Positions 1-64,000 of a stretch of DNA of 64,000 bases are shown piece by piece. The stretch is from Candidatus Omnitrophota bacterium (lineage in GTDB: Bacteria; Omnitrophota; Gorgyraeia; Gygaellales; Profunditerraquicolaceae). Within the stretch, counting starts at the first letter, position 1. Every line of letters begins with the position of its first letter. The notes beneath the pieces were generated by a model. It was given only the letters and a program-made list of their open reading frames with translations, was not told the origin of the DNA and did not search any database. The stretch lies in contig JAQUPI010000003.1 of NCBI GenBank assembly GCA_028716705.1, positions 7,737 through 71,736 on the forward strand, read 5' to 3'. Made by a program: the position numbers and the translations under genes.

Positions 1-1
1 G

Positions 2-3000
2 GAAAAGGCCCTTGCCGCTGCAAAGCGCATCCAGGATAATTACGGCATCACCAGATGGCTGGCAAAGCGCATCGCCGTTCATCATCCCATTAATCCGGAA
101 GATTTTGCCCAGAACGCCCTGAAGGTAGCCGCGCAGCTTCAGGATAAATACGGCATAGAAAAAGGATGGGCCCTGCATGCGGCGGTGCGTAACCCCACCG
201 ATCCGGATGCCTTCGTCGCAGGCATAATTAAAAAGAGAAAAAATGCGTATGAACGCATATTGGTCGGCCTCGTCCCGCAAGCGCCATCAAAGGTCAGATA
301 TGAGCTAAAAGACGGCTCCATAAGAGAGATCTCCGACGCCAAACATGAATATCGAATATCGTTAAGCAAAGAAGAAACATCCAGAGTGAGCCAGGTGACC
401 GTTGAAATAGAGCAGGCTAAACTGGTCAGGAATGTGATCAGCAGGATTCGCCTGGGAGTATTTAAGGGTTCGCCCTTGACGCGCATAGCCGGCATTTTGA
501 AATTCCTGGAAGTCAAACCCGGTGAAAAGTTCCTGGATCTGGGTTCAGGGGACGGTAGGGTGGTTTTCCTGGCCAATGCCTTATGCGGCGCCAACTCCAC
601 GGGGGTGGAGATAGATGAACGGCTATTGAATAAGGCAGAGCTTGCCCGTGGGCGGTTGATAGAAAAAGGCATCGTAAACCCCGAAAGAATAAAATTTGTC
701 AAAGGCGATTTCCTGCAAGAAGACTGGTCCGCTTATAACCTGTTGTTCTATTACTCCTTCGGAACGTTTAAAACCGATAGTATCGTGGAAAAAGCCATCC
801 GTGAGATAAGGCCGGGAGCCAAGCTGGTTGTCCTGGCGCTGAAAAGGGTCTCCTGGATGAACCACTTCGACGATTTTACCCGGCTTATGGACGCTAACCG
901 GTTTACCTTCCATTCGGAGCCAGGGCTGGGCGTCTGGGTATTTACGCGCAAAGGACCCGCAAATGACTGGTGGCAGGACAGCGGACTTTACGGGCCTTGC
1001 TATCGCATCGCCGGCGCGGAAAAGATCGAGGTCCATTTCTGGCCCAGGCCGTACCAGCTTAAGAGGGATATCATTAAATTACATTCGGCTTATCCGCAGA
1101 TCCGCAGCGTAACCAGGGAGGATCTTGCGCCTTTGGCACAAGCTATGCGTTTGGTCAGGGACGTCTGGCCTGGGAAACACGATGAAATATTGGATTATAC
1201 CAGGAAGATCAATATACGGCCGGAGCCGAAGCTTCCTTTAGCCCTTGGATTCACCGTACCCGGAATTAACGGATTAATGCTGCTCAACTCTTACTTCACG
1301 GATGTGCCTTCATTGACGGAAACCATTATCCATGAAAATCAACATTCCTATTTCATCAGGGAATATTATTCTCAAAAACTGGAAAACAGTTCAGAACATC
1401 TTAACAGGGCATGGGGCAAACAGCTTACGGTCCAGGGCCTTTTAAGCGAAACAGTCGCTTACCTGGAAATGGTGAAGTTCAGGATGCTCTACTGGCGCGG
1501 CATGATCAAAAACGACCCGGATACAGCCTTTAGAAAAACGTATCAGAAACAGACCGGGGACCTGTTGAAAGAGATCGGTTCGGTATGCGACCTGATAGCT
1601 TATAAGCTATTCGCCTGCCCCTCCGTCCTTGGCAAAAATCAGGTCGATCTATTCCTGAGAGCCAGAGAAGAACTTTCAGCTATTGAAAAAGAAGCAGGCG
1701 CGCCATTCGAGGCAACCTCCGGCCTCTTCAACAACCTGACCAAACGGAAGATTGCGCGGTTTTTCAAGGATATCGATTCAGGCAGGATCGGGCTTAAGGC
1801 AGCGGAAGGCTTCAGCGGTTTTGATACAAAGATAGAAGGCAAACAGGTGAAATTCTACGAAATGGTCTTCGCCGGCAAAGCGCCTCCCTGCGCCTTTGCC
1901 AGACAAAAAGACAATCTCCTTGAAATATACTTCTCTTCTGCCGCATTAGAACTCCTTGAAAAAGAATTCAAGCCCGAAGAATTCCCTGGGCTCTCCCAGG
2001 TCATCGCTCTACACGAATACGCTGAAACAGTCAAAGGCCTCTCGCATCAGGAAGCCGTCCTTTGCCAGCGCGTTGCAGGCCTGGAAGCTACAGCCGATAA
2101 ATTAGAGGCGATACAATGCAGGTTCTATACAACAACCATAAGCAAATTTATAAGCCAGGCATTCCCGAAAGGAACGATCCTCGCGCCTTCTTTCGCTAAT
2201 CCCACGGACACCAGAACAGCCGAGGGCAACCGAAATGCCTGCCTGGATATCCATAAGACCGGGGAAGGGTTCATAGTAGATATTCCCGAAGCGGAGGAAG
2301 GATCCAAAGGCAAGATCATTTATCCCTATTACGCAGTGGTCCCCGTAATCATCGCCGCCAAGGATATACCCGCTTCGCTCAAAGAGGCGATCGGCGCCAC
2401 AAAGGCAAAAGAAAAAGAAGTTACAGAAAAGACCGGCGAATATCTTAAGGAAGCCGCGTCTAAAGCAATGCTGCCGGTGATGGCAAAGCAGGCGCGTTCG
2501 CATAAATTGACGGATAAGGGCATGCGCGCCCTTGATGCCGAGTCAGTGATCGCCATTATTAATCCGGTTACGGGCGATCTCCTGGCGCAGGTGACCTTCT
2601 GGGCAAAGGATAAGGAAGAAATTCTCGCCGCAGGAAGGATCGCCGCTAAAGAAAGCATGCTTACAGATCTGCCTGAAGAATGGTACAGGCAGGCGGATAT
2701 CGCCGATTCTGTTTCCGCGTTAGGATTTTTATCCCTGAATGCCATCAGGTTTTTCGAAGAATTGCGCCAAAGTAATAAAGAAGCCAAAGACCTTCTGATA
2801 AGGGTCATCAGCGCCATTCAACCCGGGGAACTACTCAAACTGGATGGCATCGAATATGACCGGACTATGGGCGTCTTCAGGTCGGCAAAAGACAAGCCCG
2901 AAGAACTGTATATGGGCAAGAACCTGGAGTCATTCCTGGCGCAATTGAACACCGTCCAGCAGCTGGCCAGCCTGGTTTACTTTCTGGCTGTTCCTTCATA

Positions 3001-6000
3001 CGATCCTGTAACCCGGCGCGCGAAAGGCCTTACGCGCTACGCTGACCTGGAAGAAGCCGTTATCAGGTTCTATTACCGTTTATACAGGAAACTGGATGAG
3101 TCGGCTATCCGTAACTTCAAGGATATCCGGGTCTTCGAGCCGCTGAGAAAAGAAATCGGCATATTCGCCGGACGCCTTAACCGTGCGGTGCGCCGGAAAA
3201 ACGCCCTGGAATTCAACGCGCAGGACGCCGGATCGATAGTCAGCGGATTGAAAGGGAAAGCGGCGCTCAGCGAGGAGGAGATCTCGGATCTAAGCGCAGG
3301 GCACAGGTTGTATGATATTTTGCAGCTGGCCGAGATGCTCAGCGAAGATAATTTCGTCAGGGCCTTCTATTCCTGTAAAGTGGAGGCGCCGAAGAGAGTT
3401 TTACCCGAAGAAAAGCCATACGAGGCATATGACGGCACCGGCAGGATCGCGCGGCTGGCCATGGCCCTGAGATTGGTGAGCGACCTGAATAATCCGGCGC
3501 TTTCGCCTGATTACAAGAGCCGGTTCCTGGTCCGGAGCCGAAGTATCGCAGGCGCGACGATGGAAGAGAAATTCGCTAATTGCAGGGAGTCCCTTGAAGA
3601 AATGCTTGCCGACAGCGTTATCGCCTCTTCGAAATTGACCGTGAAGACAGCGCAAAAAGATGTCGAGCTTTCGGAGTTAATCGCGGATAGAAGGGTAACC
3701 TTTGTTGCCGGCGCCAGGGCGCTGAAGGCAAAGCTTGATTCTTTAACTGATATGGAAATAGAAAGCGTTTACCCGGTAAAGGTTCTTTTGGACGGCAGGG
3801 AGATCGCCCTGGCTTATTTCCTCGATTGCGACAAGGGTTTCAGGGCACGGGCTAAAGAAGAGCGCGTGAATGTGTACAATATACCCAGGCCGAATATCGT
3901 GATCGACAACGGCGTCGCTTACCATTTCAGCTTAATGATCGATGCTACGCCCGGAGGCGTTGAGGTAGTGGGGTGGAAGGAAGAAGAGGTTAAGGCCCTT
4001 TCCAAAGAAGAGTTAGACAAGAAGAAGATAAAGGAGCTGAGCGGCCCCACTGTTTTTGAAATGGTGGGAACAGAGAAGATCGACGATCCGGAGTATAAGC
4101 TGGAGCCGGTTTCCGAGCTCCGGGTGCTCAGGCAGCTGAGCAGGCAGATCGAAGAGAAGCGCCTTGAACCAGGAGAACGCCTTACCTATATCAAGGCCCA
4201 GATCGGCAAGCTCACCCTTCCTCTGGGAGGCGGGGTACATTTCTTCGGCAGGTTCCTGCACAAGCTTCCGCTCATAAAAGAGAATGGTTTTAACTATATG
4301 ACGCCTACCTCCTGCAGCACCAACGGCGCTTCTTATTTCAGCCTGGCTTTATCCACGATCACCGGCCTTGGCCTTAAGAACCTGTCGCTTCTGGGCCTGA
4401 CTTATCATATGTACACCTCAGGCAGCGACGCCAAGCAGGTCTATGGGCACCTTTCCCCGAAATCCACCGGAGCGGCCAAGGGCGTCACACAACATCTTAA
4501 ATTAGCAGCAGCGCTGTTTACCGCAGTGCGTACTCCTACCGCCTTTAAAGACGGCCAAACGGATGTAGTAGGAGGCTCTATATTCGATTTTATATTGCAG
4601 CTGCCGTATCCGGTAAAGAAACAGACCCTTATCGCATATTTAGAGAGAGTAGGGATGGAATTCCCTGAGATGCTCAAGGTCTTTGAGGGCCGCCCGGATT
4701 ATAAATGGCAAAATACGATCACCGGCCAAAGGACCGGCTCCATCTTTTATGAAGGGCTCTTTTCCCAGGTCAATGCGAATACGTTCCGGGCCTTCGTCGG
4801 TTATGACAATGAGATGAGCTATTCCTTTAAGATGGACGAAATGAAGGAGGCCTATTACGAACTTCTAAAGAGGCAGCGCGACAGGATGGAAAGATACTAT
4901 GCCCTGCCTTTAAACGGCGAAAAGATCGATAACTATATCCGCAAGGAACCCTGCGAGGAAGAAGGCACCGGGGGCAGTTCAGTGGTTTACAGGTGCAGCA
5001 TCGACTCGATCAAAGGAAACAAACTCTTCAACACTATCCGCATGGCGAAAAAAGTCCGTACAGAAGGGGAAAATACCTTTTACCGCAATGTCATCTTAAG
5101 CCTGCTGGATGAGTATTTCCTGAAGAAAGGCAATTATTCAGTTTCACATATACCGGCGCCCCTCGGATGGATCAAGAACGCCTGTTTCTACATCTTCGTG
5201 CAGGGAGAAGAAGGTTTCCCCTGGGATTTGGGGCCCTTCGGCCACGTGCAGATCGAGGAATGGAACAGCTGCATCGGCTCATTTGGCGCAGCGGGGGTTT
5301 CCCTTTCCAGCGATGTCACTACGCCTGACGACGGAAGGGTATCAAAGAACATCATCGTGGAACCTTATAAAATTTCCGAATTGTACGAAACCATGAAGCT
5401 TTCCAAGATCTGGAAGAGGATAGATGTAGACTCCGGAAGCGTGGGTATAAGGGAGGAAGAACTGGAAAGGTATATCAGGGAGAATCGTGATAGTCTGCAA
5501 AATATCCTGGGATGGAAATTTTCTTTATTGGAAACGGTTTTTGAGATATACTTCAAGGGCAAAAACGCGCAGAAAGAAGGGAATTTCACGCAGCTTTTCG
5601 GGAAGTACCAGAAAGAAATATTAAGGGAATACCTGTATCCTTACAGCAAGCAGGGGATAACCGACAAAATGACCGAATCGAGGAATAAAAAGATACGCCC
5701 TGTAATATTGATCATATTGGACGGTTTCGGTTACAACAGGGAGAGCCGGGATAACGCGGTCGTCCTGGCCAAAAAGCCGGTAATCGACAAGTTGATGAAC
5801 GAATGTCCTTCCACCCTTATCAATACTTCAGGTTTGGCCGTTGGGCTGCCGGAAGGCGAAATGGGTAATTCCGAGGTCGGGCATTTGAATATCGGGGCCG
5901 GAAGGGTGATCAGGCAGGATGTTGTGCGCATAAATGACAGCATAAAAGAGGGGGCTTTTTTCTCGAACGCTGCCTTAAAAGAAGCCGTGGTTCATCTCAA

Positions 6001-9000
6001 GAATAATCCCGGAAGCAAGTTGCATCTTATGGGATTAATTTCTAACGCCGTAGTGCACTCGAGCATAGGGCACCTCCACGCCTTGCTGCAATTTGCTAAA
6101 CAGGAAGGCTTAAAGGACGTATATGTGCACGCAATAACCGATGGCAGGGATTCGCCTCCGCAGAGCGGGAAGGTTTGGATCCAGGCGCTTTTGGAAGAAA
6201 TACGCAAGATAGGCGCAGGCAGGATAGCTACCGTGTGCGGCAGGTATTATGCCATGGACAGGGATAACCGCTGGGAAAGGGTGAATCTGGCGTATGATCT
6301 TTATACGCAGGGAACAGGCATAGAAGCTCAGGACGCCATAGCGGCTTTGGAGGGATCTTACCTTAATGAGCCCAGAGGCGATGAATTTGTAAAGCCGGTC
6401 GTCATGGTCAACCCGGAGCAAAAGCCCTTAGCCTTGATCAAAGACGGTGACGTGGTGATCTTCTTTAATTTCCGGGCTGACAGGGCCAGGGAGATAGCCC
6501 GCGCCTTCATGGATAAGGAATTCAAGGGTTTCGAAAGAAAAACCCATCCGAAGATAAAATGGCTTTGTATGACCGAACACGATAAATCATTCTACGATTT
6601 CGCCGGATTGTCGGTAATATTCTCTCCGGAGCCAAGGTCAAATACCCTGGGGGAGGTCATTTCCAAAAACGGATTAAGGCAGCTCCACATTGCGGAAACG
6701 GAAAAATACGCGCACGTGACCTTCTTCTTAAACGGCGGAATAGAAAGGCCTTTCGAGAATGAAGAACGGATATTGATACCTTCCCCGAAGGTCGCTACAT
6801 ACGACTTGAAGCCGGAGATGTCCGCCAGAGAAGTTACAGAAGCGTTAACGAAGAGGATAAGGGAAGGGACGGATGATTTCATTGTGGTCAATTACGCCAA
6901 CCCGGACATGGTCGGGCATACCGGCATCCTGGAGGCGGCGATCAAGGCGGTAGAAGCGGCAGATGCCTGCTTGGGAGAGACTTTAGAAGCAGTCAACCTC
7001 CAAAAGGGAGTAGCGCTGGTGATTGCCGACCACGGCAATGCCGAAGAAATGTCCGGACAGTATAAGACTTCGCATACGTTGAACCCGGTACTCTGCATTT
7101 TGGTTGATCCGCATAAGCATCTGGGGAAAGTTTCCCTGCGCGAAGGAGGAGCTTTATGCGATATCGCCCCGACATTGCTCGAGATCCTGCACATAGAACA
7201 GCCGCGGGAGATGACCGGAAAGTCGCTTTTCGATAAAAAGGGCCACGCCTTTTGCCCCAAAGACGGCTTTATCGCTTCCGCTATAAGCTTGGGGGCCGGC
7301 TTAACCATAGCGCTTGGGCTGACCTTCCTTTTGGGCAGCGTGTCGGCCATAATAATCGCGGGTTTATTTGCCGGTTACGGCATCTGGACTTCAGTAAAGT
7401 TTGCGCTTCTGGGCAGGGCGACTTTCAATATAGCCGCCAATATGAATCCGCATTTACCTGCCCGCACCGTCCTTTCTTACCCTGTTGCCAGATCCGACGG
7501 CACAATAACCTCTGAATTTGAAGCCCTCCGGAAAGAAAACCCCAAAGCCGCAAAAGAAATCCTTACGCACGAAAGCTCCAAGTCGCATTTCTTGGGGATG
7601 CTGAAGCTGCTGCCCGGCAAATTCATACTTTTATCTATCGGGATCGCGGCTTTAATCCTAATTTTAGGCCAGAAAATAGAGTGGGGATCCGGGACGGTTG
7701 GCTTGGCTATGGTATTCGGAGGGATGTTCGGCGGCGGTTTCCCGAAAGCAAAAATCCGCCTGTTCTTCAAGATAGCCATAGGAAAAGCTGAGGGCGATAA
7801 AGAATTTGCCGCGCAGATCCTGGAAGAAATAGCGAATAAAGGCATGGCCGTGGGTTTCGCCGCGTCAAAAGATGAGCGTATTTTAGCTTTTGAATTATGG
7901 AAACGGTTCCTGGAGATCCAAACCCTTAAGGATTACGCGAAGGACATATCAGAAGAAGAAGCCGAAACAAGGATTCTGGAGATCATCCGCAAGAGATACG
8001 CCGAAGAATCGCAGGTCATACTGGATAATGAGGCGCTGGCAAAGCTATTGGTCGGCTTAATGAGCCAAAACGAGGAGTTAAGCTTAGAGATAGACAGGAT
8101 ATTAACGAACGAATTGAATCTTGGTTTGGAGCTGCGGGAGATGATCAGGGCGGCGACCTCCGCTTCTGATCCTGAGTTGAGGGGATCCGCCCAAAAAGTA
8201 TGGAACGAATTCATAAGAGACGTCGTAAATTTCATAGACAGGGAGTTTAAGAAAGGCGCTGACTGGGGATACCCCATATTAGCGTATTTCGGCACTCCCG
8301 ACAACGCGGGCTTGAAAGCATTATTAAAGAAGATGTTGGAGGCGGACGATGATTTCTTTTACGACATTTACTTGTTTCTATCGTCAATAAGGCATTTGAA
8401 GGTATTGCACGGGGAATTATTGAAGGCCGGAGATTCCCAGGATGCGGAGTTATTGGAATATACGCAAGGCGTTTTCGAGCGTTTTAGCGTAATGAACGCC
8501 TCGGTAGTGGAATTATCTTTGTTCAAAGACGAATACGATGCCGCGGTCCATTCCTACATTAACTTCACGAATTTTTATTCCTTGGAAAAATTAAGGGCAG
8601 GGCTGGAGAGGGGCGCTTCCAGCGCATTAAATATATACAATGAAATTCAACCGTTATTGAGGGACGCGGATGAAAATGTAAGCGCAGAAGCCAAAGAACT
8701 GTTCGTTAAGCTGTTCCCCAAGAATGGGCGCACGCATAACCTGCGCCCCGTATTGCAGCTTGCGGCAGGAATAGCGACTTTGTTTGCGCCTGGAGCGGGA
8801 GCCGGGTTCTTAAGGGTTGCCCGGGAAACTTACAACGCTAATTTGAAGTACATCCGTGAAATAAACGGCAATAAAGGCCCTCCTGCCCTTAAGCAAAAGA
8901 TTTCAGCGTGGTTGCGGCCTGTTGCCTGCGGTATTTCCGCGGCTTACATAAAATGGTTTATTTCCGATGAAGCCAAAGACAGGCTATCTTCCGGGACGAT

Positions 9001-12000
9001 AACTTCCATTACCACGCATGAATCCCAGCCTACGGAAATAAAGGGCCTGCTCGCGCAATACAGGCAATTCACTCAACGCAGCTTTACCGTCCGCCTCAAG
9101 AAATTATTTAAAATATTCTTAGTTTGCGGTTTCGCTCCTTTAGGAATGATCATGGCAGCGCCCGGTCCGCGCAGAGAAGAAGGCGATGCGGAGAAAAGAT
9201 TCCTGGAAGGGGCCAGGCAGGCGCGGATTGCCTTGCAAAGAAAAGATTATCAGTTCGCGCTGGAGATCATCCGAAGCCTGGGCAGCTGGAAAAGGTATTT
9301 CTCAGGGGCATCATTTGACGAATTGTTCAAGCTTAACGGCCTTATCCCGGATTACAATAAGGAACTGAAGAATGCCCTTTCACAGGCATTGAGGCAGTTA
9401 CTGCGCGTCAAAGATCAGGCAGAGATAGGCAATCCGGTGCCCTTGGCTTCCATCATCTTCGCAAATTGCTTTTTAAGCAATGTCTTTCGGACCTGTCCAT
9501 GCCGTCTTTCCAGGCAGGATGTAGTGAATCTGCTTATGGATGCGGGTTTGAAAGTGCCGTTCCTCAAGGAAGAACCCACAAGCCAGACGGCCGTGCCTTT
9601 TTACCTCAAGTTCTTGCTGAACGCGCTTAAGAAGGATTACCTGCGTTCCGACGCGAATACATTTATCGCTTATTATGATACGGCGGGCGCGCTGCTGGCG
9701 TTTGATATATTGCCAAAGTCAAATTTAAGGCACATTTTGGTTTATATGGTTTATGGCGCGAATTGGCAATGGCATTCAAAGATACTGGATTCCGCAGGAC
9801 CGATACGTTTGAAGACGGCAGAAGGCGGATTACTTACTTACAAGATCGTTCAACTTGAGACCATCATCGGTGCGATAAAAGAAACGGATCTTGTCGCCGG
9901 CCTTCCGGATCAAATGGACGCTATTAGAAAAAGGATTGCTTTAATTGAGGGATACGCGGCTCCCTTGAGCGCATCGGGCAGGTCAACGCTGGATGAGATA
10001 AAAAGAAAAGCAGCGGGTAAAATGTCCGCCGAAGAGCAGGAAAAAGTCCTCGCGACCTTGAATAATCCGCCTTTCGCGTGGTTTGAGACATACTTTGAAA
10101 GGATAGAAAAAGAAAAGGCGCTGAAAATGGTTTTAAAAAGCAAGTCGCCTCTTGAGATGATCGTGACCAAGGGCTGTTCCGTGCAATGCGACTATTGCAT
10201 ACGCGCGTCGGAAGCGCTTAAAGGCCCTTATTACATGCCCTGGCCCTGGATAAAGGAATTGATCGGTTTTAACGGCGAGCTTAAGAGCCTGATAGAAAAG
10301 AAAACCCAAGACGCTTTTTCTTATAGAGACGAAGAGGCCAAGATCATCCGCACCTGGTTTGATAATGACCCGCTGCGCGACTACTATGACCCGCTTTATG
10401 ACAAAGATTACGCGGATATAATCCTTGAGATAATCAAGAACGGCTCAATTTCACAGGATGGGTTTTATATACCTACTTCCGGATGGGAGATCGGTTCGAT
10501 AGGGGAACGGGCGATGCGTAAGCTCATAGATATCAGGAGTGAAAATCCCCATATCTTATTTTTGATAAAATTCAATATAAGCACTGAGAAAGAATGGTCC
10601 AGAAAGTTAGGGCGGGATGAATACATCAGGCATATGAAAGCGGCATATGCCTTGGCCAGGCGTATACGTTGTTCCATTGAAACAGGCGAATTAGATAAAT
10701 TCACTTATTGGTCAACGGGGGCATTTGATGCCCAGCTGATAAAGGAAATAGTCGGTGAAGGAGTGGACGACCATCTTCTCGAGATTTTATCCAAAACGCA
10801 TAAGCCGAAAAAAGCCGGCAAAGCCGCCAAATACTCTAAAGAAGAGTCCTGCGAATATACGGACAAGGAAGATTGGATCCTTTTCAGGCCGGACAGAGAT
10901 ATTGAGAAATTCAAGCAATACGCGGAAGCGGGAAAAGGGTTAATAACCCGGGAGTCCTTATTGCCTGTGTTAAGTAAACAAGGCAAAAGGAGGATAAAAA
11001 TTATCGGCCACCTGCCCAAACCTATCCAGCGGCCTTTACTTAAGGCGTTAAGGCCGATGCGGTTTAATGTAAATTCGCCTGTAGAATTATTGACCTTGAT
11101 GACAAAAGAGGAATTATTAAGGGTGGGTAAGGGCTTGCGCCTGGGAGAAGGGGCTATACGCGAGTTGGAGGAGATCCTGTCAAAAGAGGGTCTGTCTCTT
11201 GGCGTAAGCTTGCCCGAAGGGCCCTCTTATGAAATTAGAATAACGGGCAGCGCAAGCGTACCCGGGATCAATGAGTTCTCTGCTTTAATCCAGGGGGAGA
11301 TCGATCATTTCAAGAAGCTTTTAATTTTAAGGGACAAAGAGGTTCTCACCCTGATCAAGGGCTTTCTTCAAGCGGTTATCCAGGATATAAAAGACACAAA
11401 CACGCTTTCCGATGAAGAGGCGATGGAAACGGCAAATTACGCTTTAAAGAATGATACTAATACCCTCCGGTCAGCGCAAGGCAGGGAAACCTGGAGATTT
11501 GTTAAGGGCAAGGGGGTCATGGTTGAGGGTAAGGATGAGATCATTAGTAAGGAAATATTCTTCAGCACCGCCCTGGGTAACCTGGTAAGCGGGATCACGG
11601 GGAACTTGGGGGTAGTAAGCGCTGATCCTTTTGCCCAACCCAAGCTTTTGGCCGACGAATTAATGCAGTTGATAGATAGCATTATGACTTATCTTGCATA
11701 CGTCCGGGCTCTAGAAATATGTTATCCGGTGCGCGGTCTCGGGCCTGGAACATACGAATTTTCGGGGGAAATAATATCAGATGGAGGCATTACCTCGCGG
11801 ACGCTGGAATCAGCGGGATTTGACGCGCATAAACGTTCCAGGGTTCTTGAGGCGCTGACAAAGATCCGCAAGTTTAATGTTCATAATCGCGATTTCTCCT
11901 TTGAAAGATTGCAGGAGAAAATAAAAGGCTTACTGTTATATGAAGGAAAATCAAAGGAATTGGCCCGCAGGGCCGTTTATAACGCGCTTATAAATATGGG

Positions 12001-15000
12001 AAAAGCCGCCTCCAAGGGCGATGCTGGGATAAGTCAGATCCTGGGATTGGCGGGCGAATTGTCCGGAGTATATGAGGTGGTTATAAACAGGGGTAATACG
12101 CTGGAAAAAATAAGCCTGGGAGACTTAGAGGCGATAAACCATATTGTTTATGATGATAATGCCGCGAAGAAAGAATTTGACGCGGTCAGCACGAATACTG
12201 TTTTTGAGTTTAAATTCCACCTTACACTGCGTAAGCTTTACCAGCAGGTGATCGGCATAGATTCGGCGCATCTGCCGCACCTGAAGGTGCTGGAAATGTA
12301 TCCCGAGAGATTTTCTAATATACGGAACATTGTTTATTTCGGAGAAGCGGAGAGCGGATACGTAGTAAAGGCGATAACGGCATTTCTTAACAGCCTCTCG
12401 CGTGAGCGCAGGGCTGATATTGTGAAGAGGATAACGATAACCAGGAATAAGGGAGTTTCCATAAAATTAACATTGGCGGAAACGGCGGAATTTCTCTGCG
12501 CCGGATCAACCATGGACTTTGTTATAGAGGAAGGGCGCAGGCACGGGAACGCATTCCCGGTAAGGGATTTTGCGCGTATACGCAATTGCGTAAGAGAGGC
12601 GATAGGAACTAAGATCAGGCAGCTTAGGGAGGGAGAGAAGTTCGATGTAATTATCGGCGTAAGCAGGACTTCCCCTCAAAATATAGAAGGTATCAGCGGC
12701 GTAAAGAGTTCAAGCGCCGCGGAGGCGGGAGAAGCCTCCTTACTCCTGACCAAGCCGGATAATACGGTATTTTTATCCGCTATGCAAAAGGATAGATTCA
12801 CCAGAGACGGGCTTTATACTTTTAAAGATATTATAGCCAGTATTATGGCAGAACCGTTTTCAAGAGCTGCCGCGATGGCGGAAGAAGAAACATTGAATGA
12901 GGCAAACAGTATAAAGCGCAGCATCCCCGGATACGAAGGTTTTGAAATCAGGGATATTATTAAACGAATGGCAAAGACGCCTGAGACATGGGAAGATGTT
13001 TTAATCCAGGATTTAATAGCGTTGAAAAATCTAAGGGAGTTTTACGAAAGGAAAAAATACCTGGAGGAAGCTTCGAGACAGGAGCTGATTAATGAAACTT
13101 ACAACCACGAAGTCCTGATGCGCGCCTGGAATATCGTGAGCAGCCGCGCCGCACAGGAGAGTAAATTACGCACTGCCTTAGAGCACGAAGAAGCCGGTAT
13201 AGCCGCTTCGAAAACAGGGGATTACGCTTATGAAATAGCCGCTTACAGGTTAGCTTTAAATCATCTTCCCCAAGGCGGGAATTTCGCAGCTTACAGGCAG
13301 CGGATTGAAAGCCGGCTTAAGAATGCTATAGAATCGGCAAGGTTGAGAAACCAGGGCAAAGGCAAGATGAATGGGAACACGCGAGGCCAGGGCGGGATCG
13401 GCAACTTAGATGATAATCAAGCAGAAGAGATAAAGGGTTTGATAAGCCAGAATAAACGCAGGCTCCTTCCGGCCGCCAGGAAACTTATAGACTTATTTGA
13501 CGGCGTTCCGGTTAATGTCTATTTTCTCACCAGCCAGATCACCCGCGCCCCGCCGAAGGGCTTCATCTGGGAACAGATCAAAGACGGCGAATTACATATT
13601 TATTTCTCCTCCTTAACCTGCTACAAGCAATACGCTCAGATACCTTCCGCCTTAAATTTCTTCTCCTGTCACGGTACTATCGAAATCAGCACGATGATGC
13701 AAGGGGTTTCCCCCGGGCAGGCGCATACCATCGCCTGGGAAAAGGCTGCCCAAAGATATCCCCAGGCCGCCAGGGAAATAAAGGCGTTGCTTAAGAAGAG
13801 AGTCTGGCGCGAAGACGGCAGGATAAGGGTTTCACAACACAGCTACATCGCCAGGAAGACAAGAGATGTCACCAGGTATGTTTTAAGCGAGGGCGCGGCA
13901 ACCCACAGGACAATGTGGGAGGCATTCCGGGCCGAAGACCACCGTATTGATTCGGAGTTGGAGGACAGGATCAAATGTATCCGCAATATGGGATTGATCT
14001 CGCAAGCGGTCAGATCACTTGAAGGCCAGAAATCGCCATTAAAAGAAGAAGAACGCGGCAAGGTCATAGAGATCGTCCGGGAAATGAGCGCCTCAATGGT
14101 AAAACCCGCGGGCAGGCCGAAGATCTCGGAAAAGATAATCTCGCAGATCCTCTCAATAACCGCTCAGGAATTGATCGACACAGTCCAGGAGCCGCGCCAT
14201 GAAGCCATTGAACTGCTTAAGAACATCCATGAAAACCTGAAGCTGCGCAAAGAAGGCGCCGAAAGGATAATTGCCGGCAGGCGGATTGCGCTTAAGGAAT
14301 TGAGAGAAATGTCCAGGTCTACTAATATGGATATCTCGCGCCGGGCGGAAGCGGCGGCTAAACTGGCGCAAAGCGGCGAATTGAATAAGGCCAAAGGCCA
14401 GATACTGGGCATAACCAGGCTAGGCATTATCAAGGGAGAGCCGGAGTATTCCCCGGTCAAACGTCTGCTCTTTGCGGCCTCAGGCGCCAAGGATGAGAAG
14501 AGGGTTTCTGCGGTCCTGGATATGGTCAAGCAAAAGTTAAGAGAGATCGAGTTTCTTTATGAATTCATGATCAAATACCGCGATGACCTTTTATCCAAAG
14601 AACTTAAGGAAGACGCGCCTGTCGATAAGCAACAGCTCTTGAAGGAGACCTTTGTATTTTTCTGGAAGACTGCCAATTCCGAATTCGCCGATCTGTTGAA
14701 CAGATCGCTGAAACAACGCGCCATCTGGTGGGCTAAGGTATACAGGGCAATTTGTATTTCCCTGAATATCAATGACCCTGAAAACAGGTCGCAGCGGATC
14801 CCCAATCCGGTATTTCTGGGCATAGCGCGCTATATCCGTTTACTGGAATACAATTTTATCGAAGATCTGTTGGGGAAGAGGGACATCGGCGCCAAGGTGA
14901 GGGATATTCTGAAGGAGGCGCAGAGCGAAAAGAGAAAAAGCGGCAATGTAATACGTAAAGAAAATGAGCTTAAAACCTATATTGTCCAGGATGACCTGGA

Positions 15001-18000
15001 TGGATTAGCAGAAGCGATCTCGCAGGATCTCAAATTAAACCCGGGAAAAGAAAGACAGGATCTGCGGGGTTGCGTATGGAAAGAAGACAGGCCCAGGCCG
15101 CAGCAAAGCGCAACCAACGTGAAAACCTTACCCGGTCCTCCCGCTGAAAATGTGGGAGAAAAAGCCGGCGAAAATAAAGAGCCGCAAACAGAACTGCGGC
15201 ATATAAGATCGGTTTTAGGATCCGGCCTGTTCAGGCAGCGTTCTCCGGAAGAGCTAGCGTATATTGAGAGGGACAATTACGAGCGCTTTATGAGAGAAGT
15301 AAGGATGAACTGGGTATATCATAACGCCAAAAACTATATCCTGGAATACGCCAGGGAAATGAACGAATATGAAAAGACCGCCTCAAAGATAAGCGCCTAT
15401 GAGAAAAAGACCCCAAAGAGGAAGAGAAAGATAAGAGGGCAGATATGGTTTCTTCTGAAATGGGCGGCCGAGGGAAGGCATTTTACGAAAATCCAATCCG
15501 AGCGCCTGGCCAGGCTTGTCCCGGCTCCGGAGCCTGTTCCGCAAGACTCAAAGCCCGCATTCGAGCCCAGGCAGTTAAGCTTCGATCTCGGACAGATCAA
15601 ATTCGGCGTTGCCGAAGGCAATATCAACGGCAAGAAAGTTAATTTCCTTGCGGATGGAACCGGCATGACGGATAACCTCTGGATCCCTCCGGTACATTCC
15701 GGTTTTTCAGTTTTCCAAGGAGATTTGGAAAGGTTTATCCGCATGACCCCGGAGAAGTTCACGGCATTGATCCTGGGCTTGCTGGCAGGCAAAGCGCTGA
15801 CCTTGAAGCAGAAAGAAGAGATAGGCGCTTTTTGCTCTGCCATAAAAGAGATTTACGGGTTGAGAGAAAATTATCTTTTTGAGGGCCACTACCCTTATAT
15901 TTGCGACAGTTACGCAAGAAGTACGGCCGAAATACTTCAAAAACACGGCTTGAAAGCCAGAGAACAAGACAGGAGTTGGCCTGAATTGAAACGGGTGCTG
16001 ACCGATCCGGCCGACGATCCCGAGCACCATTTTGTCAGGTGCCGCATAGCCGGGTACAATTTCATCGTCGACATCACCGCTGACCAGTTCGAGAGGGAAG
16101 ATGAAAAGGGCAAATACCAGCAATTAGGCATTGTGGTCCTGCCCGTGCAAGAGGCGCGCAAAGACCCCGCCAGGTTCTGGATGTATAACAGGAAGCTGTC
16201 CGATTCATTCTCCGTTGTTCCGCCGGGGGAACGGCCGGACGCGCTTGGGCAGTTCGCGGAATTCCTAAGGATATTTGAAGAAGAAAAAAGGGAGGCGTTA
16301 GCGGATATCCTCTGGCCTGCCGTTAAAGCCAAAGATAAAAAGAAAGAGGTTTTCAACAGGGAAGATCAAGGGCGGATCTCGAGGTTAAAATACGCCCTGG
16401 CCGAACTGAAGGCAGAGAAGATAAAAGTCTTATCCGTAAAGGAAAAATACCCGTTCGATATAACCGACTCCAAGCTTACATTCGTGGCCGATATGGTTTT
16501 GGATGGCAATAAAGGCAGGTATTTCATAAAGACCCGAAGGACGTGGACGAATGAGCCCGAAGACGATGCCTGCAAAGTGCTGGAAGAATTGTGCCTGCCT
16601 AACTCCGCTACCGTTGTGGTAAGGGATTATTTTGTTTCCAAATACGTGGGCGACGCGGACCTGACATGGGTATCAGCCGAACAGATGAAGAACAGGGAAT
16701 TCAGGAGGGGGCTGTGTTTCGAATTGGGCCGGGCATCGGCAGCGGCTTATATCATAGGGTTAGCAGACAGGTCGCCGACCAACATACGCATATGCATGGC
16801 CAGGGATAAAAAATGCGTTTTGGCGATCAATACCGACTTGACTACCGCCTTCCAGCTGCTTGAGCTGCCTTCTGAAGTGGGCGAGCAGTGCATTATCTTG
16901 AGCTTTCTTTTCAACCTATCAAAAGAAGCAGGATTGGAAAAAGAAGAGTTCAGGTGGATAATCCGTTACTTTATAGAAGGATTCTGCCAGCAATATTCGA
17001 CCACAGGCAAATATTACCTTAAAAACTCCGGCAAGATAGATAATTGGTTATCAAATCTGAAGTATTACCCTCTTGTCAAAAAAAGATTATTGTTGCAGGA
17101 GGAAAAGATCTCAGGGCTTTCACAAGAGATTGAAAATAAGTTCAAGCAGGATTATTGCCGCGATCCGGAACTGATTGGGGACGCGGAAGATATGAAATTG
17201 GAAGTATTGATCCGCATGACCGTGGAAAAAGCGGAAAACCTAGGGATGCCGCTTACGAGATTCGATGAGCTGCTGATAAGGGGCACCGGGCAGCTGGTAA
17301 AAGAAGCGCATAAGGACCAGAAGCGCAAGTCCGGGGAGCCTTATTTTAATCACCAGTTGGAGGTTGCGACAGAGGCAAATAATTTTGACCTGTCGGAGTT
17401 CATAATCAACGGCCTGTATACGCTGATGACCAATATAGCGCTCTTCCATGATACCCGTGAGGACCAGGGTAAATCTTACCGCGAGATCAAGCACGGGATA
17501 GAGAGACGGCTTGAAGAGACAAAGCTGCACAGGACGGGCGAAAAAGAAGCCTTAAGGGCGTATAACCTGCTGCGTTTAGGCGTAGCCATGCTTTCGAAAT
17601 TGGAAGGCGGGGAGTGGAGATGGATTCCGTCGACCCTGGGAACGCGGCCGGATGTTTCCTGCGAACCGGAAGACGGGATAACCCCGGAAGAATTGACGCC
17701 TCCGGCAAGAAAGATCGAAGGCAAAGGCGGCTTGTGGGTTTGGCAAGATATGAGCCCCGGAGAGATCAAGGCGGAGTATTACCGCCGGCTCGTAAACCCG
17801 CGCAGCTTATTTAATAAACATATATTATTCCCCGAGTCGAACCGTTATGCCGACTACAGCGATCTGTTCATCAGAATGATACAGGTGATCAAATTGGCCG
17901 ACCGGATCGCGAATTTCCGCGACCTGGCCAGTTTATTCAAAGCAGGCATGGATATTACAGAGTCAAAGGCCTTTGTAGAGAAGGTTTTCAATGAAACCGC

Positions 18001-21000
18001 GGAATATTTCCTCCCTGCGTTCGTGGAAAGCTCGCAACACCTTACTTTTACCGAAAAAATCAATTTCTATACTATCCTTACAGAGATAATAGACGGATAT
18101 ATCAAGAACGAAGACCCGGCCGCAAAGTGCCTGAAGGATGCGGCCGCGGATTTCAGGCTGAAGATCGAAGTGGTAATACCCGGCCAGGCCGAGGGCACAT
18201 TGTATTATCCTGCGGCGAGAAGAGATTTTAAGACGGTGGCATACTGGCTGGATGTTTTCACGGGGATAAGCACGGTGATCCTGGCTGACCCGCTGGTTTT
18301 CCCGAGGCGTTTAAGGGCGGTCGAGGAACAGGATAAGCGAGCAGAGATAAGCCTGTTCAAAGAAAAACTCCCCGAGGCATTGTTAAGCTCCGGATTCAGG
18401 CTGATTAAATTGCGGGAATTCAAAGATAAGGTCATATTCTACGCCTACTATAAGGCAAGGAAGATAAGATTCAATTATTATTTTCTCGATTATGCCGATA
18501 TGTATTTCAGGTATAAGAAAGGCCTTCCGTCAGTGGTCATCGCCTCCTACGCCGGCTGGATGGGGAATCTGCTCAGGGATTCGAATTTTTATACCAAGAT
18601 ATTAAGCCAGATGCGAAAGCCCGGATATCTCATAGCATACGCCGATTCTTACGAGGAAAGGCCGGAGGCGGTACTGGGAGACATCAAAAGATACGGAATG
18701 ACGCCGGTTAAAGGCAATCTTCCGGCAGGTTGTTATATTTACGTTAAGAAAGATGATTTTGCCTGGGAACAGATATCGGCATTGGAGGAGAGGCCGGGTA
18801 ATGTCAAAGTCGCGCTCAGGACATTAAAAAGCCATTTTTCCGACCGCGGCTGGTTTACCTTGAAAGATTTCCTCGGCAATTTAGATTCGCAGTTCGCAAA
18901 TTACCCGAGAATGAAGAACGGCCATGTCCTGAACAGCCGCAGGGCGATAACCAATCTCTTGAGGTTGAAAGACCGCGGAGTAGAAGTCAGAAATAACGGC
19001 AAGGCTTATGAGTTTCGTTACCGGCAAGAGTCGGGGGAAAAATCCAGGAACTGGCCGAAAAAAGTTCCTTTAAAGGCGAAAGAAAAATACGCGAAAGAGC
19101 CTTCATATGAATACAGGGTCATCGCCGGTTTTGATCTCGATAAGCGCAAGAAAGCCCCGGGTATTTCTTACGAAACGGCCAGGGCAAGAGAAGCGATCAT
19201 GATCAGGCTGCTTAAATTAATAAACAAGACCTCCTTGCCTTTGGCGCCGCCTTTTAATTTAAAGATTTCCCCGCAGATCGACACCTATGCAGGGACAGAG
19301 ATAGAAGGGCAGAATGTCATCCTGCATCCCGCCTTTTTTGAATTATCTGCCGCAATGCAGTTTATTATCCTCTATCATGAAGTAGCCAGCCACCTGAAAA
19401 AAAGGATATCCTCCGAACCCCGCGCGCTTTTTGATACGTTAACCGGCGTCTTGCGCGCCTTGCCTTTCATGTTTAATGCCGAAAAAGAAAGAAGGTTCAT
19501 TAAGGAGGTATTCCGCAGGAACGCCCGTTTCCTGGGAACGGGTAAAAAGAAACATCTGCCTCCCGTAAGCTATGATACGGAATGGCTGATCAGAAGGTTC
19601 GTATGCGGTGACGAAGATATAAAAGCGTTGATCCTCGGACTCTGCAAGCGATATTCCGGATCGCTGCAGAAAGGCCTGAAGCACTATTTTTGCGTCAAAC
19701 CGAGCGCGGAATTACTGGTCACGGTTTTAGTTTATGGCGATAAGTCAAACAGAGCGATCGCCTTGAAATGTATTACGGAGTTTGTTTACTCCTATGGCTT
19801 AGACGAAAAGAAAGTTATCGACGGCTGGTTGCAGGGCGATGACGGGTGGCTTAACAATATGGTCAGCAATATGACTATCCTGGAAAGCCTGGAAAGGGAA
19901 AGGCCGGGATCCGCCAGAGTTTTATTCAGGGAATTCGGGATCGCGGATTTCGGCAGATACAGCCTGGGTATGCTGATCACTCAATACGACGAAAGGGATA
20001 ATGCCGCTTCGCCTTACGGCCTGGTTATCTACCCGAGGCAGGATAATGACATAGAGAACGGCGGCGCCTTCTATAAAGATTCGCAAGTCCTGGATAATCT
20101 GCAAAAACAAGCCGGTGACTGCGGATTACTGTTAAGGGTAGTGGAATGTTCAAGTAAATATGATGTGGCCCGCAGGGTCATCAGGGCATACGAGCGTTAT
20201 GGAAAGATATCTTTCGCGGTCCTTGGAGGGCATGGGACCGAAAATTCAGTACAGTTCGGAAAAGCAAAGGACGCAGGAAGGCTTGTCAAAGGGGACCTGA
20301 GCGGTGCCGCGGAGAAAGCCGCCAAATTCTTTATCCCCGGGCCGTCAGTAATATTATCCTCTTGCTTTACCGGCCGCCCCGGAGGATTCGCCCAGCAATT
20401 ATCGCATGCGCTCTCTGCCACGGTCATTGGCCCGGAAGAATCCACCTTTATAGATAATATCAGTGTTTATGTAGAGGAAGACAGGGCAGCTTTCCAGGTA
20501 GAGTACCGTAAAGGATCCGCGAAGACATACTTAGCAGGAAAGCCGCTTGAAAACCGCTTCGAGGAGAATTCTTCCGCGCCATTGGGAGAATTGGCGGAGG
20601 CCAGAGAAGCGCCTGATAAAGATAACGGCAAGAACAGGGGCGGATCAGGGTCCAGATTCGATTTTGCTCCGGAAATAGACCAGGAGAAAAGAGACCAGCT
20701 AAAGAGTGCCGTTTTGAAAGAGGATTTCCTGAAGAGCAGCGTTAAGAATATCCTGGGGATAGACGGACTGGAGCTGGATGATGTAGAGCGGATTTCGCTC
20801 AGCTTGATAGAGAAGGCCAGGTTTACCGAGGTTTACAGGATGACGCTCAAGACAAAATCCGACGGCTTAAATACCCGGCGCAACGGCGAAAGCGCGTATA
20901 TAGTTTTGAAACAATTCACTGTCGGGGCGACTATGGACGAAAAAACGAACCGCATCAGCCGCCTGAGAAAATTATCATTCGAAAAGAAATCAGGGCTTGT

Positions 21001-24000
21001 TCCAAGGTTCGGAGATTATCTGCCGGAAGAAGAGATATACTCGGTTGAATTCATACCGGGAGCGGATCTGGCAGGAATGTTGCGGCAAAAAGACATCCTG
21101 GAGCAGAAGAAGCGGCATTTAAAGGAGCAGGCGATAGTCCTTGCTCTGCAATTAGCCAAATCTCTGGGAGAGGAAGACCATGCGCTGGAGTTCCTGATAG
21201 AGATGAGGAATCCGGCTAACGTCATGTTCCGCGATGCCGGAGGAAAATGCGAGCAGCCGGTTTGCGTCGATGTCGGATATTTTACGACCAGGGAGCCGCG
21301 CGAAATAATGCTTACCCTGGGAAATTACATAGACGGCATCTATTTTGGGAATAAGGAACCGCAAGAGTTTTTATTTAACGCGGTTTTAAAAGCCCTGGGT
21401 GACGAAGAAGGCTGCGCTTTCCTTAAACAGGCGTTTGACAGCAAGCTTAATTATCACATAAAGGAAGAATTAGACGCGTATTTGAATAAGAAGACCGGAG
21501 TGAGTCTTCAGAAAGAAAAGGTCACCGCTATCTTTAAGGCCATGGCGAGGGGTAGGGCCGCTCCTGCCAACGCTGCCTTCAAGCAGCTCTGCAGGGACTT
21601 CGGTTTTGACCACCGCGACGCGAATGCCGGGCTAAAAGCGTTGATCATCGGGGTAAAGAGAGGTTTTATCGCGGAAAAACTGGATATAAGGCATCTTTCG
21701 GGAAAGATAAGCAAGATAACGGCGATAACCGGGATGCCAATAGAGATGGACATAAATAATTTAGAGAATGACATAATTGACTTGATAGATGCCGGTTATA
21801 CGGAAGAAAAAATAACCATGGAACTACTTATAGATAACGCTTCCTTGGAAGATTACATAAAGCGGATCAACGATAAATTAGACATATCGGCCAGACAGGT
21901 TCCTGAGGCCGAGGTCATAAATTGGGGTAATGAAAAAGAAGATGACGAAGTTCCTCTCTCCCAGGATGAAAAAAAGATATTAAGGGCAAGAGGCAATTCT
22001 TTGAAAGAGATGATGCCTGAGTTAAATATGGGCGGAGCCCAGATCAGCAATCTCATTTCCAGTATTTGCATTAAATTACAGGCGAACAGTTTCTCGGAGG
22101 CAAGAGAGAAATTCTTCTCCTCAGTAAAAGCGTATGTTATAAGCAAGGGGTGCCACTCGCTCATAGCCGAAGAGGTAGTAAGAGACGCGGATCCCCTGAA
22201 AACATCCCAAGTCCTTATGAACGAAAAACAAAAACTGACCGAGCAGGGTTATACGCTTATTTTAGCTTTATTCCTGGCGATAAGAGAAAGAAATTCAAAT
22301 AAGGTTGTGACGCAGGGATTAAAAGAAGCCATAAAAGAATCCTTTGCTACCGGGAATCCCAAGTGCGGCGATTTCCTTAATGAACTCTGCGATATTGCCG
22401 GCAAAGAGCGCATCGTCAGCGAAATAAAAAATATATTATTAACGGACATGGAAATACTGGAAAGGCTCTGCTCGGAAGAAACCCTGTCCAGATTAAATGC
22501 GTTAATTAAAGGTATCGCTCCGCAGATTGTCCTCAGGACAGCAAACCAGGTACGCATTTTAAAAGAAGTCGTGGCTTCTTCCAAAGCTAAGCAGGTATTG
22601 ACTCAGAAAGATATAGCCGGGAAGATCGGTGTTTCCACGGCTACCGTCAGCCGGGACATAAAGATCCTTCAGGAATCCGGATTTATCGATGTCCGCAAGA
22701 TCATCATTGAGAAGAGGGTTTATCTCTTCGGCCAGGCCCCCGAGTTCATCCTTAATGATGCGGAAGGGGCGATCATGAAAGAGTTGGAAAGGGCGAATTT
22801 ACCTTTATCGGCCCGTGAGCTGGCGAAAAACACCGGCTTACCCAAGAACAACATCCGCAGGAATACCAAAAGCCTCAAGAAAAAGGCACCGGTCAAAGAG
22901 GTTCTGATCAATAAGAGCGTCAAATTTTACCTGGGAGATAAACTTCCTAAATTTATCCTTACGCCTATCGAAAAGCGGATCCTGGAAATACTCTGGAGAA
23001 AAGGCCCTTCGACGCAAAAAGAAATAGCCGGGGATGGGATATCAAGCGGCATGGTCAGCGTTTATGCTAAAGAATTAAAGAGTTGGGATTTGATCAAGGC
23101 GCAGGGTGAAGGCAGAAGCAACGTTAAGCTTAGCTTGACTCCGGAAGGAGCGAAATTTATAGCGCCTGAAATAAAGTTCGGAGTGGCGCAAGGTAATATA
23201 GGGGATAAGAAAGTTTATTATTTTGCGGACGGAATTCAGAATGAAGATATGCAAAACGTATGTTTCTTCCAGGGCAACATGATAAAGATATCCGCTGCCG
23301 CTGACAAAGGTAACAAGCTGCCCTTATCAAAAGAATCATTGTCTTTAAGAATCGCGTCTGTAATGGATAAGTTATATGGCTTTACGAGCCTGAAAGAATT
23401 ATCGGGTATCTTAGGCATACCCGATTCTACGCTATCTCCTTACATGAAGCGCTGTTTCAACAGGATAAACAGCAGGCGCAGGAAAAAAGAAGAGCCCGTG
23501 TACCGGGTCTACAACGATAATACGGTGCAGGCGATGAGAAGCGTGATCGCGGTGCTCAAGAAATGGGGAAGGATAACCGTGGAAGAACTGGCTCTGCAAT
23601 TAAGCCAAGGAAATAGATGCGTAGAGAAGAAACAAGTCATTTCCATCGCCGCGAGGATCGATTTTGCCCTGGTGAACTGGTGCATGGTCAAAAACAATGA
23701 AGAGACGATAGGGATCCAGGGGCTTGAGCCGGTATACAACCGCAATAATACGCAAGAAATACTGGCAGGGTTAGGCAAAAAATTCAGAAAAATATCCATG
23801 AAACAGATAGCGGACGCTTTAAGAGGCATGCCTGAATCTAATGTCAGGCGTTTGATAGAGGCGATGCAAAAGGAAGGCACTCTTCCTTTTGAGGAGATCA
23901 TCCCTTACGAATCGGTGCGCAAAGACATAGTATTTAAGGCGATGGAGGAATTGTCCGCGGAGCGGGCCTCCGGATCATCCGCCAAGCAAATAACTGAAAG

Positions 24001-27000
24001 GGCGATAGCCATAGGTTCGGCATTAGGGGTGCCCATATCAAAAGATATCTCGCTAAGGAAGATACGCGCGATAAAAGAGGAAGGTGTGTTGCCGGCCAAG
24101 ATCATCTCCCATCCCAGGACGCAACAACCGCTCCGCAAGGCCAAGACGCCGAAGGTAAAGGCGCGTAAAAGCACTAAGAAAGCGATAGACCTCCGCTCAG
24201 CCGGCGTTTCAGCCCGGGAAGTACCGCTGGTTAAGCCGGCTGATCAGCCCGTACAGGAGCGTGACGCCGCTTGGTATGCGAGCAAGGATTTTGAGGTCGG
24301 GAAAGAAAGAAGGAACGGCTCAGCGCAAAACGGAAATAGAAATACTCTGCCGGAAAAGAATGTGACGATATTTATAAAACAAGTAAATAAAAAGGTGGAA
24401 TTTTCCATAAAAGAAGCGCTTATCTTGATCGCCAAAGGGTATTCGGCTAAAGAGATCCGCGAAGAGATCGGCAACGGCTTGCTTGAAAATCATATCACGT
24501 CATTCAAAATAAGCATCTTTGTGAAATTAAAAGATACGGGCCTGAGGATTATCGCGGAAGATACTTTGGAGTCATTAAATATGGCCAGGACTATATGTTC
24601 GGGACCAGTAAGAGAAGAACTCATAAAACGCGGATATCCATTGCCCGAAAAGCTCGCGGATAAACCGGCCGTATCAATAACCAGCCAGCCCAGGCAGGCA
24701 GGATTTTACGTTAACGGAGTGTTAAGGGCCCAATTCACCGATGCGGTTGATCCGGAAGATTGCTCTGCCAGGCGCATGCTAAGCGGGAATGGAACCTATA
24801 TCTTTGATGCGGGCTGCTTCTGGAGCGCGAGGATAGAGTATCTAAGGAAGATAGGGGCGATGCTTCCGCAGAATAATCAAAGGAAGCGGTGCTTGTACAT
24901 AGCTTCTGCCGCGGACTATTCTACGGCGCAGATAGTATCTGACGGCGCGAAAGAGACTATTTTTGTGGAAAAACTTCCCTTTGAAGGCGTGGCCGGGTTT
25001 CCCGAAGAGGAATTAGAATATTTCAAAAATTCGTACCATATGCAAGGTTTTGACAGCAACTTCCATCACGTATGCAGCCTCGGAAAAGGGATAGGTATAA
25101 AACAGTACCTGCTCTGGGAGCTTGAAGCGATGGGGGTTAAGACGCAAGCCGTAAGCGTTGAATTTGACACAGCCTTAAACGCGCACAGGATGAAATTTAC
25201 TGTCCCGGGCGCATCGCAAGAAAGAAGCATCCTCTATTTTAATACAGAGGCGGAGGCCATAAGCAGGTACCCGCCGTTAGTTGACCTTATCCGCGAAGGG
25301 TTGGATTCTTTTATTATAAAAGCCGCGGTAGATGTTTGTCTCAGCGATGAAACCATAGGTCTGATAGTTACCTCTATGAACCCTGACGGGATGATGTTCT
25401 TAGACGCGAATTTTGCCTTTTTCAGCGGATCCCTGGAGTGGTTAAACGAGGAACAAATGCGGCAGATCAGGGCCTTAGAGAGGGGCCATGGTTTTGCTTT
25501 CGGGTACAAAGAGATAATCCTGGCCAGGCCCAGGAAGCTTTGGGGAATAGGGCCCAGGAAGGCGGGATTTTATATTAATGGGAAACCTGCCGCGCAATTC
25601 ACAGATGCGGTTTCAGAGGATGACGCAGGTTCGGGGCAGCATGGAGCGCAAGGTTCTGTAGGCCCGTCTGCGCACAAAGGGTTAAGGGCGATATGCTTAT
25701 CATTGATCCTTATCTTGTTATCAGCCCGCGCGGGCGCAGTTAATGCGATGATCGACCTGGCGATCCCCATGAAATCCGCCATAGCGAATACTGTTTCCAT
25801 CGAAAGCCTGTCAGTAGATAACGCGACGGTCGGCGAACGCTTCGCCCATAAAGTCGTTCCATGGGATAGGTTTAATGTGTTGGACAGGCCTGTCTCGCTT
25901 GAAGAAAAGGCCCTTTTGAGAAAGTTTTCGCAACCATCTGCCGCCTACGATAATAGCTTCACGCAGCTAGTAGATAAAATATTTGAGAAAGAAGGGTATA
26001 CAGACAACCGTTTAAAGGAGATCGGCAAGGACGACCCGAAAAAACTGGTTCAGCTTATTGCGGAAATTGTCTACAGGAATGTCCAGTACGATCATACAGC
26101 GTTAAAGGCATCGCAAAAATACAATAAGATTTTTACCGCCAATCTTGGCAATAATAATTTAACAGCTCTGCTTGAACAGGGGTTGACCGCGGAAGAAAAA
26201 ACCTTATTAAACAGAAATCTGACAGAAGTCATTAAAGAAGGCGGTTTATGCGATGATATATCCGGAGTATTTTCAGCCGTCGTCGATTATATGCAAAAGA
26301 AGAACGTATTGACTCAAAATTTATATGCCAATAATTTTACCGGCATAAAAATTGATTCCACGAACCCGATGGCTTATCCTTATACAAAAATAGGCTGGCA
26401 TGAATGGAATAGGATATTTACGCTGGACGAATCCGGAAACCTTATATCGACGCATATCGATATAACAATATATAGCCCTTCTTTGACATGGCTAGATTCG
26501 GTTTTAACATTCAAAAAATCCGGATTAAACGCCGTTGATATAAACCACCGCATTAATATGGGTGTATTGTCCGATAAAGGTTTCAAAACAGAGAGGAATC
26601 TGCATTTAGATAATATCCGCCGATATTTTGCGTTCATAAACTCTACCGTTTCCTACGATCCTAAGATACTTTTGCCGATGCATGTACGAAGAAAAGGCAA
26701 GGTTTCTTCAGTTCCCGGCAAAGGCGAACCGGAAGAAGAACCTTTATTCGATAAATTTAAATGTTACAAAATAGAAGATGACGGCAGCCTTACTGTAAGT
26801 TCTGACTACGGATCTTATCAGGACAACATAAAAACAGGGTTGTCCAAATATTCAGAGAAAGTATTTTGCGTTATGGGGATTAACCGGGTTGTCCTCGCGG
26901 AAGTTTGGCCCGGCCTGAATATCAGCTCGCGCCGCTACTGCGATTGCGCAGGCATAGTGATCAAAGACGGGACATGGATGATCGTATTCCACGTATTATC

Positions 27001-30000
27001 CAGCCTTCTCAGAAAGGCCTGGCCGAATATCCTAAAGATCTATAAAGATCGCGCATCCAAAAACGCGGAAGCAGTCATATTTGGTATCGAGCAGGACGTC
27101 CGCTGGATGAAGAAGAATACCCCCCCTGGCGTAAAAATCATTAAAGAAAAGATTAATGCCTATCCTTCTGAGGCGTACGACCTGTACACGGATGCCGATG
27201 AAGGGGTATTGGCAAGAAGCATTAAAGGCCCTTCCGGGATAGAACTGGAAATATATAGAGACGAATTCAGGTTCACTAACATCGCTGAAAGGGATCCTTA
27301 TTCCGAAGACAGAAGCGTCATGGCGGAGGACCTTAAGGAAAATGGCATAAATGACGAAAGAGTATTATCTGCGATCAGAAATATCCCGCGCCATGAATTT
27401 GTCCCTGAAGAAGAGATGAAAGAATGCGCCTACCTTTACGAGAACAGGGCTTTGCCCATAGGCGAAGGCCAGACTATCTCTTCCGCCAATACGGTTGCCA
27501 TGATGACCCAGGCCCTGGGATTAAAAGAAGGCGACAGGGTCCTTGAGGTCGGCACAGGCAGCGGATACCAGGCAGCGGTCCTCGCAGAAATGGTGGGCAA
27601 AACCGGCAGGGTTTACACTATAGAAATAGTAGAGGCATTGCAAAACAGGGCAAGGGATCTGCTGTCCAAGCTTGATTATGACAATATTGAATATAAAGCT
27701 GCCGATGGGTATGAGGGATGGGCCGAAAAAGGGCCGTTTGACGCCATTATCATTACAGCTGCTTGCAGCGAGTATCCATTGCCTTTGATCGGGCAACTAA
27801 GAGAAGGCGCGAATTTAATCTTCCCGCTTGATTCGGGGATCGAAAAGCTTTTGGTCATAAAGAAGGCAGGCAAAGATTTAGAGGTAAGCACTTTAGCAGA
27901 GCGCATTAAATTCGTGCCTTTCGTAAGAGGCGCGGTAAAACTATATCCGCGGCCAGTCCAAACATATAAGAGAACACTCTTTGACGAAAAAGAGTATCTT
28001 TCAGCGAAAAAAGAAGCCGCGCAGAAATTAGCCAAATTAGACCCCCAGGAAGCAATATCTACATTCATCCAAGTTATAGAGAATTCTATTTCTCCTTTGT
28101 CAGAAGTACTGCTGGAACTGGCAGGAAATATCGGCACGCCGGAAGCGGTCGCATTCATTATAAAAGCGTTAAACAACAGGACCATGTCTGTCAGGCAGCA
28201 GGCTATTTCACTTCTGGAGAAGTTTGAAGATGAAAGGATCTATGGGGCATTATTGCCTGTTATTTGTACAGCCGGTGAATCCCTCGTACAGGAGGCGATC
28301 CGCGTGCTCTATTCCAAGAAAGAAAATCCCCTGTACAGAAAAGAAATATTAAAAGCGGTTATCAGCCAGGATCCCGCAACGCGCTTTGGCGCGGCGACTA
28401 TGCTTGCCACGATCATCGATGATGAAACAATGCGGATGTTGGATTTACTCGCCAAATCTGATCCGCAGGAGGAAGTAAGAAAACACGCGAAGTTCGTATT
28501 GGTTTGCGTACAGAGCAGGCTTGAGGAAGACAAATTAACCGCAGGGATAAAATTAAAAGAGGACAAGGTATTATCTCTTATAGATTCGTTCGCTTTTGAA
28601 AAGAAAGCGCCGCTTAAAGCGATCGATATCGGTTCGGGAGCGGGGGAATTCAGGCGTAGAATAAACATCCTTTGGCAGGGAAGGGAGATAGACATTGAAT
28701 GCGTGGATTCAAATAGCGAAGCGGCAAAAATAGGGTTTATCCATTATGGCATGCCGATATTGATAAGGAATGCCGAAGATCATATCTTTGAAGAAAAAAG
28801 TTTTGATATCGCCTTTTTAAACTATCCTAATCCGGGCTACATGAAAGTGTTAAAATTGCTCCCAGAGGCCGAAAGGATACTGCGGGATGGAGGTTTATTC
28901 TTTTTTGCCAGCAGCCGGGACGATTACCAGCCTGAAGAGATAAAGGATATATTGTCAAGGTCGCATTTTGAAATAATAGCTCAATACAACGGAAAAGAAA
29001 ACATACCGGCGGGCTATCCGCTAAGCCAATGCGCGGAGCAGGCAGTTGCATCCGGCAATATCGGTCCGGAGATGGTCTATCTTATAATTGCCCGCAAAAA
29101 TCGTACAGAGCTGTTATTAGGTTCGGGCGCTGTCAAAGATCATCTGAAGGATCCGGGGATTTTATCCGCCAGGCAGGCAGGGTTTTACATTAACGGGCAG
29201 TTAAGAGCGCAATTCACGGATTCGATTTCTGAAGAAGACGCTGCCGTTGGAGATCGCCGGTTCCCGCAAGATCGATTGAGCCCGGGTCCCCAGGTTCCAG
29301 ACGTTGAGATTATCAGGCTCTTATCCGGCAGCGATACGAAAGAGATAGATAGGGCGCTTGAAATCATGGAAAGCATTCACGACCCGGAAAGGGTATCGTC
29401 AATTGTAGAAAAGGTATTTGCCAATCGCCGGCTGGAGCCGGTATTTATGGAGGAGGATAACACATTGGCAATAATCGGGGAAAACAGGAGCCATAAGGGC
29501 ACTTATGAGATCGCGGAATTACAGGGCGAAGATCCATACGTTCATTTCTATAATGCCTGGATATCCGAAGAATTAAGAGGCAAGCGTATCTTGCCGTTAT
29601 TACTGCGTTGGGCAGCCGCTCATGGTTCCTTCCGTAAATTTTCCGGATGGCGGACAGAGGTGGATAACGCCAATTATATGTCAGCCAGGGCTTGGTGGCG
29701 CAGCGGATTTACTGACATCGAACTATTTGAAAGGGAAAGCAAAGAGCCGGTCAGTTCGATAGAGGAGCTTAAGCCTTCAGAAAAACGCTATATTGTAAAA
29801 GCCAGATTCCCGTTATGGACAAAACAGGCCGGCATACCGAATGTGCCTTTTGATAAAGGCGCGGTACGCTTGACATGCAACTTGGGTAACATGCTTCCGG
29901 GCAGTGTAAGCACGGCTTATTTGGCTTTTCCCGATCCCGGTGACCTGCGAGCGCAGGGAAAAGGATTCGCGGAATGCGCTTACAGGATCTTAAGAGAGGG

Positions 30001-32797
30001 CGGAGAGTTTTTGATATATTACGAGGTGCCGATGTCTTCAGCCGCCGTATTCTTATATGAAGAGAACATAGAGGGATTTGTAATATCCCTGAAAAAAGCG
30101 GGCTTTATTGTAGAAGGGCCGGAACATATCCTGTCTTCTGTGAATTATGCCGTAACCATAAGAGCTAAGAAGCCGCGGAAGGAAGACTCAATTTCAGCAA
30201 AAGCGCTGCGGGAGAAAGCCGTCCCGATCCTTTATGATCTGGGGTATTCAAAAGGATCCCTGGATCCGCTGCTAAAGGAACTTGAGACCCTGTTCAAGGA
30301 GATCGATGCCAGAATGGGGCTGGCCAGGCTTCAAAATGAATTAAGCCAGGCCCTGCAAGCGAATAATGCCGCGCGTCTTATAGCCCCTCTTAACGGATTG
30401 AATTCGCTGTTTGAGGAAAACAACTATAAGAACGTTTACCGTCCAAGGCCGATAATAAATCTATTGATCAACGGCTTAAACGCGGAGGATATCTTTGAGC
30501 GCATAATGCAGACCGAGATCCCGACCATGCTCAAGCTTAAAGCCAATGAAACGCTCATTTCCTGCACTGCCATTTCCCAGCTGGGTTACACCGTTTTGAG
30601 GTCATTGGGCGTGGATGCCAAGGGAGCGATCTCCCCAAGGCACGCTTTCCTCGGAATGGAGCTTAGCGGCGGCCGGGTCCTGTTCATTGATTTCTACAGG
30701 AATATATTCCGTGCGGTCAATATCGCCAGGTATTACAGGAAAGAAGGGGTGTATTTTGTCCTTAAGGAAAAATACAGGCTCAGCCGGAAGGAGTTAGGGG
30801 GGATTACGGAAAGAGTTGCCGCTGTTAAGGGCGGAGAAAGAATAACTGTGGTAGAGAGTTTGAGAGGCAACAAACTTCTGCATTGGAAGTTCTTTTACAT
30901 TAAAATGATCAGTTCCGGGGGAGTTTCCCGCCTTATCCATAACAACCTGGGCCTGGCTTACGGGACTCTAGGCATCTATAATGAAGCGATCTTGGCCTGC
31001 AAAAAAGCCATAAGATTGGACCCGAATTACGCGGATGCCTACAACAACCTGGGGATCATTTACGCCCACCTGGGGCAATACGATAAGGCTATCACGGAAT
31101 TAAGGAAGGCAAAGAAATTGAATCCCAACGATAACGGCATCATTTCCAACTTGGATAAGCTTTATGGTATGCAGGGCGGGATAGGCAAAACCAGTTACCT
31201 GGCTGAAGGCGAACCGCTGGGCATAGACACCCCGGCCGTATCTTTAAATAAGATGTTATTAGGCTGGGCAGGAAGATACAGCGAAGATGAGATTTTGATG
31301 CTGATAAAAAAAGCCAAGGCAGAAAAACGCATAAAGAACCCGGGGCTTAAGCTTGGATTACGTTTATGGATGGCGCAAATACGAACCAACACTTTATTAG
31401 AAACCCTGGCCAAACAAGGGCGGATCGCGGGGCCTCCTTTTATCAAGGGTTTCCGGTTGATCATGAATGAGAATAACGCGCTGACATTCGGCGCTTACAT
31501 CAAACAAGGCATCCTTTATATCGAGCAACCCCTCCTTCAAGACCGTTCCCTCGAAGAGATCATCCTGCATGAAAAAATCGAGATTGTTGCCAAAGACCAT
31601 GCGATAGCGCAAGGCCTGACAAGAGAAGTTCTCACCACTTCGCTGCGCGTACATACATCTAATATCAGGCATATCATTGGCACGGTGCTTAAGCACCGTT
31701 ATTTCCCGCTGTCGATTTTTATTTCCATGATCGCGTTTACCGCCCTAATTTTTACCTACAGGGACACGATTATAAATTTGGGCGTTTTTGATTACCGGCT
31801 GGCGGCATTCCTTACTTCGGCAGTGACTAATGCCACCGTTTTTATTCCGGACACAGGCCTTGTTATAATCCTTTCCCTGGCCGCGGCGTATAATCCTGTT
31901 ATAGTGGGGATTATGACCGGTTTGGGAGCGATCACAGCATTGCTTATGACCTATTTTGGAGGCCGCATTATCCGTTCTTTAGTAAAAGGAGACCGCATAG
32001 ACCGTATCGAGCAAAGGGTAAATCACGGGATAGAGAAACGGGGATGGCTCTTTATCCTATTCGCTTACGGCATCCCCATACCTTCTCCCCTTCCTGAGAT
32101 CACGGGCATAGTAGCCGGAGCCACGAAGTTTTCCATTTCCAGATTCCTTATGTTTATCGTATGCGCTACGGCGGGAAATGTGATAAAAAGCGTTTTTTAC
32201 GCCTGTATCGGCGCATGGCTGTTGAATTTATACGGGCCTGCAGTATTGAACTTTTTCAAGGAGAATGTGCTTATCTTCGCGCCTTTAGCGGGAATAGCCG
32301 TGATCTTCATCGCTTTTGTAGCGATCTTAAAGCTGGTCCCGGAAATAAAAAGGATCCCCGCGTTTGCGTCTATAGACAGGTTACTGACAATTGAGGGCAT
32401 AAAGTTGTTGTTTGAGAAATCCGGGCAAGGCATAAGGATTTCGAAGATAAGCGTAAAGAAAATCAGCATAAAGCCGGTCAGGATAATCATAAAGGGAATA
32501 AGGATCAGGGTCAGGCCGTTGAAAATAAAGGTCAGGGCGCTCAGGATAAAGATCAAAAAGTTAAGAATAAAAGTAAAGAGGCTAAAGATAAGTATAAAGA
32601 AGCTGATTATAAAGAAGGGGGGGATTTCGGAGAACCGGGAAGAAAAAGCCTGCCCGGAAAATAATACAAAAAGAACGCAGGAGAAAACTAATAACCAGGA
32701 CCTTGCCATCGAAAATCTGAGCAATGGTATGGAATCTATGCAGGGAGGTAAGACGGCGCAGATAGAGAATGCCACGGTTATTTCCAGCCGGATATAA
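2..32797 (+). CDS. Giant multidomain protein, 5'-partial. The reading frame is open from window position 2. The first start-like codon in the window is GTG at 185. More than 10,930 aa lie in the window.
   Basis: Continuous stop-free frame for 32.7 kb in ~50% GC DNA. Many recognisable protein motifs occur in this single frame (listed as sub-features). The frame is still open at the window start, so the true start lies upstream. Confidence 0.9.
   Translation, partial: [10931 protein letters not shown]
440..960 (+). other. Domain in giant ORF: class I SAM-dependent methyltransferase fold
   Basis: Motif I '[12 protein letters not shown]' (glycine-rich SAM loop) followed by an acidic residue ('VEIDE') and a post-II region, in the usual Rossmann order. 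Confidence 0.6.
5692..7240 (+). other. gpmI: Domain in giant ORF: 2,3-bisphosphoglycerate-independent phosphoglycerate mutase (iPGM/GpmI-like), apparently full length
   Basis: '[10 protein letters not shown]', '[22 protein letters not shown]', '[10 protein letters not shown]', 'TSHTLNPV' and the C-terminal '[23 protein letters not shown]' match the iPGM family signatures in correct order over ~515 aa. Confidence 0.85.
7255..7790 (+). other. Cluster of ~4 predicted transmembrane helices inside the giant ORF, immediately after the iPGM domain
   Basis: Hydrophobic stretches '[40 protein letters not shown]', '[16 protein letters not shown]' and '[17 protein letters not shown]'. Confidence 0.5.
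10175..10198 (+). other. CxxxCxxC motif (radical-SAM-like [4Fe-4S] cluster motif) in the giant ORF
   Basis: In-frame 'C-S-V-Q-C-D-Y-C'. It is a single motif and no further radical-SAM landmarks were recognised. Confidence 0.3.
17300..17935 (+). other. Domain in giant ORF: RelA/SpoT-type HD ((p)ppGpp hydrolase-like) domain
   Basis: '[14 protein letters not shown]...[10 protein letters not shown]' and downstream '[13 protein letters not shown]' mirror the SpoT/RelA HD-domain blocks ('GEPYI.HPL.VA', 'LLHDVVEDT', 'IKLADRLHNMRTL'). Confidence 0.6.
20000..20470 (+). other. Domain in giant ORF: CHAT / caspase-like (clan CD) peptidase-like segment
   Basis: '[12 protein letters not shown]' (His block) and '[14 protein letters not shown]' (Cys block) resemble the His/Cys dyad motifs of CHAT domains. 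Confidence 0.35.
22580..23150 (+). other. Three helix-turn-helix / winged-helix DNA-binding-like motifs inside the giant ORF
   Basis: '[30 protein letters not shown]' (DeoR-like HTH), '[24 protein letters not shown]', and '[39 protein letters not shown]' (MarR/TrmB-like wHTH). Confidence 0.45.
26238..26475 (+). other. Domain in giant ORF: transglutaminase-like cysteine-protease core (C...H...D)
   Basis: '[17 protein letters not shown]...[23 protein letters not shown]' shows the Cys / His-x-Trp / Asp spacing of the transglutaminase-like superfamily. Confidence 0.3.
27340..27935 (+). other. pcm: Domain in giant ORF: protein-L-isoaspartate O-methyltransferase (PIMT/Pcm)
   Basis: '[15 protein letters not shown]', '[19 protein letters not shown]', '[19 protein letters not shown]' and 'GRVYTIEI' match PIMT blocks in order. 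Confidence 0.8.
28045..28515 (+). other. HEAT-like helical repeats in the giant ORF
   Basis: Repeated '[25 protein letters not shown] / [10 protein letters not shown] / [13 protein letters not shown] / EEVRKHA' helical-pair pattern typical of PBS-lyase/HEAT repeats. Confidence 0.45.
28600..28990 (+). other. Second class I SAM methyltransferase-like domain in the giant ORF
   Basis: '[11 protein letters not shown]', an acidic residue at 'IECVDS', and 'FDIAFLNYP...[10 protein letters not shown]' are in the usual motif I / II / post-III order. Confidence 0.45.
29461..29735 (+). other. GNAT-like acetyltransferase segment in the giant ORF
   Basis: '[41 protein letters not shown]' resembles the GNAT motif A region (R/Q-x-x-G-x-G/A-like with the following helix). 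Confidence 0.3.
30925..31160 (+). other. TPR repeats (about 2.5) in the giant ORF
   Basis: '[63 protein letters not shown]' fits the canonical 34-aa TPR consensus. Confidence 0.7.
31690..32365 (+). other. C-terminal multi-pass TM block with DedA/SNARE-associated-like signature in the giant ORF
   Basis: Several hydrophobic helices plus '[48 protein letters not shown]', which resembles the DedA/TVP38 family core. Confidence 0.4.
32400..32625 (+). repeat. Periodic K/I/R-rich low-complexity tail near the C-terminus of the giant ORF (in-frame ~9-nt periodic DNA repeat)
   Basis: '[60 protein letters not shown]'. The DNA shows repeated AGGATAAAG-like units. Confidence 0.8.
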
Positions 32798-32848
32798 AAT
32801 TGGTTTTAAAAATAGGATTAATTAACAAATTTAGAGGAGGTGAGAAGG

Positions 32849-33178
32849 ATGGACGAGAATAACGGGTTTAAAGAGGACCGCAGGATTTTCGAAAGATTTT
32901 CTGCTGTCATGCCCGCGAATTTGATCGATCTGGACGCGGGAAAGGAATTGGAAGCAACTACTTGCGACGTAAGCGCAAAAGGCGTAGGGGTAGTGTGCGA
33001 AGAGCATTTAACACCGGGAAACCGTTTAGAGTTGTGGTTAAGGATCAAAGACGGGAGAGAACCGCTTTACACCAAAGGCACGGTAATGTGGGCCAGGCCG
33101 GAAGAAGGCAAATGCAGGGCGGGTATCTTGTTGGAGAGGGCAGAATTGATGGGTATGGCGCGAATACTCAGATCGTAA
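32849..33178 (+). CDS. Single-domain PilZ protein (predicted c-di-GMP receptor). A GTG at 32840 is an alternative start.
   Basis: AGGAGG RBS at 32835-32840. Canonical PilZ motifs 'RRIFER' (RxxxR) and 'DVSAKG' (DxSxxG). It lies 52 nt after the giant ORF stop. Confidence 0.8.
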   Translation: MDENNGFKEDRRIFERFSAVMPANLIDLDAGKELEATTCDVSAKGVGVVCEEHLTPGNRLELWLRIKDGREPLYTKGTVMWARPEEGKCRAGILLERAELMGMARILRS

Positions 33179-33231
33179 GGAATAAAGGGTAAAATCTACA
33201 ATAAAATCCAGTAAAAAAAAGAAATTCTTGC

Positions 33232-33259
33232 TTGACAAAACGTATTTATATGTTATACT
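33232..33259 (+). promoter_or_regulatory. Sigma70-type promoter: TTGACA - 16 bp - TATACT with TGn extended -10
   Basis: TTGACA at 33232-33237 and TGTTATACT at 33251-33259, at near-consensus spacing. Confidence 0.55.
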
Positions 33260-33276
33260 TTCAACTAGTTAAGGAA

Positions 33277-33376
33277 TTAAGAAAACGCTTTCTTAACTAT
33301 TTTATAAAGTCTGAACTAAAGGAACGCCACGGTCCTTTAACGAACTTTTTTTGTTATAGGATGGTGGCGTTTTTTA
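33277..33376 (+). promoter_or_regulatory. Structured 5' leader with three hairpins, two of them terminator-like and mutually exclusive (possible attenuator or riboswitch-like element)
   Basis: H1: TTAAGAAA-acgc-TTTCTTAA (33277-33296). H2: AAAGGA-[9-nt loop]-TCCTTT (33318-33338), followed by a run of 7 T. H3: AACGCCAC (33323-33330) pairs with GTGGCGTT (33364-33371), followed by TTTTT and then the RBS GGAG and the ATG at 33393. H2 and H3 share the 'ACGCCAC' segment, so they cannot form together. Confidence 0.45.
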
Positions 33377-33392
33377 TTGGAGTAAAAAACCA

Positions 33393-34916
33393 ATGTTGAG
33401 AAAATTCAGGCTAAAGCTGGTTTACGGTTTCATATTCAGCCTCTTTATTCATGCCTTTTCTTTTGCCATGGCGAAAGAAATCAACATCCCCAGCCAGTTC
33501 GGTAGCACAAAAGAAATATTCCAGCCCGCGAATCCCGGCCCTTCCGCAGAACGCACCATCATCCATATACAGGACGCGCATTGTAATTATGAGGCCCAAA
33601 AAAACATGGCCCAGCTCTTAGATTATTTGGCCAAAGATGACAATCTTAAACTGATCATGGTCGAAGGCGGTAGCGGGGACGTCAGCTTGCGGTTTTTAAG
33701 GGGCTACGCGGATAAGAAGGCCAGAGAACAGGTCGCGGAAAAATACCTTAAGGCGGGAAAGATCTCCGGCGAAGAGTATTTGGATATCGTTTCCGATCAC
33801 GCTATAGAGCTTTACGGGATAGAGGATGAAGGCTTGTATGAAGCGCATTTGGCGAGTTTCCAAAAAGTGGATTCTTTCAGGCAGAAGGCGCTGCAAGATT
33901 TAGGGGCCTTAGCAGGCATAGTAAATGGGCTCAAATCCAGGATATATCCGGAAGATCTGCGGCGTTTAGACGAACAAAAAAGCAGTTATGAGGGGCAAAA
34001 GACCGCGTTAGCCGAATATTGCCGCTTCCTTAATAATACAGCCGCAAAAAAGAGGATCGGCCTTGGCGCTTACCCGCACCTGGGCGCCTTTTCAGAGACT
34101 GCCCGCCTGGAAAAAGAACTGGACCTTAGGCAAGCGGAAGCCCAGCGCAACGCTTTCATCAAGGATCTGGCCAAGCTTTTAAACGAAAGAGAGGCGCAGA
34201 ACCTTATCCTTATGACCCAGGGTTTTAAGGCAAAAATGATCACTCCTGAGAAATATTATTCTTTTTTGTTGGACACCGCCACCGAACAAAAGATCAACCT
34301 GAGCCGCAGGTACCCTGAGCTTGGCGCTTATATCAGGTACGTGACCACAAGCGGGAATGTAGACGCGGCCGAGCTTTTAAAGGAAGTAAACGCGGCAGAA
34401 GAGAAGATAAAAGACGCTTCATTGAGCAGCCCTGAACAGAAGAAATTATCCGAGATTGACAAATCCCTCCATATCTTGACCAAAATACTGAACTTGGAAT
34501 TGACCCCTGAAGATTACGCGTATTTCAAAGAAAACACGCGCCGGTTCATGACTGCCGGTTGGATAGGTTTTTTAAATGAAGAGTGCGACAAATATAATTT
34601 TTCCACCCGGCCTTTTTTTGTCAAGGCCATCGATGAAAACCTGAAGGAGCTTGACGGATTTTACCGGTTGGGAGTAGCAAGGGAAGAGGCCTTTATCAAT
34701 AATTTGGCGGCCAAGCTCGACGATTCAAAAGAAAAGACCGCGGCGCTCATTACCGGCGGGTTCCACACGCCGGGCATTACCCGCAATTTAAAGAACCGCG
34801 GTTATTCTTATATAGTAGTCACCCCGGTGATCACGCAGAAAAGCGAACCGGACCTTTATTTTTCCGTGCTAAGAAGCGAGAAAAGACAGCCCGTAAGGGT
34901 TTCCGATGAAGAATAG
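33393..34916 (+). CDS. Exported hypothetical protein (507 aa) with an N-terminal signal peptide; possible ChaN/EreA/Tiki-superfamily fold
   Basis: RBS GGAG. Hydrophobic N-terminus 'LVYGFIFSLFIHAFSFAMA'. The 'TIIHIQDAHCNYEAQKNMAQLLDYLAKDDNLKLIMVEGG' pattern is reminiscent of the ChaN/EreA N-terminal block (weak). The stop overlaps the next gene by 11 nt. Confidence 0.7.
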   Translation: MLRKFRLKLVYGFIFSLFIHAFSFAMAKEINIPSQFGSTKEIFQPANPGPSAERTIIHIQDAHCNYEAQKNMAQLLDYLAKDDNLKLIMVEGGSGDVSLRFLRGYADKKAREQVAEKYLKAGKISGEEYLDIVSDHAIELYGIEDEGLYEAHLASFQKVDSFRQKALQDLGALAGIVNGLKSRIYPEDLRRLDEQKSSYEGQKTALAEYCRFLNNTAAKKRIGLGAYPHLGAFSETARLEKELDLRQAEAQRNAFIKDLAKLLNEREAQNLILMTQGFKAKMITPEKYYSFLLDTATEQKINLSRRYPELGAYIRYVTTSGNVDAAELLKEVNAAEEKIKDASLSSPEQKKLSEIDKSLHILTKILNLELTPEDYAYFKENTRRFMTAGWIGFLNEECDKYNFSTRPFFVKAIDENLKELDGFYRLGVAREEAFINNLAAKLDDSKEKTAALITGGFHTPGITRNLKNRGYSYIVVTPVITQKSEPDLYFSVLRSEKRQPVRVSDEE

Positions 34917-37900
34917 ATTAAATAGAAAACAATTAAAAAGGAGAATGAAAATGAACGCAGGGAATTTCCACAAGAGTTTATTGGCCAGGATAATGAGCCT
35001 TATCATTATCGTAAATTTCATTATTACCACCGGCCCTGTGAGCCTTTACGCGCAGGACATGTTGAAGGCGCCGTCAGCGGTCCAGAAAAATGACAGTCCT
35101 GTCCAGAATTTGATCGACGATCTCAGGGCGACGCAGGCAGGCCGTGAAATAGCCGCCTTTAAACGGATCGGCATACTCACCAGCGGCGGCCCGGCTTCCG
35201 GACATAACGCGGCCATTTACGCGGCAGTCGAAAAAATGAAAGAGCAGGGCATAGAGGCAGTGGCGATCCTGGACGGTTTTGACGGATTATACGAGGAGAA
35301 ATTAGTCAGCCAGGCACGGCCCCTTAGCCTGGAAGAGGCAAGGTCCCAGCGCAATAAAGGCGGGACAATGCTCGGTACTGACCGCATGAACCCCTTTGAG
35401 GCTAAAAATGTCGCAAACGGAGTTCCGCAGGCGATCTGGACGAATATCCAGAAGCTGAAACTGGACGGCTTGATCGTTCTCGGAGGCAACGACAGCCAGA
35501 GCACGTCTTATAAATTACAACAAGAGCATCCGGATTTCCCGATCATAGGCCTGGCTAAGACTATGGATAATGATCTGGCTTTACCTGAATTGGATGCTTT
35601 AACCTACGGTTTTGATACTTTTGTCAGGGAAACCACAAGGGCCCTGATAAAAATGATCCGCGATTGCCGCTCTATGAGAAGGATCGGGGTGGTTGAGGTA
35701 TTCGGCAGGAGCGCGGGGCATGTAGCGTTGCACGCCGGAGCCAATGTCAGGGCAAGCCGTACACTTTTACCCGAGGAAGGCAACCTTGATCTAGAGCAAC
35801 TGGTGAGCGACCTTAGAGAGAGCAAAAATAATGATAAATACAGAGCAGCCTTGTTAGTAGTTTCAGAAGGCATAAGTATAAGCAAGGATTACAAGAATAA
35901 CGCAGGCATATTGGAAAAAGCTTTTGCCGAAGACGAAGTGGCCAAGGCGGCTTTTGAAAAGGCGGTTAAGGGCGCCAAAAAAGATTCCTTCGGTAATCCT
36001 AAACTGGAGAATACCGGGAAAATCATCGCCGCGGTCTTGCGCTCGCAGGGTTTAGCCGTGAGCGAAGACCAGGTTAAATACATCGCGCGTTCGGCCAACC
36101 CTTCAAAGTTAGATATCGCCATGACAGAGCTTATAGGCCGCGCGGCGGTAGAAAATCTTTTGCAGGGAAACCATGGCCGCATTTTATACGCCTATAACAA
36201 TCAAGCCAGGTCTATCCCGTTCGCCTCGGACGTGGGGGGCAGAGTAGCGGACCTGACAGGGCATAAGCAGCTGTATTTAAGGGCGAACCAGGCCTTTGAT
36301 ATTAAGGTATCGGATAAGCCGGCTCTGAATTTTGCGAATACGGCTGAAGTCAATAGCGCGATAGCCGGCATATTGGCTGTCAGCGACAAGGCTGTCAGCG
36401 TGCTTGATGAAGAACGCCTGAGGAGCCAGCTTATTGATAACCTGGTTTATGACGCTACATTCGGCAGCGATAAGGAAGTAGTTAAGCTTTGCCGCCGGCT
36501 CATTAAAGACACCGCAGCCGCCCAAGGCGCGGTGCTCGGTTCTGTTTATGAGCTTTACAGGGCGAAAGCGAAAGATAAAAAACAATATACAGTCCCGGCG
36601 ATAAATATCAGGGGCATGGGTTACAATACCAGCAGGGCGGTATTCGCCTCAGCCATAGATAACAATGCCGATAAGTTCATCTTCGAGATCGCAAGGAGCG
36701 AGATAGGTTATACGGCTCAGCGGCCGGCGGAACTAGTTACCTCCGTTTTAGCGGCGGCGATCAAGGAAGGCTATAACCTGCCTGTATACCTGCAAGGCGA
36801 TCATTTTCAGGTTACGCTTAAGGACTATACGGCAAGCCCGGAAAAAGCAAAAGATTATATTAAAGGGTTGATCCGCGAGGCGATAGAAGCGGGCTTCTAT
36901 CAGGTAGACCTGGATATGTCACAACTAGTGGATTATACCAAGGCCGATGTTCAAGAGCAGCAGGAACTGAACTACAAATTAGTGGCTGAACTTACCGCTT
37001 ACGTGAGGGATTTGGAAAGGGAATTAGGTTTAGACAGAGCGGGTATCGTTGTTAATTTGGGCGGTGAAATAGGAGAGATCGGCAAGGGCTTAGCCGAAAA
37101 GGACCAGAAGAACAGCACCGTCGCGGAATTAAGGGCGTTTATGGACGGTTACAACGCTGAATTAAAGCGCCTCAGCCAGGAAAAAGGATACGAGCTGAAC
37201 CCTATCACAAAAATCGCGATCCAGACCGGCACTCAGCATGGCGGCATCAGAAACGCCAAAGGTGAATTGGTCAGGGCCAAGGTTAGTTTTAACGCCATTG
37301 CCGAACTCGGTAAAGTAGCCAGGGAAGAATACAGCCTGGCGGGCGTAGTGCAGCATGGCGCGTCCACCCTTCCCGAAGATAATTTTACGCTTTTCGCGGG
37401 CAACACCCCGGAAGGCCTGGTTATTGATGAAAGCCTTTTGAATGAGGCTTCTAAAAATATATTGAGCACCAACCCCGCCGCCGAAGTGCATCTGGCTACG
37501 GCTTATCAAGACACGATCATCGATCATCCCAGGATGCCCGCTTCTATGGTTTCCCAAATGAGGGAATACATTTTCAGCAAAAATCCGGTTAAGGAAAACC
37601 AGAACGCGGACGGAGTCTTTGTTTCCAACCGCAAAAATGTTTGGGGCCCGTTCAAGGCCCAGGTATGGAACCTGCCTGCTGGCGTGCAAGAAGCTATGCG
37701 CGACAGCCTGCGCGGACAATTCGACGTGGTCTTTAACAATATGGGGGTGAAGAATTCATCCCAGGCGCTTATCGCGCAAAAGGCCTCCGAAAAGGCAAAG
37801 CTTGTTAAAACAAGACTGGCTATAAATAACCCCGGTGGGCAAGAACGGGAGCTTATCAGGCTTTGGCTGGCAGGCAAATCCGCCGGTATCGACTTAGTCG

Positions 37901-40900
37901 GCGTAAACGGTATTTCTCCGGGCAGCCTGTATTATCTTTTAACCAAGGATTTCACCGCCTCCCCGGATGTCAGGGCATGGTTCACCGCTAATTTCACTTC
38001 GCTGCCGGAAGGCATAGGCGACAAAAACAAGAAACTCATTCTGCCTGTCACTGAAATTATCGACGCTAAGGACTTGCCTTGGAAGAAATTGAACCCGGAT
38101 GTCGTGCTTGAGGGTTCGGATCCGCAGCTGGCGGCCAGCCATAAGAGCCAGGGCGCGAAATCCGTCATTGTTGCCCACCCGGCTTTAACCGCGGTCAGCG
38201 CCTTAATGCCGGTCATTTCCGTCATGGGCGACCAGATCAAAGGCATCAATTTTACGGATATCCAGCCGCCTACGCCTTTACAGCGCGGCCTTGATAATTC
38301 CGGTCCGGACCCGGTATTGATGCGGGCCATGGGGATTAACCTCGTTCCTTCATTAAGAAAGGACATAGACAAATATGTGCAGGCATTATGCCCCGCGGAT
38401 CTAGCCGCGCATATAAAGGGCGCGATCAATTTTGCGCCTCAGGCGTTAGGTTCATTGCTGGACGTTCATATAGTCGTAAATAAAGATACTGACGCCGCGG
38501 CTATAAATAAACTGTTCAAGGCCGCGATCGAAGGCGTTTTAAAAGGCAAGGTATCTTACTCGCAGGATTCCTCTCTGGTATCCGTGGATACTTACCAGCA
38601 GCCGCAGCTTATCTTCTTGGCCAACAACACGAAGGTTACCGGGAAGAGGATCGTGCATTTACAATTCATGCACAATGAGGAGGCGACCTTTGCCGCGACG
38701 CAAGTACCTTTATTACTGCAGGCGCTGAAGGAGGGAAAAGCCCCCTCGATTATTACATCCAAAGATACTCAAACTATCTCCGCGGACGCTCAGGTAGTCT
38801 TGGATATCATCCAGGCAGAGCAGTCTAAGATGGCCAGGCCCGCGTTCCTGGGTACCAACCTGGCTTTTATTCCCGCTCTCGACGGCAACGTCAAGCCGCG
38901 TATCGTAGTTCGCGGCAAGGCCGTTAGTCCCGCGATCGTAGGTATAAACGGTCCCGGAAGAGTGGGCAGGCCTTCGACCTGGGCAATGCAGGGGGACCCG
39001 AATGTCGACCTGAGGATGATCAACGGTTCTTCCAGCGCTTTGATCCTGTCATGGTTATTGTCCGAAGATTCCGTGCAGCAGTCAATATCAAAGCCGGTCA
39101 CAAGAATAGTAATAACCCCCGCGCAGTTAAAGAGGGAAGTTTCCTCTCTGCTGGGCAGCTACAGTATCGAGCAGGTAAACGGATTCTTGACCGGCCTGCT
39201 TAGCTCTCAAAGATTATACCTGCTTAAAGAAAAAGAAGAATTCGTTCCTTACATCAAAAACCTCCTGGCCTCTTGGGGCAAGCCCAGTAATGAGCTTGAT
39301 TCCGCGGCCAATTGGTTGCTGAAGAGCCTGGTAGGCGTTTTAGATATTAACGGTAAAAAAGTCCTGGTAGTTAACGAGAGAAAAGCGATCACGGAACTTC
39401 CCTGGGACGTAGCAGGCATAAAGACGATCATGGAGTGTACCGGGGATCTGAAGAACGCTGACGAAGCCAGGCAGCATCTGGCGCATATTTCCGGAGGCAA
39501 GGTGATCATATCCGCTCCGGCCGAAGGAGCAGGCCAGTCTATCGTCTTGGGCGTAGTAGAGCCCAGCCGCGCTGCTCAGATCGTGGATAATGCCAGCTGC
39601 ACCACCAACTGTTTAATGCCTATGGTCGCGGTTTTGAATAAGGCATTCGGCGTGCTCATGCAGGAGATCACCACTGTCCATGCTTATACCACCGACCAGA
39701 CTTACGCCAGACAGGCAACACATAAAAAGGAAGCTACCCGCGGGAGGGACGCAAGGACGAACAGCCTTCCCGGTTCTACCGGAGCTGCCAAAACCGCCGC
39801 CGTTATATATCCGGACCTTGCCGGAAGGTCCGACGGTTGGGCAGTGCGCACGCCTCACGTCACCGGTTCTGCCGTAGCCCTGACCGCTACACTTAAGGGC
39901 AATGTGACCAAAGAACAGATACAGGCGGCGTTTAAGAGCGCCAGCGAAAAGGAAATGGCCGGGATCATGGCTTATACCCAGGCCCCGATCGTTTCTTCAA
40001 TGATCATCGGCAACCCGGCTTCCAGCATCATTGACGGTAATGCCATTGAAATCATCAGCTACGACGAAGAACTTGACCAGACCACAGCCGGTATTACCTC
40101 CTGGTATGACAATGAATATGGTTTCTCAAACCGTATGGTGAACCTTGCCGTAGCCCTGCAAGGCTTCTCTTTGATCAAAGGGAAAGCCCTGGCAGACATA
40201 GGCCCCAAAACCGTCGAGTTATTTGAAAACAAAATAAAAGAGATCTCTCCTGCCACGGTAGTCTGGAACGGGCCGATGGGCGTAGTGGAAGTTGCGGCTA
40301 CGAGCAAGGGTACTGACGGAGTGGCCATGGCGATCACCGCCTTAGGCGATAAAGTAGTTAAGGTTGTGGGAGGGGGGGATACCTTAAAGACGCTTTCGGA
40401 AGAAGAACGCGAGAAATTCACGCACGTCTCAACCGGCGGCGGCGCCTTCCTGGAGGCATTTCAATTCGGCGTGGATAATCTCCCGGGGATTAAGGCCCTG
40501 ATCGATCCTTCCACGGGCAAGATGGCGACGATGGACGGGCTCCTGCCGGTTTTGAAAGAGGGAGATACCGTCTTGATACGAGTTGACTTCAACGTGCCTT
40601 TGGATTCGCAATTAAAAGTAACAGATAGCACCAGGATCAAAGAAACAATGGTTACCATAAGGCCGTTGTTAGAGAAAAAGGCCAAGGTCATCCTGATGAG
40701 CCATTTAGGCCGGCCTAACGGGAAATTCGACGCTAAGCTTACCATGAACCCGGTGGCTTATGAACTGCAGAAACTCTTGCTAAAAACCAAAGTACATAAA
40801 TTGGATGACTGCGTGGGTAAGCCCGTGCAGGATTTTATCCAGAATACGGTAAAGCCCGGTGAAGTCGTAATGCTGGAGAATACCCGTTTTCGGTTAGACG

Positions 40901-42408
40901 AAGAACAGAATGCCTCTGGTTTTTCAAAGGATTTAAGCCAGCTGGCCACATATTACATTGATGACGCCTTTGGCACCGCGCACCGCGCGCATGCTTCGAA
41001 CGGCGGCATTACCTCAAATTACGCCTGGGGCAAGAAGTTCGCTGGCAGGCTTCTGGAGAAAGAAGAGCAGTATCTGAAACAGGTCTGCGAGAGTCCCAAG
41101 GAGCCCATGGTCGTAGTTTTGGGCGGAGGCAAGGTCAGCGATAAGATACATATCATCAATACCTTGAAACAGAAAGCGTCTGCTTTCCTGATCGGCGGAA
41201 GGATGTCTTTGGCATTCTTGGCAGCTCAGGGTCAGCAAGTCGGTGATTCCACGCCCGATAAACTTGACGTGGATACCGCCAAACGTTTCCTCGCCGATCC
41301 GCAGTTAAAAGGCAAGATCATTCTGCCGCAGGATAACATGGTGGTTACCGATATCTCTACGGGCGCGGACGCGACAGTTGTAGAAGGCAGTGTTGAGCCT
41401 TCGGATATGAGCGCGTTCCAGGAACAATTCCTGGCTTACCTTAAGTCTTATGTTGCTCTTGAAAGCGCGGAAGGAAAAGCGCTCGCTGCCGTCCAGAAAG
41501 CTGAAACCGAAGCCAGGCGGCTTATAGGTCTTCCCACCGCGCCAGAAGCTGCTCCTACTGTAACTCAGGCGGCAGTCGATCCCGCTCAATTAAGGTTCGG
41601 CGAGGCGAATGGTTTCCTTACTCCTGAGTCGCAGGCCAGAAACAAACCGGATTTCCAATATACCATGGGTTTTGGGGATGCCGCTAATTCCTACAGACCA
41701 GCCTCTGATTTAAGCCCGGCACTGCTGGTTCCCGAAGGCACCGTGTATACGGGAACTTCCGTGCTTTTCGGTAATTTCGCAAATGCCGTTAAGAATCGTG
41801 ATATAGCCGAAAGGGACGGCGCTGTCGTCATAGGGGCGAACGTGATATTGGAGAACGCGGGCTCTTTGACCAGCCTGAAGGCATTCAAGGATACAGGAAA
41901 AATCGTTGTTTATGCGCAAGACACTTCAACCCTGGAAGTTTTAAAAGCCATGGGGATAGATTCGGTAACGAAAAATATCATAAACGGGGAAACAAAAGGC
42001 GTCTCGATCGAGAATATCGCCATAGAATACAGCATGTCGGGCGAGACCGTCCTGGTTACCGCTCCCGTGGATCGTAAAGATATCAACTTAGGCAACATTC
42101 AAAAGGCTGGTGTCCGGATGTTGAATCTGGAGACGCCCAAAACTGAAGTAGGCAAGATAAACAGCATGCCGCTGGTTATCGCCAGGGCATTTGCCAGGAT
42201 TTACCAGGAAGACGCGAATGTGCCCAGGCAATTTAACACCTTAAGCAACAATTACGCAACGAAGAACCAGGTATTGGCGACAGATATCGAGAAGCTTAAC
42301 AACCTGGCTTCCCAGATCTGCGACGTGCCTTTAGTGCAGTTGAATATGGAGCAGGATAAAGAGATAATCGCGGCCCAGATGGCTTACCAGGCGGCCGTAA
42401 GCATATAA
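34906..42408 (+). CDS. 2500-aa fusion protein: N-terminal signal/anchor, then phosphofructokinase, class II fructose-bisphosphate aldolase, a ~400-aa unknown module, GAPDH, a circularly permuted phosphoglycerate kinase, and a conserved C-terminal domain
   Basis: Single stop-free frame. All four enzyme families are recognisable by their hallmark motifs in series (see sub-features). The start overlaps the upstream gene, which implies translational coupling. Confidence 0.9.
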   Translation: MKNRLNRKQLKRRMKMNAGNFHKSLLARIMSLIIIVNFIITTGPVSLYAQDMLKAPSAVQKNDSPVQNLIDDLRATQAGREIAAFKRIGILTSGGPASGHNAAIYAAVEKMKEQGIEAVAILDGFDGLYEEKLVSQARPLSLEEARSQRNKGGTMLGTDRMNPFEAKNVANGVPQAIWTNIQKLKLDGLIVLGGNDSQSTSYKLQQEHPDFPIIGLAKTMDNDLALPELDALTYGFDTFVRETTRALIKMIRDCRSMRRIGVVEVFGRSAGHVALHAGANVRASRTLLPEEGNLDLEQLVSDLRESKNNDKYRAALLVVSEGISISKDYKNNAGILEKAFAEDEVAKAAFEKAVKGAKKDSFGNPKLENTGKIIAAVLRSQGLAVSEDQVKYIARSANPSKLDIAMTELIGRAAVENLLQGNHGRILYAYNNQARSIPFASDVGGRVADLTGHKQLYLRANQAFDIKVSDKPALNFANTAEVNSAIAGILAVSDKAVSVLDEERLRSQLIDNLVYDATFGSDKEVVKLCRRLIKDTAAAQGAVLGSVYELYRAKAKDKKQYTVPAINIRGMGYNTSRAVFASAIDNNADKFIFEIARSEIGYTAQRPAELVTSVLAAAIKEGYNLPVYLQGDHFQVTLKDYTASPEKAKDYIKGLIREAIEAGFYQVDLDMSQLVDYTKADVQEQQELNYKLVAELTAYVRDLERELGLDRAGIVVNLGGEIGEIGKGLAEKDQKNSTVAELRAFMDGYNAELKRLSQEKGYELNPITKIAIQTGTQHGGIRNAKGELVRAKVSFNAIAELGKVAREEYSLAGVVQHGASTLPEDNFTLFAGNTPEGLVIDESLLNEASKNILSTNPAAEVHLATAYQDTIIDHPRMPASMVSQMREYIFSKNPVKENQNADGVFVSNRKNVWGPFKAQVWNLPAGVQEAMRDSLRGQFDVVFNNMGVKNSSQALIAQKASEKAKLVKTRLAINNPGGQERELIRLWLAGKSAGIDLVGVNGISPGSLYYLLTKDFTASPDVRAWFTANFTSLPEGIGDKNKKLILPVTEIIDAKDLPWKKLNPDVVLEGSDPQLAASHKSQGAKSVIVAHPALTAVSALMPVISVMGDQIKGINFTDIQPPTPLQRGLDNSGPDPVLMRAMGINLVPSLRKDIDKYVQALCPADLAAHIKGAINFAPQALGSLLDVHIVVNKDTDAAAINKLFKAAIEGVLKGKVSYSQDSSLVSVDTYQQPQLIFLANNTKVTGKRIVHLQFMHNEEATFAATQVPLLLQALKEGKAPSIITSKDTQTISADAQVVLDIIQAEQSKMARPAFLGTNLAFIPALDGNVKPRIVVRGKAVSPAIVGINGPGRVGRPSTWAMQGDPNVDLRMINGSSSALILSWLLSEDSVQQSISKPVTRIVITPAQLKREVSSLLGSYSIEQVNGFLTGLLSSQRLYLLKEKEEFVPYIKNLLASWGKPSNELDSAANWLLKSLVGVLDINGKKVLVVNERKAITELPWDVAGIKTIMECTGDLKNADEARQHLAHISGGKVIISAPAEGAGQSIVLGVVEPSRAAQIVDNASCTTNCLMPMVAVLNKAFGVLMQEITTVHAYTTDQTYARQATHKKEATRGRDARTNSLPGSTGAAKTAAVIYPDLAGRSDGWAVRTPHVTGSAVALTATLKGNVTKEQIQAAFKSASEKEMAGIMAYTQAPIVSSMIIGNPASSIIDGNAIEIISYDEELDQTTAGITSWYDNEYGFSNRMVNLAVALQGFSLIKGKALADIGPKTVELFENKIKEISPATVVWNGPMGVVEVAATSKGTDGVAMAITALGDKVVKVVGGGDTLKTLSEEEREKFTHVSTGGGAFLEAFQFGVDNLPGIKALIDPSTGKMATMDGLLPVLKEGDTVLIRVDFNVPLDSQLKVTDSTRIKETMVTIRPLLEKKAKVILMSHLGRPNGKFDAKLTMNPVAYELQKLLLKTKVHKLDDCVGKPVQDFIQNTVKPGEVVMLENTRFRLDEEQNASGFSKDLSQLATYYIDDAFGTAHRAHASNGGITSNYAWGKKFAGRLLEKEEQYLKQVCESPKEPMVVVLGGGKVSDKIHIINTLKQKASAFLIGGRMSLAFLAAQGQQVGDSTPDKLDVDTAKRFLADPQLKGKIILPQDNMVVTDISTGADATVVEGSVEPSDMSAFQEQFLAYLKSYVALESAEGKALAAVQKAETEARRLIGLPTAPEAAPTVTQAAVDPAQLRFGEANGFLTPESQARNKPDFQYTMGFGDAANSYRPASDLSPALLVPEGTVYTGTSVLFGNFANAVKNRDIAERDGAVVIGANVILENAGSLTSLKAFKDTGKIVVYAQDTSTLEVLKAMGIDSVTKNIINGETKGVSIENIAIEYSMSGETVLVTAPVDRKDINLGNIQKAGVRMLNLETPKTEVGKINSMPLVIARAFARIYQEDANVPRQFNTLSNNYATKNQVLATDIEKLNNLASQICDVPLVQLNMEQDKEIIAAQMAYQAAVSI
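35160..36235 (+). other. pfk: Domain: 6-phosphofructokinase (PFK-A family; residues suggest a PPi-dependent type)
   Basis: 'RIGILTSGGPASGHNAAI', 'LIVLGGNDSQST', 'GLAKTMDNDLALPELDALTYGFDT' and 'EVFGRSAGHVALHAG'. The D in GGNDS and the K in AKTMDND correspond to the Asp/Lys pair typical of PPi-PFKs. Confidence 0.8.
36580..37650 (+). other. fba: Domain: class II (metal-dependent) fructose/tagatose-bisphosphate aldolase
   Basis: 'YTVPAINIRGMGYNT', 'LPVYLQGDHFQV', 'YQVDLDMS', 'IQTGTQHGG' and 'VVQHGASTLPED' correspond to class II FBA blocks. Confidence 0.65.
38895..40160 (+). other. gap: Domain: glyceraldehyde-3-phosphate dehydrogenase
   Basis: 'IVGINGPGRVGR', 'GGKVIISAP', 'IVDNASCTTNCLMP', 'TVHAYTTDQ', 'SLPGSTGAAK' and 'WYDNEYGFSNRMVNL'. 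Confidence 0.9.
40190..40510 (+). other. pgk: Domain: the last ~105 residues of PGK (nucleotide-binding half), placed upstream of the PGK N-domain
   Basis: 'DIGPKTVELF', 'VVWNGPMGVVEV', 'VVGGGDTL', 'HVSTGGGAFLE' and 'LPGIKAL' are normally the C-terminal blocks of PGK. Confidence 0.85.
40565..41395 (+). other. pgk: Domain: PGK N-terminal (3-phosphoglycerate-binding) domain through the hinge and the first part of the C-domain
   Basis: 'LIRVDFNVPL', 'ILMSHLGRPNG', 'VMLENTRF', 'YIDDAFGTAHRAHAS', 'VVLGGGKVSDKIHIINTL' and 'FLIGGRMSLAFLAAQG'. Confidence 0.9.
41740..42405 (+). other. Conserved ~222-aa C-terminal domain of unknown function, shared with the next ORF
   Basis: 'VYTGTS..GNFA', 'GxNVILENAG.xTSL', 'VVYAQD', 'KINSMPL.I.RAF' and 'LNNLASQ.CDVPLV.L' align colinearly with 47470-48138. 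Confidence 0.8.
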
Positions 42409-42453
42409 GCCACACTTTAACACAATAACACACCTTAAAACGGAGGTTATGTC

Positions 42454-45400
42454 ATGCGGCCTTTGAAGCCCGGCTCATTACGCAAAATCATTATATTCCT
42501 TACCCTTGTCAGTTTCATTGCGTCTTTCGCGCCGGCTCAACTCTACGCGCAGATCCTTTCCGATACGCTCAGGACATCTTCGGCCAGGGCTACTGCCGTA
42601 AAGGATGAGATCGCCGTTGATCTGCTTAGAAGCGGCAAGCTTCCCTATGTGGTCACCTACGCAGACCCGCGCTCCGAAAGGAAAGAGACTGCCGGGGGAA
42701 AGTGCGCGCAGCTGGCCTGGGCATATAACCGGGGGATCCCCAATCCTCTGGGTTTTAGCATAACCGTGGAAGCGGTGAGGGAGTATTACAGGTACAATCC
42801 CAAACTCATAGAGATGATCAAAGATGCGCGTAACCTTGACATAAACGATGCCAAGAAACGCGCGGAGACAGCTTTACGGATACAGAATTTTATGATGAAG
42901 GAAACGAAGCTCCCTCCGGCCGTTTTTAAGGCGGTAAGCGATGACCTCGTGATGATGAGCAGGGTCTTGGGTTATGAAGAGGACGAGATGGTCCCGGTCG
43001 CCTACCGGGGAAGCGGCGTTATCGAAGACTTTGAAGGAGCCATACCCTGGTTCAAGAAAACGATCGGAGCCCAGCCGGGGCAAGGCACCACGCTGCTCAA
43101 CAAGCGCGGTTTTACCGATATTGAGCCATCGGTGATCGAAGTTATCGCCGGCTTGTTCAATGACCAGATATTCGTCTACCGCGATGTCCAGATCTTTTTT
43201 GATTTTGTGAGCAAGATGCGGGATGTCTCAGAGTATAACAAATTGATCCTTTGGGCGAAGAAATACGGTTTTAACGTTGCGGCCAGCAGGCTGGAGAATG
43301 AAAATTCACCCGGCTATGTCAACCTGCGCAAGATGATCGAGGAGATCGAGGCAAAGGAGCCGGGGGCGAAAGAGCAATATAAATGGGGTGATAAACTTGA
43401 GAAATCGGCAAACGATATCCTGGAGCCCATGAATTTTGTTACCGGCATTGCCGTGCTGGAAATGGCGGATAGTTTATTTTCCGGAACCGCATTCACTTCA
43501 CACCTGGGAACCGGATTCGACGGCTCAACATTCGCCAAGAAAACAAAAGGTCTTTTCCCGAAGAAGAGAGGGGATAAGTTCGATGGTTATACCCGCTATG
43601 TAAAAATAAATTTAGGCACAGGGTTAGGGCCCGGCATTGTAGAAGGAAAATTCCAGCCGAATATCGTAACCTTCTTTGATATTACCGGCCAGGGCAAATG
43701 GGTGCCTACCGAATTTTCAGTGGGCAAGAAACACATGAGTTTGATATATATAGATAAGGTTATCGATTCTTTAGCACCAAAATTCGCAAGGGAACAGATC
43801 TACCTCTTTGCCCAGTTATACGCGGATTGGCAAAACCCGATCAAGCAGCAGGGGGTCCGGGTCGCCCTTAAAACGGAGTTCAATATCGAAGCGGAAAGCT
43901 GGATACGGGCGATGATGGACCTGTGGTATTTTTATGATAAACCCGATAAACATAAAGCCACCGCCCAGGAAAAAGCGGTTTTATTGAAGGAACTCAACGT
44001 AAACGAAAATGAATTCTTTACCTTAAGCCATTTAGTCAAACATATCAATAAGGTCGCGACCAGTTATGATACGGCCTCTTATATGCTTACTTCCCCGGAA
44101 CTCGCGTCGAGCAGGCTTTTAAGCGATGAAGGTTACAAGAAACTCGCGGACATGATCGCTAAAGTCGGCAATCTTATGGCCCAGGAGCGGTTTGAGGCCG
44201 CCGACAAGGGCTGGCGCGAGCGCAGGGATATCGAGTTTTCGGTTGTCCGCTGCAACGAAAACGACACAAGTAAATATAAGGTAAAACTGGAACATATTTA
44301 TGACCTGGTAACCGGCAATGACCTGGGGGAGGGCTGGGTAAAGATACTGCATATCCAGAACCGGCCGATCAATCCGGAAAAAGAGATACAGGACCCGGAT
44401 AACATAATTTTCAAGAAGATGAAGGTCGACGAAGATTTTGTGGACGGCCAGGGTATTTTGCCTATCGCGAAAAACGGGCTGGTTGGCTATGGAGCGGCTG
44501 AAGGCATGCTTTATTTTGTCGATCCTTACAACGACCTGGCTGAGCAAGAAGAAGAAGTCGCGAAGATGAAAGACCAGGGAAAGAGCGTGATCGTGGTCCT
44601 GGAAGAAATGGGCCCTGAGCATGATCCTATAGTAGAAAAAGCGGGCGCCGCGATCGTGTGGAGGGGTAATGACACCAGCCACGCTTATATATTCAGCCTG
44701 GAATTAAAGATCCCCATCGTTATAAACGCGGCTACGCAGCCAGGGTTCGAAGGATATCTTAAGGACCGCATGAACGCGGTTATTGACGGCTCAGGGGGAA
44801 TGATCTATCCCGGAGATAAAGAGATCCCTCTGCTTCCGGACAATCTGATCATACGCGTAGACATGCTTCCGGAGACGAAAGTCGGGATGATCGTTTCCAC
44901 GCTGCAAAGCGCGCAGGAGGTAGCGCGGTTAGGAGCGAAGAGTGTCCTTACCCGTATGGAATTTTTGATCAATAATGTAGTCAAAATATACCCGCAGGCG
45001 GGTTGGGCCTATGACCTGATGACCAAGCTGGATAACGGGCAGATAAGCGAGTCCGGCCTTACTCCCGAAGAGCTGAAAGACGTAGCGGCATTAAGGCAGC
45101 ATCCGGAGATAATAGAAGAGATCAGAAAGATGATCACAAGCTTTCCGTCGGCAACTGAATTCATGGCTGAAAAGATGCGTTATGCCGGCAACGCGCTTGG
45201 TTCTATCTTTCCTATACTTAATGAAATGCGCGCCTACGATAATAAGGAAAAAGAAGCGCTTCTTTACGGGCTTATCGGCGCCAAACTTTATCTGCGTTAT
45301 GACGATAAAAATCCTGAATTCGATTCCCCGTTGGTCGGCATGCGCGGCTCAGCGTTAATGAGCCATCCGCATCTAAAGAAGGGATTTCAGGCTTTAAACA

Positions 45401-48141
45401 GGGGCGTCATCCGCTCGGTGAAAGACGGGTTTAAAAACAATGCCTTTTTCTTCGTTTATCTGAGGAATACCCATGAGCTGAAAACGCAGCTTGCAGACTT
45501 CGAGAGACTATGCCAGGAGGAAGGGGCCTATCCTGAAGAGATCGGCACCATGATCGAACTGGGAGGCAATCTCTGGATGATAAAAGAGGTCAGCCAGATA
45601 TTTTCCGATTTTGTGGCAAAACATAAAAAAGACGGCGTTAAGCGGTGGTATATTTCTTTCGGGACCAATGACCTTACCAATTCGCTCGGCAAGACCTCGA
45701 GGGACGATAAAGACTTTACCGGGGAGCTAAAGGTGCTGCAACCGGCGTTGATCAACGCGGATCCAGCTGAGGCAAAGATTGAAGTTGTCCCTGGCGCGGT
45801 TTACGGGCCCAAAGAATACGGCCAGCCTTTTACCGTCACTCTTAACGATGAGGCGGCTCCGGGGGTAATACGCTTTATAGAAAATGCCACCGCGGTTGTC
45901 AGAAATATGGGCGGCCATGTATATTTGTGCGGACAGGCGGTGAGCAAGGCCATCAACAAGGGGGATGTGCAGACCGGGATGAAACTTTTATCTGTATTGG
46001 ACGCGGTCGGCACGCAGAGTATTACCTTTGTATCCGGGGCAATGCTTGATTTTGATACCCGGGTTTCGCTTACCCGGATATCGAAAGACGCCTTATCCGA
46101 CAAGACGCCCGCCGCTAAATTATCCGACATTAAAAAAGAGGCGGAAAACGCGGTTTTGATTTCAGAGTCTGTGGTAGTGGAAAAACCGCAGGATATACTT
46201 AAGCTCCGTGAAGGGCAGAATAAACAGAAGATAGTGATAATGAAAACAACCTGGGAGCGCAAAGACCTGGAAGATATGGGTATCCCGTGGGATTACCTTA
46301 ATTACGCCGGAGCTATCCTGTTGTCTAACGGGGTAAAACCCGGGACAGGCATCCTCGCGGAGCCGGGAGTAAAATCCAGGGTTAAGGCCAGGCTTATCGG
46401 GGGAGCGACCATCGTTTCCGGAGAACCGTTGACAATAGCATACGGCGAACAAGCTGTGTATAAAGGCGTCTATTCTACGTATGCCGAAGAGACCAGGGTC
46501 CCGCAGCTGCGTATGCCTAAAGAGGGGATGATCCCGGTGGCCAAACCCATAATACGCATAAGCGCGGGCGACCTCTTCGTGCGCCGGGGCGATAGCCCCG
46601 CGGCAATTGACATACATCCTTTGGCATTCGCGCTGTATAAAGCGAACCCCGACGCGGTCTCTCAAGAGACCCGCGCGGCGATCGTGGGGCTTATCGGCGG
46701 CGAAGATCCGTTAATTTACCTGCATGAACGTTTTGTCGAATATGTGGCGGCGAAGGCACAAGAGGCGGTCCAGAATAACCGGGTCCCGGTTTATACTCTT
46801 TTGCGGCTTACCCGTAACCAGTTGAGGGATCTTAAGGAGGGTGAGGCGATAGAAAAGACAAAGGGCAAAGAGGGGGTTAACTTTGACGACCCGCAGTGCC
46901 GCTTACAGGGAGGCGCCAGGGCACTTAATGATTTTTGGCAGATATTTAACACGGAAATAGCGGCGTTTAGGGAAGTAAAAACCGGATACCCGGCCATGGC
47001 GTTGCAATTGTCGGCAATGGGAACGCGTTCCCAGGAAGTAATAGAGATGCTGTTTCGCGCCCTCAAGCCCTTGGGCATAACCCCGCAGGATCAGGAGATA
47101 GGACTTGAACTTACTACGGCGCTTGACCCTTTGCAGGTAGAAGATTATATAAAGCAAGGCATTAAGTTTTTCAGTTATAATGACAGGGAATTGGCGGAAG
47201 CCCTTCTTTCTGTTAATTTGAACCACCCCGATATATTCTCCGTAGAAGGCAAAGAAGCGATGGTTAAACAGGCACTGGAAGCCCCCGTCGCTTACATAAA
47301 AGGCATTGTTGCGGAAAACGCCGATAGCGGCGTATGGGTAGGCTTAAACCCGCAGCAATCAGCAGTTGAAACCGCAGTTATCCCCGCGGCTCCCCTCGAG
47401 CCTTTGGTTACCGCGCCCGCGGAGCGTCTTAGGCGTGAGCTTGATGAAACAACCCTCTACACATCTGAGAGCGCGGTTTACACAGGCACTTCCGAGCGCT
47501 TGGGAAATTTTGCTGATTCAATAAAAGATTCAAAGCTTGAGAAAAATAGCGCGACAATAATCTTAGGCGGGAATGTAATACTTGAAAACGCGGGGGCAAT
47601 GACTTCCCTTATGAGATTTAAAGGGACCGGTAATTTAGTGGTCTATGCCCAGGATGGAGCAATATTAAATGCTTTGAAAGCCATGGGGGCGGATGAAGTT
47701 GTGAACGCCATAATAAGCCGGCAGGAGGTTCAACAGGATCTGGCTGAGCTTGCCTTTGATTATGCTAAAAAAGGGCCAACCGTTTTGATCACTTCTCCCC
47801 TGGACCGTAAGGGCGTGGATTTGACGAGTATTCCTTATGGAGTGCAATTAGTGAATCTTGATTCACCCAAGCCCGAAGAGGGGAAAATAAACAGCATGCC
47901 GCTGGCTATTTCCCGGGCATTTACCGCCATTTTGAAGAATGACCCGGCTGTGGTCAGTCAGTTCAATGCCCTAAGCCAGAATTACGCCGCTAAGGGTCGG
48001 ATATCCGGTAGAGATTTAGAGGCATTGAACAACCTGGCCTCGCAGGTTTGCGACGTACCGCTTGTAGAGTTAACTCAACAAAAAGACAGGGAAGTGATCG
48101 AGGCCCAGATAGCCTATCAAGCTACGGTAGGCCAGATTTAA
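42454..48141 (+). CDS. 1895-aa fusion protein: signal peptide, a pyruvate phosphate dikinase / PEP synthase-family enzyme (ATP-grasp N-domain, phosphohistidine domain, PEP-utilising TIM barrel), a ~480-aa unknown region, and the shared C-terminal domain
   Basis: RBS GGAGG. Signal 'IIIFLTLVSFIASFAPAQLYAQ'. Dikinase motifs 'AGGKCAQLA...GIPNPLGFSIT', 'VWRGNDTSHAYIFSLELKIPIV', 'WYISFGTNDLTNSLG' and 'VYLCGQA'. Confidence 0.85.
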   Translation: MRPLKPGSLRKIIIFLTLVSFIASFAPAQLYAQILSDTLRTSSARATAVKDEIAVDLLRSGKLPYVVTYADPRSERKETAGGKCAQLAWAYNRGIPNPLGFSITVEAVREYYRYNPKLIEMIKDARNLDINDAKKRAETALRIQNFMMKETKLPPAVFKAVSDDLVMMSRVLGYEEDEMVPVAYRGSGVIEDFEGAIPWFKKTIGAQPGQGTTLLNKRGFTDIEPSVIEVIAGLFNDQIFVYRDVQIFFDFVSKMRDVSEYNKLILWAKKYGFNVAASRLENENSPGYVNLRKMIEEIEAKEPGAKEQYKWGDKLEKSANDILEPMNFVTGIAVLEMADSLFSGTAFTSHLGTGFDGSTFAKKTKGLFPKKRGDKFDGYTRYVKINLGTGLGPGIVEGKFQPNIVTFFDITGQGKWVPTEFSVGKKHMSLIYIDKVIDSLAPKFAREQIYLFAQLYADWQNPIKQQGVRVALKTEFNIEAESWIRAMMDLWYFYDKPDKHKATAQEKAVLLKELNVNENEFFTLSHLVKHINKVATSYDTASYMLTSPELASSRLLSDEGYKKLADMIAKVGNLMAQERFEAADKGWRERRDIEFSVVRCNENDTSKYKVKLEHIYDLVTGNDLGEGWVKILHIQNRPINPEKEIQDPDNIIFKKMKVDEDFVDGQGILPIAKNGLVGYGAAEGMLYFVDPYNDLAEQEEEVAKMKDQGKSVIVVLEEMGPEHDPIVEKAGAAIVWRGNDTSHAYIFSLELKIPIVINAATQPGFEGYLKDRMNAVIDGSGGMIYPGDKEIPLLPDNLIIRVDMLPETKVGMIVSTLQSAQEVARLGAKSVLTRMEFLINNVVKIYPQAGWAYDLMTKLDNGQISESGLTPEELKDVAALRQHPEIIEEIRKMITSFPSATEFMAEKMRYAGNALGSIFPILNEMRAYDNKEKEALLYGLIGAKLYLRYDDKNPEFDSPLVGMRGSALMSHPHLKKGFQALNRGVIRSVKDGFKNNAFFFVYLRNTHELKTQLADFERLCQEEGAYPEEIGTMIELGGNLWMIKEVSQIFSDFVAKHKKDGVKRWYISFGTNDLTNSLGKTSRDDKDFTGELKVLQPALINADPAEAKIEVVPGAVYGPKEYGQPFTVTLNDEAAPGVIRFIENATAVVRNMGGHVYLCGQAVSKAINKGDVQTGMKLLSVLDAVGTQSITFVSGAMLDFDTRVSLTRISKDALSDKTPAAKLSDIKKEAENAVLISESVVVEKPQDILKLREGQNKQKIVIMKTTWERKDLEDMGIPWDYLNYAGAILLSNGVKPGTGILAEPGVKSRVKARLIGGATIVSGEPLTIAYGEQAVYKGVYSTYAEETRVPQLRMPKEGMIPVAKPIIRISAGDLFVRRGDSPAAIDIHPLAFALYKANPDAVSQETRAAIVGLIGGEDPLIYLHERFVEYVAAKAQEAVQNNRVPVYTLLRLTRNQLRDLKEGEAIEKTKGKEGVNFDDPQCRLQGGARALNDFWQIFNTEIAAFREVKTGYPAMALQLSAMGTRSQEVIEMLFRALKPLGITPQDQEIGLELTTALDPLQVEDYIKQGIKFFSYNDRELAEALLSVNLNHPDIFSVEGKEAMVKQALEAPVAYIKGIVAENADSGVWVGLNPQQSAVETAVIPAAPLEPLVTAPAERLRRELDETTLYTSESAVYTGTSERLGNFADSIKDSKLEKNSATIILGGNVILENAGAMTSLMRFKGTGNLVVYAQDGAILNALKAMGADEVVNAIISRQEVQQDLAELAFDYAKKGPTVLITSPLDRKGVDLTSIPYGVQLVNLDSPKPEEGKINSMPLAISRAFTAILKNDPAVVSQFNALSQNYAAKGRISGRDLEALNNLASQVCDVPLVELTQQKDREVIEAQIAYQATVGQI
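44640..44730 (+). other. Phosphohistidine (PEP-utilising mobile) domain motif
   Basis: 'GNDTSHAYIFSLELKIPIV' parallels 'GGRTSHAAIIARELGIPAVVG'. Confidence 0.8.
47470..48138 (+). other. Second copy of the shared ~222-aa C-terminal domain (paralogous to 41740-42405)
   Basis: See 41740-42405. Confidence 0.8.
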
Positions 48142-48156
48142 GGTGGGGTTTCTAAT

Positions 48157-48205
48157 AAGGCCTCTGAAAAAATCAATGAAAACTTTTCAGGGGCCTTATT
48201 TCCTT
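48157..48205 (+). terminator. Rho-independent terminator after the 1895-aa ORF
   Basis: AAGGCCTCTGAAAA (48157-48170), a 13-nt loop, then TTTTCAGGGGCCTT (48184-48197), followed by a T-rich 'ATTTCCTT'. Confidence 0.6.
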
Positions 48206-48233
48206 ATAATTATGTGTTGCATAATCTTATAAT
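48182..48233 (+). promoter_or_regulatory. AT-rich region with two TATAAT boxes (48205-48210 and 48228-48233) upstream of the second PilZ gene; candidate promoter
   Basis: Perfect TATAAT hexamers, but only weak -35 candidates. Confidence 0.3.
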
Positions 48234-48299
48234 TTATGATAGCATGAATTTCTTAGAAAAAGCCACCACGGAAAAAGCCACGGAGAAAGGAAAGGAGGC

Positions 48300-48629
48300 A
48301 TGGACGACCGTAGGGTTTTTGAGCGCATCGGCACGAAGCTGCCCGTCAGATTCTTAGACCCCATAAGCGGCAAAGAAGGTACCGCGGATACAACTGATAT
48401 CAGCGCCAACGGCCTTGGTATGGTGACCAATGAGAGCTTAAGAACCATGACTCCTTTAGAGATGTGGCTGGGAATCCCCGATAAACACGAGCCCCTTTAT
48501 ACGCGAGGCCAGGTAGTCTGGTCAGAATCCCTCCCCAGTTCCGGAGAATACCGCATCGGCATACGGCTGGAAAAAGCAGAATTAATGGGCTTAGCCAGGG
48601 TGTTATGGCTTAAGAGGCGCGCAGGTTAA
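48300..48629 (+). CDS. Single-domain PilZ protein, a paralog of the one at 32849-33178
   Basis: RBS AAGGAGG. Motifs 'RRVFER' and 'DISANG'. The sequence is colinear with the first PilZ, including the shared C-terminal 'EKAELMG.ARVL'. Confidence 0.8.
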   Translation: MDDRRVFERIGTKLPVRFLDPISGKEGTADTTDISANGLGMVTNESLRTMTPLEMWLGIPDKHEPLYTRGQVVWSESLPSSGEYRIGIRLEKAELMGLARVLWLKRRAG

Positions 48630-48680
48630 GCGCAGTTTCCGGCGACAGGAACCCTTAACCTCTTTGGGAAAATTGATAGT

Positions 48681-49970
48681 ATGCGTAAATTCCCCGTATT
48701 TTATATTCTTTTTCTTTTAATTTTTGCCGGATGCTCCGGCGCGAACAAAGGGTCCAAGCCGTCTGTGACCGTCTGGCATTGGATGACCGACCGCGATCCC
48801 GCCTTCCAGGAATTAGCCAAAAAATACGAAACTGACACAGGAATAAAAATAAATTTTGAGTTATACGCGCCATCCGACGCTTATTCCCAGAAAGTCCGCG
48901 CCGCGGCTCAAGGGCAGAACCTCCCGGATATTTACGGGATACTAGGCGAAAAGAGGGACTTTTCTTCCTTTGTGAAGGCGGGGCATGTCCTGGAACTGAC
49001 GCCGTACATGGAAGAATCGGGCGCGGCATGGAAAAACGCCTTGTTCGCGAAGGCGCTGGCCATAAATGAATTTCGCGAAGGGAACAGTTATGGCGTCAAG
49101 CCCGGTATTTACGGCGTGCCTATAGATACCATGACCATCCAGATGCTCTACAACAAGGATCTATTCAGGCAGTTAGGCCTTGATCCCGATAGCCCTCCGA
49201 AAACTTTCCAGGAATTTTTAGATATCGGTAAAAAGATCAAACAGGCTAATCTTCAGGGATTGGTTTCCGGATGGGACGAGACCTGGATAATTGACAGCCT
49301 GGCCAGTAATTATGCCTTCAATATCATGGGCGAAGGTAAGGTCATGGCAACCATAAGGGGAGAAGTGCCGTATACCGATCCGGATTGGATAAGGGTGTTG
49401 GCCATTTTTAAAGAGATGCAGGATTCCGGCGTATTGGCGAACGGCCTGGTAACCATGATAAACAAGACCGCGGAACAGCTTTTTGCCAACGGAAGAGCGG
49501 TTTTTGCCTTTAATGGTTCCTGGTGCGTCAATGTCTATAAGGGCATGAACCCGGACCTGAACTATGGGGCCATGATTCCGCCGTCCGCCGGCGATAAGTA
49601 TCCGATGACCATATGGGGAGGGGCAGGTTCTTCTTTTATGGTCAACCTCCGTTCAAAGAACATGGAAGAGGCGGTGAAATTCTTAAGGTGGCTGACGGAT
49701 AAGGACCAGCAAGTTTATCTTGCCCAGTCCACAAATAACCTTCCGGCAAATAAAGAAAGTTTAAGCAAATTATCCCCGTTGTTATCCCAGTTTGCCTATG
49801 TTATGGAGCATACGACGCATCCAAGCGCCTGGGGTATCTCGGAATTCCCTCAGGTAATCGAGGCTATCGATAAAGGCATTCAATCCATAATAATCGGGGA
49901 GAAGTCTCCCGAGCAGGTCGCCCAAGAAGTACAGAGGATGAAAGAGCGTGAATCAGCCAGAAAACGTTAG
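48681..49970 (+). CDS. Sugar ABC transporter substrate-binding lipoprotein (family 1 SBP)
   Basis: Lipobox 'LIFAGCSG'. Size and sequence are typical of MalE/UgpB-like SBPs. It is followed by two permease genes. Confidence 0.75.
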   Translation: MRKFPVFYILFLLIFAGCSGANKGSKPSVTVWHWMTDRDPAFQELAKKYETDTGIKINFELYAPSDAYSQKVRAAAQGQNLPDIYGILGEKRDFSSFVKAGHVLELTPYMEESGAAWKNALFAKALAINEFREGNSYGVKPGIYGVPIDTMTIQMLYNKDLFRQLGLDPDSPPKTFQEFLDIGKKIKQANLQGLVSGWDETWIIDSLASNYAFNIMGEGKVMATIRGEVPYTDPDWIRVLAIFKEMQDSGVLANGLVTMINKTAEQLFANGRAVFAFNGSWCVNVYKGMNPDLNYGAMIPPSAGDKYPMTIWGGAGSSFMVNLRSKNMEEAVKFLRWLTDKDQQVYLAQSTNNLPANKESLSKLSPLLSQFAYVMEHTTHPSAWGISEFPQVIEAIDKGIQSIIIGEKSPEQVAQEVQRMKERESARKR

Positions 49971-49973
49971 ACG

Positions 49974-50852
49974 ATGAGGTTCAAAGCCACCCTCGAAAAC
50001 TACGTATTTGTCTTGCCGGCAGTCCTGATTTTTTTGATCTTCTATGTCATACCGTTTATCTGGGTTTTCCAGTTGGGTTTATTCGACTGGGACGGTATCC
50101 TCCCCACCAAAACATTCGTCGGCTTGGATAATTTTAAAGAGATATTCTTTCAGGATAAGATCTGGTGGCAGTCGATGCTTAATGCCGGATGGATAACTTT
50201 TATTGCCCTGACCCTGCAAAATGCCGTTGCCTTTTTGCTAGCCATGGCTTGCAATAGAGAGATAAAATTAAAGCATTTTTACCGGCTCATATTCTTCATA
50301 CCCCCGGTATTGTCGGAGGTGGTGGTGGGGCTGGTCTGGCAATGGATTCTCGACGGAAATTATGGGCTCCTTAACGGCTGGTTAGTGCAATTAGGCTTGC
50401 CTAATTTAGTAAGGAACTGGCTTTCGGACCCGAATACCGCTTTGACCACGGTTGCCATTGTGCATTCATGGAAAGGCTTCGGCTGGGGATTTTTGATCTT
50501 CCTGGCGGGACTGCAGACCATACCGCGTGAATTTTACGAAGCCGCGCGCGTAGACGGGGCAAACGCCTGGGATTCTTTCCGGAAGATCACTATTCCCCTT
50601 ATGGTACCTGTTGCGGTATTAGTGGCCATACTTACGGTTTTGGGGACGATGCAGGCGTTTGTTTTGATCACCGCTATGACCGGCGGCGGCCCCGCGTATC
50701 ATACTCAAGTCCCTGTTTTGAGGATTTTGGCGTCTATGCGCGGATCATCCAGGTTCGGTTACGCCTGCGCGCAAGGGATCAATTTTGGTTTAATACTGAT
50801 GGCGATATCCTTTATCCAATACCGCTTCTCACGCAAGGCGCGCAATACTTAA
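49974..50852 (+). CDS. Sugar ABC transporter permease (MalF/UgpA-like)
   Basis: Six hydrophobic helices and the EAA loop 'EAARVDGANAWDSFRKITIPL'. Confidence 0.8.
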   Translation: MRFKATLENYVFVLPAVLIFLIFYVIPFIWVFQLGLFDWDGILPTKTFVGLDNFKEIFFQDKIWWQSMLNAGWITFIALTLQNAVAFLLAMACNREIKLKHFYRLIFFIPPVLSEVVVGLVWQWILDGNYGLLNGWLVQLGLPNLVRNWLSDPNTALTTVAIVHSWKGFGWGFLIFLAGLQTIPREFYEAARVDGANAWDSFRKITIPLMVPVAVLVAILTVLGTMQAFVLITAMTGGGPAYHTQVPVLRILASMRGSSRFGYACAQGINFGLILMAISFIQYRFSRKARNT

Positions 50853-50857
50853 AAGAG

Positions 50858-51706
50858 ATGAGGACGATAGCGTATTATAAATCCAAGAAGATAGCCGTAA
50901 ACGCGATCATCCACCTTTTATTGATCGCCGTCACTATCACCTGCCTCTTTCCTTTATTCTGGATGGTTTCGTCCAGCCTCAAGACCCAGGAGACGATATT
51001 CAAGGATATGTCTCTGATACCTAGAGAATTTCATTTTGAGAATTATATCCTTGCCTGGAGAGAAGGGGGCTTTGGCAGGTATTTCCTGAACAGTATACTT
51101 TACACTGTCTCGGTGGTGGCCGGCATTATTATTATCGCCTCCTTAGCCGCTTACGCGTTTTCCCGCTTGCGTTTCCCGGGGAAGAATTTTCTCTTCTTTA
51201 TGTTTATGGCGGCGATGATGATACCCATACCCGGAAGTTTTGTCCCCTTATACGTCCTTTTGAGTAAATTGCACTTAAGGAATACCGCGCTGGGCTATAT
51301 CCTATGCATGGTAAATGTAGGGTTATCCACGAGCATATTCCTCTTAAAGACTTTTTTTGATAAGCTTCCGCTTGAATTGGAAGACGCGGCCAGGATGGAC
51401 GGGTGCTCCAAATTAGGCATCTGGTGGCATGTGGCTTTACCCCTGGCAAAACCGGTATTGGCGGTAGTCGTGGTATTTAACGCCCTGAATGTCTGGAACG
51501 AGTATGTGCTGGCCCTGATAATATTCGACAATAAAAACCTGATGCCCCTGCAGCGGGCGTTGATGATGTTCCGGGGGGAGTTCTTGACCGATTATCCGCT
51601 TTTGATGGCGGGCTTGACTATAACGGCCCTGCCTATAATCATAGTATACCTGTTGATGCAGAAGTATATTGTCAAGGGAGTAACTAGCGGCGCGCTATTC
51701 GGATGA
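50858..51706 (+). CDS. Sugar ABC transporter permease (MalG/UgpE-like)
   Basis: EAA loop 'EDAARMDGCSKLGIWWHVALPLAKP'. Confidence 0.8.
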   Translation: MRTIAYYKSKKIAVNAIIHLLLIAVTITCLFPLFWMVSSSLKTQETIFKDMSLIPREFHFENYILAWREGGFGRYFLNSILYTVSVVAGIIIIASLAAYAFSRLRFPGKNFLFFMFMAAMMIPIPGSFVPLYVLLSKLHLRNTALGYILCMVNVGLSTSIFLLKTFFDKLPLELEDAARMDGCSKLGIWWHVALPLAKPVLAVVVVFNALNVWNEYVLALIIFDNKNLMPLQRALMMFRGEFLTDYPLLMAGLTITALPIIIVYLLMQKYIVKGVTSGALFG

Positions 51707-51711
51707 AAAAA

Positions 51712-51743
51712 TTGTTTAATGTGGAAGGTATATTTGTTATAAT
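51712..51743 (+). promoter_or_regulatory. Promoter with extended -10 (TGTTATAAT at 51735-51743) upstream of the MFS gene; an imperfect palindrome lies downstream (about 51764-51793)
   Basis: Consensus TATAAT with a TGn extension. 'CACCCAAACC...GGTTTGGTGTG' is a near-inverted repeat lying between the promoter and the RBS AAGGAG. Confidence 0.45.
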
Positions 51744-51822
51744 GCCATTTTAATTGTGATTAACACCCAAACCTATTTGATGGTTTGGTGTGCACTTGCT
51801 GCGTAAGGAGAAAGGGTAATTA

Positions 51823-53319
51823 ATGGAACAATCAGCTTGTAAGCCACGGCATGTTACAGCCCGCGAAGACCGCATCCCTCTGTTTCAAAAGGCCATATAC
51901 AGCATAGGAGGGCTCGTCAATAGCATTCAGGCCGCGGCTATTGGGGCGATGGTCATTGTTTTAAACATCGGATTAGGCGTGAATCCCGCTTTGGTGGGCC
52001 TTGTCGGGGCCATTCCGCGCATTATCGACGCCATATCAGATCCCCTTACGGGTTACTTTTCGGATAATGTCCGGACCCGATGGGGGCGCCGCAGGCCCAT
52101 TATATTCTTTGGAGCGATCATCGGGGGGGTTTTATACGCGTTGATGTTCCAGTTATATAAGGGTCATAGCGAAAGCTTCTATTTCTGGTATTTCGCGATA
52201 TTCCAGAGTATTTATTTTCTCGGATTTACCTGTTTTTCCATCCCCTGGATCGCACTAGGGTATGAAATGACCCCCGATTATCATGAGCGCACACGCTTGC
52301 AGGCAGCGAGCAATTTTATCGGTCAATTCGCCTGGATAATCGCTCCCTGGTTCTTCAAGATCATGGACAACAAGAGCATGTTCACGGATATTGTCCATGG
52401 AGCGCGGATCCTCTCAATACTCCTCGGCGCCTTTATCGTGGTCGGCGGCATACTTCCGGCAATTTTTATCAAAGAGCGTTTCGGTGACATAGCCAAACCA
52501 AAAAGAGGAGTGGGCCCTTGGAATATTACGAAAGACTTCTTTAACGGTTTCGCGGTCGCTTTCAAATGCCGCCCGTTCGTTAAACTTTGCGCGGCGACAT
52601 TCTTGATCTTCAACGGATTCATGCTTGCCTCGGCTTTCTCAGCTTATGTTATCTTCTTCTATGTTTATGGCGGCGATTATTCCAAAGGCGGCACATTGCT
52701 TGGCTGGTTCGGCTCGCTTAGCGCCGTTTGTACTTTCTGCGTCATTTTCATAGCCACATGGCTCTCCACGAAGATCGGCAAGCGCAATACCTTTTTGATC
52801 ACCGTTTCCATTTCCATCGTCGGTTACGCTTTGAAATGGATAGGATATAATCCGGCCCATCCATATTTACTGCTCATCGCGGCGCCTTTTATCGCGTTCG
52901 GCCTGGGATCGCTCTTCACATTGGTCAGTTCCATGGTAGCCGATGTTTGTGACTTTGACGAGCTTTTAACCGGCACGCGCAGAGAAGGCATGTTTGGCGC
53001 TATCTACTGGTGGATGGTAAAACTGGGGCTCGCGATTTCATCGCTTCTCTCCGGGATCCTCCTGAATGTAACCGGATTCAATGTCGCGTTAGGCGCCAAC
53101 CAGACAGTCAGCGCTTTATTCTGGATGAGGATATGCGATATCGGGATCCCGATCGCGACCTCTTTAATCGCCATTTTCATTATTATGACTTTTGAAATCT
53201 CGGAAGCCAAGGCATGCGAGATCCGCGCGCAGGTCGAAAGGCGAAGAGGGGAAAGGCGAAGCGAAGAAAAGCGGGTAGAAGAAGAAAGGCGAAGGGGAGA
53301 AAGACGGGAACAGGGTTAG
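51823..53319 (+). CDS. GPH-family (glycoside-pentoside-hexuronide:cation symporter-like) MFS transporter with an Arg/Glu-rich C-terminal tail
   Basis: 12 predicted TM helices and 'RWGRRRPIIFFG' (a GPH signature after TM2). The tail is 'ERRRGERRSEEKRVEEERRRGERREQG'. Confidence 0.75.
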   Translation: MEQSACKPRHVTAREDRIPLFQKAIYSIGGLVNSIQAAAIGAMVIVLNIGLGVNPALVGLVGAIPRIIDAISDPLTGYFSDNVRTRWGRRRPIIFFGAIIGGVLYALMFQLYKGHSESFYFWYFAIFQSIYFLGFTCFSIPWIALGYEMTPDYHERTRLQAASNFIGQFAWIIAPWFFKIMDNKSMFTDIVHGARILSILLGAFIVVGGILPAIFIKERFGDIAKPKRGVGPWNITKDFFNGFAVAFKCRPFVKLCAATFLIFNGFMLASAFSAYVIFFYVYGGDYSKGGTLLGWFGSLSAVCTFCVIFIATWLSTKIGKRNTFLITVSISIVGYALKWIGYNPAHPYLLLIAAPFIAFGLGSLFTLVSSMVADVCDFDELLTGTRREGMFGAIYWWMVKLGLAISSLLSGILLNVTGFNVALGANQTVSALFWMRICDIGIPIATSLIAIFIIMTFEISEAKACEIRAQVERRRGERRSEEKRVEEERRRGERREQG

Positions 53320-53325
53320 GGCTGG

Positions 53326-55689
53326 TTGCAGATAGACATGTTAAATCTAAAATCCAAATACTACAAAATCCAAAATAAATCCAAAATCCCAAATTCAAAG
53401 ATTAACTTTTGGGATTCTGAAATTAGGATTTGTTTGGTAGCATTGGTAGTATTGGGATTTGGGATTTGTCGTGCCTATGCTGAAGATAAGCCGTCTTCCG
53501 GAGAGCTGATCACGAAGGCCTGGGAGGCGCACGGGAAAAGAGACATCGAAAACACCTTTAAATACACCCAGCAGGTTATAGACCTATACAAGGATGAGGC
53601 GGACAGGCTTCAGGGGTCTTTAACGGCGCTTCCGAAGAACAAAGAAGAAATTGAGCAGGTAGCGGTTTTAAATAATGTAGCCACAGCCTATTTTATCCAG
53701 GCGGAGAGTTTAATGCGGCAAGAGAAGACGCAGGAAGCGAAGAAGGTCTTCCAGCTGATCATCGAAAAATACCCTTATGCCCAGGCTTGGGATCAGCGCG
53801 GATGGTATTGGCAGCTCGCCGAGGCTTCAGGGCAGAGCGTAAAGAAAATAGAGAGCGGTTTGATCGAAGTGGAGAGGAAGAAGGCTGTCAGCCAGATACC
53901 GACGAAGGTCGTCTTATACGACCCGGGCAAGGAAGAATTCGTGGATTACGCCAAATACGGCGAGTTTCAGAACTCCGGGACGAAGGATTATAAGTATGTG
54001 ATCAAGGATCAGGCGGGCTTGAGCGCGGCAGTAGGCGAGGGGATATATCCAAATACCACTTCCGTAAGATGGGATCCGGAATTTAAGAAAGCGCAAAAAG
54101 AAAAACGGCTCGATGCCGGTCACTGGGACTTTTTACATTCTCCGGACCTGGAAGCCGCGTTCTTAAAATGGGCGACTTCCTCGGAGCCGCAAGGCGTGAA
54201 ATTATTTTACACCGGGTTGGTCCTGGAAAAAGCGGGCCTCTTGAAGCACGCCATTAAATGTTATTACGCCATAGTTATGCACTTTCCGGGCGCGTACGGA
54301 TGGACTTACTGGCATACGCCCTGGTATGTCGGCCAGGCCGCCATTGCGAAGATAAAATTCCTGCTCAGAAAGAACCCTGAGCTGGGTTATAAACTCGAGG
54401 GAGCGGATATAACGGTTCAAAATGGCAACGATAACGATGTTTCTAACGACGTTGTCATAACCAGCCCCGGGAAATTCATAAAAACAGGCCCGTTTGATAA
54501 ATTAAAACTTCCCCATAAAGAAAAACGCGAAATAAAAAATAAAGTAGGGGAAGGCAGGGCCCGGTTGGAACAGTATACAAACGGCGACTGGCAGCTCATG
54601 GTGGATGATAAACCTTATGCGATCAAGGGGATCACCTATTCGCCCACCAAGGTCGGGCAGTCCCCGGACGACGGCACGCTAACCAACTGGATGGAAGATG
54701 ATTTTAATGATAACGGGAAGATCGACGGCCCTTACGATTCATTTGTGGACAAGAATGGGAATAACGCGAGGGATAACGACGAGCCTGTTACCGGAGACTT
54801 TCAGCTTTTAAAAGACATGGGGGTCAACACGATAAGATGGTACCAGCAGCCTTTTAAGGCAAACAAGCAATTGCTGCGCGAGCTTTATGAAAAATACGGC
54901 ATACGTGTCATAATGGGTGATTTCCTCGGAAAATACGCCCTTGGTTCGGGAGCCAGCTGGTATCCCGGAACCGACTATAATAATGAAGAGCATAAGAAGA
55001 ATATGATGAAATCGGTCCTTGATATGGTCAATGAATTCAAGGGCGAGCCTTATATCCTCTTCTGGCTTTTGGGAAACGAAAATGTCTACGGATTCGCCTG
55101 TAACGCGGACAAAGAACCCGAGGCTTATTTTAAATTCGTAAATGAAGTGGCCCGGGCGGTAAAGGCCGCGGACCCGGAACATCTTGTGGCGACCTGCAGC
55201 GGGGACACATTATTCCTGGATGTATTCGGGAAGAACTGCCCTGACGTGGATATCTTCGGCACAAACGCTTACAGGGGGGATTACGGGTTTGTGCATATTT
55301 GGCAGGATGTGAAGGCCGCGTCCGATAAGCCGGCCTTCATTACCGAATACGGCTGCCCGGCGCACGCCGAAGGCAGATCCGCGGAAGACGCCGAAAAAAT
55401 GCAGTCCGATTACCATCAGTCCGCCTGGGAAGACATCCATGCGAATATGGCTTTCCGGGAAGGCGCGGGCAACGCGATAGGCGGCGTAATATTCGAATGG
55501 ATCGATGAATGGTGGAAGGCTTATGAGCCGGGGCTTCACGATAAAAAGGGTCTATTTACCGGCCCATTTCCTGATGGGTATATGCACGAGGAATGGTTAG
55601 GAGTCTGCGGCCAGGGGGATGGAAAACTTAGTCCATTCTTAAGGCAATTACGCAAGTCCTATTTTACTTATAAAAAAATGTGGAAATAA
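53326..55689 (+). CDS. 787-aa secreted protein with a C-terminal clan GH-A-like (TIM-barrel) glycoside-hydrolase domain; paralog of 56911-58194
   Basis: Signal-like 'ICLVALVVLGFGICRAYA'. The C-terminal half shares 'LGNEN', 'ITEYG' and 'FEWIDEWWK' blocks with the 427-aa ORF. The 'GNE' acid/base and 'EYG/EFG' nucleophile spacing resemble clan GH-A. The start is ambiguous, and repeats and a hairpin lie in the first 150 nt. Confidence 0.6.
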   Translation: MQIDMLNLKSKYYKIQNKSKIPNSKINFWDSEIRICLVALVVLGFGICRAYAEDKPSSGELITKAWEAHGKRDIENTFKYTQQVIDLYKDEADRLQGSLTALPKNKEEIEQVAVLNNVATAYFIQAESLMRQEKTQEAKKVFQLIIEKYPYAQAWDQRGWYWQLAEASGQSVKKIESGLIEVERKKAVSQIPTKVVLYDPGKEEFVDYAKYGEFQNSGTKDYKYVIKDQAGLSAAVGEGIYPNTTSVRWDPEFKKAQKEKRLDAGHWDFLHSPDLEAAFLKWATSSEPQGVKLFYTGLVLEKAGLLKHAIKCYYAIVMHFPGAYGWTYWHTPWYVGQAAIAKIKFLLRKNPELGYKLEGADITVQNGNDNDVSNDVVITSPGKFIKTGPFDKLKLPHKEKREIKNKVGEGRARLEQYTNGDWQLMVDDKPYAIKGITYSPTKVGQSPDDGTLTNWMEDDFNDNGKIDGPYDSFVDKNGNNARDNDEPVTGDFQLLKDMGVNTIRWYQQPFKANKQLLRELYEKYGIRVIMGDFLGKYALGSGASWYPGTDYNNEEHKKNMMKSVLDMVNEFKGEPYILFWLLGNENVYGFACNADKEPEAYFKFVNEVARAVKAADPEHLVATCSGDTLFLDVFGKNCPDVDIFGTNAYRGDYGFVHIWQDVKAASDKPAFITEYGCPAHAEGRSAEDAEKMQSDYHQSAWEDIHANMAFREGAGNAIGGVIFEWIDEWWKAYEPGLHDKKGLFTGPFPDGYMHEEWLGVCGQGDGKLSPFLRQLRKSYFTYKKMWK

Positions 55690-55720
55690 AAAACAGCCCT
55701 TCTGGGCAAGGAGGTAAAAG

Positions 55721-56872
55721 ATGAAAAAAATATTAGTAGTTCTGGCTTTAGCGGTTTTGGCGATGCCGATTCTCGCGCTGGCTCAGGAACAAGCCGGTGA
55801 ACAGCCTAAGGAATTTGTAGTTTATACGGACAAGAATGCCCGTGATAACCACTATATTCCTTCAGGCTGGATGGGTGATTACGGCGACCTCAAGATGAAT
55901 GACCAGTCGATGGACAGCCCGCATTCAGGCACTACCTCTATCCAGTTTACTTATACCGCAAAGAAATCCCAGGGACAGGGTTGGGCGGGGATGCATTGGC
56001 AGAATCCCGCGAACAACTGGGGTTCCAAAAAAGGCGGTTTTGACCTTACCGGCATGACCAAGCTTACCTTCTGGGCGCGCGGCGCAAAAGGCGGGGAAAT
56101 AATACAGAAGGTAACGGTCGGAGGCATCAAGGGGGTATACCCGGATACAGCCAGCGCGGAATCAGGCCCTATCGAATTGACCGACGCCTGGAAGCAGTAT
56201 ACCGTCAACCTCTCCGGGAAGGATCTTAGCTATATCAACGGCGCTTTCGGCTGGGTAACCAATGCCGACCTTTGCCCGGACGGCGCGACTTTCTATATCG
56301 ACGATATCAAATTCGAAGCCGACCCTTCGATGAAACCTGAAGGCAAGAAACAGGAGAACATGCCTTTTTATGTCTATTCCGACAAGGGCTCCCTGAACAA
56401 CCATTATATCCCTTCCGGTTTCATGGGTGATTACGGAGACATTAAGATCGACGGGGCATCCGCGGATGACCCCTACCTGGGGAGCTCTTGCATCAAGATA
56501 GTGTATTCACCCCAGGCAACCCAAGGCGCCCGCTGGGCGGGGATGTATTGGCAGAACCCTCCCAACAACTGGGGCACGGTTGATGCCGGCTTTGACCTTT
56601 CTAAAGCGCAAAAACTTACCTTCTGGGCGCGCGGCGTCAATGGGGGCGAGAGGATAGAAGAGTTTAAAATCGGCGGGATCATGGGAGAATATTCAGATTC
56701 AGATACCGCTGTCATCGGCCCTGTCGTGCTTACTCCGGAATGGACGCAATATACCATTGATCTAAAAGGCAAAGACATGTCCTACATTATCGGCGGTTTT
56801 TGCTGGTCGGCCAATCTGGATGTGAATCCGGAAGGCGCGAGTTTCTATTTGGATGAGATAAAGTACGAATAA
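55721..56872 (+). CDS. Secreted protein built of two tandem ~190-aa homologous domains (possible carbohydrate-binding/lectin-like)
   Basis: Perfect RBS AAGGAGG. Signal 'MKKILVVLALAVLAMPILALA'. The two halves share 'HYIPSG.MGDYGD', 'WAGM.WQNP.NNWG' and 'KLTFWARG..GGE'. Confidence 0.75.
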   Translation: MKKILVVLALAVLAMPILALAQEQAGEQPKEFVVYTDKNARDNHYIPSGWMGDYGDLKMNDQSMDSPHSGTTSIQFTYTAKKSQGQGWAGMHWQNPANNWGSKKGGFDLTGMTKLTFWARGAKGGEIIQKVTVGGIKGVYPDTASAESGPIELTDAWKQYTVNLSGKDLSYINGAFGWVTNADLCPDGATFYIDDIKFEADPSMKPEGKKQENMPFYVYSDKGSLNNHYIPSGFMGDYGDIKIDGASADDPYLGSSCIKIVYSPQATQGARWAGMYWQNPPNNWGTVDAGFDLSKAQKLTFWARGVNGGERIEEFKIGGIMGEYSDSDTAVIGPVVLTPEWTQYTIDLKGKDMSYIIGGFCWSANLDVNPEGASFYLDEIKYE

Positions 56873-56910
56873 CGAATAACGAATAAGATAAGGCAGGGTA
56901 AGAGAAAAAC

Positions 56911-58194
56911 ATGGGGACGGTTCTATTTTTCAAAAAAAGGAAAAGCGATAAAAATAGAACCGTCCCCTTTCTTTTGGTTCTGGCCTTTATTTTTCTTTGC
57001 TGTTCTTCATGCGCACAGACTAAGAATAAGATTTTTATCCGAAAACTCAAAAACAGCCATTATCAGCTGATCGTCGAAGGTAAGCCTTATATTGTCAAAG
57101 GCGTTTGTTATAATCCCGTCCCTATAGGCCAGAGCCACGATTACCAATGGTGGTCTGACCCGAACAGCCCATGGATAACCGACGGCAAGCTGATGAAGGA
57201 TATGGGAGCCAACACGGTCAGGCTTTACAGGGTCCCCACTGATACCCAGGAAACAAAAAAGGTCATCCGGGACCTCTACCAGCTTTACGGCATCCGCACA
57301 ATACTTGGCCACTGGCTCGGATTCTGGGAATATCCATGCCCGTTCTACGCCGACAAGACATTCCGGGACAGGATAAAAAAAGAAGTTTTAGATATGGTCG
57401 CCCTCTATAAGGATGAACCGGGGGTCCTTATGTGGATCTTGGGAAATGAGAATAATTACTCCTGTTTCGGCAGGGTAAATCCCTGGTCAAGCGATGAGAT
57501 CGACAAAGAGACAGACCTGCAGAAGAAAAATCAGCTGCGCGCCAGGATCTATTATTCTTTCGTAAATGAGCTGGCAAGGGAGATCCACAAGATCGACCCT
57601 CTACACCCGGTCGCGCTCGGCAACGGTGAGCTGGTGGGCCTGGATGTCGCCGGCAAGGTTTCCGGCGACATAGACCTGGTTGCCTGCATTATTTACCGGG
57701 GAAAGACTTTCGGGAACCTCTTTCAGTCCTTAAGGGCGACTTTTGATAAGCCGATACTCCTGTCGGAATTCGGAGCGGATAGCTACGACGCTTATTTGAA
57801 TAAGGAAGACCAGAACATGCAGGCGTTTTTCCTGGAATCGCAGTGGCGCCAAGTATACGAGAACTTAGCCGGTGTTAAAAAAGGCGCCGGCAATTGTATC
57901 GGAGGAACGCTCTTCGAGTGGACCGATGAATGGTGGAAGCATAATGAAAGCTTCGCCAGCGATTGGCAAGTGCACAATACGGAGCCGGGCTGGTCAAGCG
58001 GAAGCTACTACTTTGATATACAGGCCCCCCGCAACATGAACATGAATGAAGAATTTTTCGGGATAACCGCCCTTTCGGAAGAGTTGGAAAACGGGATAAA
58101 TAAGCGCATACCCAAGAAGGGCTATTACGTCATAAGGGAATTTTGGAAAAATCCGGCTCAGGGAACAAAGAAAAATCCGGTGAAGGGGAAATGA
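56911..58194 (+). CDS. 427-aa lipoprotein-like glycoside hydrolase (clan GH-A-like), paralog of the C-terminal half of 53326-55689
   Basis: 'FLLVLAFIFLCCSSC' signal/lipobox-like. 'WILGNENNY', 'LLSEFGADSYD' and 'FEWTDEWWKH'. The start is uncertain because of the overlapping hairpin; TTG at 56974 is an alternative. Confidence 0.65.
   Translation: MGTVLFFKKRKSDKNRTVPFLLVLAFIFLCCSSCAQTKNKIFIRKLKNSHYQLIVEGKPYIVKGVCYNPVPIGQSHDYQWWSDPNSPWITDGKLMKDMGANTVRLYRVPTDTQETKKVIRDLYQLYGIRTILGHWLGFWEYPCPFYADKTFRDRIKKEVLDMVALYKDEPGVLMWILGNENNYSCFGRVNPWSSDEIDKETDLQKKNQLRARIYYSFVNELAREIHKIDPLHPVALGNGELVGLDVAGKVSGDIDLVACIIYRGKTFGNLFQSLRATFDKPILLSEFGADSYDAYLNKEDQNMQAFFLESQWRQVYENLAGVKKGAGNCIGGTLFEWTDEWWKHNESFASDWQVHNTEPGWSSGSYYFDIQAPRNMNMNEEFFGITALSEELENGINKRIPKKGYYVIREFWKNPAQGTKKNPVKGK
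56914..56980 (+). terminator. Perfect 18-bp inverted repeat hairpin with a T-rich tail (a terminator-like structure overlapping the annotated start of the next ORF)
   Basis: GGGGACGGTTCTATTTTT (56914-56931) pairs with AAAAATAGAACCGTCCCC (56951-56968), followed by TTTCTTTTGG. Confidence 0.5.
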
Positions 58195-59807
58195 GAAAAA
58201 TCAAAATAATATCTTTGTTTTTATTATCTTTTATGATTTTAGAATTGCGATGCGCGGATCATGTATCCTTCGCCTTAGATAATAACGCCGTGCTTTCCCT
58301 AAGCAAGCAGATCATTGAGGCAAAGTCCCGGGAGGAGCTTTATCCTTATTTTCAGGAGCTGAAAGAACTGTATTTTAAGGAAAATAGATACTCGGAGCTG
58401 GTGGATTTCTTAAGATCCATCGGCAGCCAGAAGGAACCATCAGCGCCTTTTATTGATTATTACACGGCGTTGGCGCGTTATTCCCAGCTCAAATATCTGG
58501 AAAGCACGCAAAGCTGGGATGAATATTTCAGCAAGGGAAATGATTACCGCGACGACATAACGGCATCCGCCAAAAATGTGATCAAAGCTGCCCCCAATAC
58601 TGAACCTTTGAATATCTATGCGCGCCTTATCCTTTGGCAATTCCATAACGACCAGCAGGATGCCTTCGCCGAATCCAGCCGCGCGGAATTGATGAACGCG
58701 CTTTCGGAGTATTCCGCGAAGGCTTTATACATAAAGCCGATAAAAGACGCGGCTGACGCTTTATTGTCGTACGGAGAAAAGGGCGAATCTTCGCGTTTGT
58801 ATAAAATGTATGTGAGCAAGCTCTTCGTCTCAACCAAGGATCCGGACGAATTGCGGCAGATCGCTTCTGATTTCTATAAAGAAGGGAACCTGGAACTATC
58901 CGAGTCAGTTTATGATACTTACATCGAACAGATCGCAAAGACGTATCCGAAGGAACAGCTTGTGCCTGTTTTGATTAATATTGCCAGGGATTTCGCCTAT
59001 AAAGACGAGGGGATAAACGATCCTTCTTACGCCGAGAAAATATTCAAGAAAATAGGGTCGCAAGGGATGAATGACGCCTTTGATGAGGAATTAAGTTATT
59101 TACGCGCTTTGAACGCGGAAAAAAGCAAAGATTTCCAGGCGGCAAAAGGCCTGTATCTCGATTTGCTGGAACGCTTCCCCCAAACAAAGTACACCGATGA
59201 GGCGCATTTTAAGGTAGCGATCATTTCTTCTTTTATATTGAAGGATCCAAAGACAGGAAAGGATTATTTCCTGATGTTATCGGCCAAGGAAAATTCAAGC
59301 CCGCAGGTTATCGCGAGCTTTTATTACCTGGGCCTGCTTGCGCAGTGGGAGAATGACCCCGAAAAAGCCGTTGAATATTATAATGAGCTTATCGAGAAAT
59401 CCGGCGGCGAATTTCCGGAGACAACTGCCGCGGCCGAAGAGAGGATAAGCGAAATAACCGATTCGGTACCGATGGAATACAACCTGAAGACATTCCTTGA
59501 CCTTTCTTTAAAAACTGAAAGCCCCGCGTTCGAATCGGGCAGGGCAGAATTAACATCTTCTAAGCGCCTGGTAAATAAAGGAGAAGCCGTTGAGATCTCC
59601 TGCGTTCCTTACGGCGTCCAAAGCGGTTGTATGCAGGTGGAAGTCCAGTATCTCTGGTCCGGCGATACCGGCACAGCCAAGCCCGCGCTTGAGGTAGCCA
59701 GTTTTAATACCTCCTATGCGCAACCCGGCATCAAGCTGGTAAGCCTGGTCATAGTCTCTCCCGGAGGCATTCTCGACCGGAGCATAGAAATAATCGATGT
59801 CCGTTAA
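58191..59807 (+). CDS. Secreted TPR-like repeat protein (538 aa from the ATG at 58191; ATGA overlap with the upstream stop)
   Basis: 'MRKIKIISLFLLSFMILELRCA' signal, with helical TPR-like repeats throughout. The ORF track gives an upstream ATG at 58143, but 58191 forms the classic ATGA overlap with the GH gene stop. Confidence 0.6.
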   Translation: MRKIKIISLFLLSFMILELRCADHVSFALDNNAVLSLSKQIIEAKSREELYPYFQELKELYFKENRYSELVDFLRSIGSQKEPSAPFIDYYTALARYSQLKYLESTQSWDEYFSKGNDYRDDITASAKNVIKAAPNTEPLNIYARLILWQFHNDQQDAFAESSRAELMNALSEYSAKALYIKPIKDAADALLSYGEKGESSRLYKMYVSKLFVSTKDPDELRQIASDFYKEGNLELSESVYDTYIEQIAKTYPKEQLVPVLINIARDFAYKDEGINDPSYAEKIFKKIGSQGMNDAFDEELSYLRALNAEKSKDFQAAKGLYLDLLERFPQTKYTDEAHFKVAIISSFILKDPKTGKDYFLMLSAKENSSPQVIASFYYLGLLAQWENDPEKAVEYYNELIEKSGGEFPETTAAAEERISEITDSVPMEYNLKTFLDLSLKTESPAFESGRAELTSSKRLVNKGEAVEISCVPYGVQSGCMQVEVQYLWSGDTGTAKPALEVASFNTSYAQPGIKLVSLVIVSPGGILDRSIEIIDVR

Positions 59808-59828
59808 AAGTTTTACATCCATTAATAC

Positions 59829-59867
59829 TTGACTTATTTTGCTTTTGTTGGTAGTATAAAACCAACA
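59829..59867 (+). promoter_or_regulatory. Promoter (TTGACT - 17 bp - TGgTAGTAT) with an overlapping 7-8-7 palindrome TGTTGGT-N8-ACCAACA that ends at the ATG; candidate autoregulatory operator on a leaderless-like start
   Basis: TTGACT at 59829-59834, TAGTAT at 59852-59857, inverted repeat at 59846-59852 and 59861-59867. No RBS precedes the ATG at 59867. Confidence 0.45.
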
Positions 59868-61102
59868 TGCCCCACGTAGACCTTCAAAGAGAAGAACTCA
59901 CCGAAAAAGAAAGGCGCATTATAGATATTCTAGAGATTCTGCGCCGCCGCGGACCCCTTACCCGCCCCGATATTTCCAAAGAATTAGGCATTAATGTCGT
60001 CACTATCTCCAATTACATCGATGAATTCGTGAAGAATAACCTGGTGTTGGAGAAGGAGTTAGATATATCGGAGGGCGGAAGAAGGCCGGCGCTCCTTGAA
60101 CTTAATCCTCAAGGAGGGTATATTATCGGCGTGGGCTTGAATCTCATGAATATGGTCGGCCTGTTGATGGACCTTAAGGGCAATATCATCACAAAGACGC
60201 AGATCGTCAGGCCGAAACCCTCGGTCAAAGAGATCACCGAATGTTTATTGGAGATCATCCGCGAAATACTCAGGCGTTCAAAGCAATATACTTCAAATAT
60301 CAGGGGCGTGGGCATAGGTATCGCCGGGTTAATCAGTAAAAAAACCGGCTCGATACACTGGCCGCAAAGGCAGAACGGCCGCTATAGTTACGCGTCCGTG
60401 GATATACCCCTGTTAGATCTGATCGAAAGGGAATTTGACCTTCCCGCCCTAGTCGAAAACGACGCTACCTGCGCCTGTTTCGGCGAATACTGGCAGAGCC
60501 TAAAAGGCCAATTCAAGAATATCGTGTATATGTTCTCCGGGGTAGGCTGCGGGATAATCATCAACGGGGACATCTACACGGGCACAAGCGGTTACGCCGG
60601 GGAAGTCTCGATTTATAATTACAAAGAGGACGACCTGCTTAAATGCCCGGAACAAGGCGGATGTTACTTGAAGCGCTGGGAAGCGGACTTGGGGATCGTC
60701 GATGAAATAAAATCGCTGTTGGCTAAAGACGCCTCCGGAGCCGAGAATTTCTTTAAATTGACCTCAAGCAACATAAACAACGTGGATTTAAAGAGCGTAT
60801 TTGCCGCCGCGAAATCAAACGACCCGATCGCCCGCCTGGCCCTGCAAAAAGGAGCCACGCGCCTGGGAATAAGGATAGCCTATATCGTGAATTTATTGAA
60901 TCCGGAAGTGATAATAATAGGCGGGGGCCTGGAAGAAGCAGGGGAAGAATTCCTGAACCGGGTAAGCGCCTCTATCAAAGAGTGGGCCTTCAGGGAAACA
61001 TCTGAGAATTTGAAAATTATTTATTCTCAACTTCGGGAAAACGCCGTGGCCATAGGAGCGGCAAGTTTAGTCACGCAGAAAGTTTTCGCCAGGATATTAT
61101 AA
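59867..61102 (+). CDS. ROK-family transcriptional regulator (NagC/Mlc/XylR-like): N-terminal wHTH plus sugar-kinase-like domain
   Basis: 'ERRIIDILEILRRRGPLTRPDISKELGINVVTISNYIDEF' is a wHTH. It is followed by ROK blocks 'GVGIGIAGLI' and 'ENDATCACFGE', and by Cys/His-rich segments ('CPEQGGCYL'). Confidence 0.75.
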   Translation: MPHVDLQREELTEKERRIIDILEILRRRGPLTRPDISKELGINVVTISNYIDEFVKNNLVLEKELDISEGGRRPALLELNPQGGYIIGVGLNLMNMVGLLMDLKGNIITKTQIVRPKPSVKEITECLLEIIREILRRSKQYTSNIRGVGIGIAGLISKKTGSIHWPQRQNGRYSYASVDIPLLDLIEREFDLPALVENDATCACFGEYWQSLKGQFKNIVYMFSGVGCGIIINGDIYTGTSGYAGEVSIYNYKEDDLLKCPEQGGCYLKRWEADLGIVDEIKSLLAKDASGAENFFKLTSSNINNVDLKSVFAAAKSNDPIARLALQKGATRLGIRIAYIVNLLNPEVIIIGGGLEEAGEEFLNRVSASIKEWAFRETSENLKIIYSQLRENAVAIGAASLVTQKVFARIL

Positions 61103-62055
61103 TGGACCGCAAAGTAAAATTTGTGATCACGATGGCTCTCGGCATAATGCTGGCAATAAGCCTTTTTAACGGCCTGGCGACTTACAACGCGAAAAGGGCG
61201 CTTGAGGTTGAGTTCAGCTCGTTAAAGGTCGAAAATGGAAATTTATCCAAAAAGCTTAATGACATCGCCAGGGACAGGAAACTGCTTGAAGAGCGGGTTA
61301 CTGTTTTAAATAACGATTTAGAAAAGTCATCGCGAGAAACTCAGGATTTGCGTACCCGGTATGATTCGGCGGTAAAAGAAAGAGATGAATTGATTGAAAA
61401 AGCAAAAACCCTGCAAAAGAATTATGACAAATTACGGGCGGACCTGGCCAATGTGACCCGGGAAAAGCAGAAGCTGGGCCAGAAGATGGAAGAAGGCCTG
61501 AATCCCTTAAAAAATGAGAATGTCAAGCTAAAGCAAGAGCTCGCTAATGTAAATAAGATTAAGAGCGGATTGGACGCGGAGTTAAGCAAGCTTAAAGGAG
61601 AAAAGTCCGGTTTGGAGCAGAAGCTGAGCCGCATAGATTCCGTCCTCCAGGAGAAGCTGACAAATTTAAGGTACCTTAGTATCAAAGAGGAGCTGGACGC
61701 CATCGGCGCCGGGACACAAGCCGGTCAGGCGCCTTCCGAACCGCAAGCGCAAAAGGAATCCGTTGAGCTGCCGCCGATAATCGTAAAGCCTCAAACACCG
61801 GCGCAGCCTTTCGAGACAAGTTCGTCAGCTTCGGCGAGGCCCGCCGGCAGCGTCTTGGAAATAAATAAGGCAAATAAATTTGTGATAGTAGATCTGGGCA
61901 GGGACTCCGGCGTAAAGACCGGAGACACATTCAGGGTATTCAGGCACGGTTCTCCCATAGCGATCATTGAAGTCATCCAGGCGCGGCAGGGCATATCCGC
62001 CTGCGACATAAAAGAAGAGAGCCTGCCCGTAGAAACAGGCGATATAGTTAGATAA
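61102..62055 (+). CDS. Membrane-anchored coiled-coil protein with a small C-terminal beta-rich domain
   Basis: TAATG overlap with the ROK stop. N-terminal TM 'FVITMALGIMLAISLF'. Long heptad-rich K/E/L region. C-terminal 'KFVIVDLGRDSGVKTGDTFRVFRHGSPIAIIEVIQ'. Confidence 0.55.
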   Translation: MDRKVKFVITMALGIMLAISLFNGLATYNAKRALEVEFSSLKVENGNLSKKLNDIARDRKLLEERVTVLNNDLEKSSRETQDLRTRYDSAVKERDELIEKAKTLQKNYDKLRADLANVTREKQKLGQKMEEGLNPLKNENVKLKQELANVNKIKSGLDAELSKLKGEKSGLEQKLSRIDSVLQEKLTNLRYLSIKEELDAIGAGTQAGQAPSEPQAQKESVELPPIIVKPQTPAQPFETSSSASARPAGSVLEINKANKFVIVDLGRDSGVKTGDTFRVFRHGSPIAIIEVIQARQGISACDIKEESLPVETGDIVR

Positions 62056-62077
62056 AGTTTCCACGTTTTCATTTTAA

Positions 62078-63103
62078 ATGCGCATTAAAAAAGGGCCTTC
62101 AAAAACTGTTTCTATAAACGACGTTGCCCGCCTTGCAGGGACTTCCATCACCACAGTCTCGCGCGTAATAAATAAAATACCCACGGTAAAGGAAAAGAAC
62201 CGCCTGCGGGTGCTGGATGCGGTAAAACAGCTCAAATTCCAGCCTTCCATCTTCGCGCAGCGTTTGGCTACGGGGAAAAGTAATGTCGTAGCGCTGGTTA
62301 TCCCCCGTTATGAAGGCATTTTTTACTCTTTTTACGCCCTGGAGCTGATCCGCGGCATAGGCACGCTTTGTGAGGCGCTGAAACTGGATTTATTGCTGCA
62401 TCTGGCGGATCCGAAATCCGCGATCAATTTAAAAGGTATCGGCGGGATAATCTTCGCCGATATCATCAGTAACCGCCTGCAGCTTGAGGATGCTTTGGTT
62501 TCCGGAATACCGTCCATAGTCATAAATAATTACGTCGAGGATCTGGAGGTAAGCTGTATCTCCATCGATAATATCGGCGGCGCGTATGAGGCGGTAAATT
62601 ACCTGATCGGCCTGGGCCATAAAAAGATCGCGCACATAACCGGCGACTTGATCACCCAGGCGGCAGCCTGGCGGTTTGAGGGCTATAAGAAAGCGCTGAA
62701 AAAAAATAACATAGAATTACGGCAGGAGTATATATTTAAGACCGACTACTCAAGGGGCCAAGCGCGCCAAGCCGCTGAGAAATTAATTAATATGCCCGAC
62801 AGGCCCACCGCGGTATTTGTCGCCTCCGACTCGATGGCCCTTGAGGTGATGGCGGTGGCGAGGGAATCAGGCCTTAAACTCCCGTCCGAGTTGTCGATCA
62901 TGGGTTTTGACGATAACCCTTCCGGGCTTTACGGCCCGGTAGCCTTGACTACCGTCCGGCAGCCGTTGATAAAGATGGCGGAAGACAGCGTAAAGGAACT
63001 GAACCTTTTAATATCGCGTAAAGATAAAAACGCCAAACCTAAGAGGATTTTGCTTCCGACGGAACTGGTGATCAGGGAATCCTGTCAGCCCCCGGCTCAT
63101 TAG
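62078..63103 (+). CDS. LacI-family transcriptional regulator
   Basis: N-terminal 'VSINDVARLAGTSITTVSRVIN' HTH_LacI, then a periplasmic-binding-protein-like sugar-binding domain of typical length (341 aa). Confidence 0.85.
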   Translation: MRIKKGPSKTVSINDVARLAGTSITTVSRVINKIPTVKEKNRLRVLDAVKQLKFQPSIFAQRLATGKSNVVALVIPRYEGIFYSFYALELIRGIGTLCEALKLDLLLHLADPKSAINLKGIGGIIFADIISNRLQLEDALVSGIPSIVINNYVEDLEVSCISIDNIGGAYEAVNYLIGLGHKKIAHITGDLITQAAAWRFEGYKKALKKNNIELRQEYIFKTDYSRGQARQAAEKLINMPDRPTAVFVASDSMALEVMAVARESGLKLPSELSIMGFDDNPSGLYGPVALTTVRQPLIKMAEDSVKELNLLISRKDKNAKPKRILLPTELVIRESCQPPAH

Positions 63104-63161
63104 TCCTTGCACAAAATATTGTATACAAATAATATTCCAATACCATATATTGTATTTTGTC

Positions 63162-63189
63162 TTGACAAAAAATTTTGAGGTGTTATATT
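63162..63189 (+). promoter_or_regulatory. Promoter TTGACA - 16 bp - TGTTATATT (extended -10) upstream of nrdJ
   Basis: TTGACA at 63162-63167 and TGTTATATT at 63181-63189. Its architecture is very similar to the promoter at 33232. Confidence 0.5.
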
Positions 63190-63240
63190 GATTTTATTAA
63201 CATTTGGCGTAACAGTTTTTCTTTTTAATCCGGAGGACAA

Positions 63241-64000
63241 ATGAAACTCGAGCTTTCAGACAACGCTTTAAAAGTCCTGGAGAGAAGGTATCTGAGCAAG
63301 GATGAAACCGGAAAAGTGACGGAGACACCGGAAGGGATGTTCCGGCGCGTCGCCAAGGCGATCGCGGCAGCGGATAAGTTTTACGGCGGCAAAGACGAGG
63401 AGATTACCGTTTTGGAAGATGCCTTTTACCGGATCATGACCGCGCTCGAATTCATGCCGAATTCGCCTTGCCTGATGAATTCCGGAAAAGAATTGGGACA
63501 GCTTAGCGCCTGCTTCACGCTTCCTATAGACGACTCCATGGATTCCATATTCGAGACGCTTAAAGCGACCGCCATGATACACAAGAGCGGAGGAGGCACA
63601 GGGTTTTCCTTTTCGAGATTGCGCCCCAAAAACGCGGTAGTTAAGACTACCGGAGGAGTGGCTTCCGGGCCGGTTTCCTTCATGAAGGTCTATGACGCCG
63701 CGACCGAGGCCGTGAAACAAGGCGGGACCCGGCGGGGAGCGAATATGGGGATACTGCGGGTGGACCATCCGGATATCATGGAATTCATCACCTGCAAAGA
63801 GAATAATAAGGAGATCACGAATTTCAATATCTCTGTTTCCATAACAGATGAATTCATGAGTAAGCTTGAAAATAATGAAGAATATGATCTCATCGATCCG
63901 CATACGCATGGCCCCGTCCAGCGCCTTAACGCCAAAGAGGTATTCGACCTTATCGTAAAACAGGCGCATAAGAACGGAGAGCCGGGTCTTATTTTTATCG
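63241..64000 (+). CDS. nrdJ: Class II (adenosylcobalamin-dependent) ribonucleotide reductase, N-terminal part (continues beyond the window)
   Basis: RBS GGAGGA. '[14 protein letters not shown]', 'NSPCLMNSG', 'SACFTL', '[16 protein letters not shown]' and '[12 protein letters not shown]' are NrdJ hallmark blocks. Confidence 0.85.

Follow-up and report, generated by a model that had tools for sequence, protein, structure and literature searches.

Giant genes are recognised in Omnitrophota with their function unsolved, so that a single further example in itself changes little. The type of the Archaeovorins is a 39,678-aa protein of Ca. Velamenicoccus archaeovorus LiM (West-Roberts 2023, bioRxiv 10.1101/2023.11.21.568195). 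The set comprises proteins of more than 30,000 aa (ORFs of more than 90 kb) with glycosyltransferase, methyltransferase, glycoside hydrolase, peptidase, NUDIX, HEAT and TPR domains, and with TIM, PGI, FBPase, PGM/PMM, aldolase and PPDK as enzymes within the giant; most carry a divergent SecA DEAD-like domain (10.1101/2023.11.21.568195). The publications on V. archaeovorus and the Archaeovorins favour an extracellular, predation-related role. Omnitrophota proteins of at least 10 kAA include a "multi-enzyme metabolic cluster" class (Nielsen & Lui 2026, bioRxiv 10.64898/2026.06.07.730766), and 80% of the clusters in that study are singletons. Giants with embedded sugar or glycolytic domains, and with PilZ and sugar-uptake neighbours, are already known from both sources.

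The DNA that we discuss is a stretch of 64,000 nucleotides (the window) from Candidatus Omnitrophota. We are confident that it holds the 3' 32.8 kb of one genuine giant gene, predicted to be translated, of the Archaeovorin or "multi-enzyme metabolic cluster" kind. There is also very little doubt that the gene sits in a locus conserved in the phylum, with PilZ, a ~500-aa gene of Tiki/ChaN fold, enlarged glycolytic fusions, sugar ABC and MFS transport, GH2-like, ROK and LacI genes. As mechanism we put forward, tentatively and from sequence, a membrane-tethered scaffold with cytoplasmic-type enzymes, in which topology, scaffold role and any catalysis are predicted. Taken as a whole, identity and mechanism together, this is our best explanation, with a probability of roughly 0.55. 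The features are as follows.

2..32797 (including stop), +, giant ORF, 10,931 sense codons, then TAA at 32795-32797
485..835, +, SAM-dependent methyltransferase, aa 162-278 (Pfam DOT1, 33.9 bits, cut-off 23)
1133..1489, +, HExxH segment, aa 378-496, HENQH at 443-447 (motif)
4289..4876, +, degenerate GAPDH catalytic-domain-like module, aa ~1430-1625 (TIGR01534, E 3.4e-4)
5696..7231, +, full cofactor-independent phosphoglycerate mutase (iPGM), aa 1899-2410 (Pfam Metalloenzyme, E 1.7e-82; iPGM_N, E 2e-78)
7271..7741, +, membrane block of about four TM helices, two hairpins, aa 2424-2580 (Kyte-Doolittle (KD) peaks 2.3)
9104..9166, +, further TM-like helix, aa 3035-3055 (KD 2.02), with a weaker candidate at aa 2917-2935 (KD 1.38)
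10157..10258, +, CxxxCxxC motif, CSVQCDYC, aa 3393-3400 (Radical_SAM, E 0.022)
11807..12694, +, recurrent dark module E, aa 3936-4231 (matches P0157, P0178 and the L096 giant, E 1e-6 to 3e-43)
15704..16261, +, papain-fold-like module A, Cys5301-His5342-Asp5357 (alignment A3, 14 sequences)
16349..17176, +, PI3K/PIKK-like kinase-core module B, aa 5450-5725 (alignment A2)
17252..18151, +, RelA/SpoT-type HD domain, aa ~5751-6050 (spoT_relA, E 1.5e-8, weak)
21764..23560, +, HTH/winged-HTH cluster, aa 7255-7853 (HTH_24, E 5e-17, 3 stretches)
25679..25759, +, lone hydrophobic signal-anchor-like segment, aa 8560-8586 (KD 1.92)
27302..27934, +, protein-L-isoaspartate O-methyltransferase (PCMT), aa 9101-9311 (Pfam PCMT, E 4.7e-55)
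27947..28507, +, HEAT repeats, aa 9316-9502 (HEAT_2, E 4e-11)
28625..28906, +, second class-I methyltransferase, aa 9542-9635 (Methyltransf_11, 46.8 bits, cut-off 21.2)
30935..31141, +, TPR repeats, aa 10312-10380 (TPR_1, E 8e-18)
31700..32326, +, DedA/VTT membrane domain, ~5-6 TM segments, aa 10567-10775 (VTT_dom, 35.8 bits, gathering score 33.9)
32417..32626, +, cationic tail of alternating hydrophobic and K/R residues, aa 10806-10875 (net charge +27 over 70 residues)
32849..33178, +, PilZ-domain gene, 109 aa, directly 3' of the giant (PF07238, four assemblies)
33393..34916, +, conserved Omnitrophota ~500-aa (507-aa) gene, ChaN/TraB/EreA (Tiki superfamily)-like core with a long helical insert
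34951..42408, +, PFK/GatZ-like/GAPDH/PGK fusion gene, 2,485-2,500 aa (Pfam, NCBIfam)
42454..48141, +, PPDK/PEP-synthase-like gene, 1,895 aa with ~800 extra residues (Pfam/NCBIfam)
48681..63103, +, sugar uptake and processing genes: SBP, two ABC permeases (BPD_transp_1), MFS, GH2-like
48681..63103, +, further genes in the same interval: TPR proteins, ROK, coiled-coil protein, LacI

The ORF is intact. Frame 2..32794 has no stop in 10,931 codons, where the base composition of the window (p(stop) = 0.0534) leads one to expect about 584; log10 P(no stop) is -260.7 (P ~1e-261), and the remaining two plus-strand frames of the same stretch have 795 and 561 stops. The preliminary description of this DNA, made from the letters alone, had claimed an ORF of more than 32.7 kb, too long to be open by chance and with its N-terminus beyond the window, and all of this holds, the last because the frame runs unbroken up to the window's first base. 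Its end coordinate, 32797, counts the stop codon in. By a codon-usage log-likelihood trained on the 14 genes downstream, the giant frame scores above zero, and higher than the other frames, in 22 of 22 bins of 1.5 kb. Tandem DNA repeats and long internal protein repeats were looked for in the ORF and none were found, so its length is not due to repeat expansion, and a Shine-Dalgarno (SD) sequence precedes only 2 of the 195 in-frame ATGs, so a hidden gene structure is absent.

All sequence data for the giant gene are metagenome assemblies. JAQTUM010000013.1 (NCBI) holds its last 4,853 codons and differs from window 23393-44916 (21.5 kb) by 3 mismatches and 0 indels, ENA contig k141_3041745 has the giant frame open for 4,506 codons from the contig start, and a database fragment of 3,424 aa is 100% identical to giant aa 2687-6106. 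The JGI contig Ga0265297_10001711, with 98.98% identity over window 7241-28302, has the frame open for 6,884 codons from its start, and then a 1-bp deletion (TTT to TT, window ~27892, aa ~9297, within PCMT) that splits the gene call into 6,884 + 1,627 aa. A frameshift in an independent assembly had been named earlier as evidence against a single gene. Literally there is one, but the ENA contig, which with 1 mismatch in 21.5 kb represents the JGI strain itself, lacks it, and three other assemblies, this one included, are identical base by base at the site. We thus read the deletion as an assembly error or a minority variant and not as a fixed feature. Apart from it the window and the JGI strain (~1% diverged) differ by 209 substitutions and no indel. 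Codon position 3 takes 126 of these, and the gene is under selection, with dN/dS 0.19 overall and 0.17 in the Pfam-dark parts.

With regard to content, the earlier reading, in which metabolic, regulatory and membrane modules form a mosaic, is upheld in its core. A full HMM domain scan, which had been proposed, agrees with most of the individual claims: the first SAM methyltransferase, the HExxH motif, the full iPGM (activity putative), the four TM helices, the HTH/wHTH motifs, the PCMT (claimed as PIMT), the HEAT and TPR repeats, the second methyltransferase, the DedA-like block and the cationic periodic tail are all there, at the scores listed above. The claimed CHAT-like and GNAT-like segments found no support. 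No CHAT or caspase family matches aa 6601-6933, and no GNAT family aa 9801-10033, at E <= 10 in the HMM search, and a single-sequence AF2 model of aa 6561-6960 has a pLDDT of 34 and is unusable for a CHAT-like fold. The CxxxCxxC claim stands as a motif, but a radical SAM domain beyond it does not (15.4 bits, cut-off 29.5, profile positions 1-35 of 166 only). The degenerate GAPDH domain and the PI3K-like kinase module are additions to the earlier list.

The iPGM aligns with PDB 1EJJ (GpmI of Geobacillus stearothermophilus) at E 4e-160 over residues 4-509, with the DG, GNSEVGH, NPDMVGH, DHGN and SHT motifs conserved, for which we take the residue numbering to be that of 1EJJ. PF06415 and PF01676 match at full length with the phosphoserine and Mn-ligand motifs, and against TIGR01307 (cut-off 330.65) the halves of the enzyme reach 133.6 and 518.9 bits. 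Identity to ordinary iPGMs of ~510 aa reaches 55%, and, judged by its catalytic residues, the module is intact as a putative glycolytic enzyme. As in GpmI the whole enzyme and its metal and phosphoserine motifs are kept; GpmI is however the product of a stand-alone gene, whereas this iPGM lies inside a polypeptide of more than 10,931 aa with TM helices 14 residues on. There is a native-like Met 8 residues upstream of it, with no SD sequence before that Met, and the embedded PCMT also keeps a native-like Met. PCMT scores 216.5 bits against NF001453 (equivalog cut-off 188) and 187 bits against Pfam PF01135 (20.3), and matches PDB 3LBF at E 1e-41. The methyltransferase at aa 162-278 resembles the RNA methyltransferase PDB 5BXY (E 7e-6) and an NCBIfam protein-lysine methyltransferase (E 2e-6). 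For the HExxH segment the sole family hint is TIGR04267, an aKG-HExxH hydroxylase and not a protease, at E 0.0026, below its cut-off. The GAPDH-like module is collinear in BLASTP with the GAPDH of the neighbouring gene (SCSTN, TYHMYT, STGAAKG, AVRTP and YDNE..S motifs). Since that neighbour has its own GAPDH and the same contig carries an ApgM-type PGM gene downstream, the embedded glycolytic copies are extra, and the iPGM may duplicate the function of the ApgM-type gene.

The regulatory and dark modules are more divergent. Across 14 homologous modules the Cys, His and Asp of module A never vary; its profile matches PDB SseI (E 0.033) and Pfam Tox-PLDMTX (E 0.016 here, 0.002 in P0176) weakly, and Transglut_core, searched in the module, gave no match, so of the claimed transglutaminase-like fold there remains a weak papain/transglutaminase-like module with an invariant Cys-His-Asp. 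In module B the G, DRxxxN and N are invariant and the D near-invariant (alignment A2), the profile matches the catalytic loops of mTOR, TOR2 and ATM at E 0.04-0.1, Pfam PI3_PI4_kinase matches at E 0.07 here and 0.005 in P0140, and the module is homologous to part of the L096 giant (E 2e-15). The claimed RelA/SpoT HD domain is weak but consistent: the HD dyad is found in LFHDTRED and PDB RelA matches at E 2.9e-4, while spoT_relA reaches only 33.5 bits (cut-off 499, N-terminal 60 positions only) and HD_4 19.5 bits (E 8.7e-4, cut-off 27.2). It has a ~50-aa insert relative to its homologues, seen as split matches, and forms a family with ~30 homologous modules. The HTH cluster also matches HTH_IclR, MarR_2, GerE and MerR_1, and the HEAT region resembles AlphaRep designed HEAT-like repeat proteins in PDB. 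The counterparts of module E in P0157, P0178 and the L096 giant adjoin other modules than here. A search of 1.84 billion representative proteins with aa 5200-6399 gave matches in only 67; these match individual modules, are mostly long proteins and show varied module order, and such piecemeal matches indicate that the giant protein is a mosaic. About 80% of it is without family assignment.

TM segments were defined by a KD hydropathy scan alone, which is crude, and number ~12-14 in four clusters. The first block begins 14 residues past the iPGM, and the net positive outer flanks of its hairpins imply that both sides are cytoplasmic. The DedA/VTT match covers profile positions 3-121 of 123, with KD peaks up to 2.84. 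If the segment at aa 8560-8586 spans the membrane, or if the TM count is odd because only aa 3035-3055 is true, then either PCMT, HEAT and the methyltransferases or the entire middle part would lie outside the cell.

Five window proteins are named Candidatus Omnitrophota by NCBI. The TraB/Tiki superfamily, whose fold the 507-aa protein shares, includes proteases; among the matches listed for this gene (at least 120), all named homologues are labelled Omnitrophota or Omnitrophica. The fusion gene that follows has an SD sequence before its ATG at 34951, and one of the GH2-like genes is above and one below the Pfam cut-off. The giant had been placed directly upstream of glycolytic fusions, and the PFK/GatZ-like/GAPDH/PGK and PPDK genes do follow. 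Four relatives have a very large gene 5' of the ~500-aa gene, of at least 17,569 (contig end), 32,476, 6,624 and 30,339 aa, and each locus continues with enlarged FBPase/aldolase, PFK, GAPDH, PGK, enolase or PPDK fusions; in L092 the neighbour gene too has TIM. The giants of the relatives contain a TIM domain, a flavoprotein (FAD_binding_2 + Succ_DH_flav_C, end to end), MarC, Cation_efflux and CheR, and the window giant is essentially unalignable to them, two modules excepted.

Compared with the Archaeovorins, the window giant is alike in its Omnitrophota host, an ORF of tens of kilobases, numerous scattered TM helices, HEAT, TPR, methyltransferases, a radical-SAM-like motif and a 5BXY-like methyltransferase, in glycolytic or sugar-enzyme domains within the giant, and in pilZ 3' of it followed by solute-binding proteins, ABC permeases and glycoside hydrolases (GH2-like here). 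It differs in that only 10,931 aa are visible as against more than 30,000, and in its iPGM, PCMT and DedA, which are not among the Archaeovorin domain lists in the part of the source available to us. Of the Archaeovorin set the visible part has methyltransferases, HEAT and TPR, with peptidase-like modules as weak matches only; no glycosyltransferase, glycoside hydrolase, NUDIX, SecA-DEAD or C39 domain is found in the visible 10,931 aa (Pfam; SecA at E <= 0.01-0.1). It resembles the "multi-enzyme metabolic cluster" class in exceeding 10 kAA, in being tiled by many Pfam families with none dominating (DOT1/methyltransferase, iPGM_N, Metalloenzyme, HTH, PCMT, HEAT_2, Methyltransf_11, TPR and VTT_dom), in its methyltransferase, HD-like, HEAT/TPR and radical-SAM-like content, in having ~2% of residues in TM segments and in being sequence-unique. 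That class stresses starch synthase, GT1, PGM/PMM, ROK and hexokinase, whereas here iPGM and PCMT are clear, and its flanks are secretion/pilus and GH genes, whereas here there are also glycolytic fusions and the conserved Tiki-fold gene. The assignment as an Omnitrophota-type giant is thus supported by the NCBI labels and the locus layout, but its novelty had been overrated, given the published precedents. Bifunctional PGK/TIM (NF010569, which the PGK part of the 2,485-aa fusion gene matches) likewise has consecutive glycolytic steps in one chain, as in the neighbouring fusion gene; it is however two soluble enzymes in ~650 aa, whereas the giant has scattered single glycolytic modules in a membrane-anchored and mostly unrelated chain.

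In the scaffold that we propose, several modules would be whole ordinary genes fused in frame (iPGM, PCMT, DedA, methyltransferases, HTH regulators), and the whole-length iPGM, the native-like Mets and the whole-domain inserts of the relatives count for this. A few helical hairpins and the C-terminal DedA block would anchor the polypeptide at the cytoplasmic membrane with its bulk on the cytoplasmic face and its modules within reach of 3-phosphoglycerate, SAM and DNA. The scaffold would set the extra glycolytic copies (iPGM and degenerate GAPDH here, TIM in a relative) beside the sugar-import and glycolytic fusion proteins encoded downstream and would carry regulatory modules too (kinase-like, HD, HTH, with PilZ in the adjacent gene), while PCMT may be the protein-repair module of the giant. 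We would go further only as speculation, and regard the following as improbable as it stands: that the giant ORF is an accretion site at a conserved locus, swallowing whole genes in frame in lineage-specific sets, its product a membrane-tethered, cytoplasm-facing glycolysis scaffold beside sugar import, repaired by its own PCMT and serviced or processed by the adjacent Tiki/TraB-fold ~500-aa protein. The sets would be iPGM, PCMT and DedA here, and TIM, a fumarate-reductase-like flavoprotein, MarC, a CDF transporter and CheR in relatives. If true, the accretion/scaffold view departs from the published extracellular predation coat.

That published interpretation for V. archaeovorus and the Archaeovorins would make this protein a cell-surface apparatus for predation or attachment, an exported coat that binds prey and degrades walls while its sugar enzymes pre-process the released sugars outside. 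The GH2-like and sugar-uptake genes downstream and the signal-anchor-like segment at aa 8560-8586 are in keeping with this, the HEAT and TPR repeats could bind ligands, and surface-acting modules could be hidden in the ~80% without assignment or in the missing N-terminal part, which could also hold secretion signals or a SecA-like domain. We nevertheless consider it unlikely. Pfam scans of all 10,931 aa give no adhesin, dockerin, secretion domain or CAZyme, nor is there a lectin, peptidoglycan-hydrolase or SecA domain; the content is of cytoplasmic type, namely an iPGM with catalytic residues, PCMT, SAM methyltransferases and HTHs, which need 3-phosphoglycerate, SAM (three methyltransferases and PCMT) and DNA; and the hairpins past the iPGM imply cytoplasmic sides.

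If the product were a polyprotein precursor, the ORF would be a co-expression device: the papain-like or HExxH modules inside it, or else the Tiki/TraB-fold neighbour, would cut the chain into separate enzymes and membrane proteins. Such cleavage, by C39/S8 domains, has been suggested for giants (West-Roberts 2023, 10.1101/2023.11.21.568195), and here the embedded iPGM and PCMT are complete with native-like N-terminal Met, module A has its invariant Cys-His-Asp, further HE-containing segments were spotted by eye, and the downstream gene shares its fold with TraB/Tiki proteins. However no protease family is above its curated threshold in the giant protein, a recurring junction motif between modules is absent, and the 14 residues between the iPGM and a TM helix suggest tethering. 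Haem binders and esterases also share the Tiki/ChaN/EreA fold, so that the fold does not by itself point to a protease in the neighbour, and we find the precursor doubtful. It is very improbable indeed that genes were joined by mis-assembly or sequencing error, or that this is a decaying, chance-open pseudogene array. The JGI frameshift with its split gene call and the purely metagenomic data would point that way; against it are the vanishingly small probability of chance openness, the three assemblies identical at the frameshift site, the diverged strain that keeps the frame with no second indel, the scarcity of SD sequences, and the syntenic giants of relatives, which reach 32,476 aa, one of them on a 1.87-Mb contig.

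Returning to the scaffold reading, the locus is a clean case for the question of where giant proteins are located and what their role is. Every confidently identified module is of cytoplasmic type, with a complete iPGM tethered directly to a TM hairpin, and at the same chromosomal position relatives have unalignable giants with other housekeeping enzymes, always beside the ~500-aa gene and enlarged glycolytic fusions. It also offers testable handles: whether the iPGM is active, whether the PCMT repairs the giant itself, how the chain is placed and processed, and what the conserved neighbour does. The motif R[QK]AGFY[IV]NG..AQFTD recurs after methyltransferase-like modules, and it has the look of a tail shared by paralogues, not of a site for cleavage.

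The giant gene occupies the forward-strand frame that begins at base 2 of the window and runs through 10,931 sense codons to a TAA at 32795-32797. As the frame is open up to the window edge the start codon is missing, and residues are numbered here from that edge. The window composition predicts a stop every ~19 codons, or ~584 in this length (log10 P = -260.7); the other two forward frames have 795 and 561 there. The codon-usage log-likelihood, trained on 14 downstream genes, is positive in the giant frame and the highest of the frames in each 1.5-kb bin (22 of 22). The long stop-free ORF reported in the preliminary description, which was made from sequence alone, is thus confirmed. Its length does not derive from repeats, as TRF found no tandem DNA repeats in the gene and chunked self-BLAST of the protein found no long internal repeats, only short recurrent motifs. 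There are no tRNA or Rfam matches within the window. The truncated N-terminal end (window 2-240) carries two repeats of ~38 aa (..YGI....A...AV..P..P..F) that probably extend further upstream; no upstream continuation of the ORF was found when the N-terminal 600 aa were used to scan metagenomes.

Other assemblies were retrieved through exact matches to neighbouring proteins. The NCBI contig JAQTUM010000013.1 (54,766 bp) begins within the giant gene and holds its last 4,853 codons; the others are Logan SRR22315506, SRR22315507, SRR22315508 and SRR8542065, ENA k141_3041745 and JGI Ga0265297_10001711. Identity to the window is 99.8-100% across the overlaps, and a database fragment of 3,424 aa is 100% identical to giant aa 2687-6106. 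A second metagenome scan yielded the initial 21 kb of the JGI contig, which has 98.98% identity to window 7241-28302 and no stop in its frame for 6,884 codons from the start of the contig. The gene is a single ORF under selection: codon position 3 accounts for 126 of the 209 mismatches between these two sequences, position 1 for 48 and position 2 for 35, and dN/dS (Nei-Gojobori) is 0.19 overall and 0.17 in the Pfam-dark stretch 7241-15000. Almost half of the mismatches (95/209) lie in window 17000-18000 (aa ~5670-6000, the HD region), where dS rises to 0.31 (0.007-0.07 elsewhere) and dN/dS is again 0.19, a pattern suggestive of an import by recombination or of a hypervariable patch.

A frameshift in an independent assembly was named in the preliminary description as evidence against a continuous frame, and one is seen in the JGI contig only. 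There a TTT run at window ~27892 (aa ~9297), inside the PCMT module, has lost 1 bp, which is the sole true indel among the assemblies, and because of it the gene caller splits the giant gene into 6,884 and 1,627 aa. The ENA contig, from the same strain with 1 mismatch over 21.5 kb, keeps the TTT, which is also present in the window and the NCBI MAG; we take the deletion to be an assembly error or minority variant. With this one discordant assembly set against the others, it is most improbable that an artefact explains the giant ORF. The alternative of several separate genes fails on gene structure too, because a Shine-Dalgarno sequence precedes only 2 of the 195 in-frame ATGs and none is present at the Met heading the iPGM or PCMT; internal translation starts were rejected accordingly.

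The features of the giant protein (all forward strand) are as follows.

aa 162-278, class-I methyltransferase, confident
aa 443-447, HExxH motif with a faint aKG-HExxH hydroxylase match, weaker
aa ~1430-1625 (window 4289-4876), strongly degenerate GAPDH catalytic domain (TIGR01534, E 3.4e-4)
aa 1899-2410, complete iPGM (Pfam E 1e-82 and 1e-78), confident
aa 2424-2580, two TM hairpins by hydropathy, beginning 14 residues past the iPGM, outer flanks positively charged
aa 3035-3055, TM-like segment by hydropathy with a weak partner at aa 2917-2935
aa 3393-3400, CxxxCxxC motif, weaker
aa 5235-5420, module A, papain-fold-like, its Cys, His and Asp unchanged across 14 homologues
aa 5450-5725, module B, PI3K/PIKK-like kinase core, with invariant G, DRxxxN and N and a near-invariant D
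aa about 5751-6050, HD domain of RelA/SpoT type, weaker
aa 7255-7853, several HTH and winged-HTH modules, confident
aa 8560-8586, lone signal-anchor-like segment by hydropathy
aa 9101-9311, PCMT, over the NCBIfam equivalog cut-off, confident
aa 9316-9502, HEAT, confident
aa 9542-9635, Methyltransf_11, confident
aa 10312-10380, TPR, confident
aa 10567-10775, VTT/DedA in a TM block, confident
aa 10806-10875, cationic alternating tail (+27), confident

Most of the modules recognised by eye in the preliminary description (the methyltransferases, iPGM, HTH/wHTH, PIMT, HEAT, TPR, DedA-like block and cationic tail) are upheld by profile matches or, for the tail, by its charge, and the four TM helices proposed there correspond to the two hairpins just after the iPGM. 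The HD domain has an HD-type match and the HExxH and CxxxCxxC motifs are present, but these are weaker modules and there is no radical-SAM signal beyond the CxxxCxxC motif. The CHAT-like and GNAT-like assignments have no HMM support; a single-sequence AlphaFold model of the CHAT-like stretch, with a pLDDT of 34, was of no use for judging it. No family could be assigned to about 80% of the chain, which has a few membrane anchors.

The iPGM and PCMT modules are intact. The iPGM aligns to residues 4-509 of 1EJJ and keeps the DG, GNSEVGH, NPDMVGH, DHGN and SHT motifs; among the matches listed in a search of genome contigs with this module there are only ordinary iPGMs, at no more than 55% identity, and none embedded in a giant. 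The GAPDH-like domain, which was not in the earlier domain list, lies ~270 aa upstream of the iPGM and has five hallmark motifs (SCSTN, TYHMYT, STGAAKG, AVRTP and YDNE..S) collinear with the GAPDH of the neighbouring gene. Outside this stretch, neither BLASTP nor phmmer gave significant evidence that the giant and the glycolytic genes downstream of it are paralogous. The matches of module A to the SseI/PMT papain-fold family are weak. The module B profile finds the catalytic loops of mTOR, TOR2 and ATM at E 0.04-0.1, and two members of module B have weak PI3_PI4_kinase matches.

The giant gene does lie upstream of glycolytic fusions, as had been claimed. The genes concerned are as follows.

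window 33393-34916, 507-aa gene, preceded by the giant gene and a PilZ gene
window 34906-42408, oversized fusion of PFK, a GatZ-like segment, GAPDH and PGK, about 2,485 aa
window 42454-48141, oversized PPDK/PEP-synthase-like gene with ~800 extra residues

Both glycolytic genes have long unannotated stretches, and other callers set the start of the first at 34951 (the 2,500-aa version starts at 34906). No TIM or enolase was detected in the window. A gene for a 426-aa ApgM-type phosphoglycerate mutase (Metalloenzyme and PhosphMutase) is found ~1.7 kb past the 3' end of the window, at 15687-16967 of L001, a contig that reaches beyond it, and the iPGM of the giant is thus probably not the sole PGM of the organism. 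The 507-aa protein has a confident AF2 model with a ChaN/TraB/EreA-like (Tiki superfamily) core and a large helical insert, and the invariant residues of its family include the QDAHCNY..QK and GGFHT motifs. There are 346 homologues at E <= 0.001; of the 120 listed one is an identical copy and the others are 44-66% identical, and all the named ones are from Omnitrophota/Omnitrophica. The family is Omnitrophota-wide.

With the 507-aa family as anchor we located relatives' loci and examined four, and in all four a very large gene ends a few hundred bases upstream of the 507-aa family gene.

L090/L091: upstream gene of at least 17,569 aa (the contig ends inside it); downstream an FBPase_3 fusion; HEAT and UPF0489 in the C-terminal part of the giant
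L092 (1.87-Mb contig): upstream gene of 32,476 aa; downstream GatZ-like, enolase and TIM-GAPDH-PGK; TIM and GNAT in the C-terminal part
L095: upstream gene of 6,624 aa; downstream FBPase_3 and PPDK; fumarate-reductase-like flavoprotein (FAD_binding_2 end to end, Succ_DH_flav_C), PrmA, protein kinase and MarC in the C-terminal part
L096: upstream gene of 30,339 aa; downstream aldolase-PFK-GAPDH and PPDK; CheR, Cation_efflux and DUF1152 in the C-terminal part

The synteny of the giant with glycolysis and sugar-uptake genes is conserved. The C-terminal ~3,200 aa of the relatives' giants (L092:1-9754, L095:1-9744, L096:1-9805 and L091:1-9441) could not be aligned to the window giant or to one another, with few exceptions: L096 has counterparts of module B and of module E (a recurrent dark module, aa 3936-4231), and there is one match between L095 and L096. 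The L095 and L096 giants have a small membrane-protein domain in the last ~700 residues, comparable to the DedA of the window giant.

When aa 5200-6399 were searched exhaustively with HMMER against 1.84 billion representatives there were only 67 matches, which are module-wise and lie for the most part in proteins of 1,000-7,500 aa whose module order varies. Two of these proteins, P0141 and P0143 (about 4,800-5,100 aa), have 8-11 tandem copies of module B, of which the window giant has one. K-mer-seeded searches of 5.8 billion proteins gave no match for aa 2401-3900 or aa 6101-9100, and these dark regions are therefore near-orphans at k-mer sensitivity. The modules form a mosaic, and given the shuffled module-wise matches and the unalignable giants at syntenic positions, the giant is, as judged from sequence, one that evolves fast at a locus of conserved position and combines shuffled modules with whole genes that it has captured.

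The window giant belongs to an already documented Omnitrophota phenomenon, and the earlier interpretation was essentially right in this respect. ORFs >20 kb occur in most Velamenicoccia genomes and are weakly conserved with few annotated domains (Seymour et al. 2023). For the Archaeovorins, West-Roberts et al. 2023 (bioRxiv 10.1101/2023.11.21.568195), who define them, give HEAT, glycosyltransferases, TPR, methyltransferases (a 5BXY-like one is noted), NUDIX, radical SAM and PPDK, more rarely TIM, PGI, FBPase, PGM/PMM and aldolase, and downstream of giant genes pilZ, then solute-binding proteins, ABC permeases and glycoside hydrolases. Nielsen & Lui 2026 (bioRxiv 10.64898/2026.06.07.730766) count 916 Omnitrophota proteins of at least 10 kAA among 5,761 clustered, with singletons as 80% of sequence clusters, TM content of ~2% of residues, and a 'multi-enzyme metabolic cluster' class. 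The window giant agrees with these accounts feature for feature, exceptions aside. Its visible part, unlike the published Omnitrophota giants, is without GT, GH, NUDIX and SecA-like domains, and its iPGM, PCMT and DedA are absent from the published domain lists consulted.

With regard to function, we tentatively favour, at a probability of roughly one in three, a mostly cytoplasmic, membrane-tethered protein that may serve as a scaffold for extra glycolytic modules, regulators and a repair enzyme. It would set these modules beside the sugar-import and glycolytic proteins encoded downstream. This reading is suggested because all confident modules need cytoplasmic substrates, because the hairpins after the iPGM are flanked by positive charge on both sides, and because the embedded enzymes repeat what nearby genes also encode, namely the GAPDH of the neighbouring gene, the downstream ApgM-type PGM and, at L092, a TIM that both the giant and the adjacent gene contain. 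Against it we count the signal-anchor-like segment at aa 8560-8586, the 80% of the chain that is dark and the N-terminus outside the window.

An extracellular predation coat, as in the literature, is unlikely for a chain whose confident modules are of this cytoplasmic kind. We also doubt that the giant is a polyprotein that is cleaved, the papain-like module A and the adjacent Tiki/TraB-fold gene being the points in its favour and the cytoplasmic scaffold the reading preferred over it. An extension of the scaffold reading, in which the locus would be an accretion site and the giant a self-repairing cytoplasmic glycolytic scaffold with a dedicated Tiki-fold partner, is a long shot.

Two short motifs recur in the giant and were not found in the relatives' giant segments examined. 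They are unsupported as cleavage sites and look like the tails or heads of paralogous modules. KFGVA[EQ]GNIxxKKVxxxADG occurs twice (window 15599-15661 and 23174-23236; aa 5200 and 7725) and R[QK]AGFY[IV]NGxxxAQFTD three times (window 24692-24751, 25556-25636 and 29171-29251; aa 8231, 8519 and 9724), the copies of the latter coming after methyltransferase-like modules.

Follow-up and report, generated by a model that had tools for sequence, protein, structure and literature searches.

The window, a 64,000-nucleotide stretch of an Omnitrophota contig, opens with a giant ORF on the forward strand (2..32797). Frame 2 contains no stop codon from nucleotide 2 to nucleotide 32797, and the 5′-end runs off the window, so that the ORF spans at least 10,931 codons; a stop-free run of this length cannot have arisen by chance. 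Its Pfam domains comprise a DOT1-like methyltransferase, a cofactor-independent phosphoglycerate mutase (iPGM), winged helix-turn-helix (HTH) domains, PCMT, HEAT, Methyltransf_11 and TPR domains, and a C-terminal VTT/DedA domain. Domain density is low (approximately ten recognisable domains per 10.9 kaa), and most of the length is without a Pfam match. The encoded protein combines many domains with sparse membrane-spanning segments and is of the Omnitrophota giant-gene type, and the window is a clear new example of these recently described giant proteins, a phenomenon that is itself already known. A very divergent GAPDH-like catalytic domain is tentatively placed at 4289..4852 on the forward strand (aa 1430-1617), approximately 280 aa upstream of the iPGM. 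This region has no Pfam match; its top six PDB matches are all GAPDH, with E-values of only 0.04-0.07, and SCSTN and YDNE align with SCTTN and YDNE of GAPDH.

Directly 3′ of the giant ORF is a small pilZ gene (32849..33181, forward strand; PF07238, E = 9e-11), as is typical in Omnitrophota, and the solute-binding protein, permease and glycosidase genes found after it match published Omnitrophota giant-gene loci. The product of ORF2 (33393..34916, forward strand) is a conserved protein of 507 aa with a signal-like N-terminus and no known function. Over its entire length it shares 47% identity with the 509-aa product of the gene occupying the equivalent position in the Omnitrophica MAG locus L088. 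ORF2 is preceded by a near-consensus promoter-like site (TTGACA-16-TATACT, 33232-33259), so that a common transcript with the giant ORF is not implied. ORF3 (34951..42408, forward strand; 2,485-2,500 aa) is a PFK fusion recognised by Pfam and NCBIfam. It comprises, in order, an N-terminal hydrophobic leader, PFK, a class-II-aldolase-like domain, a degenerate GAPDH-like domain, GAPDH, a circularly permuted PGK and a C-terminal domain. Logan protein P0121 matches ORF3 with 100% identity, and homologs of ORF3 carry the names Candidatus Omnitrophica or Omnitrophota. ORF4 (42454..48141, forward strand; 1,895 aa; PF01326, PF00391, PF02896) is a dikinase fusion, in which an N-terminal hydrophobic leader and a PEP-synthase/PPDK-type dikinase are followed by a C-terminal domain common to ORF3 (51% identity over the C-terminal 226 aa of ORF4). 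Its score against the NCBIfam PEP synthase model is under the cutoff. The initial annotation read these genes as PFK-FBA-GAPDH-PGK and dikinase fusions; PFK, GAPDH, PGK and dikinase are all recovered, while the aldolase is represented by weak, sub-threshold matches only.

The complete iPGM module is located at 5696..7231 on the forward strand (aa 1899-2410), within the interval 5692-7790 that had been assigned, essentially correctly, to the enzyme and the helices after it. It consists of a phosphatase domain with a transferase domain inserted, and both match full-length in Pfam (PF01676, 2-251 of 252, E = 4e-83; PF06415, 1-217 of 217, E = 1e-78). The NCBIfam equivalog TIGR01307 matches over 2-504 of 504 with 674.9 bits, twice its cutoff of 330.65 bits. 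The G. stearothermophilus iPGM structure (PDB 1EJJ) is collinear with the module over 4-509 of 511 residues (E = 4.5e-160), and an AF2 model, with pLDDT mostly >90, has Foldseek TM-scores of 0.85-0.90 against 1EJJ and 4MY4. Alignment to 1EJJ and to the S62A mutant 1O99 fixes the catalytic serine, the counterpart of Ser62 in the G. stearothermophilus enzyme, as S1957 (codon 5870..5872, forward strand). All six Mn ligands are kept (D12=D1907, D403=D2302, H407=H2306, D444=D2343, H445=H2344, H462=H2358), as are all eight substrate-binding residues (H123, R153, D154, R185, R191, R261, R264, K336), so that 15 of 15 functional residues are present by position. The module had been described as intact, with loss of the catalytic serine or metal ligands as the sign of a degenerate domain, and neither loss is seen. 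It also carries the consensus residue in 115 of 118 near-invariant columns (≥95% conserved among 109 homologs), and none of the three exceptions (Y to H, F to L, P to L) is catalytic. Identity with the nearest relative is 65%, with a dN of 0.28 and saturated synonymous sites. Judged from these comparisons, the module is a conserved island under constraint and is apparently enzymatically active. The island is sharply bounded, with orphan linkers on both sides, and a search of 5.8 billion proteins detected no homolog of the 890 aa C-terminal to it.

It is highly improbable that this module is an inactive scaffold, or that its embedding is an artefact of a chimeric contig or of a missed stop or frameshift. 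A pseudoenzyme could be suspected from the three deviating columns and from the replacement of the widespread SDGGVHSH by SNAVVHSS, but the latter belongs to a variant (SNAV[VI]HS) common to the whole clade, P0024-type fusions included, and stands beside a full set of catalytic, metal and substrate residues and the high equivalog score. An artefact could be suspected in that independent Logan contigs confirm the final 2.3 kb only of the giant ORF. Against this, besides the length of the stop-free frame, the module matches the remainder of the ORF in GC, GC3 and codon usage, composition is uniform across the junctions, and a JGI contig, an NCBI MAG and two more large proteins provide independent instances of the embedding.

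The closest relatives of the iPGM are likewise embedded in large ORFs beside similar hairpins. P0001 is the cut-off end of an ORF that has at least 3,595 aa; for P0009, which comes from an Omnitrophota MAG, the ORF is open at both contig ends; P0143 (2,349 aa) is the best match among 1.84 billion representatives; and P0186 has 3,482 aa. These group together in an NJ tree, in which bootstrap values for the embedded-iPGM clade are 45-58% only. Hairpins of 43-47 hydrophobic residues adjoin the window iPGM and its counterparts in L085/P0001 and P0143; their turns are 1-4 residues long and uncharged, and K/R-rich sequence flanks them on either side. In the closest relative (L001/L085), pilZ and the same sugar-transport genes also come after the iPGM-bearing giant ORF; the PFK and dikinase fusions are not present there.

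The claim that approximately four hydrophobic helices follow the iPGM within 10 residues is essentially right: two hydrophobic pairs follow, the first beginning 11 residues past the final iPGM residue. Block 1 (7265..7405, forward strand; aa 2422-2468) is a putative helical hairpin of two membrane helices, whose Leu-Gly turn has a Ser after it. It contains the longest run without D, E, K, R or H in the giant ORF (44 aa), with a Kyte-Doolittle 19-mer mean of 2.31, a summed Hessa-type energy of -1.36 kcal/mol (only one value in the giant protein is lower) and flanks of 4 and 3 K+R. A basic loop of 70 aa (7406..7615, forward strand) separates the blocks; its ends are K/R-rich, as the positive-inside rule would expect of a cytoplasmic loop. 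Block 2 (7616..7741, forward strand; aa 2539-2580) is a probable second hairpin with a Kyte-Doolittle mean of 2.35, a Hessa-type sum of +0.9, a neutral turn (QKIEWG) and 5 K+R within the next 15 aa. Its second helix, the fourth overall, is Gly-rich, weaker and borderline. AF2 places helices at both blocks with pLDDT <60; near block 1 they cover aa 2422-2455 and 2460-2481, a break point that differs from the hairpin model. Equally hydrophobic regions number only about eight in 10,931 aa, none of them inside the iPGM domain. Both blocks resemble helical hairpins flanked by K/R-rich sequence, and their hydrophobicity and charge pattern support the earlier suggestion of a membrane-integrated polypeptide, with segments predicted to behave as membrane helices rather than buried helices.

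K/R-rich ends on both sides of each hairpin would place the iPGM and the sequence following it on the cytoplasmic face, and the same charge pattern in two relatives points the same way. An iPGM exposed on the outside of the cytoplasmic membrane, in the periplasm or at the cell surface, and acting on prey-derived or extracellular sugar phosphates or moonlighting as an adhesin, is by comparison unlikely. This location would suit the signal-peptide- or anchor-like N-termini of ORF2, ORF3 and ORF4, which consist of a basic stretch and a hydrophobic helix of 21-24 aa, often with an AxA-like site; the pattern recurs in all full-length PFK-fusion homologs and in the dikinase and TIM-PGK-enolase fusions of L088. 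The K+R around these helices are nearly balanced (2-4 vs 2-3), however, and a conserved LR(P)K motif lies on their C-terminal side, which leaves their orientation ambiguous; moreover, PFK, PGK and GAPDH depend on ATP/ADP and NAD+, cofactors that would not be expected beyond the cytoplasm. West-Roberts et al. report an extracellular prediction for the sugar-phosphate enzyme domains of Omnitrophota giant proteins but doubt this localisation themselves (bioRxiv 10.1101/2023.11.21.568195), and SP+TM proteins account for 39% of long proteins in a 2026 preprint (bioRxiv 10.64898/2026.06.07.730766). The N-terminus of the giant ORF lies outside the window, and further membrane crossings may precede the visible part. 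Single hydrophobic segments also occur at aa 3035-3053 and 8561-8581; if these span the membrane, HTH and other cytoplasmic-type domains would come to lie on the far side, so that simple counting yields no consistent global topology.

The enzyme might also be released from the giant chain. If the ORF were translated as a polyprotein and then cut, the iPGM would be a free or hairpin-anchored enzyme of approximately 60-75 kDa and not part of a >1 MDa protein. Autoproteolytic processing has already been proposed for Omnitrophota giant proteins on the basis of C39 and S8 peptidase domains located close to the N-terminus, and both the sharp borders of the iPGM between orphan linkers and a Met 9 residues ahead of the alignment start, where a free-standing gene would begin, would be compatible with it. 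Pfam detected no peptidase domain in the 10,931 aa visible in the window, however, and no cleavage-like motif recurs at the module borders of the giant ORF, which makes such processing a doubtful explanation. Very unlikely is an internal start at the ATG at 5669-5671, from which the iPGM and everything downstream would also be made without the upstream 1,890 residues. This ATG is preceded by AGGGGA, but the site is weak and 11 nt away, whereas the clear genes here have GGAGG-like sites 6-8 nt upstream, and the frame stays open for another 9,040 codons, so that no normal-sized enzyme would result.

The initial annotation further proposed that the iPGM supplies the 3PG to 2PG step missing from the downstream fusions, and phosphoglycerate mutase is indeed absent from both ORF3 and ORF4 in Pfam and NCBIfam searches. 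The broader proposal of one functional glycolytic unit is supported in part only. L088 repeats the order giant ORF, ~508-aa protein, PFK fusion and dikinase fusion, and proteins elsewhere that join iPGM to PPDK domains, with or without enolase (P0186, P0011, P0023, P0024), support a functional link between the iPGM module and the downstream dikinase. On the other side, the closest relative is without the fusions, and neither enolase nor TPI was found anywhere in the window; without enolase a gap remains between iPGM and dikinase, and in L088 the missing steps are found in a separate TIM-PGK-enolase fusion. With signal-like N-termini on the fusions and a cytoplasmic-side charge pattern around the iPGM, the predicted compartments may also differ.

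On balance, the locus probably encodes a catalytically competent, Mn-dependent iPGM as a module of a giant, membrane-tethered protein of the Omnitrophota type. The enzyme would interconvert 3PG and 2PG without cofactor through a phosphoserine intermediate. Free iPGM is a ~57 kDa monomer (PMC2964296), and its N- and C-termini would both lie in the phosphatase domain, an arrangement that would allow splicing into a longer chain without loss of function. The two hairpins directly past the module would dip into the cytoplasmic membrane and make it a membrane-tethered unit of a presumably intact chain that crosses the membrane at sparse intervals only. Within a locus for sugar uptake and breakdown, the module would most likely provide the phosphoglycerate mutase step of the cell, and may cooperate with the neighbouring membrane-targeted PFK/aldolase/GAPDH/PGK and dikinase fusions and with TPI and enolase encoded elsewhere.

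Compared with free-standing GpmI (Geobacillus stearothermophilus 1EJJ/1O98; TIGR01307), the module has the same two-domain architecture (collinear, ~51% identity), phosphoserine nucleophile, two-Mn site, substrate-binding residues and predicted fold. Unlike GpmI, a separate ~57 kDa protein with SDGGVHSH, it lies roughly 1,900 residues into a chain of >10,931, is followed by membrane hairpins and has SNAVVHSS. The Omnitrophota giant genes ('Archaeovorins', West-Roberts et al., 2023, bioRxiv 10.1101/2023.11.21.568195; giant ORFs, Seymour et al., 2023, PMC10066038) share with this ORF the great length, scattered membrane helices, HEAT/TPR repeats, mostly unannotatable and poorly conserved sequence and embedded glycolysis-type domains, as well as the adjoining pilZ followed by solute-binding proteins, permeases and glycoside hydrolases. 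Unlike in those genes, the part within the window has no SecA_DEAD or C39 domain, and the visible 10.9 kaa of this truncated ORF fall below the published 30-kaa 'giant' class. Their published embedded sugar-phosphate enzymes (TPI, GPI, FBPase, PGM/PMM, FBA, PPDK) do not include iPGM. The ORF also resembles the 'multi-enzyme metabolic' class of long Omnitrophota proteins (bioRxiv 10.64898/2026.06.07.730766), in which many different Pfam families are found on one polypeptide with no dominant repeat, and methyltransferases, sugar-metabolism enzymes, HEAT scaffolding and membrane helices are present in ~94% of cases. Its low domain density is unlike that class, and the preprint, which reads 'TM-only' topology as helix-anchored cytoplasmic domains, makes no mention in its text of iPGM, a PFK/GAPDH/PGK fusion or a dikinase fusion. 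Fused glycolytic enzymes, such as the Thermotoga-type PGK-TPI (NF010569) and the enolase-iPGM-PPDK (~1,725 aa) and PPDK_N-iPGM proteins found in this analysis (P0011, P0023, P0024, P0186), similarly join nearby or consecutive steps in one chain; the P0024-type fusion comes from a TGA-recoded lineage. Such fusions are compact and consist of enzymes only, whereas the window iPGM is set amid unrelated and orphan sequence rather than joined to its pathway neighbours.

The iPGM module spans amino acids 1899–2410 of the giant ORF (nt 5696–7231) and is, by all sequence criteria, a functional iPGM and no relic. It scores 674.9 bits against the NCBIfam equivalog TIGR01307 (curated cutoff 330.65 bits), covering positions 2–504 of 504, and matches both PF01676 (2–251 of 252) and PF06415 (1–217 of 217) from end to end. 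The module is collinear with residues 4–509 of the 511 in the Geobacillus stearothermophilus iPGM structure 1EJJ (E 4.5e-160). In this alignment its nucleophile S1957, within a GNSEVGH motif, corresponds to Ser62, a column confirmed by the S62A mutant 1O99. Six of six Mn ligands (D12, D403, H407, D444, H445, H462) and eight of eight substrate residues (H123, R153, D154, R185, R191, R261, R264, K336; all 1EJJ numbering) are kept at the aligned positions. The module agrees at 115 of the 118 near-invariant columns (at least 95% conserved among 109 homologs), and the three exceptions are non-catalytic. The AF2 model has pLDDT mostly above 90 across the module and comprises an alkaline-phosphatase-like domain with an inserted transferase domain, for which the best Foldseek matches in the PDB are 1EJJ and 4MY4 (target-normalised TM-scores 0.85–0.90). 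The initial annotation had described the module as apparently intact, and the family and domain matches, the alignment to 1EJJ, the conserved columns and the fold fully confirm this. A pseudoenzyme or an assembly artefact, either of which would have to coexist with this complete active site and with GC, GC3 and codon usage matching the remaining giant ORF, is extremely unlikely.

Two strongly hydrophobic blocks follow the enzyme. Block 1 (47 residues, aa 2422–2468) begins 11 residues past the last iPGM residue and holds a run of 44 residues devoid of D, E, K, R and H, the longest such run in the whole giant protein; a basic loop of 70 residues separates it from block 2 (aa 2539–2580). Their Kyte-Doolittle 19-mer means are 2.31 and 2.35 (membrane threshold 1.6), and their Hessa-type summed insertion energies are −1.4 and +0.9 kcal/mol. 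Only about eight regions across the 10,931 residues are as hydrophobic, and nothing within the iPGM domain itself approaches these values. Both blocks have the features of alpha-helical membrane segments, namely a hydrophobic stretch of at least about 19 aa and positive-inside flanks. Each fits two helices joined by very short, uncharged turns (LG then S in block 1, QKIEWG in block 2). The K+R counts over the five loops, in order, are 4, 0, 3, 1 and 5, which under the positive-inside rule points to two hairpins that leave the enzyme, the 70-aa loop and the sequence beyond block 2 in the cytoplasm. Two to four crossings are predicted, with an even number favoured. The AF2 helices at the blocks are of low confidence, and block 1 is broken at a different point than in the hairpin model. 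An earlier proposal of about four membrane helices within 10 residues of the enzyme holds for the two blocks and, nearly, for the distance; the number of helices is less firm, since the fourth is Gly-rich and marginal.

The 890 aa after the module (aa 2411–3300) have no homologs at E ≤ 1e-3, so conservation of the hairpins was judged from hairpins beside other iPGMs in place of direct orthology. In three proteins the iPGM has as its neighbour a hydrophobic hairpin of 43–47 residues flanked by K/R-rich sequence. The hairpin follows the enzyme in the window, immediately precedes it in the nearest relative, and in a 2,349-aa protein (P0143) comes about 100 residues downstream of it. Judged from these sequences, the iPGM is a conserved island in fast-evolving sequence; of the tether, the hairpin feature is kept and the sequence is not.

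The giant ORF comprises 10,931 stop-free codons in frame 2, from the first base of the window to a stop at 32797, and runs off the 5′ edge. Only about ten Pfam domains are found, comprising a DOT1-like methyltransferase, the iPGM, winged-helix HTHs, PCMT, HEAT (HEAT_2), TPR, Methyltransf_11 and a C-terminal DedA/VTT domain, and spans of roughly 1,400 to 3,600 residues lack any significant Pfam match. About 12 candidate membrane segments are present. Two isolated hydrophobic segments, at aa 3035–3053 and 8561–8581 (window 9104–9160 and 25682–25744), have basic residues before them and resemble internal signal peptides; if membrane-spanning, they would place the HTH and other cytoplasmic-type domains on the side opposite the iPGM. 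They may be relics of formerly separate anchored genes. Past the DedA/VTT domain, at aa ~10815–10862 (window ~32444–32590), is a striking tail in which basic and aliphatic residues alternate (KISVKKISIKPVRIIIKGIRIRVRPLKIKVRALRIKIKKLRIKVKRLKISIKKLIIKK). A domain of unknown function of ~90–150 aa (‘...IYFSS...H..’) occurs twice (aa 604–682 and 4449–4586) and once more in the relative's giant ORF (aa 725–865 of the L085 translation; ~32% identity), where it is the sole similarity between the two giants outside the iPGM. At aa ~3480 (window ~10440–10470) a CX3CX2C motif, CSVQCDYC, is radical-SAM-cluster-like, with no Pfam match even at E ≤ 1. About 280 aa upstream of the iPGM, aa 1430–1617 (window 4289–4852) form a putative, highly diverged GAPDH-like segment that keeps SCSTN and YDNE (E ~0.04 to PDB GAPDH). 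By eye, a GAPDH-like segment also appears to follow the iPGM in an Omnitrophota MAG ORF (P0009), where Pfam reports none.

The enzyme could be freed by proteolysis from a polyprotein, an unlikely reading against which stands the lack of a visible peptidase domain in the window. Other marks of Omnitrophota giant genes are a SecA_DEAD-like domain, an N-terminal C39/S8 peptidase and a type II/IV secretion-like locus upstream; the 10,931 aa in view show none of these, the N-terminus and upstream genes lying outside the window. Separate synthesis by internal initiation at ATG 5669, just before the module, is very unlikely, the Shine-Dalgarno-like motif there being weak. Membership in one continuous giant polypeptide is preferred. 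A recoding artefact was rejected, as neighbouring genes terminate normally under table 11, and so was a recent horizontal insertion or chimeric contig, as composition is uniform. A minus-strand ORF at 6892–7350 was taken as a shadow ORF. Searches of the region for Rfam families, tRNAs and antisense ORFs gave nothing, and no marker gene or rRNA is found within the window.

Embedded iPGMs recur. NCBI lists the nearest iPGM, at 65% identity, as a protein of 1,203 aa, but its frame stays open as far as the contig edge, and a longer JGI contig from the same population adds at least 2,440 open codons upstream, giving an ORF of at least 3,595 aa. The ‘iPGM, 1203 aa’ entry (L001 1–3978; GCA_007280235.1, QYPY01000035.1) is a contig-truncated piece of this ORF, as seen in L085 (Ga0163199_1000053). 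A pilZ gene and the same transporter and glycosidase genes (65–85% identity) follow it. The iPGM ORF of P0009 is open at both ends of its contig. Among 1.84 billion representative proteins the best match is P0143, with its iPGM at residues 888–1430; another is a 3,482-aa protein (P0186) with PPDK_N, P-loop domains and a C-terminal iPGM. About 140 of the best 150 matches listed are ordinary enzymes of roughly 500–600 aa. In a neighbour-joining tree the embedded and fused iPGMs cluster, and they have SNAV[VI]HS in common where most iPGMs have SDGGVHSH. Bootstrap support for this clade is only 45–58%, so a single ancient fusion is not claimed. Synonymous sites between the window and the relative are saturated and give no usable dN/dS ratio. 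A genome-contig scan with the iPGM and membrane region, swamped by ordinary iPGMs through the DHGNAEEM pattern, returned no giant-ORF relatives and only ordinary iPGM loci, 48–55% identical (Clostridia, Geobacter and similar). A metagenome scan for GLISNAV[VI]HSS found two contigs only, one of which extends the nearest relative. Enolase-iPGM(-PPDK) fusions of ~1,725 aa (L084 and L002; P0024) belong to a lineage with TGA as a sense codon, with 13 in-frame TGAs under table 11; their iPGM carries a SNAV-type motif like the Omnitrophota modules.

The large ORFs downstream include two glycolytic fusions. ORF3 (34951–42408) contains PFK, a class-II-aldolase-like region, a degenerate GAPDH-like domain, a good GAPDH and PGK. 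Its aldolase has sub-threshold matches only, and a PDB sequence search with this part returned nothing. The degenerate domain (aa ~970–1250, window ~37800–38660) is a second highly diverged GAPDH-like domain that, by eye, has apparently lost its catalytic Cys. The PGK (aa ~1762–2159, window 40153–41400) is circularly permuted, the part matching PGK residues 292–392 (1VPE, E 1e-21) preceding Pfam PGK positions 7–276. ORF4 (42454–48141) is a PEP-synthase/PPDK-type dikinase. A Logan protein from SRR22315506 and SRR22315508 matches ORF3 at 100% identity; an exact-sequence look-up gave no record for its 2,500-aa version or for the solute-binding protein (SBP), and ORF3 is on record only as a 2,485-aa start variant. 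Other ORF3 homologs are PFK/aldolase/GAPDH fusions, and those homologs of ORF3 and the iPGM that carry a name come from Candidatus Omnitrophica/Omnitrophota MAGs; the locus is syntenic with GCA_028711865.1. These relatives make Omnitrophota the probable phylum of the window.

A basic N-terminus followed by a hydrophobic helix of 21–24 residues begins ORF2–ORF4 (window 33393–33480, 34951–35060 and 42454–42560), all full-length ORF3 homologs (P0122–P0139), and proteins of a similarly arranged Omnitrophica MAG locus, L088 (at 8439, 10001, 15181 and 23034), among them its dikinase and TIM-PGK-enolase fusions. In the large glycolytic fusions a motif x-[D/S/N]-x-LR-[P/T/A] is conserved after this helix; ORF2 and its L088 homolog have only the signal-like N-terminus, without the motif. 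A ‘KDGG’ motif comes next in many fusion homologs, but not in ORF3 or ORF4 of the window. The leader resembles a targeting signal peculiar to this lineage, borne by enzymes that use ATP and NAD. Read as signal peptides, the leaders would export these enzymes; K+R is nearly equal on both sides of the helices, with the conserved LR(P)K on the C-terminal side, which makes an N-out/C-in anchor possible. ORF3 and ORF4 also end in a common C-terminal domain of ~226 aa (window 41722–42405 and 47455–48138; 51% identity), which is likewise the very last domain of 14 Omnitrophota fusion homologs and of the L088 dikinase fusion. Its AF2 model is a confident alpha/beta fold (pLDDT 89), with no Pfam match and no clear PDB match by sequence or fold (best Foldseek E 9e-4, TM-score ≤0.36).

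Neither ORF3 nor ORF4 contains a phosphoglycerate mutase, and the embedded iPGM fills this gap, as the initial annotation had proposed. Its wider claim of one functional glycolytic unit stands in part. In its favour, the Omnitrophica MAG (L088/L089) keeps the arrangement of giant ORF, ~508-aa protein, PFK fusion and dikinase fusion, with the TIM-PGK-enolase fusion next, and iPGM fusions with PPDK domains and with enolase occur in other proteins. Against it, TPI and enolase are absent from the window (Pfam; tblastn with enolase- and TIM-containing queries), so that the three large ORFs fall short of a full F6P-to-pyruvate route; the nearest relative (L001) lacks glycolytic fusions next to its iPGM-bearing giant ORF; and a near-perfect promoter-like site precedes ORF2. 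The compartment signals also differ, the iPGM being predicted inside by its charge pattern and the fusions having signal-like N-termini of ambiguous orientation. An extracytoplasmic iPGM would set the enzyme on the side to which such N-termini could lead, against the K+R pattern of its own loops, and is unlikely. Cooperation of the iPGM with the downstream fusion proteins is likely: the module would supply 3PG↔2PG interconversion for a sugar-catabolic locus in which the other glycolytic enzymes are likewise membrane-targeted megaproteins.

A bolder and rather improbable reading is that the whole glycolytic trunk of this lineage may be built from membrane-targeted megaproteins in place of soluble enzymes. 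It is suggested by the iPGM lying in a giant protein by positive-inside hairpins in at least three lineages, by PFK, aldolase, GAPDH, PGK, TPI, enolase and dikinase occurring in fusions of 1,500–3,300 aa, and by the hydrophobic leader (x-LR-P/K) and ~200-aa C-terminal alpha/beta domain that these fusions all share. If true, glycolysis would be a membrane-fixed assembly line beside the sugar importers or, in a radical version, one on the outer, prey-facing side of the membrane.

This looks like an essential housekeeping enzyme whose sole form is a module within a giant membrane protein. Were no other phosphoglycerate mutase encoded in the genome, glycolysis would depend on translating the giant ORF up to residue 2,410 at least, which would argue that giant ORFs are constitutively expressed metabolic scaffolds and not predation devices only. 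As a monomer with a known structure and assay, the iPGM module offers a handle on cleavage, domain sidedness and embedded-enzyme activity in giant proteins. Pathway-completeness calls for Omnitrophota can miss or mislabel steps inside giant ORFs, as with the 1,203-aa NCBI fragment.

The usual iPGM is a free-standing soluble monomer of ~57 kDa, and a 2010 survey of bacterial phosphoglycerate mutases recorded no iPGM fusion (PMC2964296). In contrast, the module in the window forms part of an ORF of no fewer than 10,931 aa and has neither a stop nor a clear start at its borders; this is a matter of protein architecture and has no bearing on membership of the iPGM family. Omnitrophota giant genes have been described as followed at once by pilZ and then by solute-binding proteins, permeases and glycoside hydrolases, their products having numerous membrane helices, HEAT/TPR repeats and embedded sugar-phosphate enzymes (TPI, GPI, FBPase, PGM/PMM, FBA, PPDK; West-Roberts et al., bioRxiv 10.1101/2023.11.21.568195). 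A 2026 preprint describes a ‘multi-enzyme metabolic’ class of long proteins, 94% of which have membrane helices or signal peptides (bioRxiv 10.64898/2026.06.07.730766). The window ORF is likewise at least 10,000 aa long and mostly unannotatable, with multiple predicted membrane helices and with HEAT_2, TPR, DOT1-like, PCMT and Methyltransf_11 domains in addition to the iPGM. Its locus has the same downstream genes: pilZ (32849–33181) lies directly 3′ of the giant ORF, and the three large ORFs are followed by an ABC sugar importer, an MFS transporter, GH2-like glycosidases, and ROK and LacI regulators, the SBP, two BPD permeases, MFS and GH2-like genes lying at 48.7–58.2 kb. The iPGM is not among the domains named in those parts of the text and supplements of the two preprints that our searches covered. 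Giant membrane-anchored multi-enzyme Omnitrophota ORFs with glycolysis-type domains are already published, and more unusual than the embedded iPGM are the common leader and C-terminal domain of the glycolytic fusions and their circularly permuted PGK.

Follow-up and report, generated by a model that had tools for sequence, protein, structure and literature searches.

The window, i.e., the whole 64,000-nucleotide stretch of the Candidatus Omnitrophota contig analysed here, carries one giant open reading frame (ORF) and, downstream of it, two small PilZ genes. The ORF is stop-free from nucleotide 2 of the window, so that its 5' end lies beyond the window, and numbering of its residues starts from this nucleotide. 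The main features are as follows:

2-32797, + strand: stop-free frame of the host giant ORF, at least 10,931 codons
17201-18154, + strand: RSH-type (HD_4) hydrolase module of 318 residues, the block common to about 40 homologues
32840-33178, + strand: small single-domain PilZ gene (PF07238, E 9.3e-11, 42.4 bits against a 22.5-bit cut-off)
48300-48629, + strand: second small PilZ gene, following a PPDK-like ORF (PF07238, E 3.3e-9, 37.4 bits)

The host protein and its locus

According to Pfam, the giant ORF encodes a DOT1-like methyltransferase, iPGM, winged-HTH domains, PCMT and further methyltransferases, together with HEAT and TPR repeats and, towards the C-terminus, a VTT/DedA membrane domain. 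Between iPGM and the module, a crude hydropathy scan picked out three to five stretches that might span the membrane. Genes for SBP/ABC permeases and glycoside hydrolases come after pilZ downstream of the ORF. The locus agrees with the description of Omnitrophota giant-gene loci, featuring membrane spans, HEAT/TPR repeats, pilZ, SBP, ABC permeases and glycoside hydrolases, and resembles the “Archaeovorin”-type loci, which likewise combine a giant ORF with a few membrane spans and these same elements (West-Roberts et al., 2023; 10.1101/2023.11.21.568195). The comparison covers the giant gene and what follows it; the type II/IV secretion-like gene cluster of such loci would lie upstream of the giant gene, beyond the 5' edge of the window. 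In addition, the host protein fits the “multi-enzyme metabolic cluster” class of giants, in which sugar-metabolism, kinase-like and methyltransferase modules are likewise embedded (10.64898/2026.06.07.730766). The main texts of both reports make no mention of an RSH, HD_4 or ppGpp-related module.

A 3,424-residue fragment from “Candidatus Omnitrophica bacterium” (NCBI MDD4940117.1) is 100% identical over 390 aligned residues, covering the module and sequence downstream of it; this protein is labelled as hypothetical by NCBI. The flanks of the module (residues about 5430-5730 and 6060-6330) had no sequence relatives in the PDB, and Pfam gave just a very weak PI3/PI4-kinase hint there (E 0.13). 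A word-indexed search, apparently blind to giant proteins, returned no homologues of the upstream flank; with the module as query, it found just distant long RSHs and missed the identical MDD4940117.1.

PilZ (c-di-GMP) genes had been described as neighbours of the domain and taken as a hint at nucleotide second messengers. Both genes are real, scoring above the Pfam cut-off, and the first, located directly after the giant ORF, features the RxxxR...DxSxxG motif. Their adjacency is, however, no evidence of a link, as the nearest PilZ gene lies about 15 kb downstream of the module. A specific PilZ-HD association was rejected, since the surroundings of the HD module in the other loci examined yielded no PilZ and a pilZ after the giant gene is already described as a general trait of such loci in Omnitrophota (West-Roberts et al., 2023).

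Family and catalytic residues of the embedded module

The original prediction placed a RelA/SpoT-type hydrolase domain with three conserved motifs inside the giant ORF, at nucleotides 17300-17935. Translation of this interval in the + frame gave exactly the strings that had been quoted, and the assignment was confirmed by translation, profiles, PDB searches and fold. While the motifs all lie within these coordinates, the conserved module is wider (17201-18154), corresponding to residues 5734-6051 of the host ORF. Its HD catalytic core is preceded by a helix on the N-terminal side and followed by a C-terminal helical stretch of about 95 residues. The internal elements of the module are:

17321-17368, + strand: motif I, KRKSGEPYFNHQLEVA, aligned to Rel and Mesh1
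17441-17467, + strand: motif II, LFHDTREDQ, containing the subfamily signature HDTREDQ
17603-17782, + strand: loop insertion of about 50-60 residues, EGGEWRWIPS...SPGEIKAEYY, lineage-specific and predicted to be disordered
17888-17926, + strand: motif III, IKLADRIANFRDL, separately aligned to KLADRLHNMRTL (Rel) and KLADKLYNLRDL (Mesh1)

HD_4 (PF13328) was the sole Pfam family found on the module, with E 5.8e-5 and 23.3 bits against a gathering score of 27.2 bits. This score falls under the cut-off because the match is limited to profile positions 4-83, about half of the profile, the KLAD block being split off by the insertion, and the module is consequently left unannotated. The NCBIfam model TIGR00691 (spoT_relA) matched with E 9.7e-10. 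Across 35 family members, HD_4 was found in 18 (best E 2.6e-9) and TIGR00691 in 30, whereas the generic PF01966 was touched in 4; no Pfam family besides HD_4 and PF01966 appeared among these members, and the NCBIfam families matched were TIGR00691 or the SpoT equivalog and nothing else.

The structural databases gave a consistent picture. In the PDB search with the single sequence, the best eleven matches were all RSH enzymes, headed by 9s6k (3.3e-6), while the 35-member profile retrieved 23 chains, including Mesh1 (3nr1, 1.3e-19) and Rel (1.9e-18); the specifically named ones among these 23 are RSH hydrolases or Rel/RelA/SpoT, and three are named generically. An AlphaFold2 model of the module is all-alpha (pLDDT 86.1, pTM 0.86; core pLDDT >90). 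With this model as Foldseek query against the PDB, every one of the 26 best matches was an RSH hydrolase domain, with target-normalised TM-scores of 0.62-0.68 and a probability of 1.00 against Mesh1, RelH and the (p)ppApp hydrolase 7smg; the structural matches further include viral SAH-like proteins, which are no closer than the cellular ones. PDE, HD-GYP, dNTPase or YfbR-type HD families were found neither in the Pfam, NCBIfam and PDB sequence searches nor among the confident fold matches.

The module is thus a RelA/SpoT-type (HD_4) hydrolase domain, with a resemblance far beyond chance. The outcome that the original prediction had named as refuting it, an HMM assignment to generic HD phosphohydrolases lacking the SpoT-specific blocks, did not occur. 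That it should be a generic HD-superfamily phosphohydrolase, or merely a chance likeness of three short motifs, is hardly credible: the 4 of 35 members touching PF01966 would fit such an origin, but E-values reach down to 1e-19, the RSH-specific families prevail, no other HD family was detected, and the RSH-specific Arg, Glu-Asp and Asn are present.

By alignment, the catalytic site is intact, with the His...His-Asp...Asp metal site and the RSH-type Arg, Glu-Asp and Asn all in place. The putative metal tetrad consists of H5784 in motif I (nt 17351-17353; invariant in alignment A1), the pair H5816/D5817 in motif II (nt 17447-17452) and D5967 in motif III (nt 17900-17902), which stand opposite H35, H61, D62 and D122 of Mesh1. 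The residues specific to RSH enzymes are likewise present and conserved, namely R5775, the Arg of RxSGxPY and putatively substrate-binding (nt 17324-17326; opposite Mesh1 R24 and at least 90% conserved in alignment A1), the putative catalytic pair E5820/D5821 (nt 17459-17464) and N5971, the Asn of KLADxxxN (nt 17912-17914; opposite Mesh1 N126). Within motif II, H83 and E87 are invariant and D84 and D88 at least 90% conserved, as are both the Asp and the Asn of motif III; D5821, the second Asp of the Glu-Asp pair, corresponds to the position mutated in the MESH1 D66K structures 5vxa and 9chy. Altogether, 35 homologues that share just 25-41% identity with the query keep each of these eight catalytic or binding positions invariant or conserved to at least 90%, which argues for selection on catalysis. 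In the subfamily signature HDTREDQ, Arg and Gln replace the hydrophobic residue and the Thr of the canonical RSH motif HDxxEDT, a change that could alter specificity.

The loop insertion separates the half of the core carrying motifs I and II from the half carrying motif III. It is absent from most homologues, several of which feature unrelated insertions at the same site, and residues 140-178 of the AlphaFold2 model, within the insertion, have low pLDDT (<50). Such a disordered stretch of 50-60 residues splitting the core, the Pfam score under the gathering threshold and the lack of recognisable homologues for the surrounding sequence would suit a degenerate, non-catalytic remnant, comparable to the pseudo-hydrolase HD domain of RelA, which a fast-evolving mosaic protein retains as a structural spacer or as a surface for interactions. 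We consider this highly improbable, as the eight residues are intact and conserved even in distant homologues, the insertion occupies a loop that has tolerated independent insertions in other members, and the core is modelled with high confidence.

The original prediction had also stated that no synthetase domain is evident nearby, and this held for the entire window. No SYNTH domain (RelA_SpoT, PF04607) was found in Pfam tiles over the whole giant ORF and all other ORFs of the window, and a filter-free hmmsearch of the six-frame translated window with a full-length RSH profile recovered the HD part only, with no SYNTH, TGS or ACT. These three domains were also not found in the family-carrying proteins or the flanks of the relatives examined. 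The window contains no SYNTH, TGS, ACT or RIS, and hence neither a partner synthetase nor the ribosome regulates the domain.

A divergent subfamily in mosaic proteins and archaeal genes

RSH hydrolases are normally paired with a synthetase or are small stand-alone proteins. The module has the profile matches, metal tetrad, RSH-specific residues and all-alpha HD fold of the RSH superfamily hydrolase domain, and it corresponds to neither of these arrangements within the window. In the long RSHs Rel, SpoT and RelA (1vj7, 6s2t, 7qpr, 9s6k), the best PDB matches of the single sequence, each of motifs I-III has an aligned counterpart (RxSGEPYxxH, HDxxED, KLADRxxN), but the long enzymes carry SYNTH, TGS and ACT/RIS and the window holds none of these. 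With SAHs such as Mesh1/HDDC3 (3nr1, 5vxa), RelH (7qoc/7qod) and the Bacteroides caccae (p)ppApp hydrolase (7smg), the module shares the hydrolase-only all-alpha HD fold, the metal ligands (H, HD, D), the Arg, ED and Asn, and the lack of a synthetase in cis. SAHs are, however, stand-alone proteins of about 140-200 residues, whereas the module spans 318 residues, is buried around residue 5,750 of a host no shorter than 10,931 residues, adds an N-terminal helix, a C-terminal bundle and the disordered insertion, and reads HDTREDQ instead of HDxxEDT. It also falls under the HD_4 cut-off, and its separation from the SAHs is drawn independently of the 11 SAH subfamily HMMs (Jimmy et al.).

Judged by its sequence, the module defines a rare and divergent RSH subfamily, characterised by HDTREDQ and the extra C-terminal helical bundle. 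Relatives were recovered in a contig scan with an 8-sequence alignment; a single-protein query had given nothing, and a 35-sequence alignment was too diverse for patterns. The subfamily occurs as a shuffled module in large mosaic proteins of Omnitrophota and Margulisiibacteriota and as a stand-alone gene of 291-326 residues on Altiarchaeota-type (archaeal) contigs. RSHs are rare in archaea. In a neighbour-joining tree without support values, the HD domains of three long RSHs and two short SAH-like proteins fall outside the family; as this tree is star-like, the direction of transfer between archaea and bacteria is not inferable.

The closest relatives (P0009, P0052, L006 ORF and L002 ORF) have guanylate kinase as the domain directly preceding the module on its N-terminal side, a pairing confined to a single clade and not present in this window. 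Partners co-fused in relatives include, besides guanylate kinase, dCMP deaminase, RNA 3'-phosphate cyclase, a nucleotidyltransferase and a “CMP/dCMP kinase” (IMG name). Conservation of the whole neighbourhood was considered as well and rejected, as BLASTP of the giant protein against all relatives showed only the module to be common to them, apart from a rearranged block in P0026.

Possible substrate and cellular role

We favour, with moderate confidence, the view that the module is a catalytically competent, hydrolase-only RSH domain acting on a (p)ppGpp-type nucleotide as one part of a mosaic multi-enzyme giant protein. In such a scenario, His5784, His5816, Asp5817 and Asp5967 would hold a divalent metal (Mn2+ in known enzymes), as in Mesh1, Rel and SpoT, and Glu5820/Asp5821, Arg5775 and Asn5971 would remove the 3'-pyrophosphate from the nucleotide, yielding GDP or GTP and pyrophosphate. 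As there is no partner synthetase, the module would only remove such nucleotides and could not make them. It most likely resides on the cytoplasmic side, beside the other cofactor-dependent enzyme modules of the protein, and might contribute to guanine-nucleotide housekeeping, an idea based on the guanylate-kinase domain directly upstream in the closest relatives.

Omnitrophota are a phylum of the PVC supergroup. PVC bacteria were reported in 2011 to be devoid of long RSHs (Atkinson et al., 2011; PMC3153485). Given that the subfamily occurs in archaea and in a PVC-supergroup phylum, the substrate may not be a self-made alarmone, and, by analogy with metazoan Mesh1, the host cell may make no (p)ppGpp at all. 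In view of the same distribution, the second-messenger involvement put forward in the original prediction finds no specific support and is best read as an inference.

A possible alternative, although in our view a rather unlikely one, is that fold and chemistry are retained while the substrate is no alarmone. The module would then take a 2'- or 3'-phosphate or a pyrophosphate off NADPH, PAPS/pAp or 3'-phosphorylated nucleotides, like the NADPH phosphatase Mesh1 of metazoans, and serve the metabolic and nucleotide-salvage enzymes of the giant protein. Several observations point this way, e.g., Mesh1/HDDC3 as top PDB profile match and the PDB entries of metazoan MESH1 solved in complex with NADPH and PAPS, the altered signature HDTREDQ, the archaeal stand-alone members and the occurrence in a phylum of the PVC group, from which long RSHs were reported absent. 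The nucleotide-metabolism enzymes co-fused in relatives and the glycolytic and SAM-dependent enzymes of the host protein would fit as well. However, all residues required for (p)ppGpp hydrolysis in Rel and Mesh1 are kept, according to the title of 3nr1, Mesh1 has itself retained ppGpp hydrolysis in vitro, and the profile scores fail to separate Mesh1 (1.3e-19) from Rel (1.9e-18).

More doubtful is a wider proposal, which sees in the family a previously unclassified RSH clade, recognised by HDTREDQ and the C-terminal bundle, that is found in giants of ultra-small, host-dependent Omnitrophota and Margulisiibacteriota and in Altiarchaeota-type stand-alone proteins, i.e., in lineages perhaps devoid of (p)ppGpp synthesis, and that processes a foreign or non-alarmone phosphonucleotide. 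Prey-derived (p)ppGpp could, for instance, be channelled into guanine-nucleotide salvage via the adjacent guanylate kinase, or the clade might act on a novel RSH substrate.

An activity directed at the prey itself appears very unlikely. Here, the giant protein would be exposed on or delivered from a predatory or episymbiotic cell, and the module would destroy host alarmones, blunting a stringent or defence response as proposed for phage-encoded SAHs, or convert ingested (p)ppGpp to GDP/GTP. Omnitrophota giants have indeed been proposed to act at the prey interface, most of them being predicted to be membrane-anchored with large outside regions; the number of hydropathy peaks between iPGM and the module could be odd, and the presence of the module in Altiarchaeota-type archaea is compatible with gene exchange between different kinds of cells. 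Moreover, phage SAHs neutralise toxSAS alarmone toxins (Jimmy et al., bioRxiv 10.1101/575399). Phage- or TA-associated SAHs (PbcSpo, PaSpo, ATfaRel) are also hydrolase-only, with the alarmone made by another gene or cell, but they are small and stand-alone, and neither toxSAS nor phage genes nor a TA architecture are present at this locus. The arguments against a prey-directed module are that the segment bears no sign of secretion or delivery, that its neighbours are winged-HTH, SAM-dependent and kinase-like modules needing cytoplasmic cofactors, that (p)ppGpp use is not known from archaeal prey, and that the module is a sporadic mosaic element instead of a conserved part of the giants.

Returning to the hydrolase-only RSH domain that we favour, the finding would bring a predicted activity in nucleotide signalling or salvage into the known repertoire of Omnitrophota giant proteins, most of which are “dark” and in which standard pipelines overlook this module. 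As a compact piece of 318 residues that folds well in the model, it is expressible and assayable. A catalytically intact RSH hydrolase occurs here as a shuffled module in the giants of a poorly understood, uncultured phylum of predatory or episymbiotic bacteria, and the stand-alone archaeal copies point to gene flow between bacteria and archaea. The family thereby raises the same question as animal Mesh1, namely which role an alarmone hydrolase plays in a lineage that perhaps lacks the alarmone.

Identity of the HD domain

The original prediction placed a RelA/SpoT-type HD domain inside the giant ORF, and translation shows its three conserved blocks to be present:

17321-17368, + strand: motif I, KRKSGEPYFNHQLEVA
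17441-17467, + strand: motif II, LFHDTREDQ
17888-17926, + strand: motif III, IKLADRIANFRDL

The opposite strand across these motifs carries no overlapping ORF of at least 100 residues. For a 317-residue piece, HD_4 (PF13328) was the only Pfam match (E 5.8e-5), its 23.3 bits falling under the gathering score of 27.2 bits as the alignment is confined to positions 4-83 of the 156-position profile, and NCBIfam returned only TIGR00691 spoT_relA (E 9.7e-10) and the SpoT equivalog, both aligning via the N-terminal hydrolase part. The eleven best matches of a single-sequence PDB search were Rel, RelA and SpoT enzymes and one small hydrolase, with the KLADR..N block aligning as a separate segment.

Among 1.84 billion representative proteins, exhaustive searching with HMMER detected just 43 relatives (E <= 1e-3), mostly fragments of very large proteins, of up to 7,498 residues. 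Searched against the PDB, the profile of 35 homologues aligned over the shared block matched 23 chains, including Mesh1/HDDC3 (1.3e-19), Rel enzymes (1e-18 to 1e-12), RelH, other small alarmone hydrolases (SAHs) and a (p)ppApp hydrolase; every specifically named chain is a RelA/SpoT homologue (RSH) hydrolase or Rel/RelA/SpoT, and three are named only generically. The AlphaFold2 model built with this alignment is all-alpha (pLDDT 86.1, pTM 0.86). Foldseek against the PDB placed RSH hydrolase domains in all of the top 26 positions, with target-normalised TM-scores of 0.62-0.68 for Mesh1, RelH and 7smg; viral matches are SAH-like proteins, no closer than the cellular ones. A generic HD phosphohydrolase had been considered as the alternative to the SpoT type; across the 35 family members, Pfam assigned HD_4 to 18, generic HD (PF01966) to 4 and no other family to any. 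All lines of evidence agree and support the identity as an RSH hydrolase domain.

Catalytic residues and predicted activity

The conserved module extends over nt 17201-18154, or residues 5734-6051 when numbered from nt 2. An N-terminal helix precedes its HD core, and a C-terminal bundle of ~95 residues, which typical SAHs lack, follows it. This extension and the signature HDTREDQ, in place of HDxxEDT, are two features separating the family from canonical RSHs. The window copy further carries an insertion of 50-60 residues (nt 17603-17782), predicted to be disordered (model residues 140-178, pLDDT <50), in a loop that holds unrelated insertions in other family members; this insertion explains the half-domain, sub-threshold Pfam match.

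The metal site is intact, as the catalytic set aligned to Mesh1 is complete: Arg5775 (Mesh1 R24), His5784 (H35), His5816/Asp5817 (H61/D62), Glu5820/Asp5821 (E65/D66), Asp5967 (D122) and Asn5971 (N126), with equivalences read from printed alignments and, for D66, backed by the D66K sequence of 5vxa/9chy. Established RSH enzymology, including the Rel and Mesh1 structures, assigns to these residues Mn2+ binding and hydrolysis of the 3'-pyrophosphate of (p)ppGpp. Across the 35 aligned members, which are only 25-41% identical to the query, each catalytic position is either invariant or conserved in at least 90%, and such strict conservation of eight residues in a very divergent family argues for selection on catalysis. 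The conserved set makes an active, hydrolase-only RSH module the best-supported reading, with activity predicted from sequence; the module would bind Mn2+ and hydrolyse the 3'-pyrophosphate of a (p)ppGpp-type nucleotide.

No synthetase domain had been evident nearby, and this held in both searches: Pfam tiles over the whole giant ORF and every other window ORF of at least 150 residues revealed no RelA_SpoT, TGS or ACT domain, and a full-length profile from seven long RSHs, run with filters off on the six-frame translation of the window, matched by its hydrolase part only. All family-carrying proteins and their available flanks likewise show the hydrolase part only, without SYNTH/TGS/ACT. The module differs from long RSHs in lacking their synthetase, TGS and ACT domains, and from SAHs in not being a small stand-alone protein; functionally, it is best described as SAH-like.

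The mosaic host protein and its neighbours

On the + strand, the frame holding 17300-17935 runs without a stop for 10,931 codons, between window nt 2 and 32797, which places the true start of the giant ORF upstream of the window. The ORF finder lists a GTG at 185, which need not be the start codon: no stop precedes it in window 1-185, and the gene extends past the 5' end of the window. Over 390 aligned residues, the module and the sequence just downstream of it match a stretch of NCBI MDD4940117.1 with 100% identity; this 3,424-residue fragment is labelled 'hypothetical protein [Candidatus Omnitrophica bacterium]' and encoded on a 10.5-kb MAG contig.

Pfam detects in the giant ORF a DOT1-like methyltransferase, a cofactor-independent phosphoglycerate mutase (iPGM, within window 5699-7198), winged-HTH domains, PCMT and other methyltransferases, HEAT and TPR repeats and a C-terminal VTT/DedA membrane domain. 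A string directly upstream of the module, GLADRSPTNIRI (window 16757-16792), looks like a catalytic loop of the PI3/PI4-kinase-like type, with very weak Pfam support (E 0.13); the segment gave no PDB sequence match and no homologue. By analogy to phage SAHs, a prey-directed role of the module is conceivable, but the module's neighbours, of winged-HTH, SAM-dependent and kinase-like type, point to a location in the cytoplasm, while hydropathy peaks between iPGM and the module count against a firm cytoplasmic placement.

Two short repeats occur in the giant ORF, R[QK]AGFY[IV]NG....AQFTD[AS][VI] (three copies, starting at 24701, 25565 and 29180) and IKFGVA[EQ]GNI..KKV..[FL]ADG (two copies, starting at 15596 and 23171), which may mark module boundaries or serve in processing. 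Outside this protein neither motif was seen, the one recurrence, in P0008, being in an identical fragment of the same gene. An HExxH string, HENQH (window 1331-1345), lies near the N-terminal part, and several mutually similar 'LHE' segments recur along the protein; these might be related to autoproteolytic domains reported for Omnitrophota giant proteins. After the VTT/DedA domain, a strongly basic, periodic Ile/Lys/Arg tail (…IKPVRIIIKGIRIRVRPLKIKVRALRIKIKKLRIKVKRLKISIKKLIIKKG…, window ~32400-32570) closes the ORF, overlapped by a probably spurious 192-residue opposite-strand ORF (32197-32775).

The genes downstream are:

32840-33178: PilZ gene, first after the giant ORF
33393-34916: 507-residue ORF, family not recognised, hydrophobic N-terminus, sole Pfam hint DUF1694 (E 0.009)
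34906-42408: 2,500-residue fusion of PFK, GatZ/KbaZ-like aldolase, GAPDH (two C-terminal-domain matches) and PGK
42454-48141: 1,895-residue PPDK-like ORF with long unannotated tails
48300-48629: second PilZ gene, followed by a solute-binding protein, two ABC permeases, an MFS transporter, GH2-like proteins and ROK and LacI regulators

Much of glycolysis is present here as modules of huge ORFs (iPGM in the giant ORF, the fusion and the PPDK-like ORF), and the locus fits the 'multi-enzyme metabolic cluster' class of Omnitrophota giants (2026 preprint, 10.64898/2026.06.07.730766). Its gene order, with pilZ ahead of the solute-binding protein, ABC permeases and glycoside hydrolases, also agrees with the Omnitrophota giant-gene locus described in 2023 (West-Roberts et al., 10.1101/2023.11.21.568195). 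Adjacency to PilZ had been taken to suggest second-messenger involvement. The PilZ genes are real, but they lie ~15 kb or more from the module, none was found near it in the other module-carrying loci examined, and small pilZ genes after the giant gene are a generic feature of such Omnitrophota loci (10.1101/2023.11.21.568195); they contribute nothing specific to the reading of the HD domain. The texts of this 2023 preprint and the 2026 preprint do not mention ppGpp, SpoT or an HD domain, nor does the latter mention PF13328, and our literature search found no paper linking Omnitrophota to ppGpp.

Relatives of the module and their meaning

When the whole giant protein was compared with all relatives by BLASTP, only the module was common to them, which identifies it as a shuffled mosaic element. 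In GTDB genomes, it was found at four loci of Candidatus Omnitrophota (including Ca. Tantalella remota), one of an 'uncultured bacterium' and one of an 'uncultured Planctomycetia', with one weak match in Candidatus Peribacteria. The ORFs around it range there from 994 to at least 6,923 residues, and a Margulisiibacteriota protein of 3,145 residues carries it too. The closest relatives have a guanylate-kinase domain (Gmk) directly N-terminal of the module, where the window copy has the faint kinase-like segment:

Protein P0009: Gmk-HD-dCMP deaminase
Protein P0052: Gmk before HD, named RNA 3'-phosphate cyclase
Locus L006, ORF 543-3524: RtcA (RNA 3'-phosphate cyclase)-Gmk-HD
Locus L002, giant ORF residues 3110-3590: Gmk-HD block

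This neighbour is a weak pointer to guanine nucleotides.

Unexpectedly, stand-alone copies occur in archaeal contexts. P0014 (326 residues, Candidatus Altiarchaeota; L010 6001-6981) has a PGM/PMM gene on one side and the genes for RFC, archaellin and IleRS on the other, and P0037 (291 residues; L013 690-1565) shows the same RFC-archaellin synteny, the two loci sharing RFC small subunit, archaellin and IleRS. P0012 (495 residues, with DUF835) is found among archaeal ribosomal protein genes. The neighbour-joining tree of the family is star-like and yields no direction of archaeal-bacterial transfer. These archaeal members, the Arg and Gln substitutions beside the catalytic pairs (HDTREDQ) and the reported lack of long RSHs in PVC bacteria (Atkinson et al. 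2011, PMC3153485), among which Omnitrophota are treated, keep an alternative, Mesh1-like substrate seriously in play beside the (p)ppGpp-type nucleotide of the best-supported reading.

The module represents a divergent RSH hydrolase subfamily missed by standard thresholds; giant mosaic proteins carry it as a shuffled module, and some archaea encode it as a single gene. Its significance would be greater if the lineage lacks (p)ppGpp synthesis, or if the enzyme has a new substrate.

Follow-up and report, generated by a model that had tools for sequence, protein, structure and literature searches.

The closest described counterparts of the protein considered here are the giant proteins of Omnitrophota, reported as 'Archaeovorin'-type giants (West-Roberts et al., 10.1101/2023.11.21.568195) and as a 'multi-enzyme metabolic cluster' class (10.64898/2026.06.07.730766). 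Both papers treat the domains and the topology of these proteins, and by their own account the points of cleavage are unknown. The former asks whether such proteins are cleaved and leaves this open, and term searches find recurrent junction peptides reported in neither paper. The ORF studied here lies at 185..32797 (+ strand) of the window, the whole stretch of 64,000 nt that was analysed, and encodes a multi-enzyme giant protein of the Omnitrophota type of 10,870 aa according to the ORF list and Pfam. It resembles the published giants in that it exceeds 10,000 aa and is unique in sequence, is tiled by many unrelated enzyme domains (methyltransferases, HEAT, TPR, glycolytic enzymes), has a few transmembrane segments, lies beside PPDK and glycolytic fusions, and has its homologues in Omnitrophota MAGs. 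It differs in that C39, S8 and SecA-like domains, highlighted in both papers, were not found among the Pfam matches listed for this ORF.

Pfam places in the ORF a DOT1-like methyltransferase (aa 101-217), an iPGM (aa 1839-2338), a wHTH region (aa ~7450-7640), a PCMT domain (aa 9045-9248, E 2.7e-54), a TPR region (aa ~10250-10316), a VTT/DedA domain (aa 10558-10676) and a HEAT part, and a hydropathy scan reveals hydrophobic segments. Fused glycolytic enzymes and PPDK adjoin the ORF. Almost all of its named homologues come from Ca. Omnitrophota MAGs, and no ortholog of the whole ORF was found in the databases searched.

A sequence-only reading had pointed to two short motifs that recur in this ORF, and all five occurrences were confirmed at their places and in frame. 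Motif 1, P-R-[QK]-A-G-F-Y-[VI]-N-G-x3-A-Q-F-T-D-x-[VI]-x-x-[ED]-D, occurs three times, as copy a (PRQAGFYVNGVLRAQFTDAVDPED; 24689..24760, aa 8169-8192), copy b (PRKAGFYINGKPAAQFTDAVSEDD; 25553..25624, aa 8457-8480) and copy c (ARQAGFYINGQLRAQFTDSISEED; 29168..29239, aa 9662-9685), and motif 2, I-K-F-G-V-A-[EQ]-G-N-I-x2-K-K-V-x3-A-D-G, occurs twice, as copy a (IKFGVAEGNINGKKVNFLADG; 15596..15658, aa 5138-5158), which follows a Pro-rich stretch, and copy b (IKFGVAQGNIGDKKVYYFADG; 23171..23233, aa 7663-7683), all on the + strand. The repeated unit is ~24-27 residues long. In a chunked self-BLAST of the ORF, the five copies gave the sole significant off-diagonal matches (43.1, 42.4 and 38.5 bits for the motif 1 pairs, 38.1 bits for the motif 2 pair), and these 38-43 bits exceed the best off-diagonal scores of 40 residue shuffles (mean 27.2, sd 2.3, maximum 34.7 bits). 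AQFTD is the sole 5-mer that occurs three times in the ORF, against an expectation of 0.002. HMMs run against the six-frame translation of the whole window found no further copy of either motif, and no other recurrent peptide marking the remaining junctions of the ORF was found. The basic/Pro-rich stretch said to precede each copy and the acidic stretch said to follow it are present for motif 1, with copy c running into a Pro-rich/acidic linker, and are less clear for motif 2.

The motif copies use different codons at 8 of the 13 invariant residues of motif 1 and at 8 of the 15 identical residues of motif 2. Their core DNA is 62-74% identical with differences mostly at third codon positions, dS is ~0.9-1.9 and dN/dS 0.10-0.25 for motif 1, and dS is saturated for motif 2. 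In the 24 codons on each side, 0-3 of 24 amino acids and 25-26% of nucleotides (random identity) are identical. Judging from these codon patterns, purifying selection maintains the motifs as peptides rather than as DNA or RNA. An element acting at the nucleic-acid level and inserted in frame, such as a mobile repeat, an internal regulatory RNA or a recombination site, could be imagined from the identity of the core DNA and from the stretch around motif 1a, which exceeds its counterpart in the homologue P0001 by ~43 residues. However, the third-position differences and the codon changes speak against it, the three motif 1 copies share no RNA fold (their folds differ, with z-scores of +0.8, -0.6 and -1.7), and motif 1 as a degenerate DNA pattern was found in this contig alone among 241 million metagenome records, the source metagenome included. 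On these sequence grounds such an element is disfavoured, and we regard it as the least probable of the explanations considered.

Another possibility is that the motifs are leftovers of old internal duplications, which would persist as a locally needed stable hairpin, for linker rigidity or folding, and would have no common partner. Every copy lies within one ORF, homologues manage without the motifs, and the profiles give weak matches to generic strand-turn-strand families (Laminin_G_3, 21 bits; Choline_bind_3, 15.6 bits; PAAR, 12.4 bits), all of which would fit. Yet 13 invariant residues have been kept over saturated synonymous divergence while the flanks were randomised, far beyond the needs of a generic hairpin, and the modules beside the three motif 1 copies have no detectable homology to each other by self-BLAST. 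We therefore hold this origin to be unlikely.

Outside this ORF the motifs were not encountered: profiles of both had zero matches in 5.8e9 proteins, neither occurs in Pfam or PDB, and 0 of 58 module homologues carry a copy. This confinement in the collections searched argues against a general cellular sorting signal. A relative, P0039, offers a parallel case of a recurrent junction peptide: it has a 35-aa repeat of its own, with two copies of 77% identity (60.8 bits) at junctions far apart, and one of these junctions corresponds to the place of motif 2b in the present ORF.

The sequence-only reading took the motifs for module-boundary elements, and homologue, Pfam and AlphaFold evidence supports this placement for 1a, 1b, 1c and 2b. 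Between motifs 1a and 1b lies a class I methyltransferase-fold (Rossmann-like) module (24800..25546, + strand, aa ~8206-8454), recognised by phmmer, an alignment of 18 homologous segments (A6), AlphaFold and Foldseek. All 27 homologous segments found by phmmer among 1.84e9 representatives fall within this stretch, and homologues cover only aa ~8203-8450, between the two motifs. In A6, which sets the boundaries, the conserved module starts ~10 residues after the end of motif 1a, and motif 1b starts ~3-5 residues past the module's last conserved strand, 'FGY....'. The boundary of this module is where the free-standing homologues P0008, P0011 and P0015 start. AlphaFold, run on a 19-sequence alignment, predicts the module with pLDDT >90, and its top Foldseek matches are SAM methyltransferases, Dot1L and NNMT (probability 0.9-0.99). 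Motifs 1a and 1b are predicted as undocked linker segments at pLDDT 38-45 and, with low confidence, a 2+2-residue hairpin at Y-[VI]-N-G-x-x (Y-V/N-G/V-L in 1a, Y-I/N-G/K-P in 1b). At the sole junction open to comparison in homologues, the neighbouring module does without the motif. By these models the motifs are not part of the neighbouring folds.

The remaining copies lie in other surroundings. Motif 1c is ~88 residues past the end of the Pfam Methyltransf_11 match (PF08241; 28625..28906, + strand, aa 9481-9574 matched, E 3.5e-11). Motif 2b directly follows a triple winged-helix module (22532..23113, + strand, aa ~7450-7643; Pfam HTH_24, MarR and IclR-type matches) that is homologous to aa 2916-3105 of P0039, and stands ~30 residues ahead of a module (23324..24004, + strand, aa ~7714-7940) that BLAST and phmmer match to residues 4-219 of P0034 and 823-1000 of P0016. 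P0034 is a 496-aa protein whose start corresponds to ~20-30 residues after motif 2b. A Cys...His...Asp pattern follows motif 2a at ~70-150 residues, with a weak match to the papain-fold toxin family Tox-PLDMTX (E 0.026).

A class I methyltransferase-fold module stands beside every copy of motif 1, and the motifs could be places where enzymes carried by this protein modify or cross-link the chain covalently. In one variant, the Gln of AQFTD and the Lys-Lys of motif 2 would be acyl donor and acceptor for transglutaminase-like modules; in a second, the invariant Asn-Gly and Asp-Gly would form isoaspartate handled by the embedded PCMT; in a third, the flanking methyltransferase-fold modules would take the motifs as substrates or pseudo-substrates. 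The invariant R, Q, N-G and D of motif 1, the invariant K-K and D-G of motif 2, the PCMT domain and the candidate Cys/His modules all agree with this. The case is purely circumstantial, however: NG and DG are the dipeptides most often met in hairpin turns, and the ORF has neither more nor fewer of them than expected, the transglutaminase fold is a candidate without Pfam or PDB match, and adjacency to methyltransferases is expected because the region is so rich in such modules. We consider modification improbable, a little more so than leftover duplications.

CHAT-like, transglutaminase-like and HExxH protease-like segments had also been read into the ORF. No CHAT or peptidase family appeared in a Pfam scan at E<=0.1 of aa 2401-7400, 8501-9050 and 9666-10500, nor, in scans at E<=0.001-0.01, among the matches listed for the rest (aa 1-2400, 7401-8500, 9051-9665 and 10501-10870; one list giving 25 of 48 families), and the single HExxH is at aa 383. 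The CHAT-like and HExxH protease-like readings thus lack support within these scans, while the transglutaminase-like segment fared better. A candidate papain/transglutaminase-like module (25802..26734, + strand, aa ~8540-8850) follows motif 1b, and its Cys and His are invariant across nine homologues (P0004, P0018, P0028-32, P0035 and P0037; invariants G148, C150, D152 and H200 in alignment A7), while it has no Pfam match and no PDB sequence match, so that this reading is plausible but unproven. Ahead of it, 15-40 residues past motif 1b, the hydropathy scan shows a hydrophobic signal-anchor-like segment (HKGLRAICLSLILILLSARAGAV; 25667..25753, + strand, aa ~8495-8523), with a hydrophobic segment at the equivalent place in P0004, P0018, P0029, P0031, P0037 and P0003. 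An Ala-x-Ala pattern in this segment was read by eye.

These features bear on whether the motifs could be processing sites of a polyprotein type, recognised by a protease (a papain/transglutaminase-like module encoded by the ORF itself, or an enzyme apart from it) whose cuts would set loose such parts as the methyltransferase-fold module and a papain-like module anchored in the membrane. The junctions match the N-termini of the free-standing P0008, P0011, P0015 and P0034, and the signal-anchor-like segment with its Ala-x-Ala pattern comes after motif 1b. The ORF holds three candidate Cys/His modules, two of them 70-200 residues past motif copies, and recurrent junction peptides differ between relatives, as expected of co-evolving protease/site pairs. 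Published work also poses cleavage of Omnitrophota giants as an open question (10.1101/2023.11.21.568195). On the other side, no peptidase family, C39 and S8 included, is among the Pfam matches listed for the ORF, protease sites do not usually span 20 or more conserved residues with a hairpin, no more than five junctions are marked, and an odd topology would stay, with SAM-dependent enzymes after a single hydrophobic segment. Processing is thus a possibility that we take seriously but hold to be doubtful.

Among uses of a recognition peptide at the protein level we favor docking slightly ahead of cleavage, from sequence comparison. We tentatively suggest, as the leading explanation but at less than even confidence, that motifs 1 and 2 serve as short linear recognition peptides in flexible linkers that dock adjacent modules via a common partner. 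Each motif would be a ~20-25-residue element able to form a small beta-hairpin round an Asn-Gly (or Gly-Asn/Gly-Asp) turn, and would lie within a flexible stretch that links enzyme modules and shows no conservation beyond the motif. A single partner may recognise every copy of a given motif, and the likeliest candidate is a peptide-binding or enzymatic module within the protein itself, for instance the HEAT or TPR scaffolds or a papain-like module; HEAT and TPR are peptide-binding scaffolds present in the same ORF by Pfam. Binding would then dock or order adjacent modules, within one molecule or in an assembly between copies, and limited proteolysis at or near the motif sites would be the nearest other purpose that such recognition might serve. 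Against docking count the low confidence of the predicted hairpins, the small number of copies (3 and 2) and the five marked junctions out of many in the ORF. Either way, the motifs are concrete candidate sites for asking whether giant proteins get cut up or held together.

Known repeats and linkers offer partial likenesses. The PAAR repeat (PF05488) shares with motif 1 the strand, N-G turn and strand, the INGKPAA of copy 1b, which is the core of the PAAR repeat, followed by x-x-D, and the number of three copies, so that a split PAAR-like or other three-hairpin clasp is conceivable, in which hairpins contributed by linkers that lie as much as 1,500 residues from each other would form one small beta structure and pin the C-terminal modules together. 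Joining 1b to itself three times over gives a sequence that scores 34.8 bits against PF05488, and in PDB the motif profile comes closest to a PAAR protein, phage T4 gp5.4. But this PDB match (E 0.13) is not significant, the real three copies concatenated reach 12.4 bits (E 0.19), under the 27-bit cut-off, all copies have Gln where PAAR has Arg, and they are spread over the sequence rather than contiguous in one ~90-aa domain. We think a clasp very improbable, if marginally less so than a nucleic-acid element. Motif 2, with G-N-I-N-G-K-K-V-x-F/Y-x-x-D-G, likewise recalls the hairpin unit G-W-x-K-x-x-G-K-W-Y-Y-F of choline-binding/cell-wall-binding repeats (PF19127, PF01473), from which it differs by its score of 15.6 bits against a cut-off of 27 and by having neither tandem arrays nor the aromatic signature.

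The sites in viral polyproteins (potyvirus NIa, coronavirus 3CL) span 4-8 residues, are present at most junctions and have an identifiable protease. The present motifs resemble them as protein-specific short motifs that recur at junctions of functional units in one long product and differ between lineages, but they conserve at least 20 residues, mark five junctions and come with no detected protease family. In polyketide and nonribosomal peptide megasynthases (PKS/NRPS), docking elements are found at the ends of distinct polypeptide chains, whereas motifs 1 and 2 stand inside a single ORF and their partner is putative. Like these docking domains, and like short linear motif/beta-hairpin docking pairs, of which some are beta-hairpins, the motifs would be short, linker-embedded, partner-specific and module-ordering.

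All five motif occurrences reported in the sequence-only reading were recovered at their positions, in the frame of the giant ORF. Motif 1, P/A-R-[QK]-A-G-F-Y-[VI]-N-G-x3-A-Q-F-T-D-[AS]-[VI]-x-x-[ED]-D, is found at aa 8169-8192 (copy 1a), 8457-8480 (1b) and 9662-9685 (1c), successive copies lying 288 and 1,205 residues apart, and motif 2, I-K-F-G-V-A-[EQ]-G-N-I-x2-K-K-V-x3-A-D-G, at aa 5138-5158 (2a) and 7663-7683 (2b), 2,525 residues apart. The repeat unit is short (~24-27 residues), and in the flanks (24 codons on each side) there are 0-3 identical residues and 25-26% nucleotide identity. When the giant ORF was compared with itself in overlapping 200-residue pieces, motif 1 scored 43.1, 42.4 and 38.5 bits and motif 2 scored 38.1 bits, the next best match reached 24.6 bits, and no internal repeat other than motifs 1 and 2 was found. 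The motifs also stood clear of shuffled sequence, as their 38.1-43.1 bits exceed the best off-diagonal scores of 40 shuffles (27.2 +/- 2.3, maximum 34.7). AQFTD is the only 5-mer that occurs three times in the giant ORF. Searching all six reading frames of the window with motif profiles gave no further copy of either motif; a motif-2-like string in the 2,500-aa neighbouring ORF, LRFGEANGF, scored 28 bits, which is inside the shuffle noise. We also observed the heptapeptide NAGLKAL twice in the giant ORF, at aa 2707-2713 and 7147-7153 (window 8303-8323 and 21623-21643), in contexts that are otherwise unrelated.

The motif copies are old and have been kept by selection on the peptide, as follows from their codon differences, their substitution rates and the lack of a common RNA fold. 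The core DNA of the copies is 62-74% identical with most differences at third codon positions, and of the 13 residues invariant in motif 1, 8 are encoded by different codons among the copies, as are 8 of the 15 that are identical in motif 2. For motif 1 we obtained dS of 0.9-1.9 and dN/dS of 0.10-0.25 (Nei-Gojobori, 24 codons), while dS of motif 2 is saturated. The RNA folds of the three motif 1 stretches differ and none is unusually stable (z = +0.8, -0.6 and -1.7), which rules out an RNA element or RNA signal. The degenerate DNA pattern for G-F-Y-x-N-G-x3-A-Q-F-T-D turned up nowhere in 241 million metagenome records but at the three motif 1 sites on the source contig; together with the codon analysis and dS this rules out a recent DNA duplication. 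An in-frame mobile DNA repeat (RPE- or MITE-like) was rejected likewise, as the synonymous sites have diverged, there is no common fold and the DNA pattern is restricted to these three sites. That the motifs act as a nucleic-acid element is hardly credible. A general cellular sorting signal is disfavored as well, since such a signal should also turn up in further proteins of the genome, against which the motif 1 DNA pattern scan argues. The JGI contig Ga0265297_10001711 (metagenome 3300029288) carries the same DNA as the window.

For copies 1a, 1b, 1c and 2b, four out of five, homologue boundaries, Pfam and AlphaFold2 lend good support to the proposal that the motifs are module-boundary elements. 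A HMMER scan of giant ORF aa 7640-8839 against 1.84 billion representative proteins gave 37 hits, and 27 homologous segments are confined to aa ~8203-8450, the exact stretch from motif 1a to motif 1b. Aligning 18 of these segments with the window sequence gives a conserved block bounded by 'R.EYL' and the strand 'FGY....h.K'; ~10 residues separate the end of motif 1a from this block, motif 1b starts ~3-5 residues behind it, and the homologues have nothing motif-like at either position. Three of the homologues (P0008, P0011 and P0015) are proteins of 450-500 aa whose start methionine lies at the boundary of this module. With this alignment AlphaFold2 modeled the module at pLDDT >90 (model mean 76), and Foldseek matched it to class I SAM-dependent methyltransferases with a probability of 0.9-0.99; a 2-sequence alignment alone gave pLDDT 34.5 and no usable model. 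Motifs 1a and 1b are unpacked against the module in the AlphaFold2 model (pLDDT 38-45), and at this low confidence each is predicted as a minimal two-by-two-residue hairpin around the invariant Asn-Gly. That the motifs are a purely structural leftover we regard as unlikely. In P0007, a 2,571-aa homologue, the part of the methyltransferase-fold module around its last conserved strand ('FGYGR.EII') recurs (aa 447-483 and 823-859) as an isolated piece of 32-37 residues behind a membrane segment.

Behind motif 1b, at a distance of 15-40 residues, lies a hydrophobic signal-anchor-like segment, followed by a Cys/His module (aa ~8540-8850) in which Cys and His are invariant across nine aligned homologues, and these homologues likewise have a hydrophobic segment ahead of the module. 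Motif 1c has the Methyltransf_11 module before it and a Pro-rich/acidic linker after it. Motif 2b is flanked by the triple winged-helix module on one side and, on the other, by a module homologous to P0034, a 496-aa protein that starts ~30 residues past the point equivalent to motif 2b. P0034 joins the module following motif 2b (giant ORF aa 7714-7940) straight to the DedA-type membrane part that the giant ORF has at its C-terminus (aa 10488-10578, 54% identity there), an arrangement which shows that modules are reshuffled among small and giant proteins. A Pro-rich stretch lies ahead of motif 2a, and behind it comes a Cys...His...Asp pattern whose match to a papain-fold toxin is weak (E 0.026).

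Outside the giant ORF the motifs are absent from everything searched. Their profiles, run against 5.8 billion proteins with a cut-off as loose as E<=10, gave no match, and neither motif is present in any of the 58 module homologues collected or in the 37 module homologues found by phmmer among 1.84e9 representatives. A search with the segment aa 8101-9040 gave one partial homologue, a genome-contig scan gave the same contig only, and no ortholog of the giant ORF was found in any collection searched. Judged by sequence, the motifs are thus confined to the giant ORF in the available data, and the adjacent modules function in other proteins without them.

The window is dominated by the giant ORF, a single uninterrupted reading frame at 185..32797 on the + strand (10,870 aa). 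It exceeds the size by which Omnitrophota multi-enzyme giant proteins are recognized (at least 10,000 aa in one ORF), and like them it is tiled with many enzyme and scaffold Pfam domains and transmembrane segments (Pfam, hydropathy and published class descriptions). Pfam places a DOT1-like methyltransferase at aa 101-217, a complete cofactor-independent phosphoglycerate mutase (Metalloenzyme and iPGM_N, E 1e-82) at aa 1839-2338 (window 5699-7198), triple winged-helix repeats at aa ~7450-7640, a full protein-L-isoaspartate O-methyltransferase (PCMT) domain (E 2.7e-54) at aa 9045-9248 (window 27317-27928), Methyltransf_11 at aa 9481-9574, TPR repeats at aa ~10250-10316, a VTT/DedA membrane domain at aa 10558-10676, and HEAT repeats; most of aa 2400-7400 has no Pfam match. 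A hydropathy scan revealed hydrophobic segments at aa ~2373-2493, directly behind the embedded iPGM, at aa 2974-2992 and 8502-8520, and in the DedA part. The PCMT domain lies between motifs 1b and 1c, and isoaspartate-prone dipeptides are invariant in both motifs (N-G and D-G), the same dipeptides being standard hairpin turns. The named homologues of single modules come almost all from Candidatus Omnitrophota MAGs, and one module is also present in a MAG labeled Altiarchaeales.

Three neighbouring ORFs follow, at window 33393-34916, 34906-42408 and 42454-48141, all with N-termini that look signal-peptide-like by eye. By Pfam the second (2,500 aa) is a glycolytic fusion of PFK, aldolase-like, GAPDH and PGK, and the third (1,895 aa) is PPDK-like; these two have in common a C-terminal module of ~230 aa with 53% identity. 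Sugar transporters, a GH2 enzyme and a ROK kinase are encoded downstream, and a small PilZ-domain gene is called between the PPDK-like ORF and an ABC sugar transporter (JGI contig 8327-8656, window ~48300-48630). Between them, the iPGM of the giant ORF and the neighbouring ORFs place much of lower glycolysis within giant proteins. On the basis of its domain content, its glycolytic neighbours and its homologues in Omnitrophota MAGs, the giant ORF can be placed among the multi-enzyme giant proteins lately described from Omnitrophota.

A comparable arrangement with a different peptide is seen in a related protein. P0039 (MBU0548878.1), a fragment of 3,148 aa, comes from an Omnitrophota MAG and has four modules in common with the giant ORF, in a different order. 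It carries its own 35-residue repeat, RGL[FY]G.GARERV.RRTG.IDYLLEA..SA.RAGL, at aa 1255-1289 and 3113-3147 (77% identity, 60.8 bits), the copies lying at two junctions 1,858 residues apart, and the second copy lies directly behind the triple winged-helix module, the junction that motif 2b occupies in the giant ORF. The linker after the winged-helix module of P0039 (aa 2750-2777) reads SSQPRIIRGSINGKEVNYTDRVSGE, which by eye is intermediate between the motifs, resembling motif 1 (SQPR...[IV]NG...[FY]TD.V) and motif 2 (G.INGK.VN[FY]). As a motif relative it was rejected (leave-one-out HMM -2.1 bits, BLAST E 0.13), and it serves as a lead only. P0027 (MBI4981760.1), also an Omnitrophota MAG protein, has four exact copies of ASSAV (Bonferroni-corrected P 4e-5) and eight of SSA[VI]; these repeats lie in low-complexity linkers (aa 391, 686, 1385, 1635 and others), including both flanks of its copies of the methyltransferase-fold module that is bracketed by motif 1. 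Other patterns seen by eye, [DN]GG in P0020 and P0024, W[QYS]C in P0009 and [DE][EQ]AM[FL]V in P0017 (all module homologues), have small nominal P values, are post hoc and fail the corrected exact-k-mer scan, which outside duplicated modules left only ASSAV in P0027 and AQFTD in the giant ORF. Among ~20 long homologues only a few have short long-range repeats at E<1e-3, and most have no junction-type repeat. Protein-specific junction peptides are thus seen in a few relatives and are not a demonstrated rule, the by-eye patterns being post hoc and most long homologues being without a repeat.

Strong constraint on the peptide at ~13 positions, a location in flexible linkers outside the neighbouring folds and confinement to one protein all point to short linear recognition motifs, which a shared partner, either part of the giant protein or co-evolving with it, would read. 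For what is recognized, we tentatively and slightly favor docking or assembly as the candidate role, in which the motifs would bind to HEAT or TPR scaffolds, to an enzyme module or to one another. The reasons are that at least 20 conserved residues with hairpin propensity are usual in binding elements but not in protease sites, and that Pfam detected no protease family in the stretches of the giant ORF scanned at E<=0.1 or among the matches listed for the rest. The sequence-only reading had also named CHAT-like and HExxH protease-like segments, and these found no support: in the stretches that Pfam scanned at E<=0.1 (aa 2401-7400, 8501-9050 and 9666-10500) there was neither a CHAT family nor any peptidase family, of the HExxH type or otherwise, no CHAT or peptidase is among the matches listed for the rest of the giant ORF at stricter thresholds, and the single HExxH (aa 383) is about what is expected by chance. 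Transglutaminase-like modules, the third such claim, are plausible candidates from Cys/His/Asp patterns and invariant residues, although neither Pfam nor a PDB sequence search gave a transglutaminase match for aa 8540-8850.

Cleavage at the motifs is the main rival to docking, and we consider it a possible but less probable role. It would fit with the junctions coinciding with the termini of free-standing homologues, with motif 1b lying ahead of a signal-anchor-like segment, with Cys/His modules nearby, and with relatives having different junction peptides. A bolder version, which we consider improbable, is that some Omnitrophota giants carry protein-specific 'punctuation' peptides at module junctions by which they recognize themselves for processing. 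This would be a cellular analogue of the way viral polyproteins mature, and motifs 1 and 2, the 35-aa repeat of P0039 and ASSAV of P0027 would be lineage-specific versions of it. More doubtful still than either this or a structural leftover is modification or cross-linking of the motifs by the embedded PCMT, methyltransferase or transglutaminase-like modules; its sole basis is the invariant Q, N-G, K-K and D-G, and NG/DG usage in the giant ORF is unremarkable.

We conclude that the recurrent junction peptides of this Omnitrophota giant protein, though few in copy number, are real, are kept by selection and are novel as sequences. Where the published analyses of Omnitrophota giants (10.1101/2023.11.21.568195; 10.64898/2026.06.07.730766) address cleavage, they leave it as an open question whether these proteins of 10,000-150,000 residues are one chain or cut pieces, and state that the cleavage points are unknown. 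The five precisely mapped, selection-maintained peptides of the giant ORF provide specific, testable sites for this question. If they are docking or processing signals, they would explain the organization of a multi-enzyme chain that includes glycolytic enzymes, and would provide a rule by which giant proteins can be divided for structure prediction.

Compared with known systems, the motifs belong to no known family. In Pfam searches with single peptides motif 1 gave nothing and motif 2 one noise match; concatenations gave only sub-threshold, generic hairpin matches, and the best PDB sequence match of a motif profile, the phage T4 PAAR protein gp5.4, is non-significant (E 0.13). Copy 1b reads INGKPAA, the heart of the PAAR repeat (PF05488), and an artificial triple of this copy scores 34.8 bits, but the three real copies concatenated reach 12.4 bits (E 0.19), below the gathering threshold of 27 bits, and single copies do not match. 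As the PAAR repeat domain consists of three contiguous repeats (~90-100 aa), whereas the copies of motif 1 are dispersed, a split PAAR-like clasp is very improbable. Concatenated motif 1 also matched Laminin_G_3 below threshold (21.2 bits), and an artificial concatenation of motif 2 matched choline-binding or cell-wall-binding repeats with 15.6 bits against a cut-off of 27; choline-binding repeats form tandem arrays, while motif 2 is present as two isolated copies. We read all three matches as generic strand, N-G turn, strand similarity and not as family membership. The docking elements of megasynthases are found at polypeptide termini together with a complementary docking domain, whereas motifs 1 and 2 are all internal to the ORF. 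For processing, Pfam found no peptidase family that could be a cognate protease in the giant ORF, only part of which was scanned at E<=0.1, and the candidate Cys/His modules are known as a pattern alone. In their placement the motifs resemble the cleavage sites of polyproteins, which recur at the junctions of functional units, as motifs 1a, 1b, 1c and 2b likewise do.
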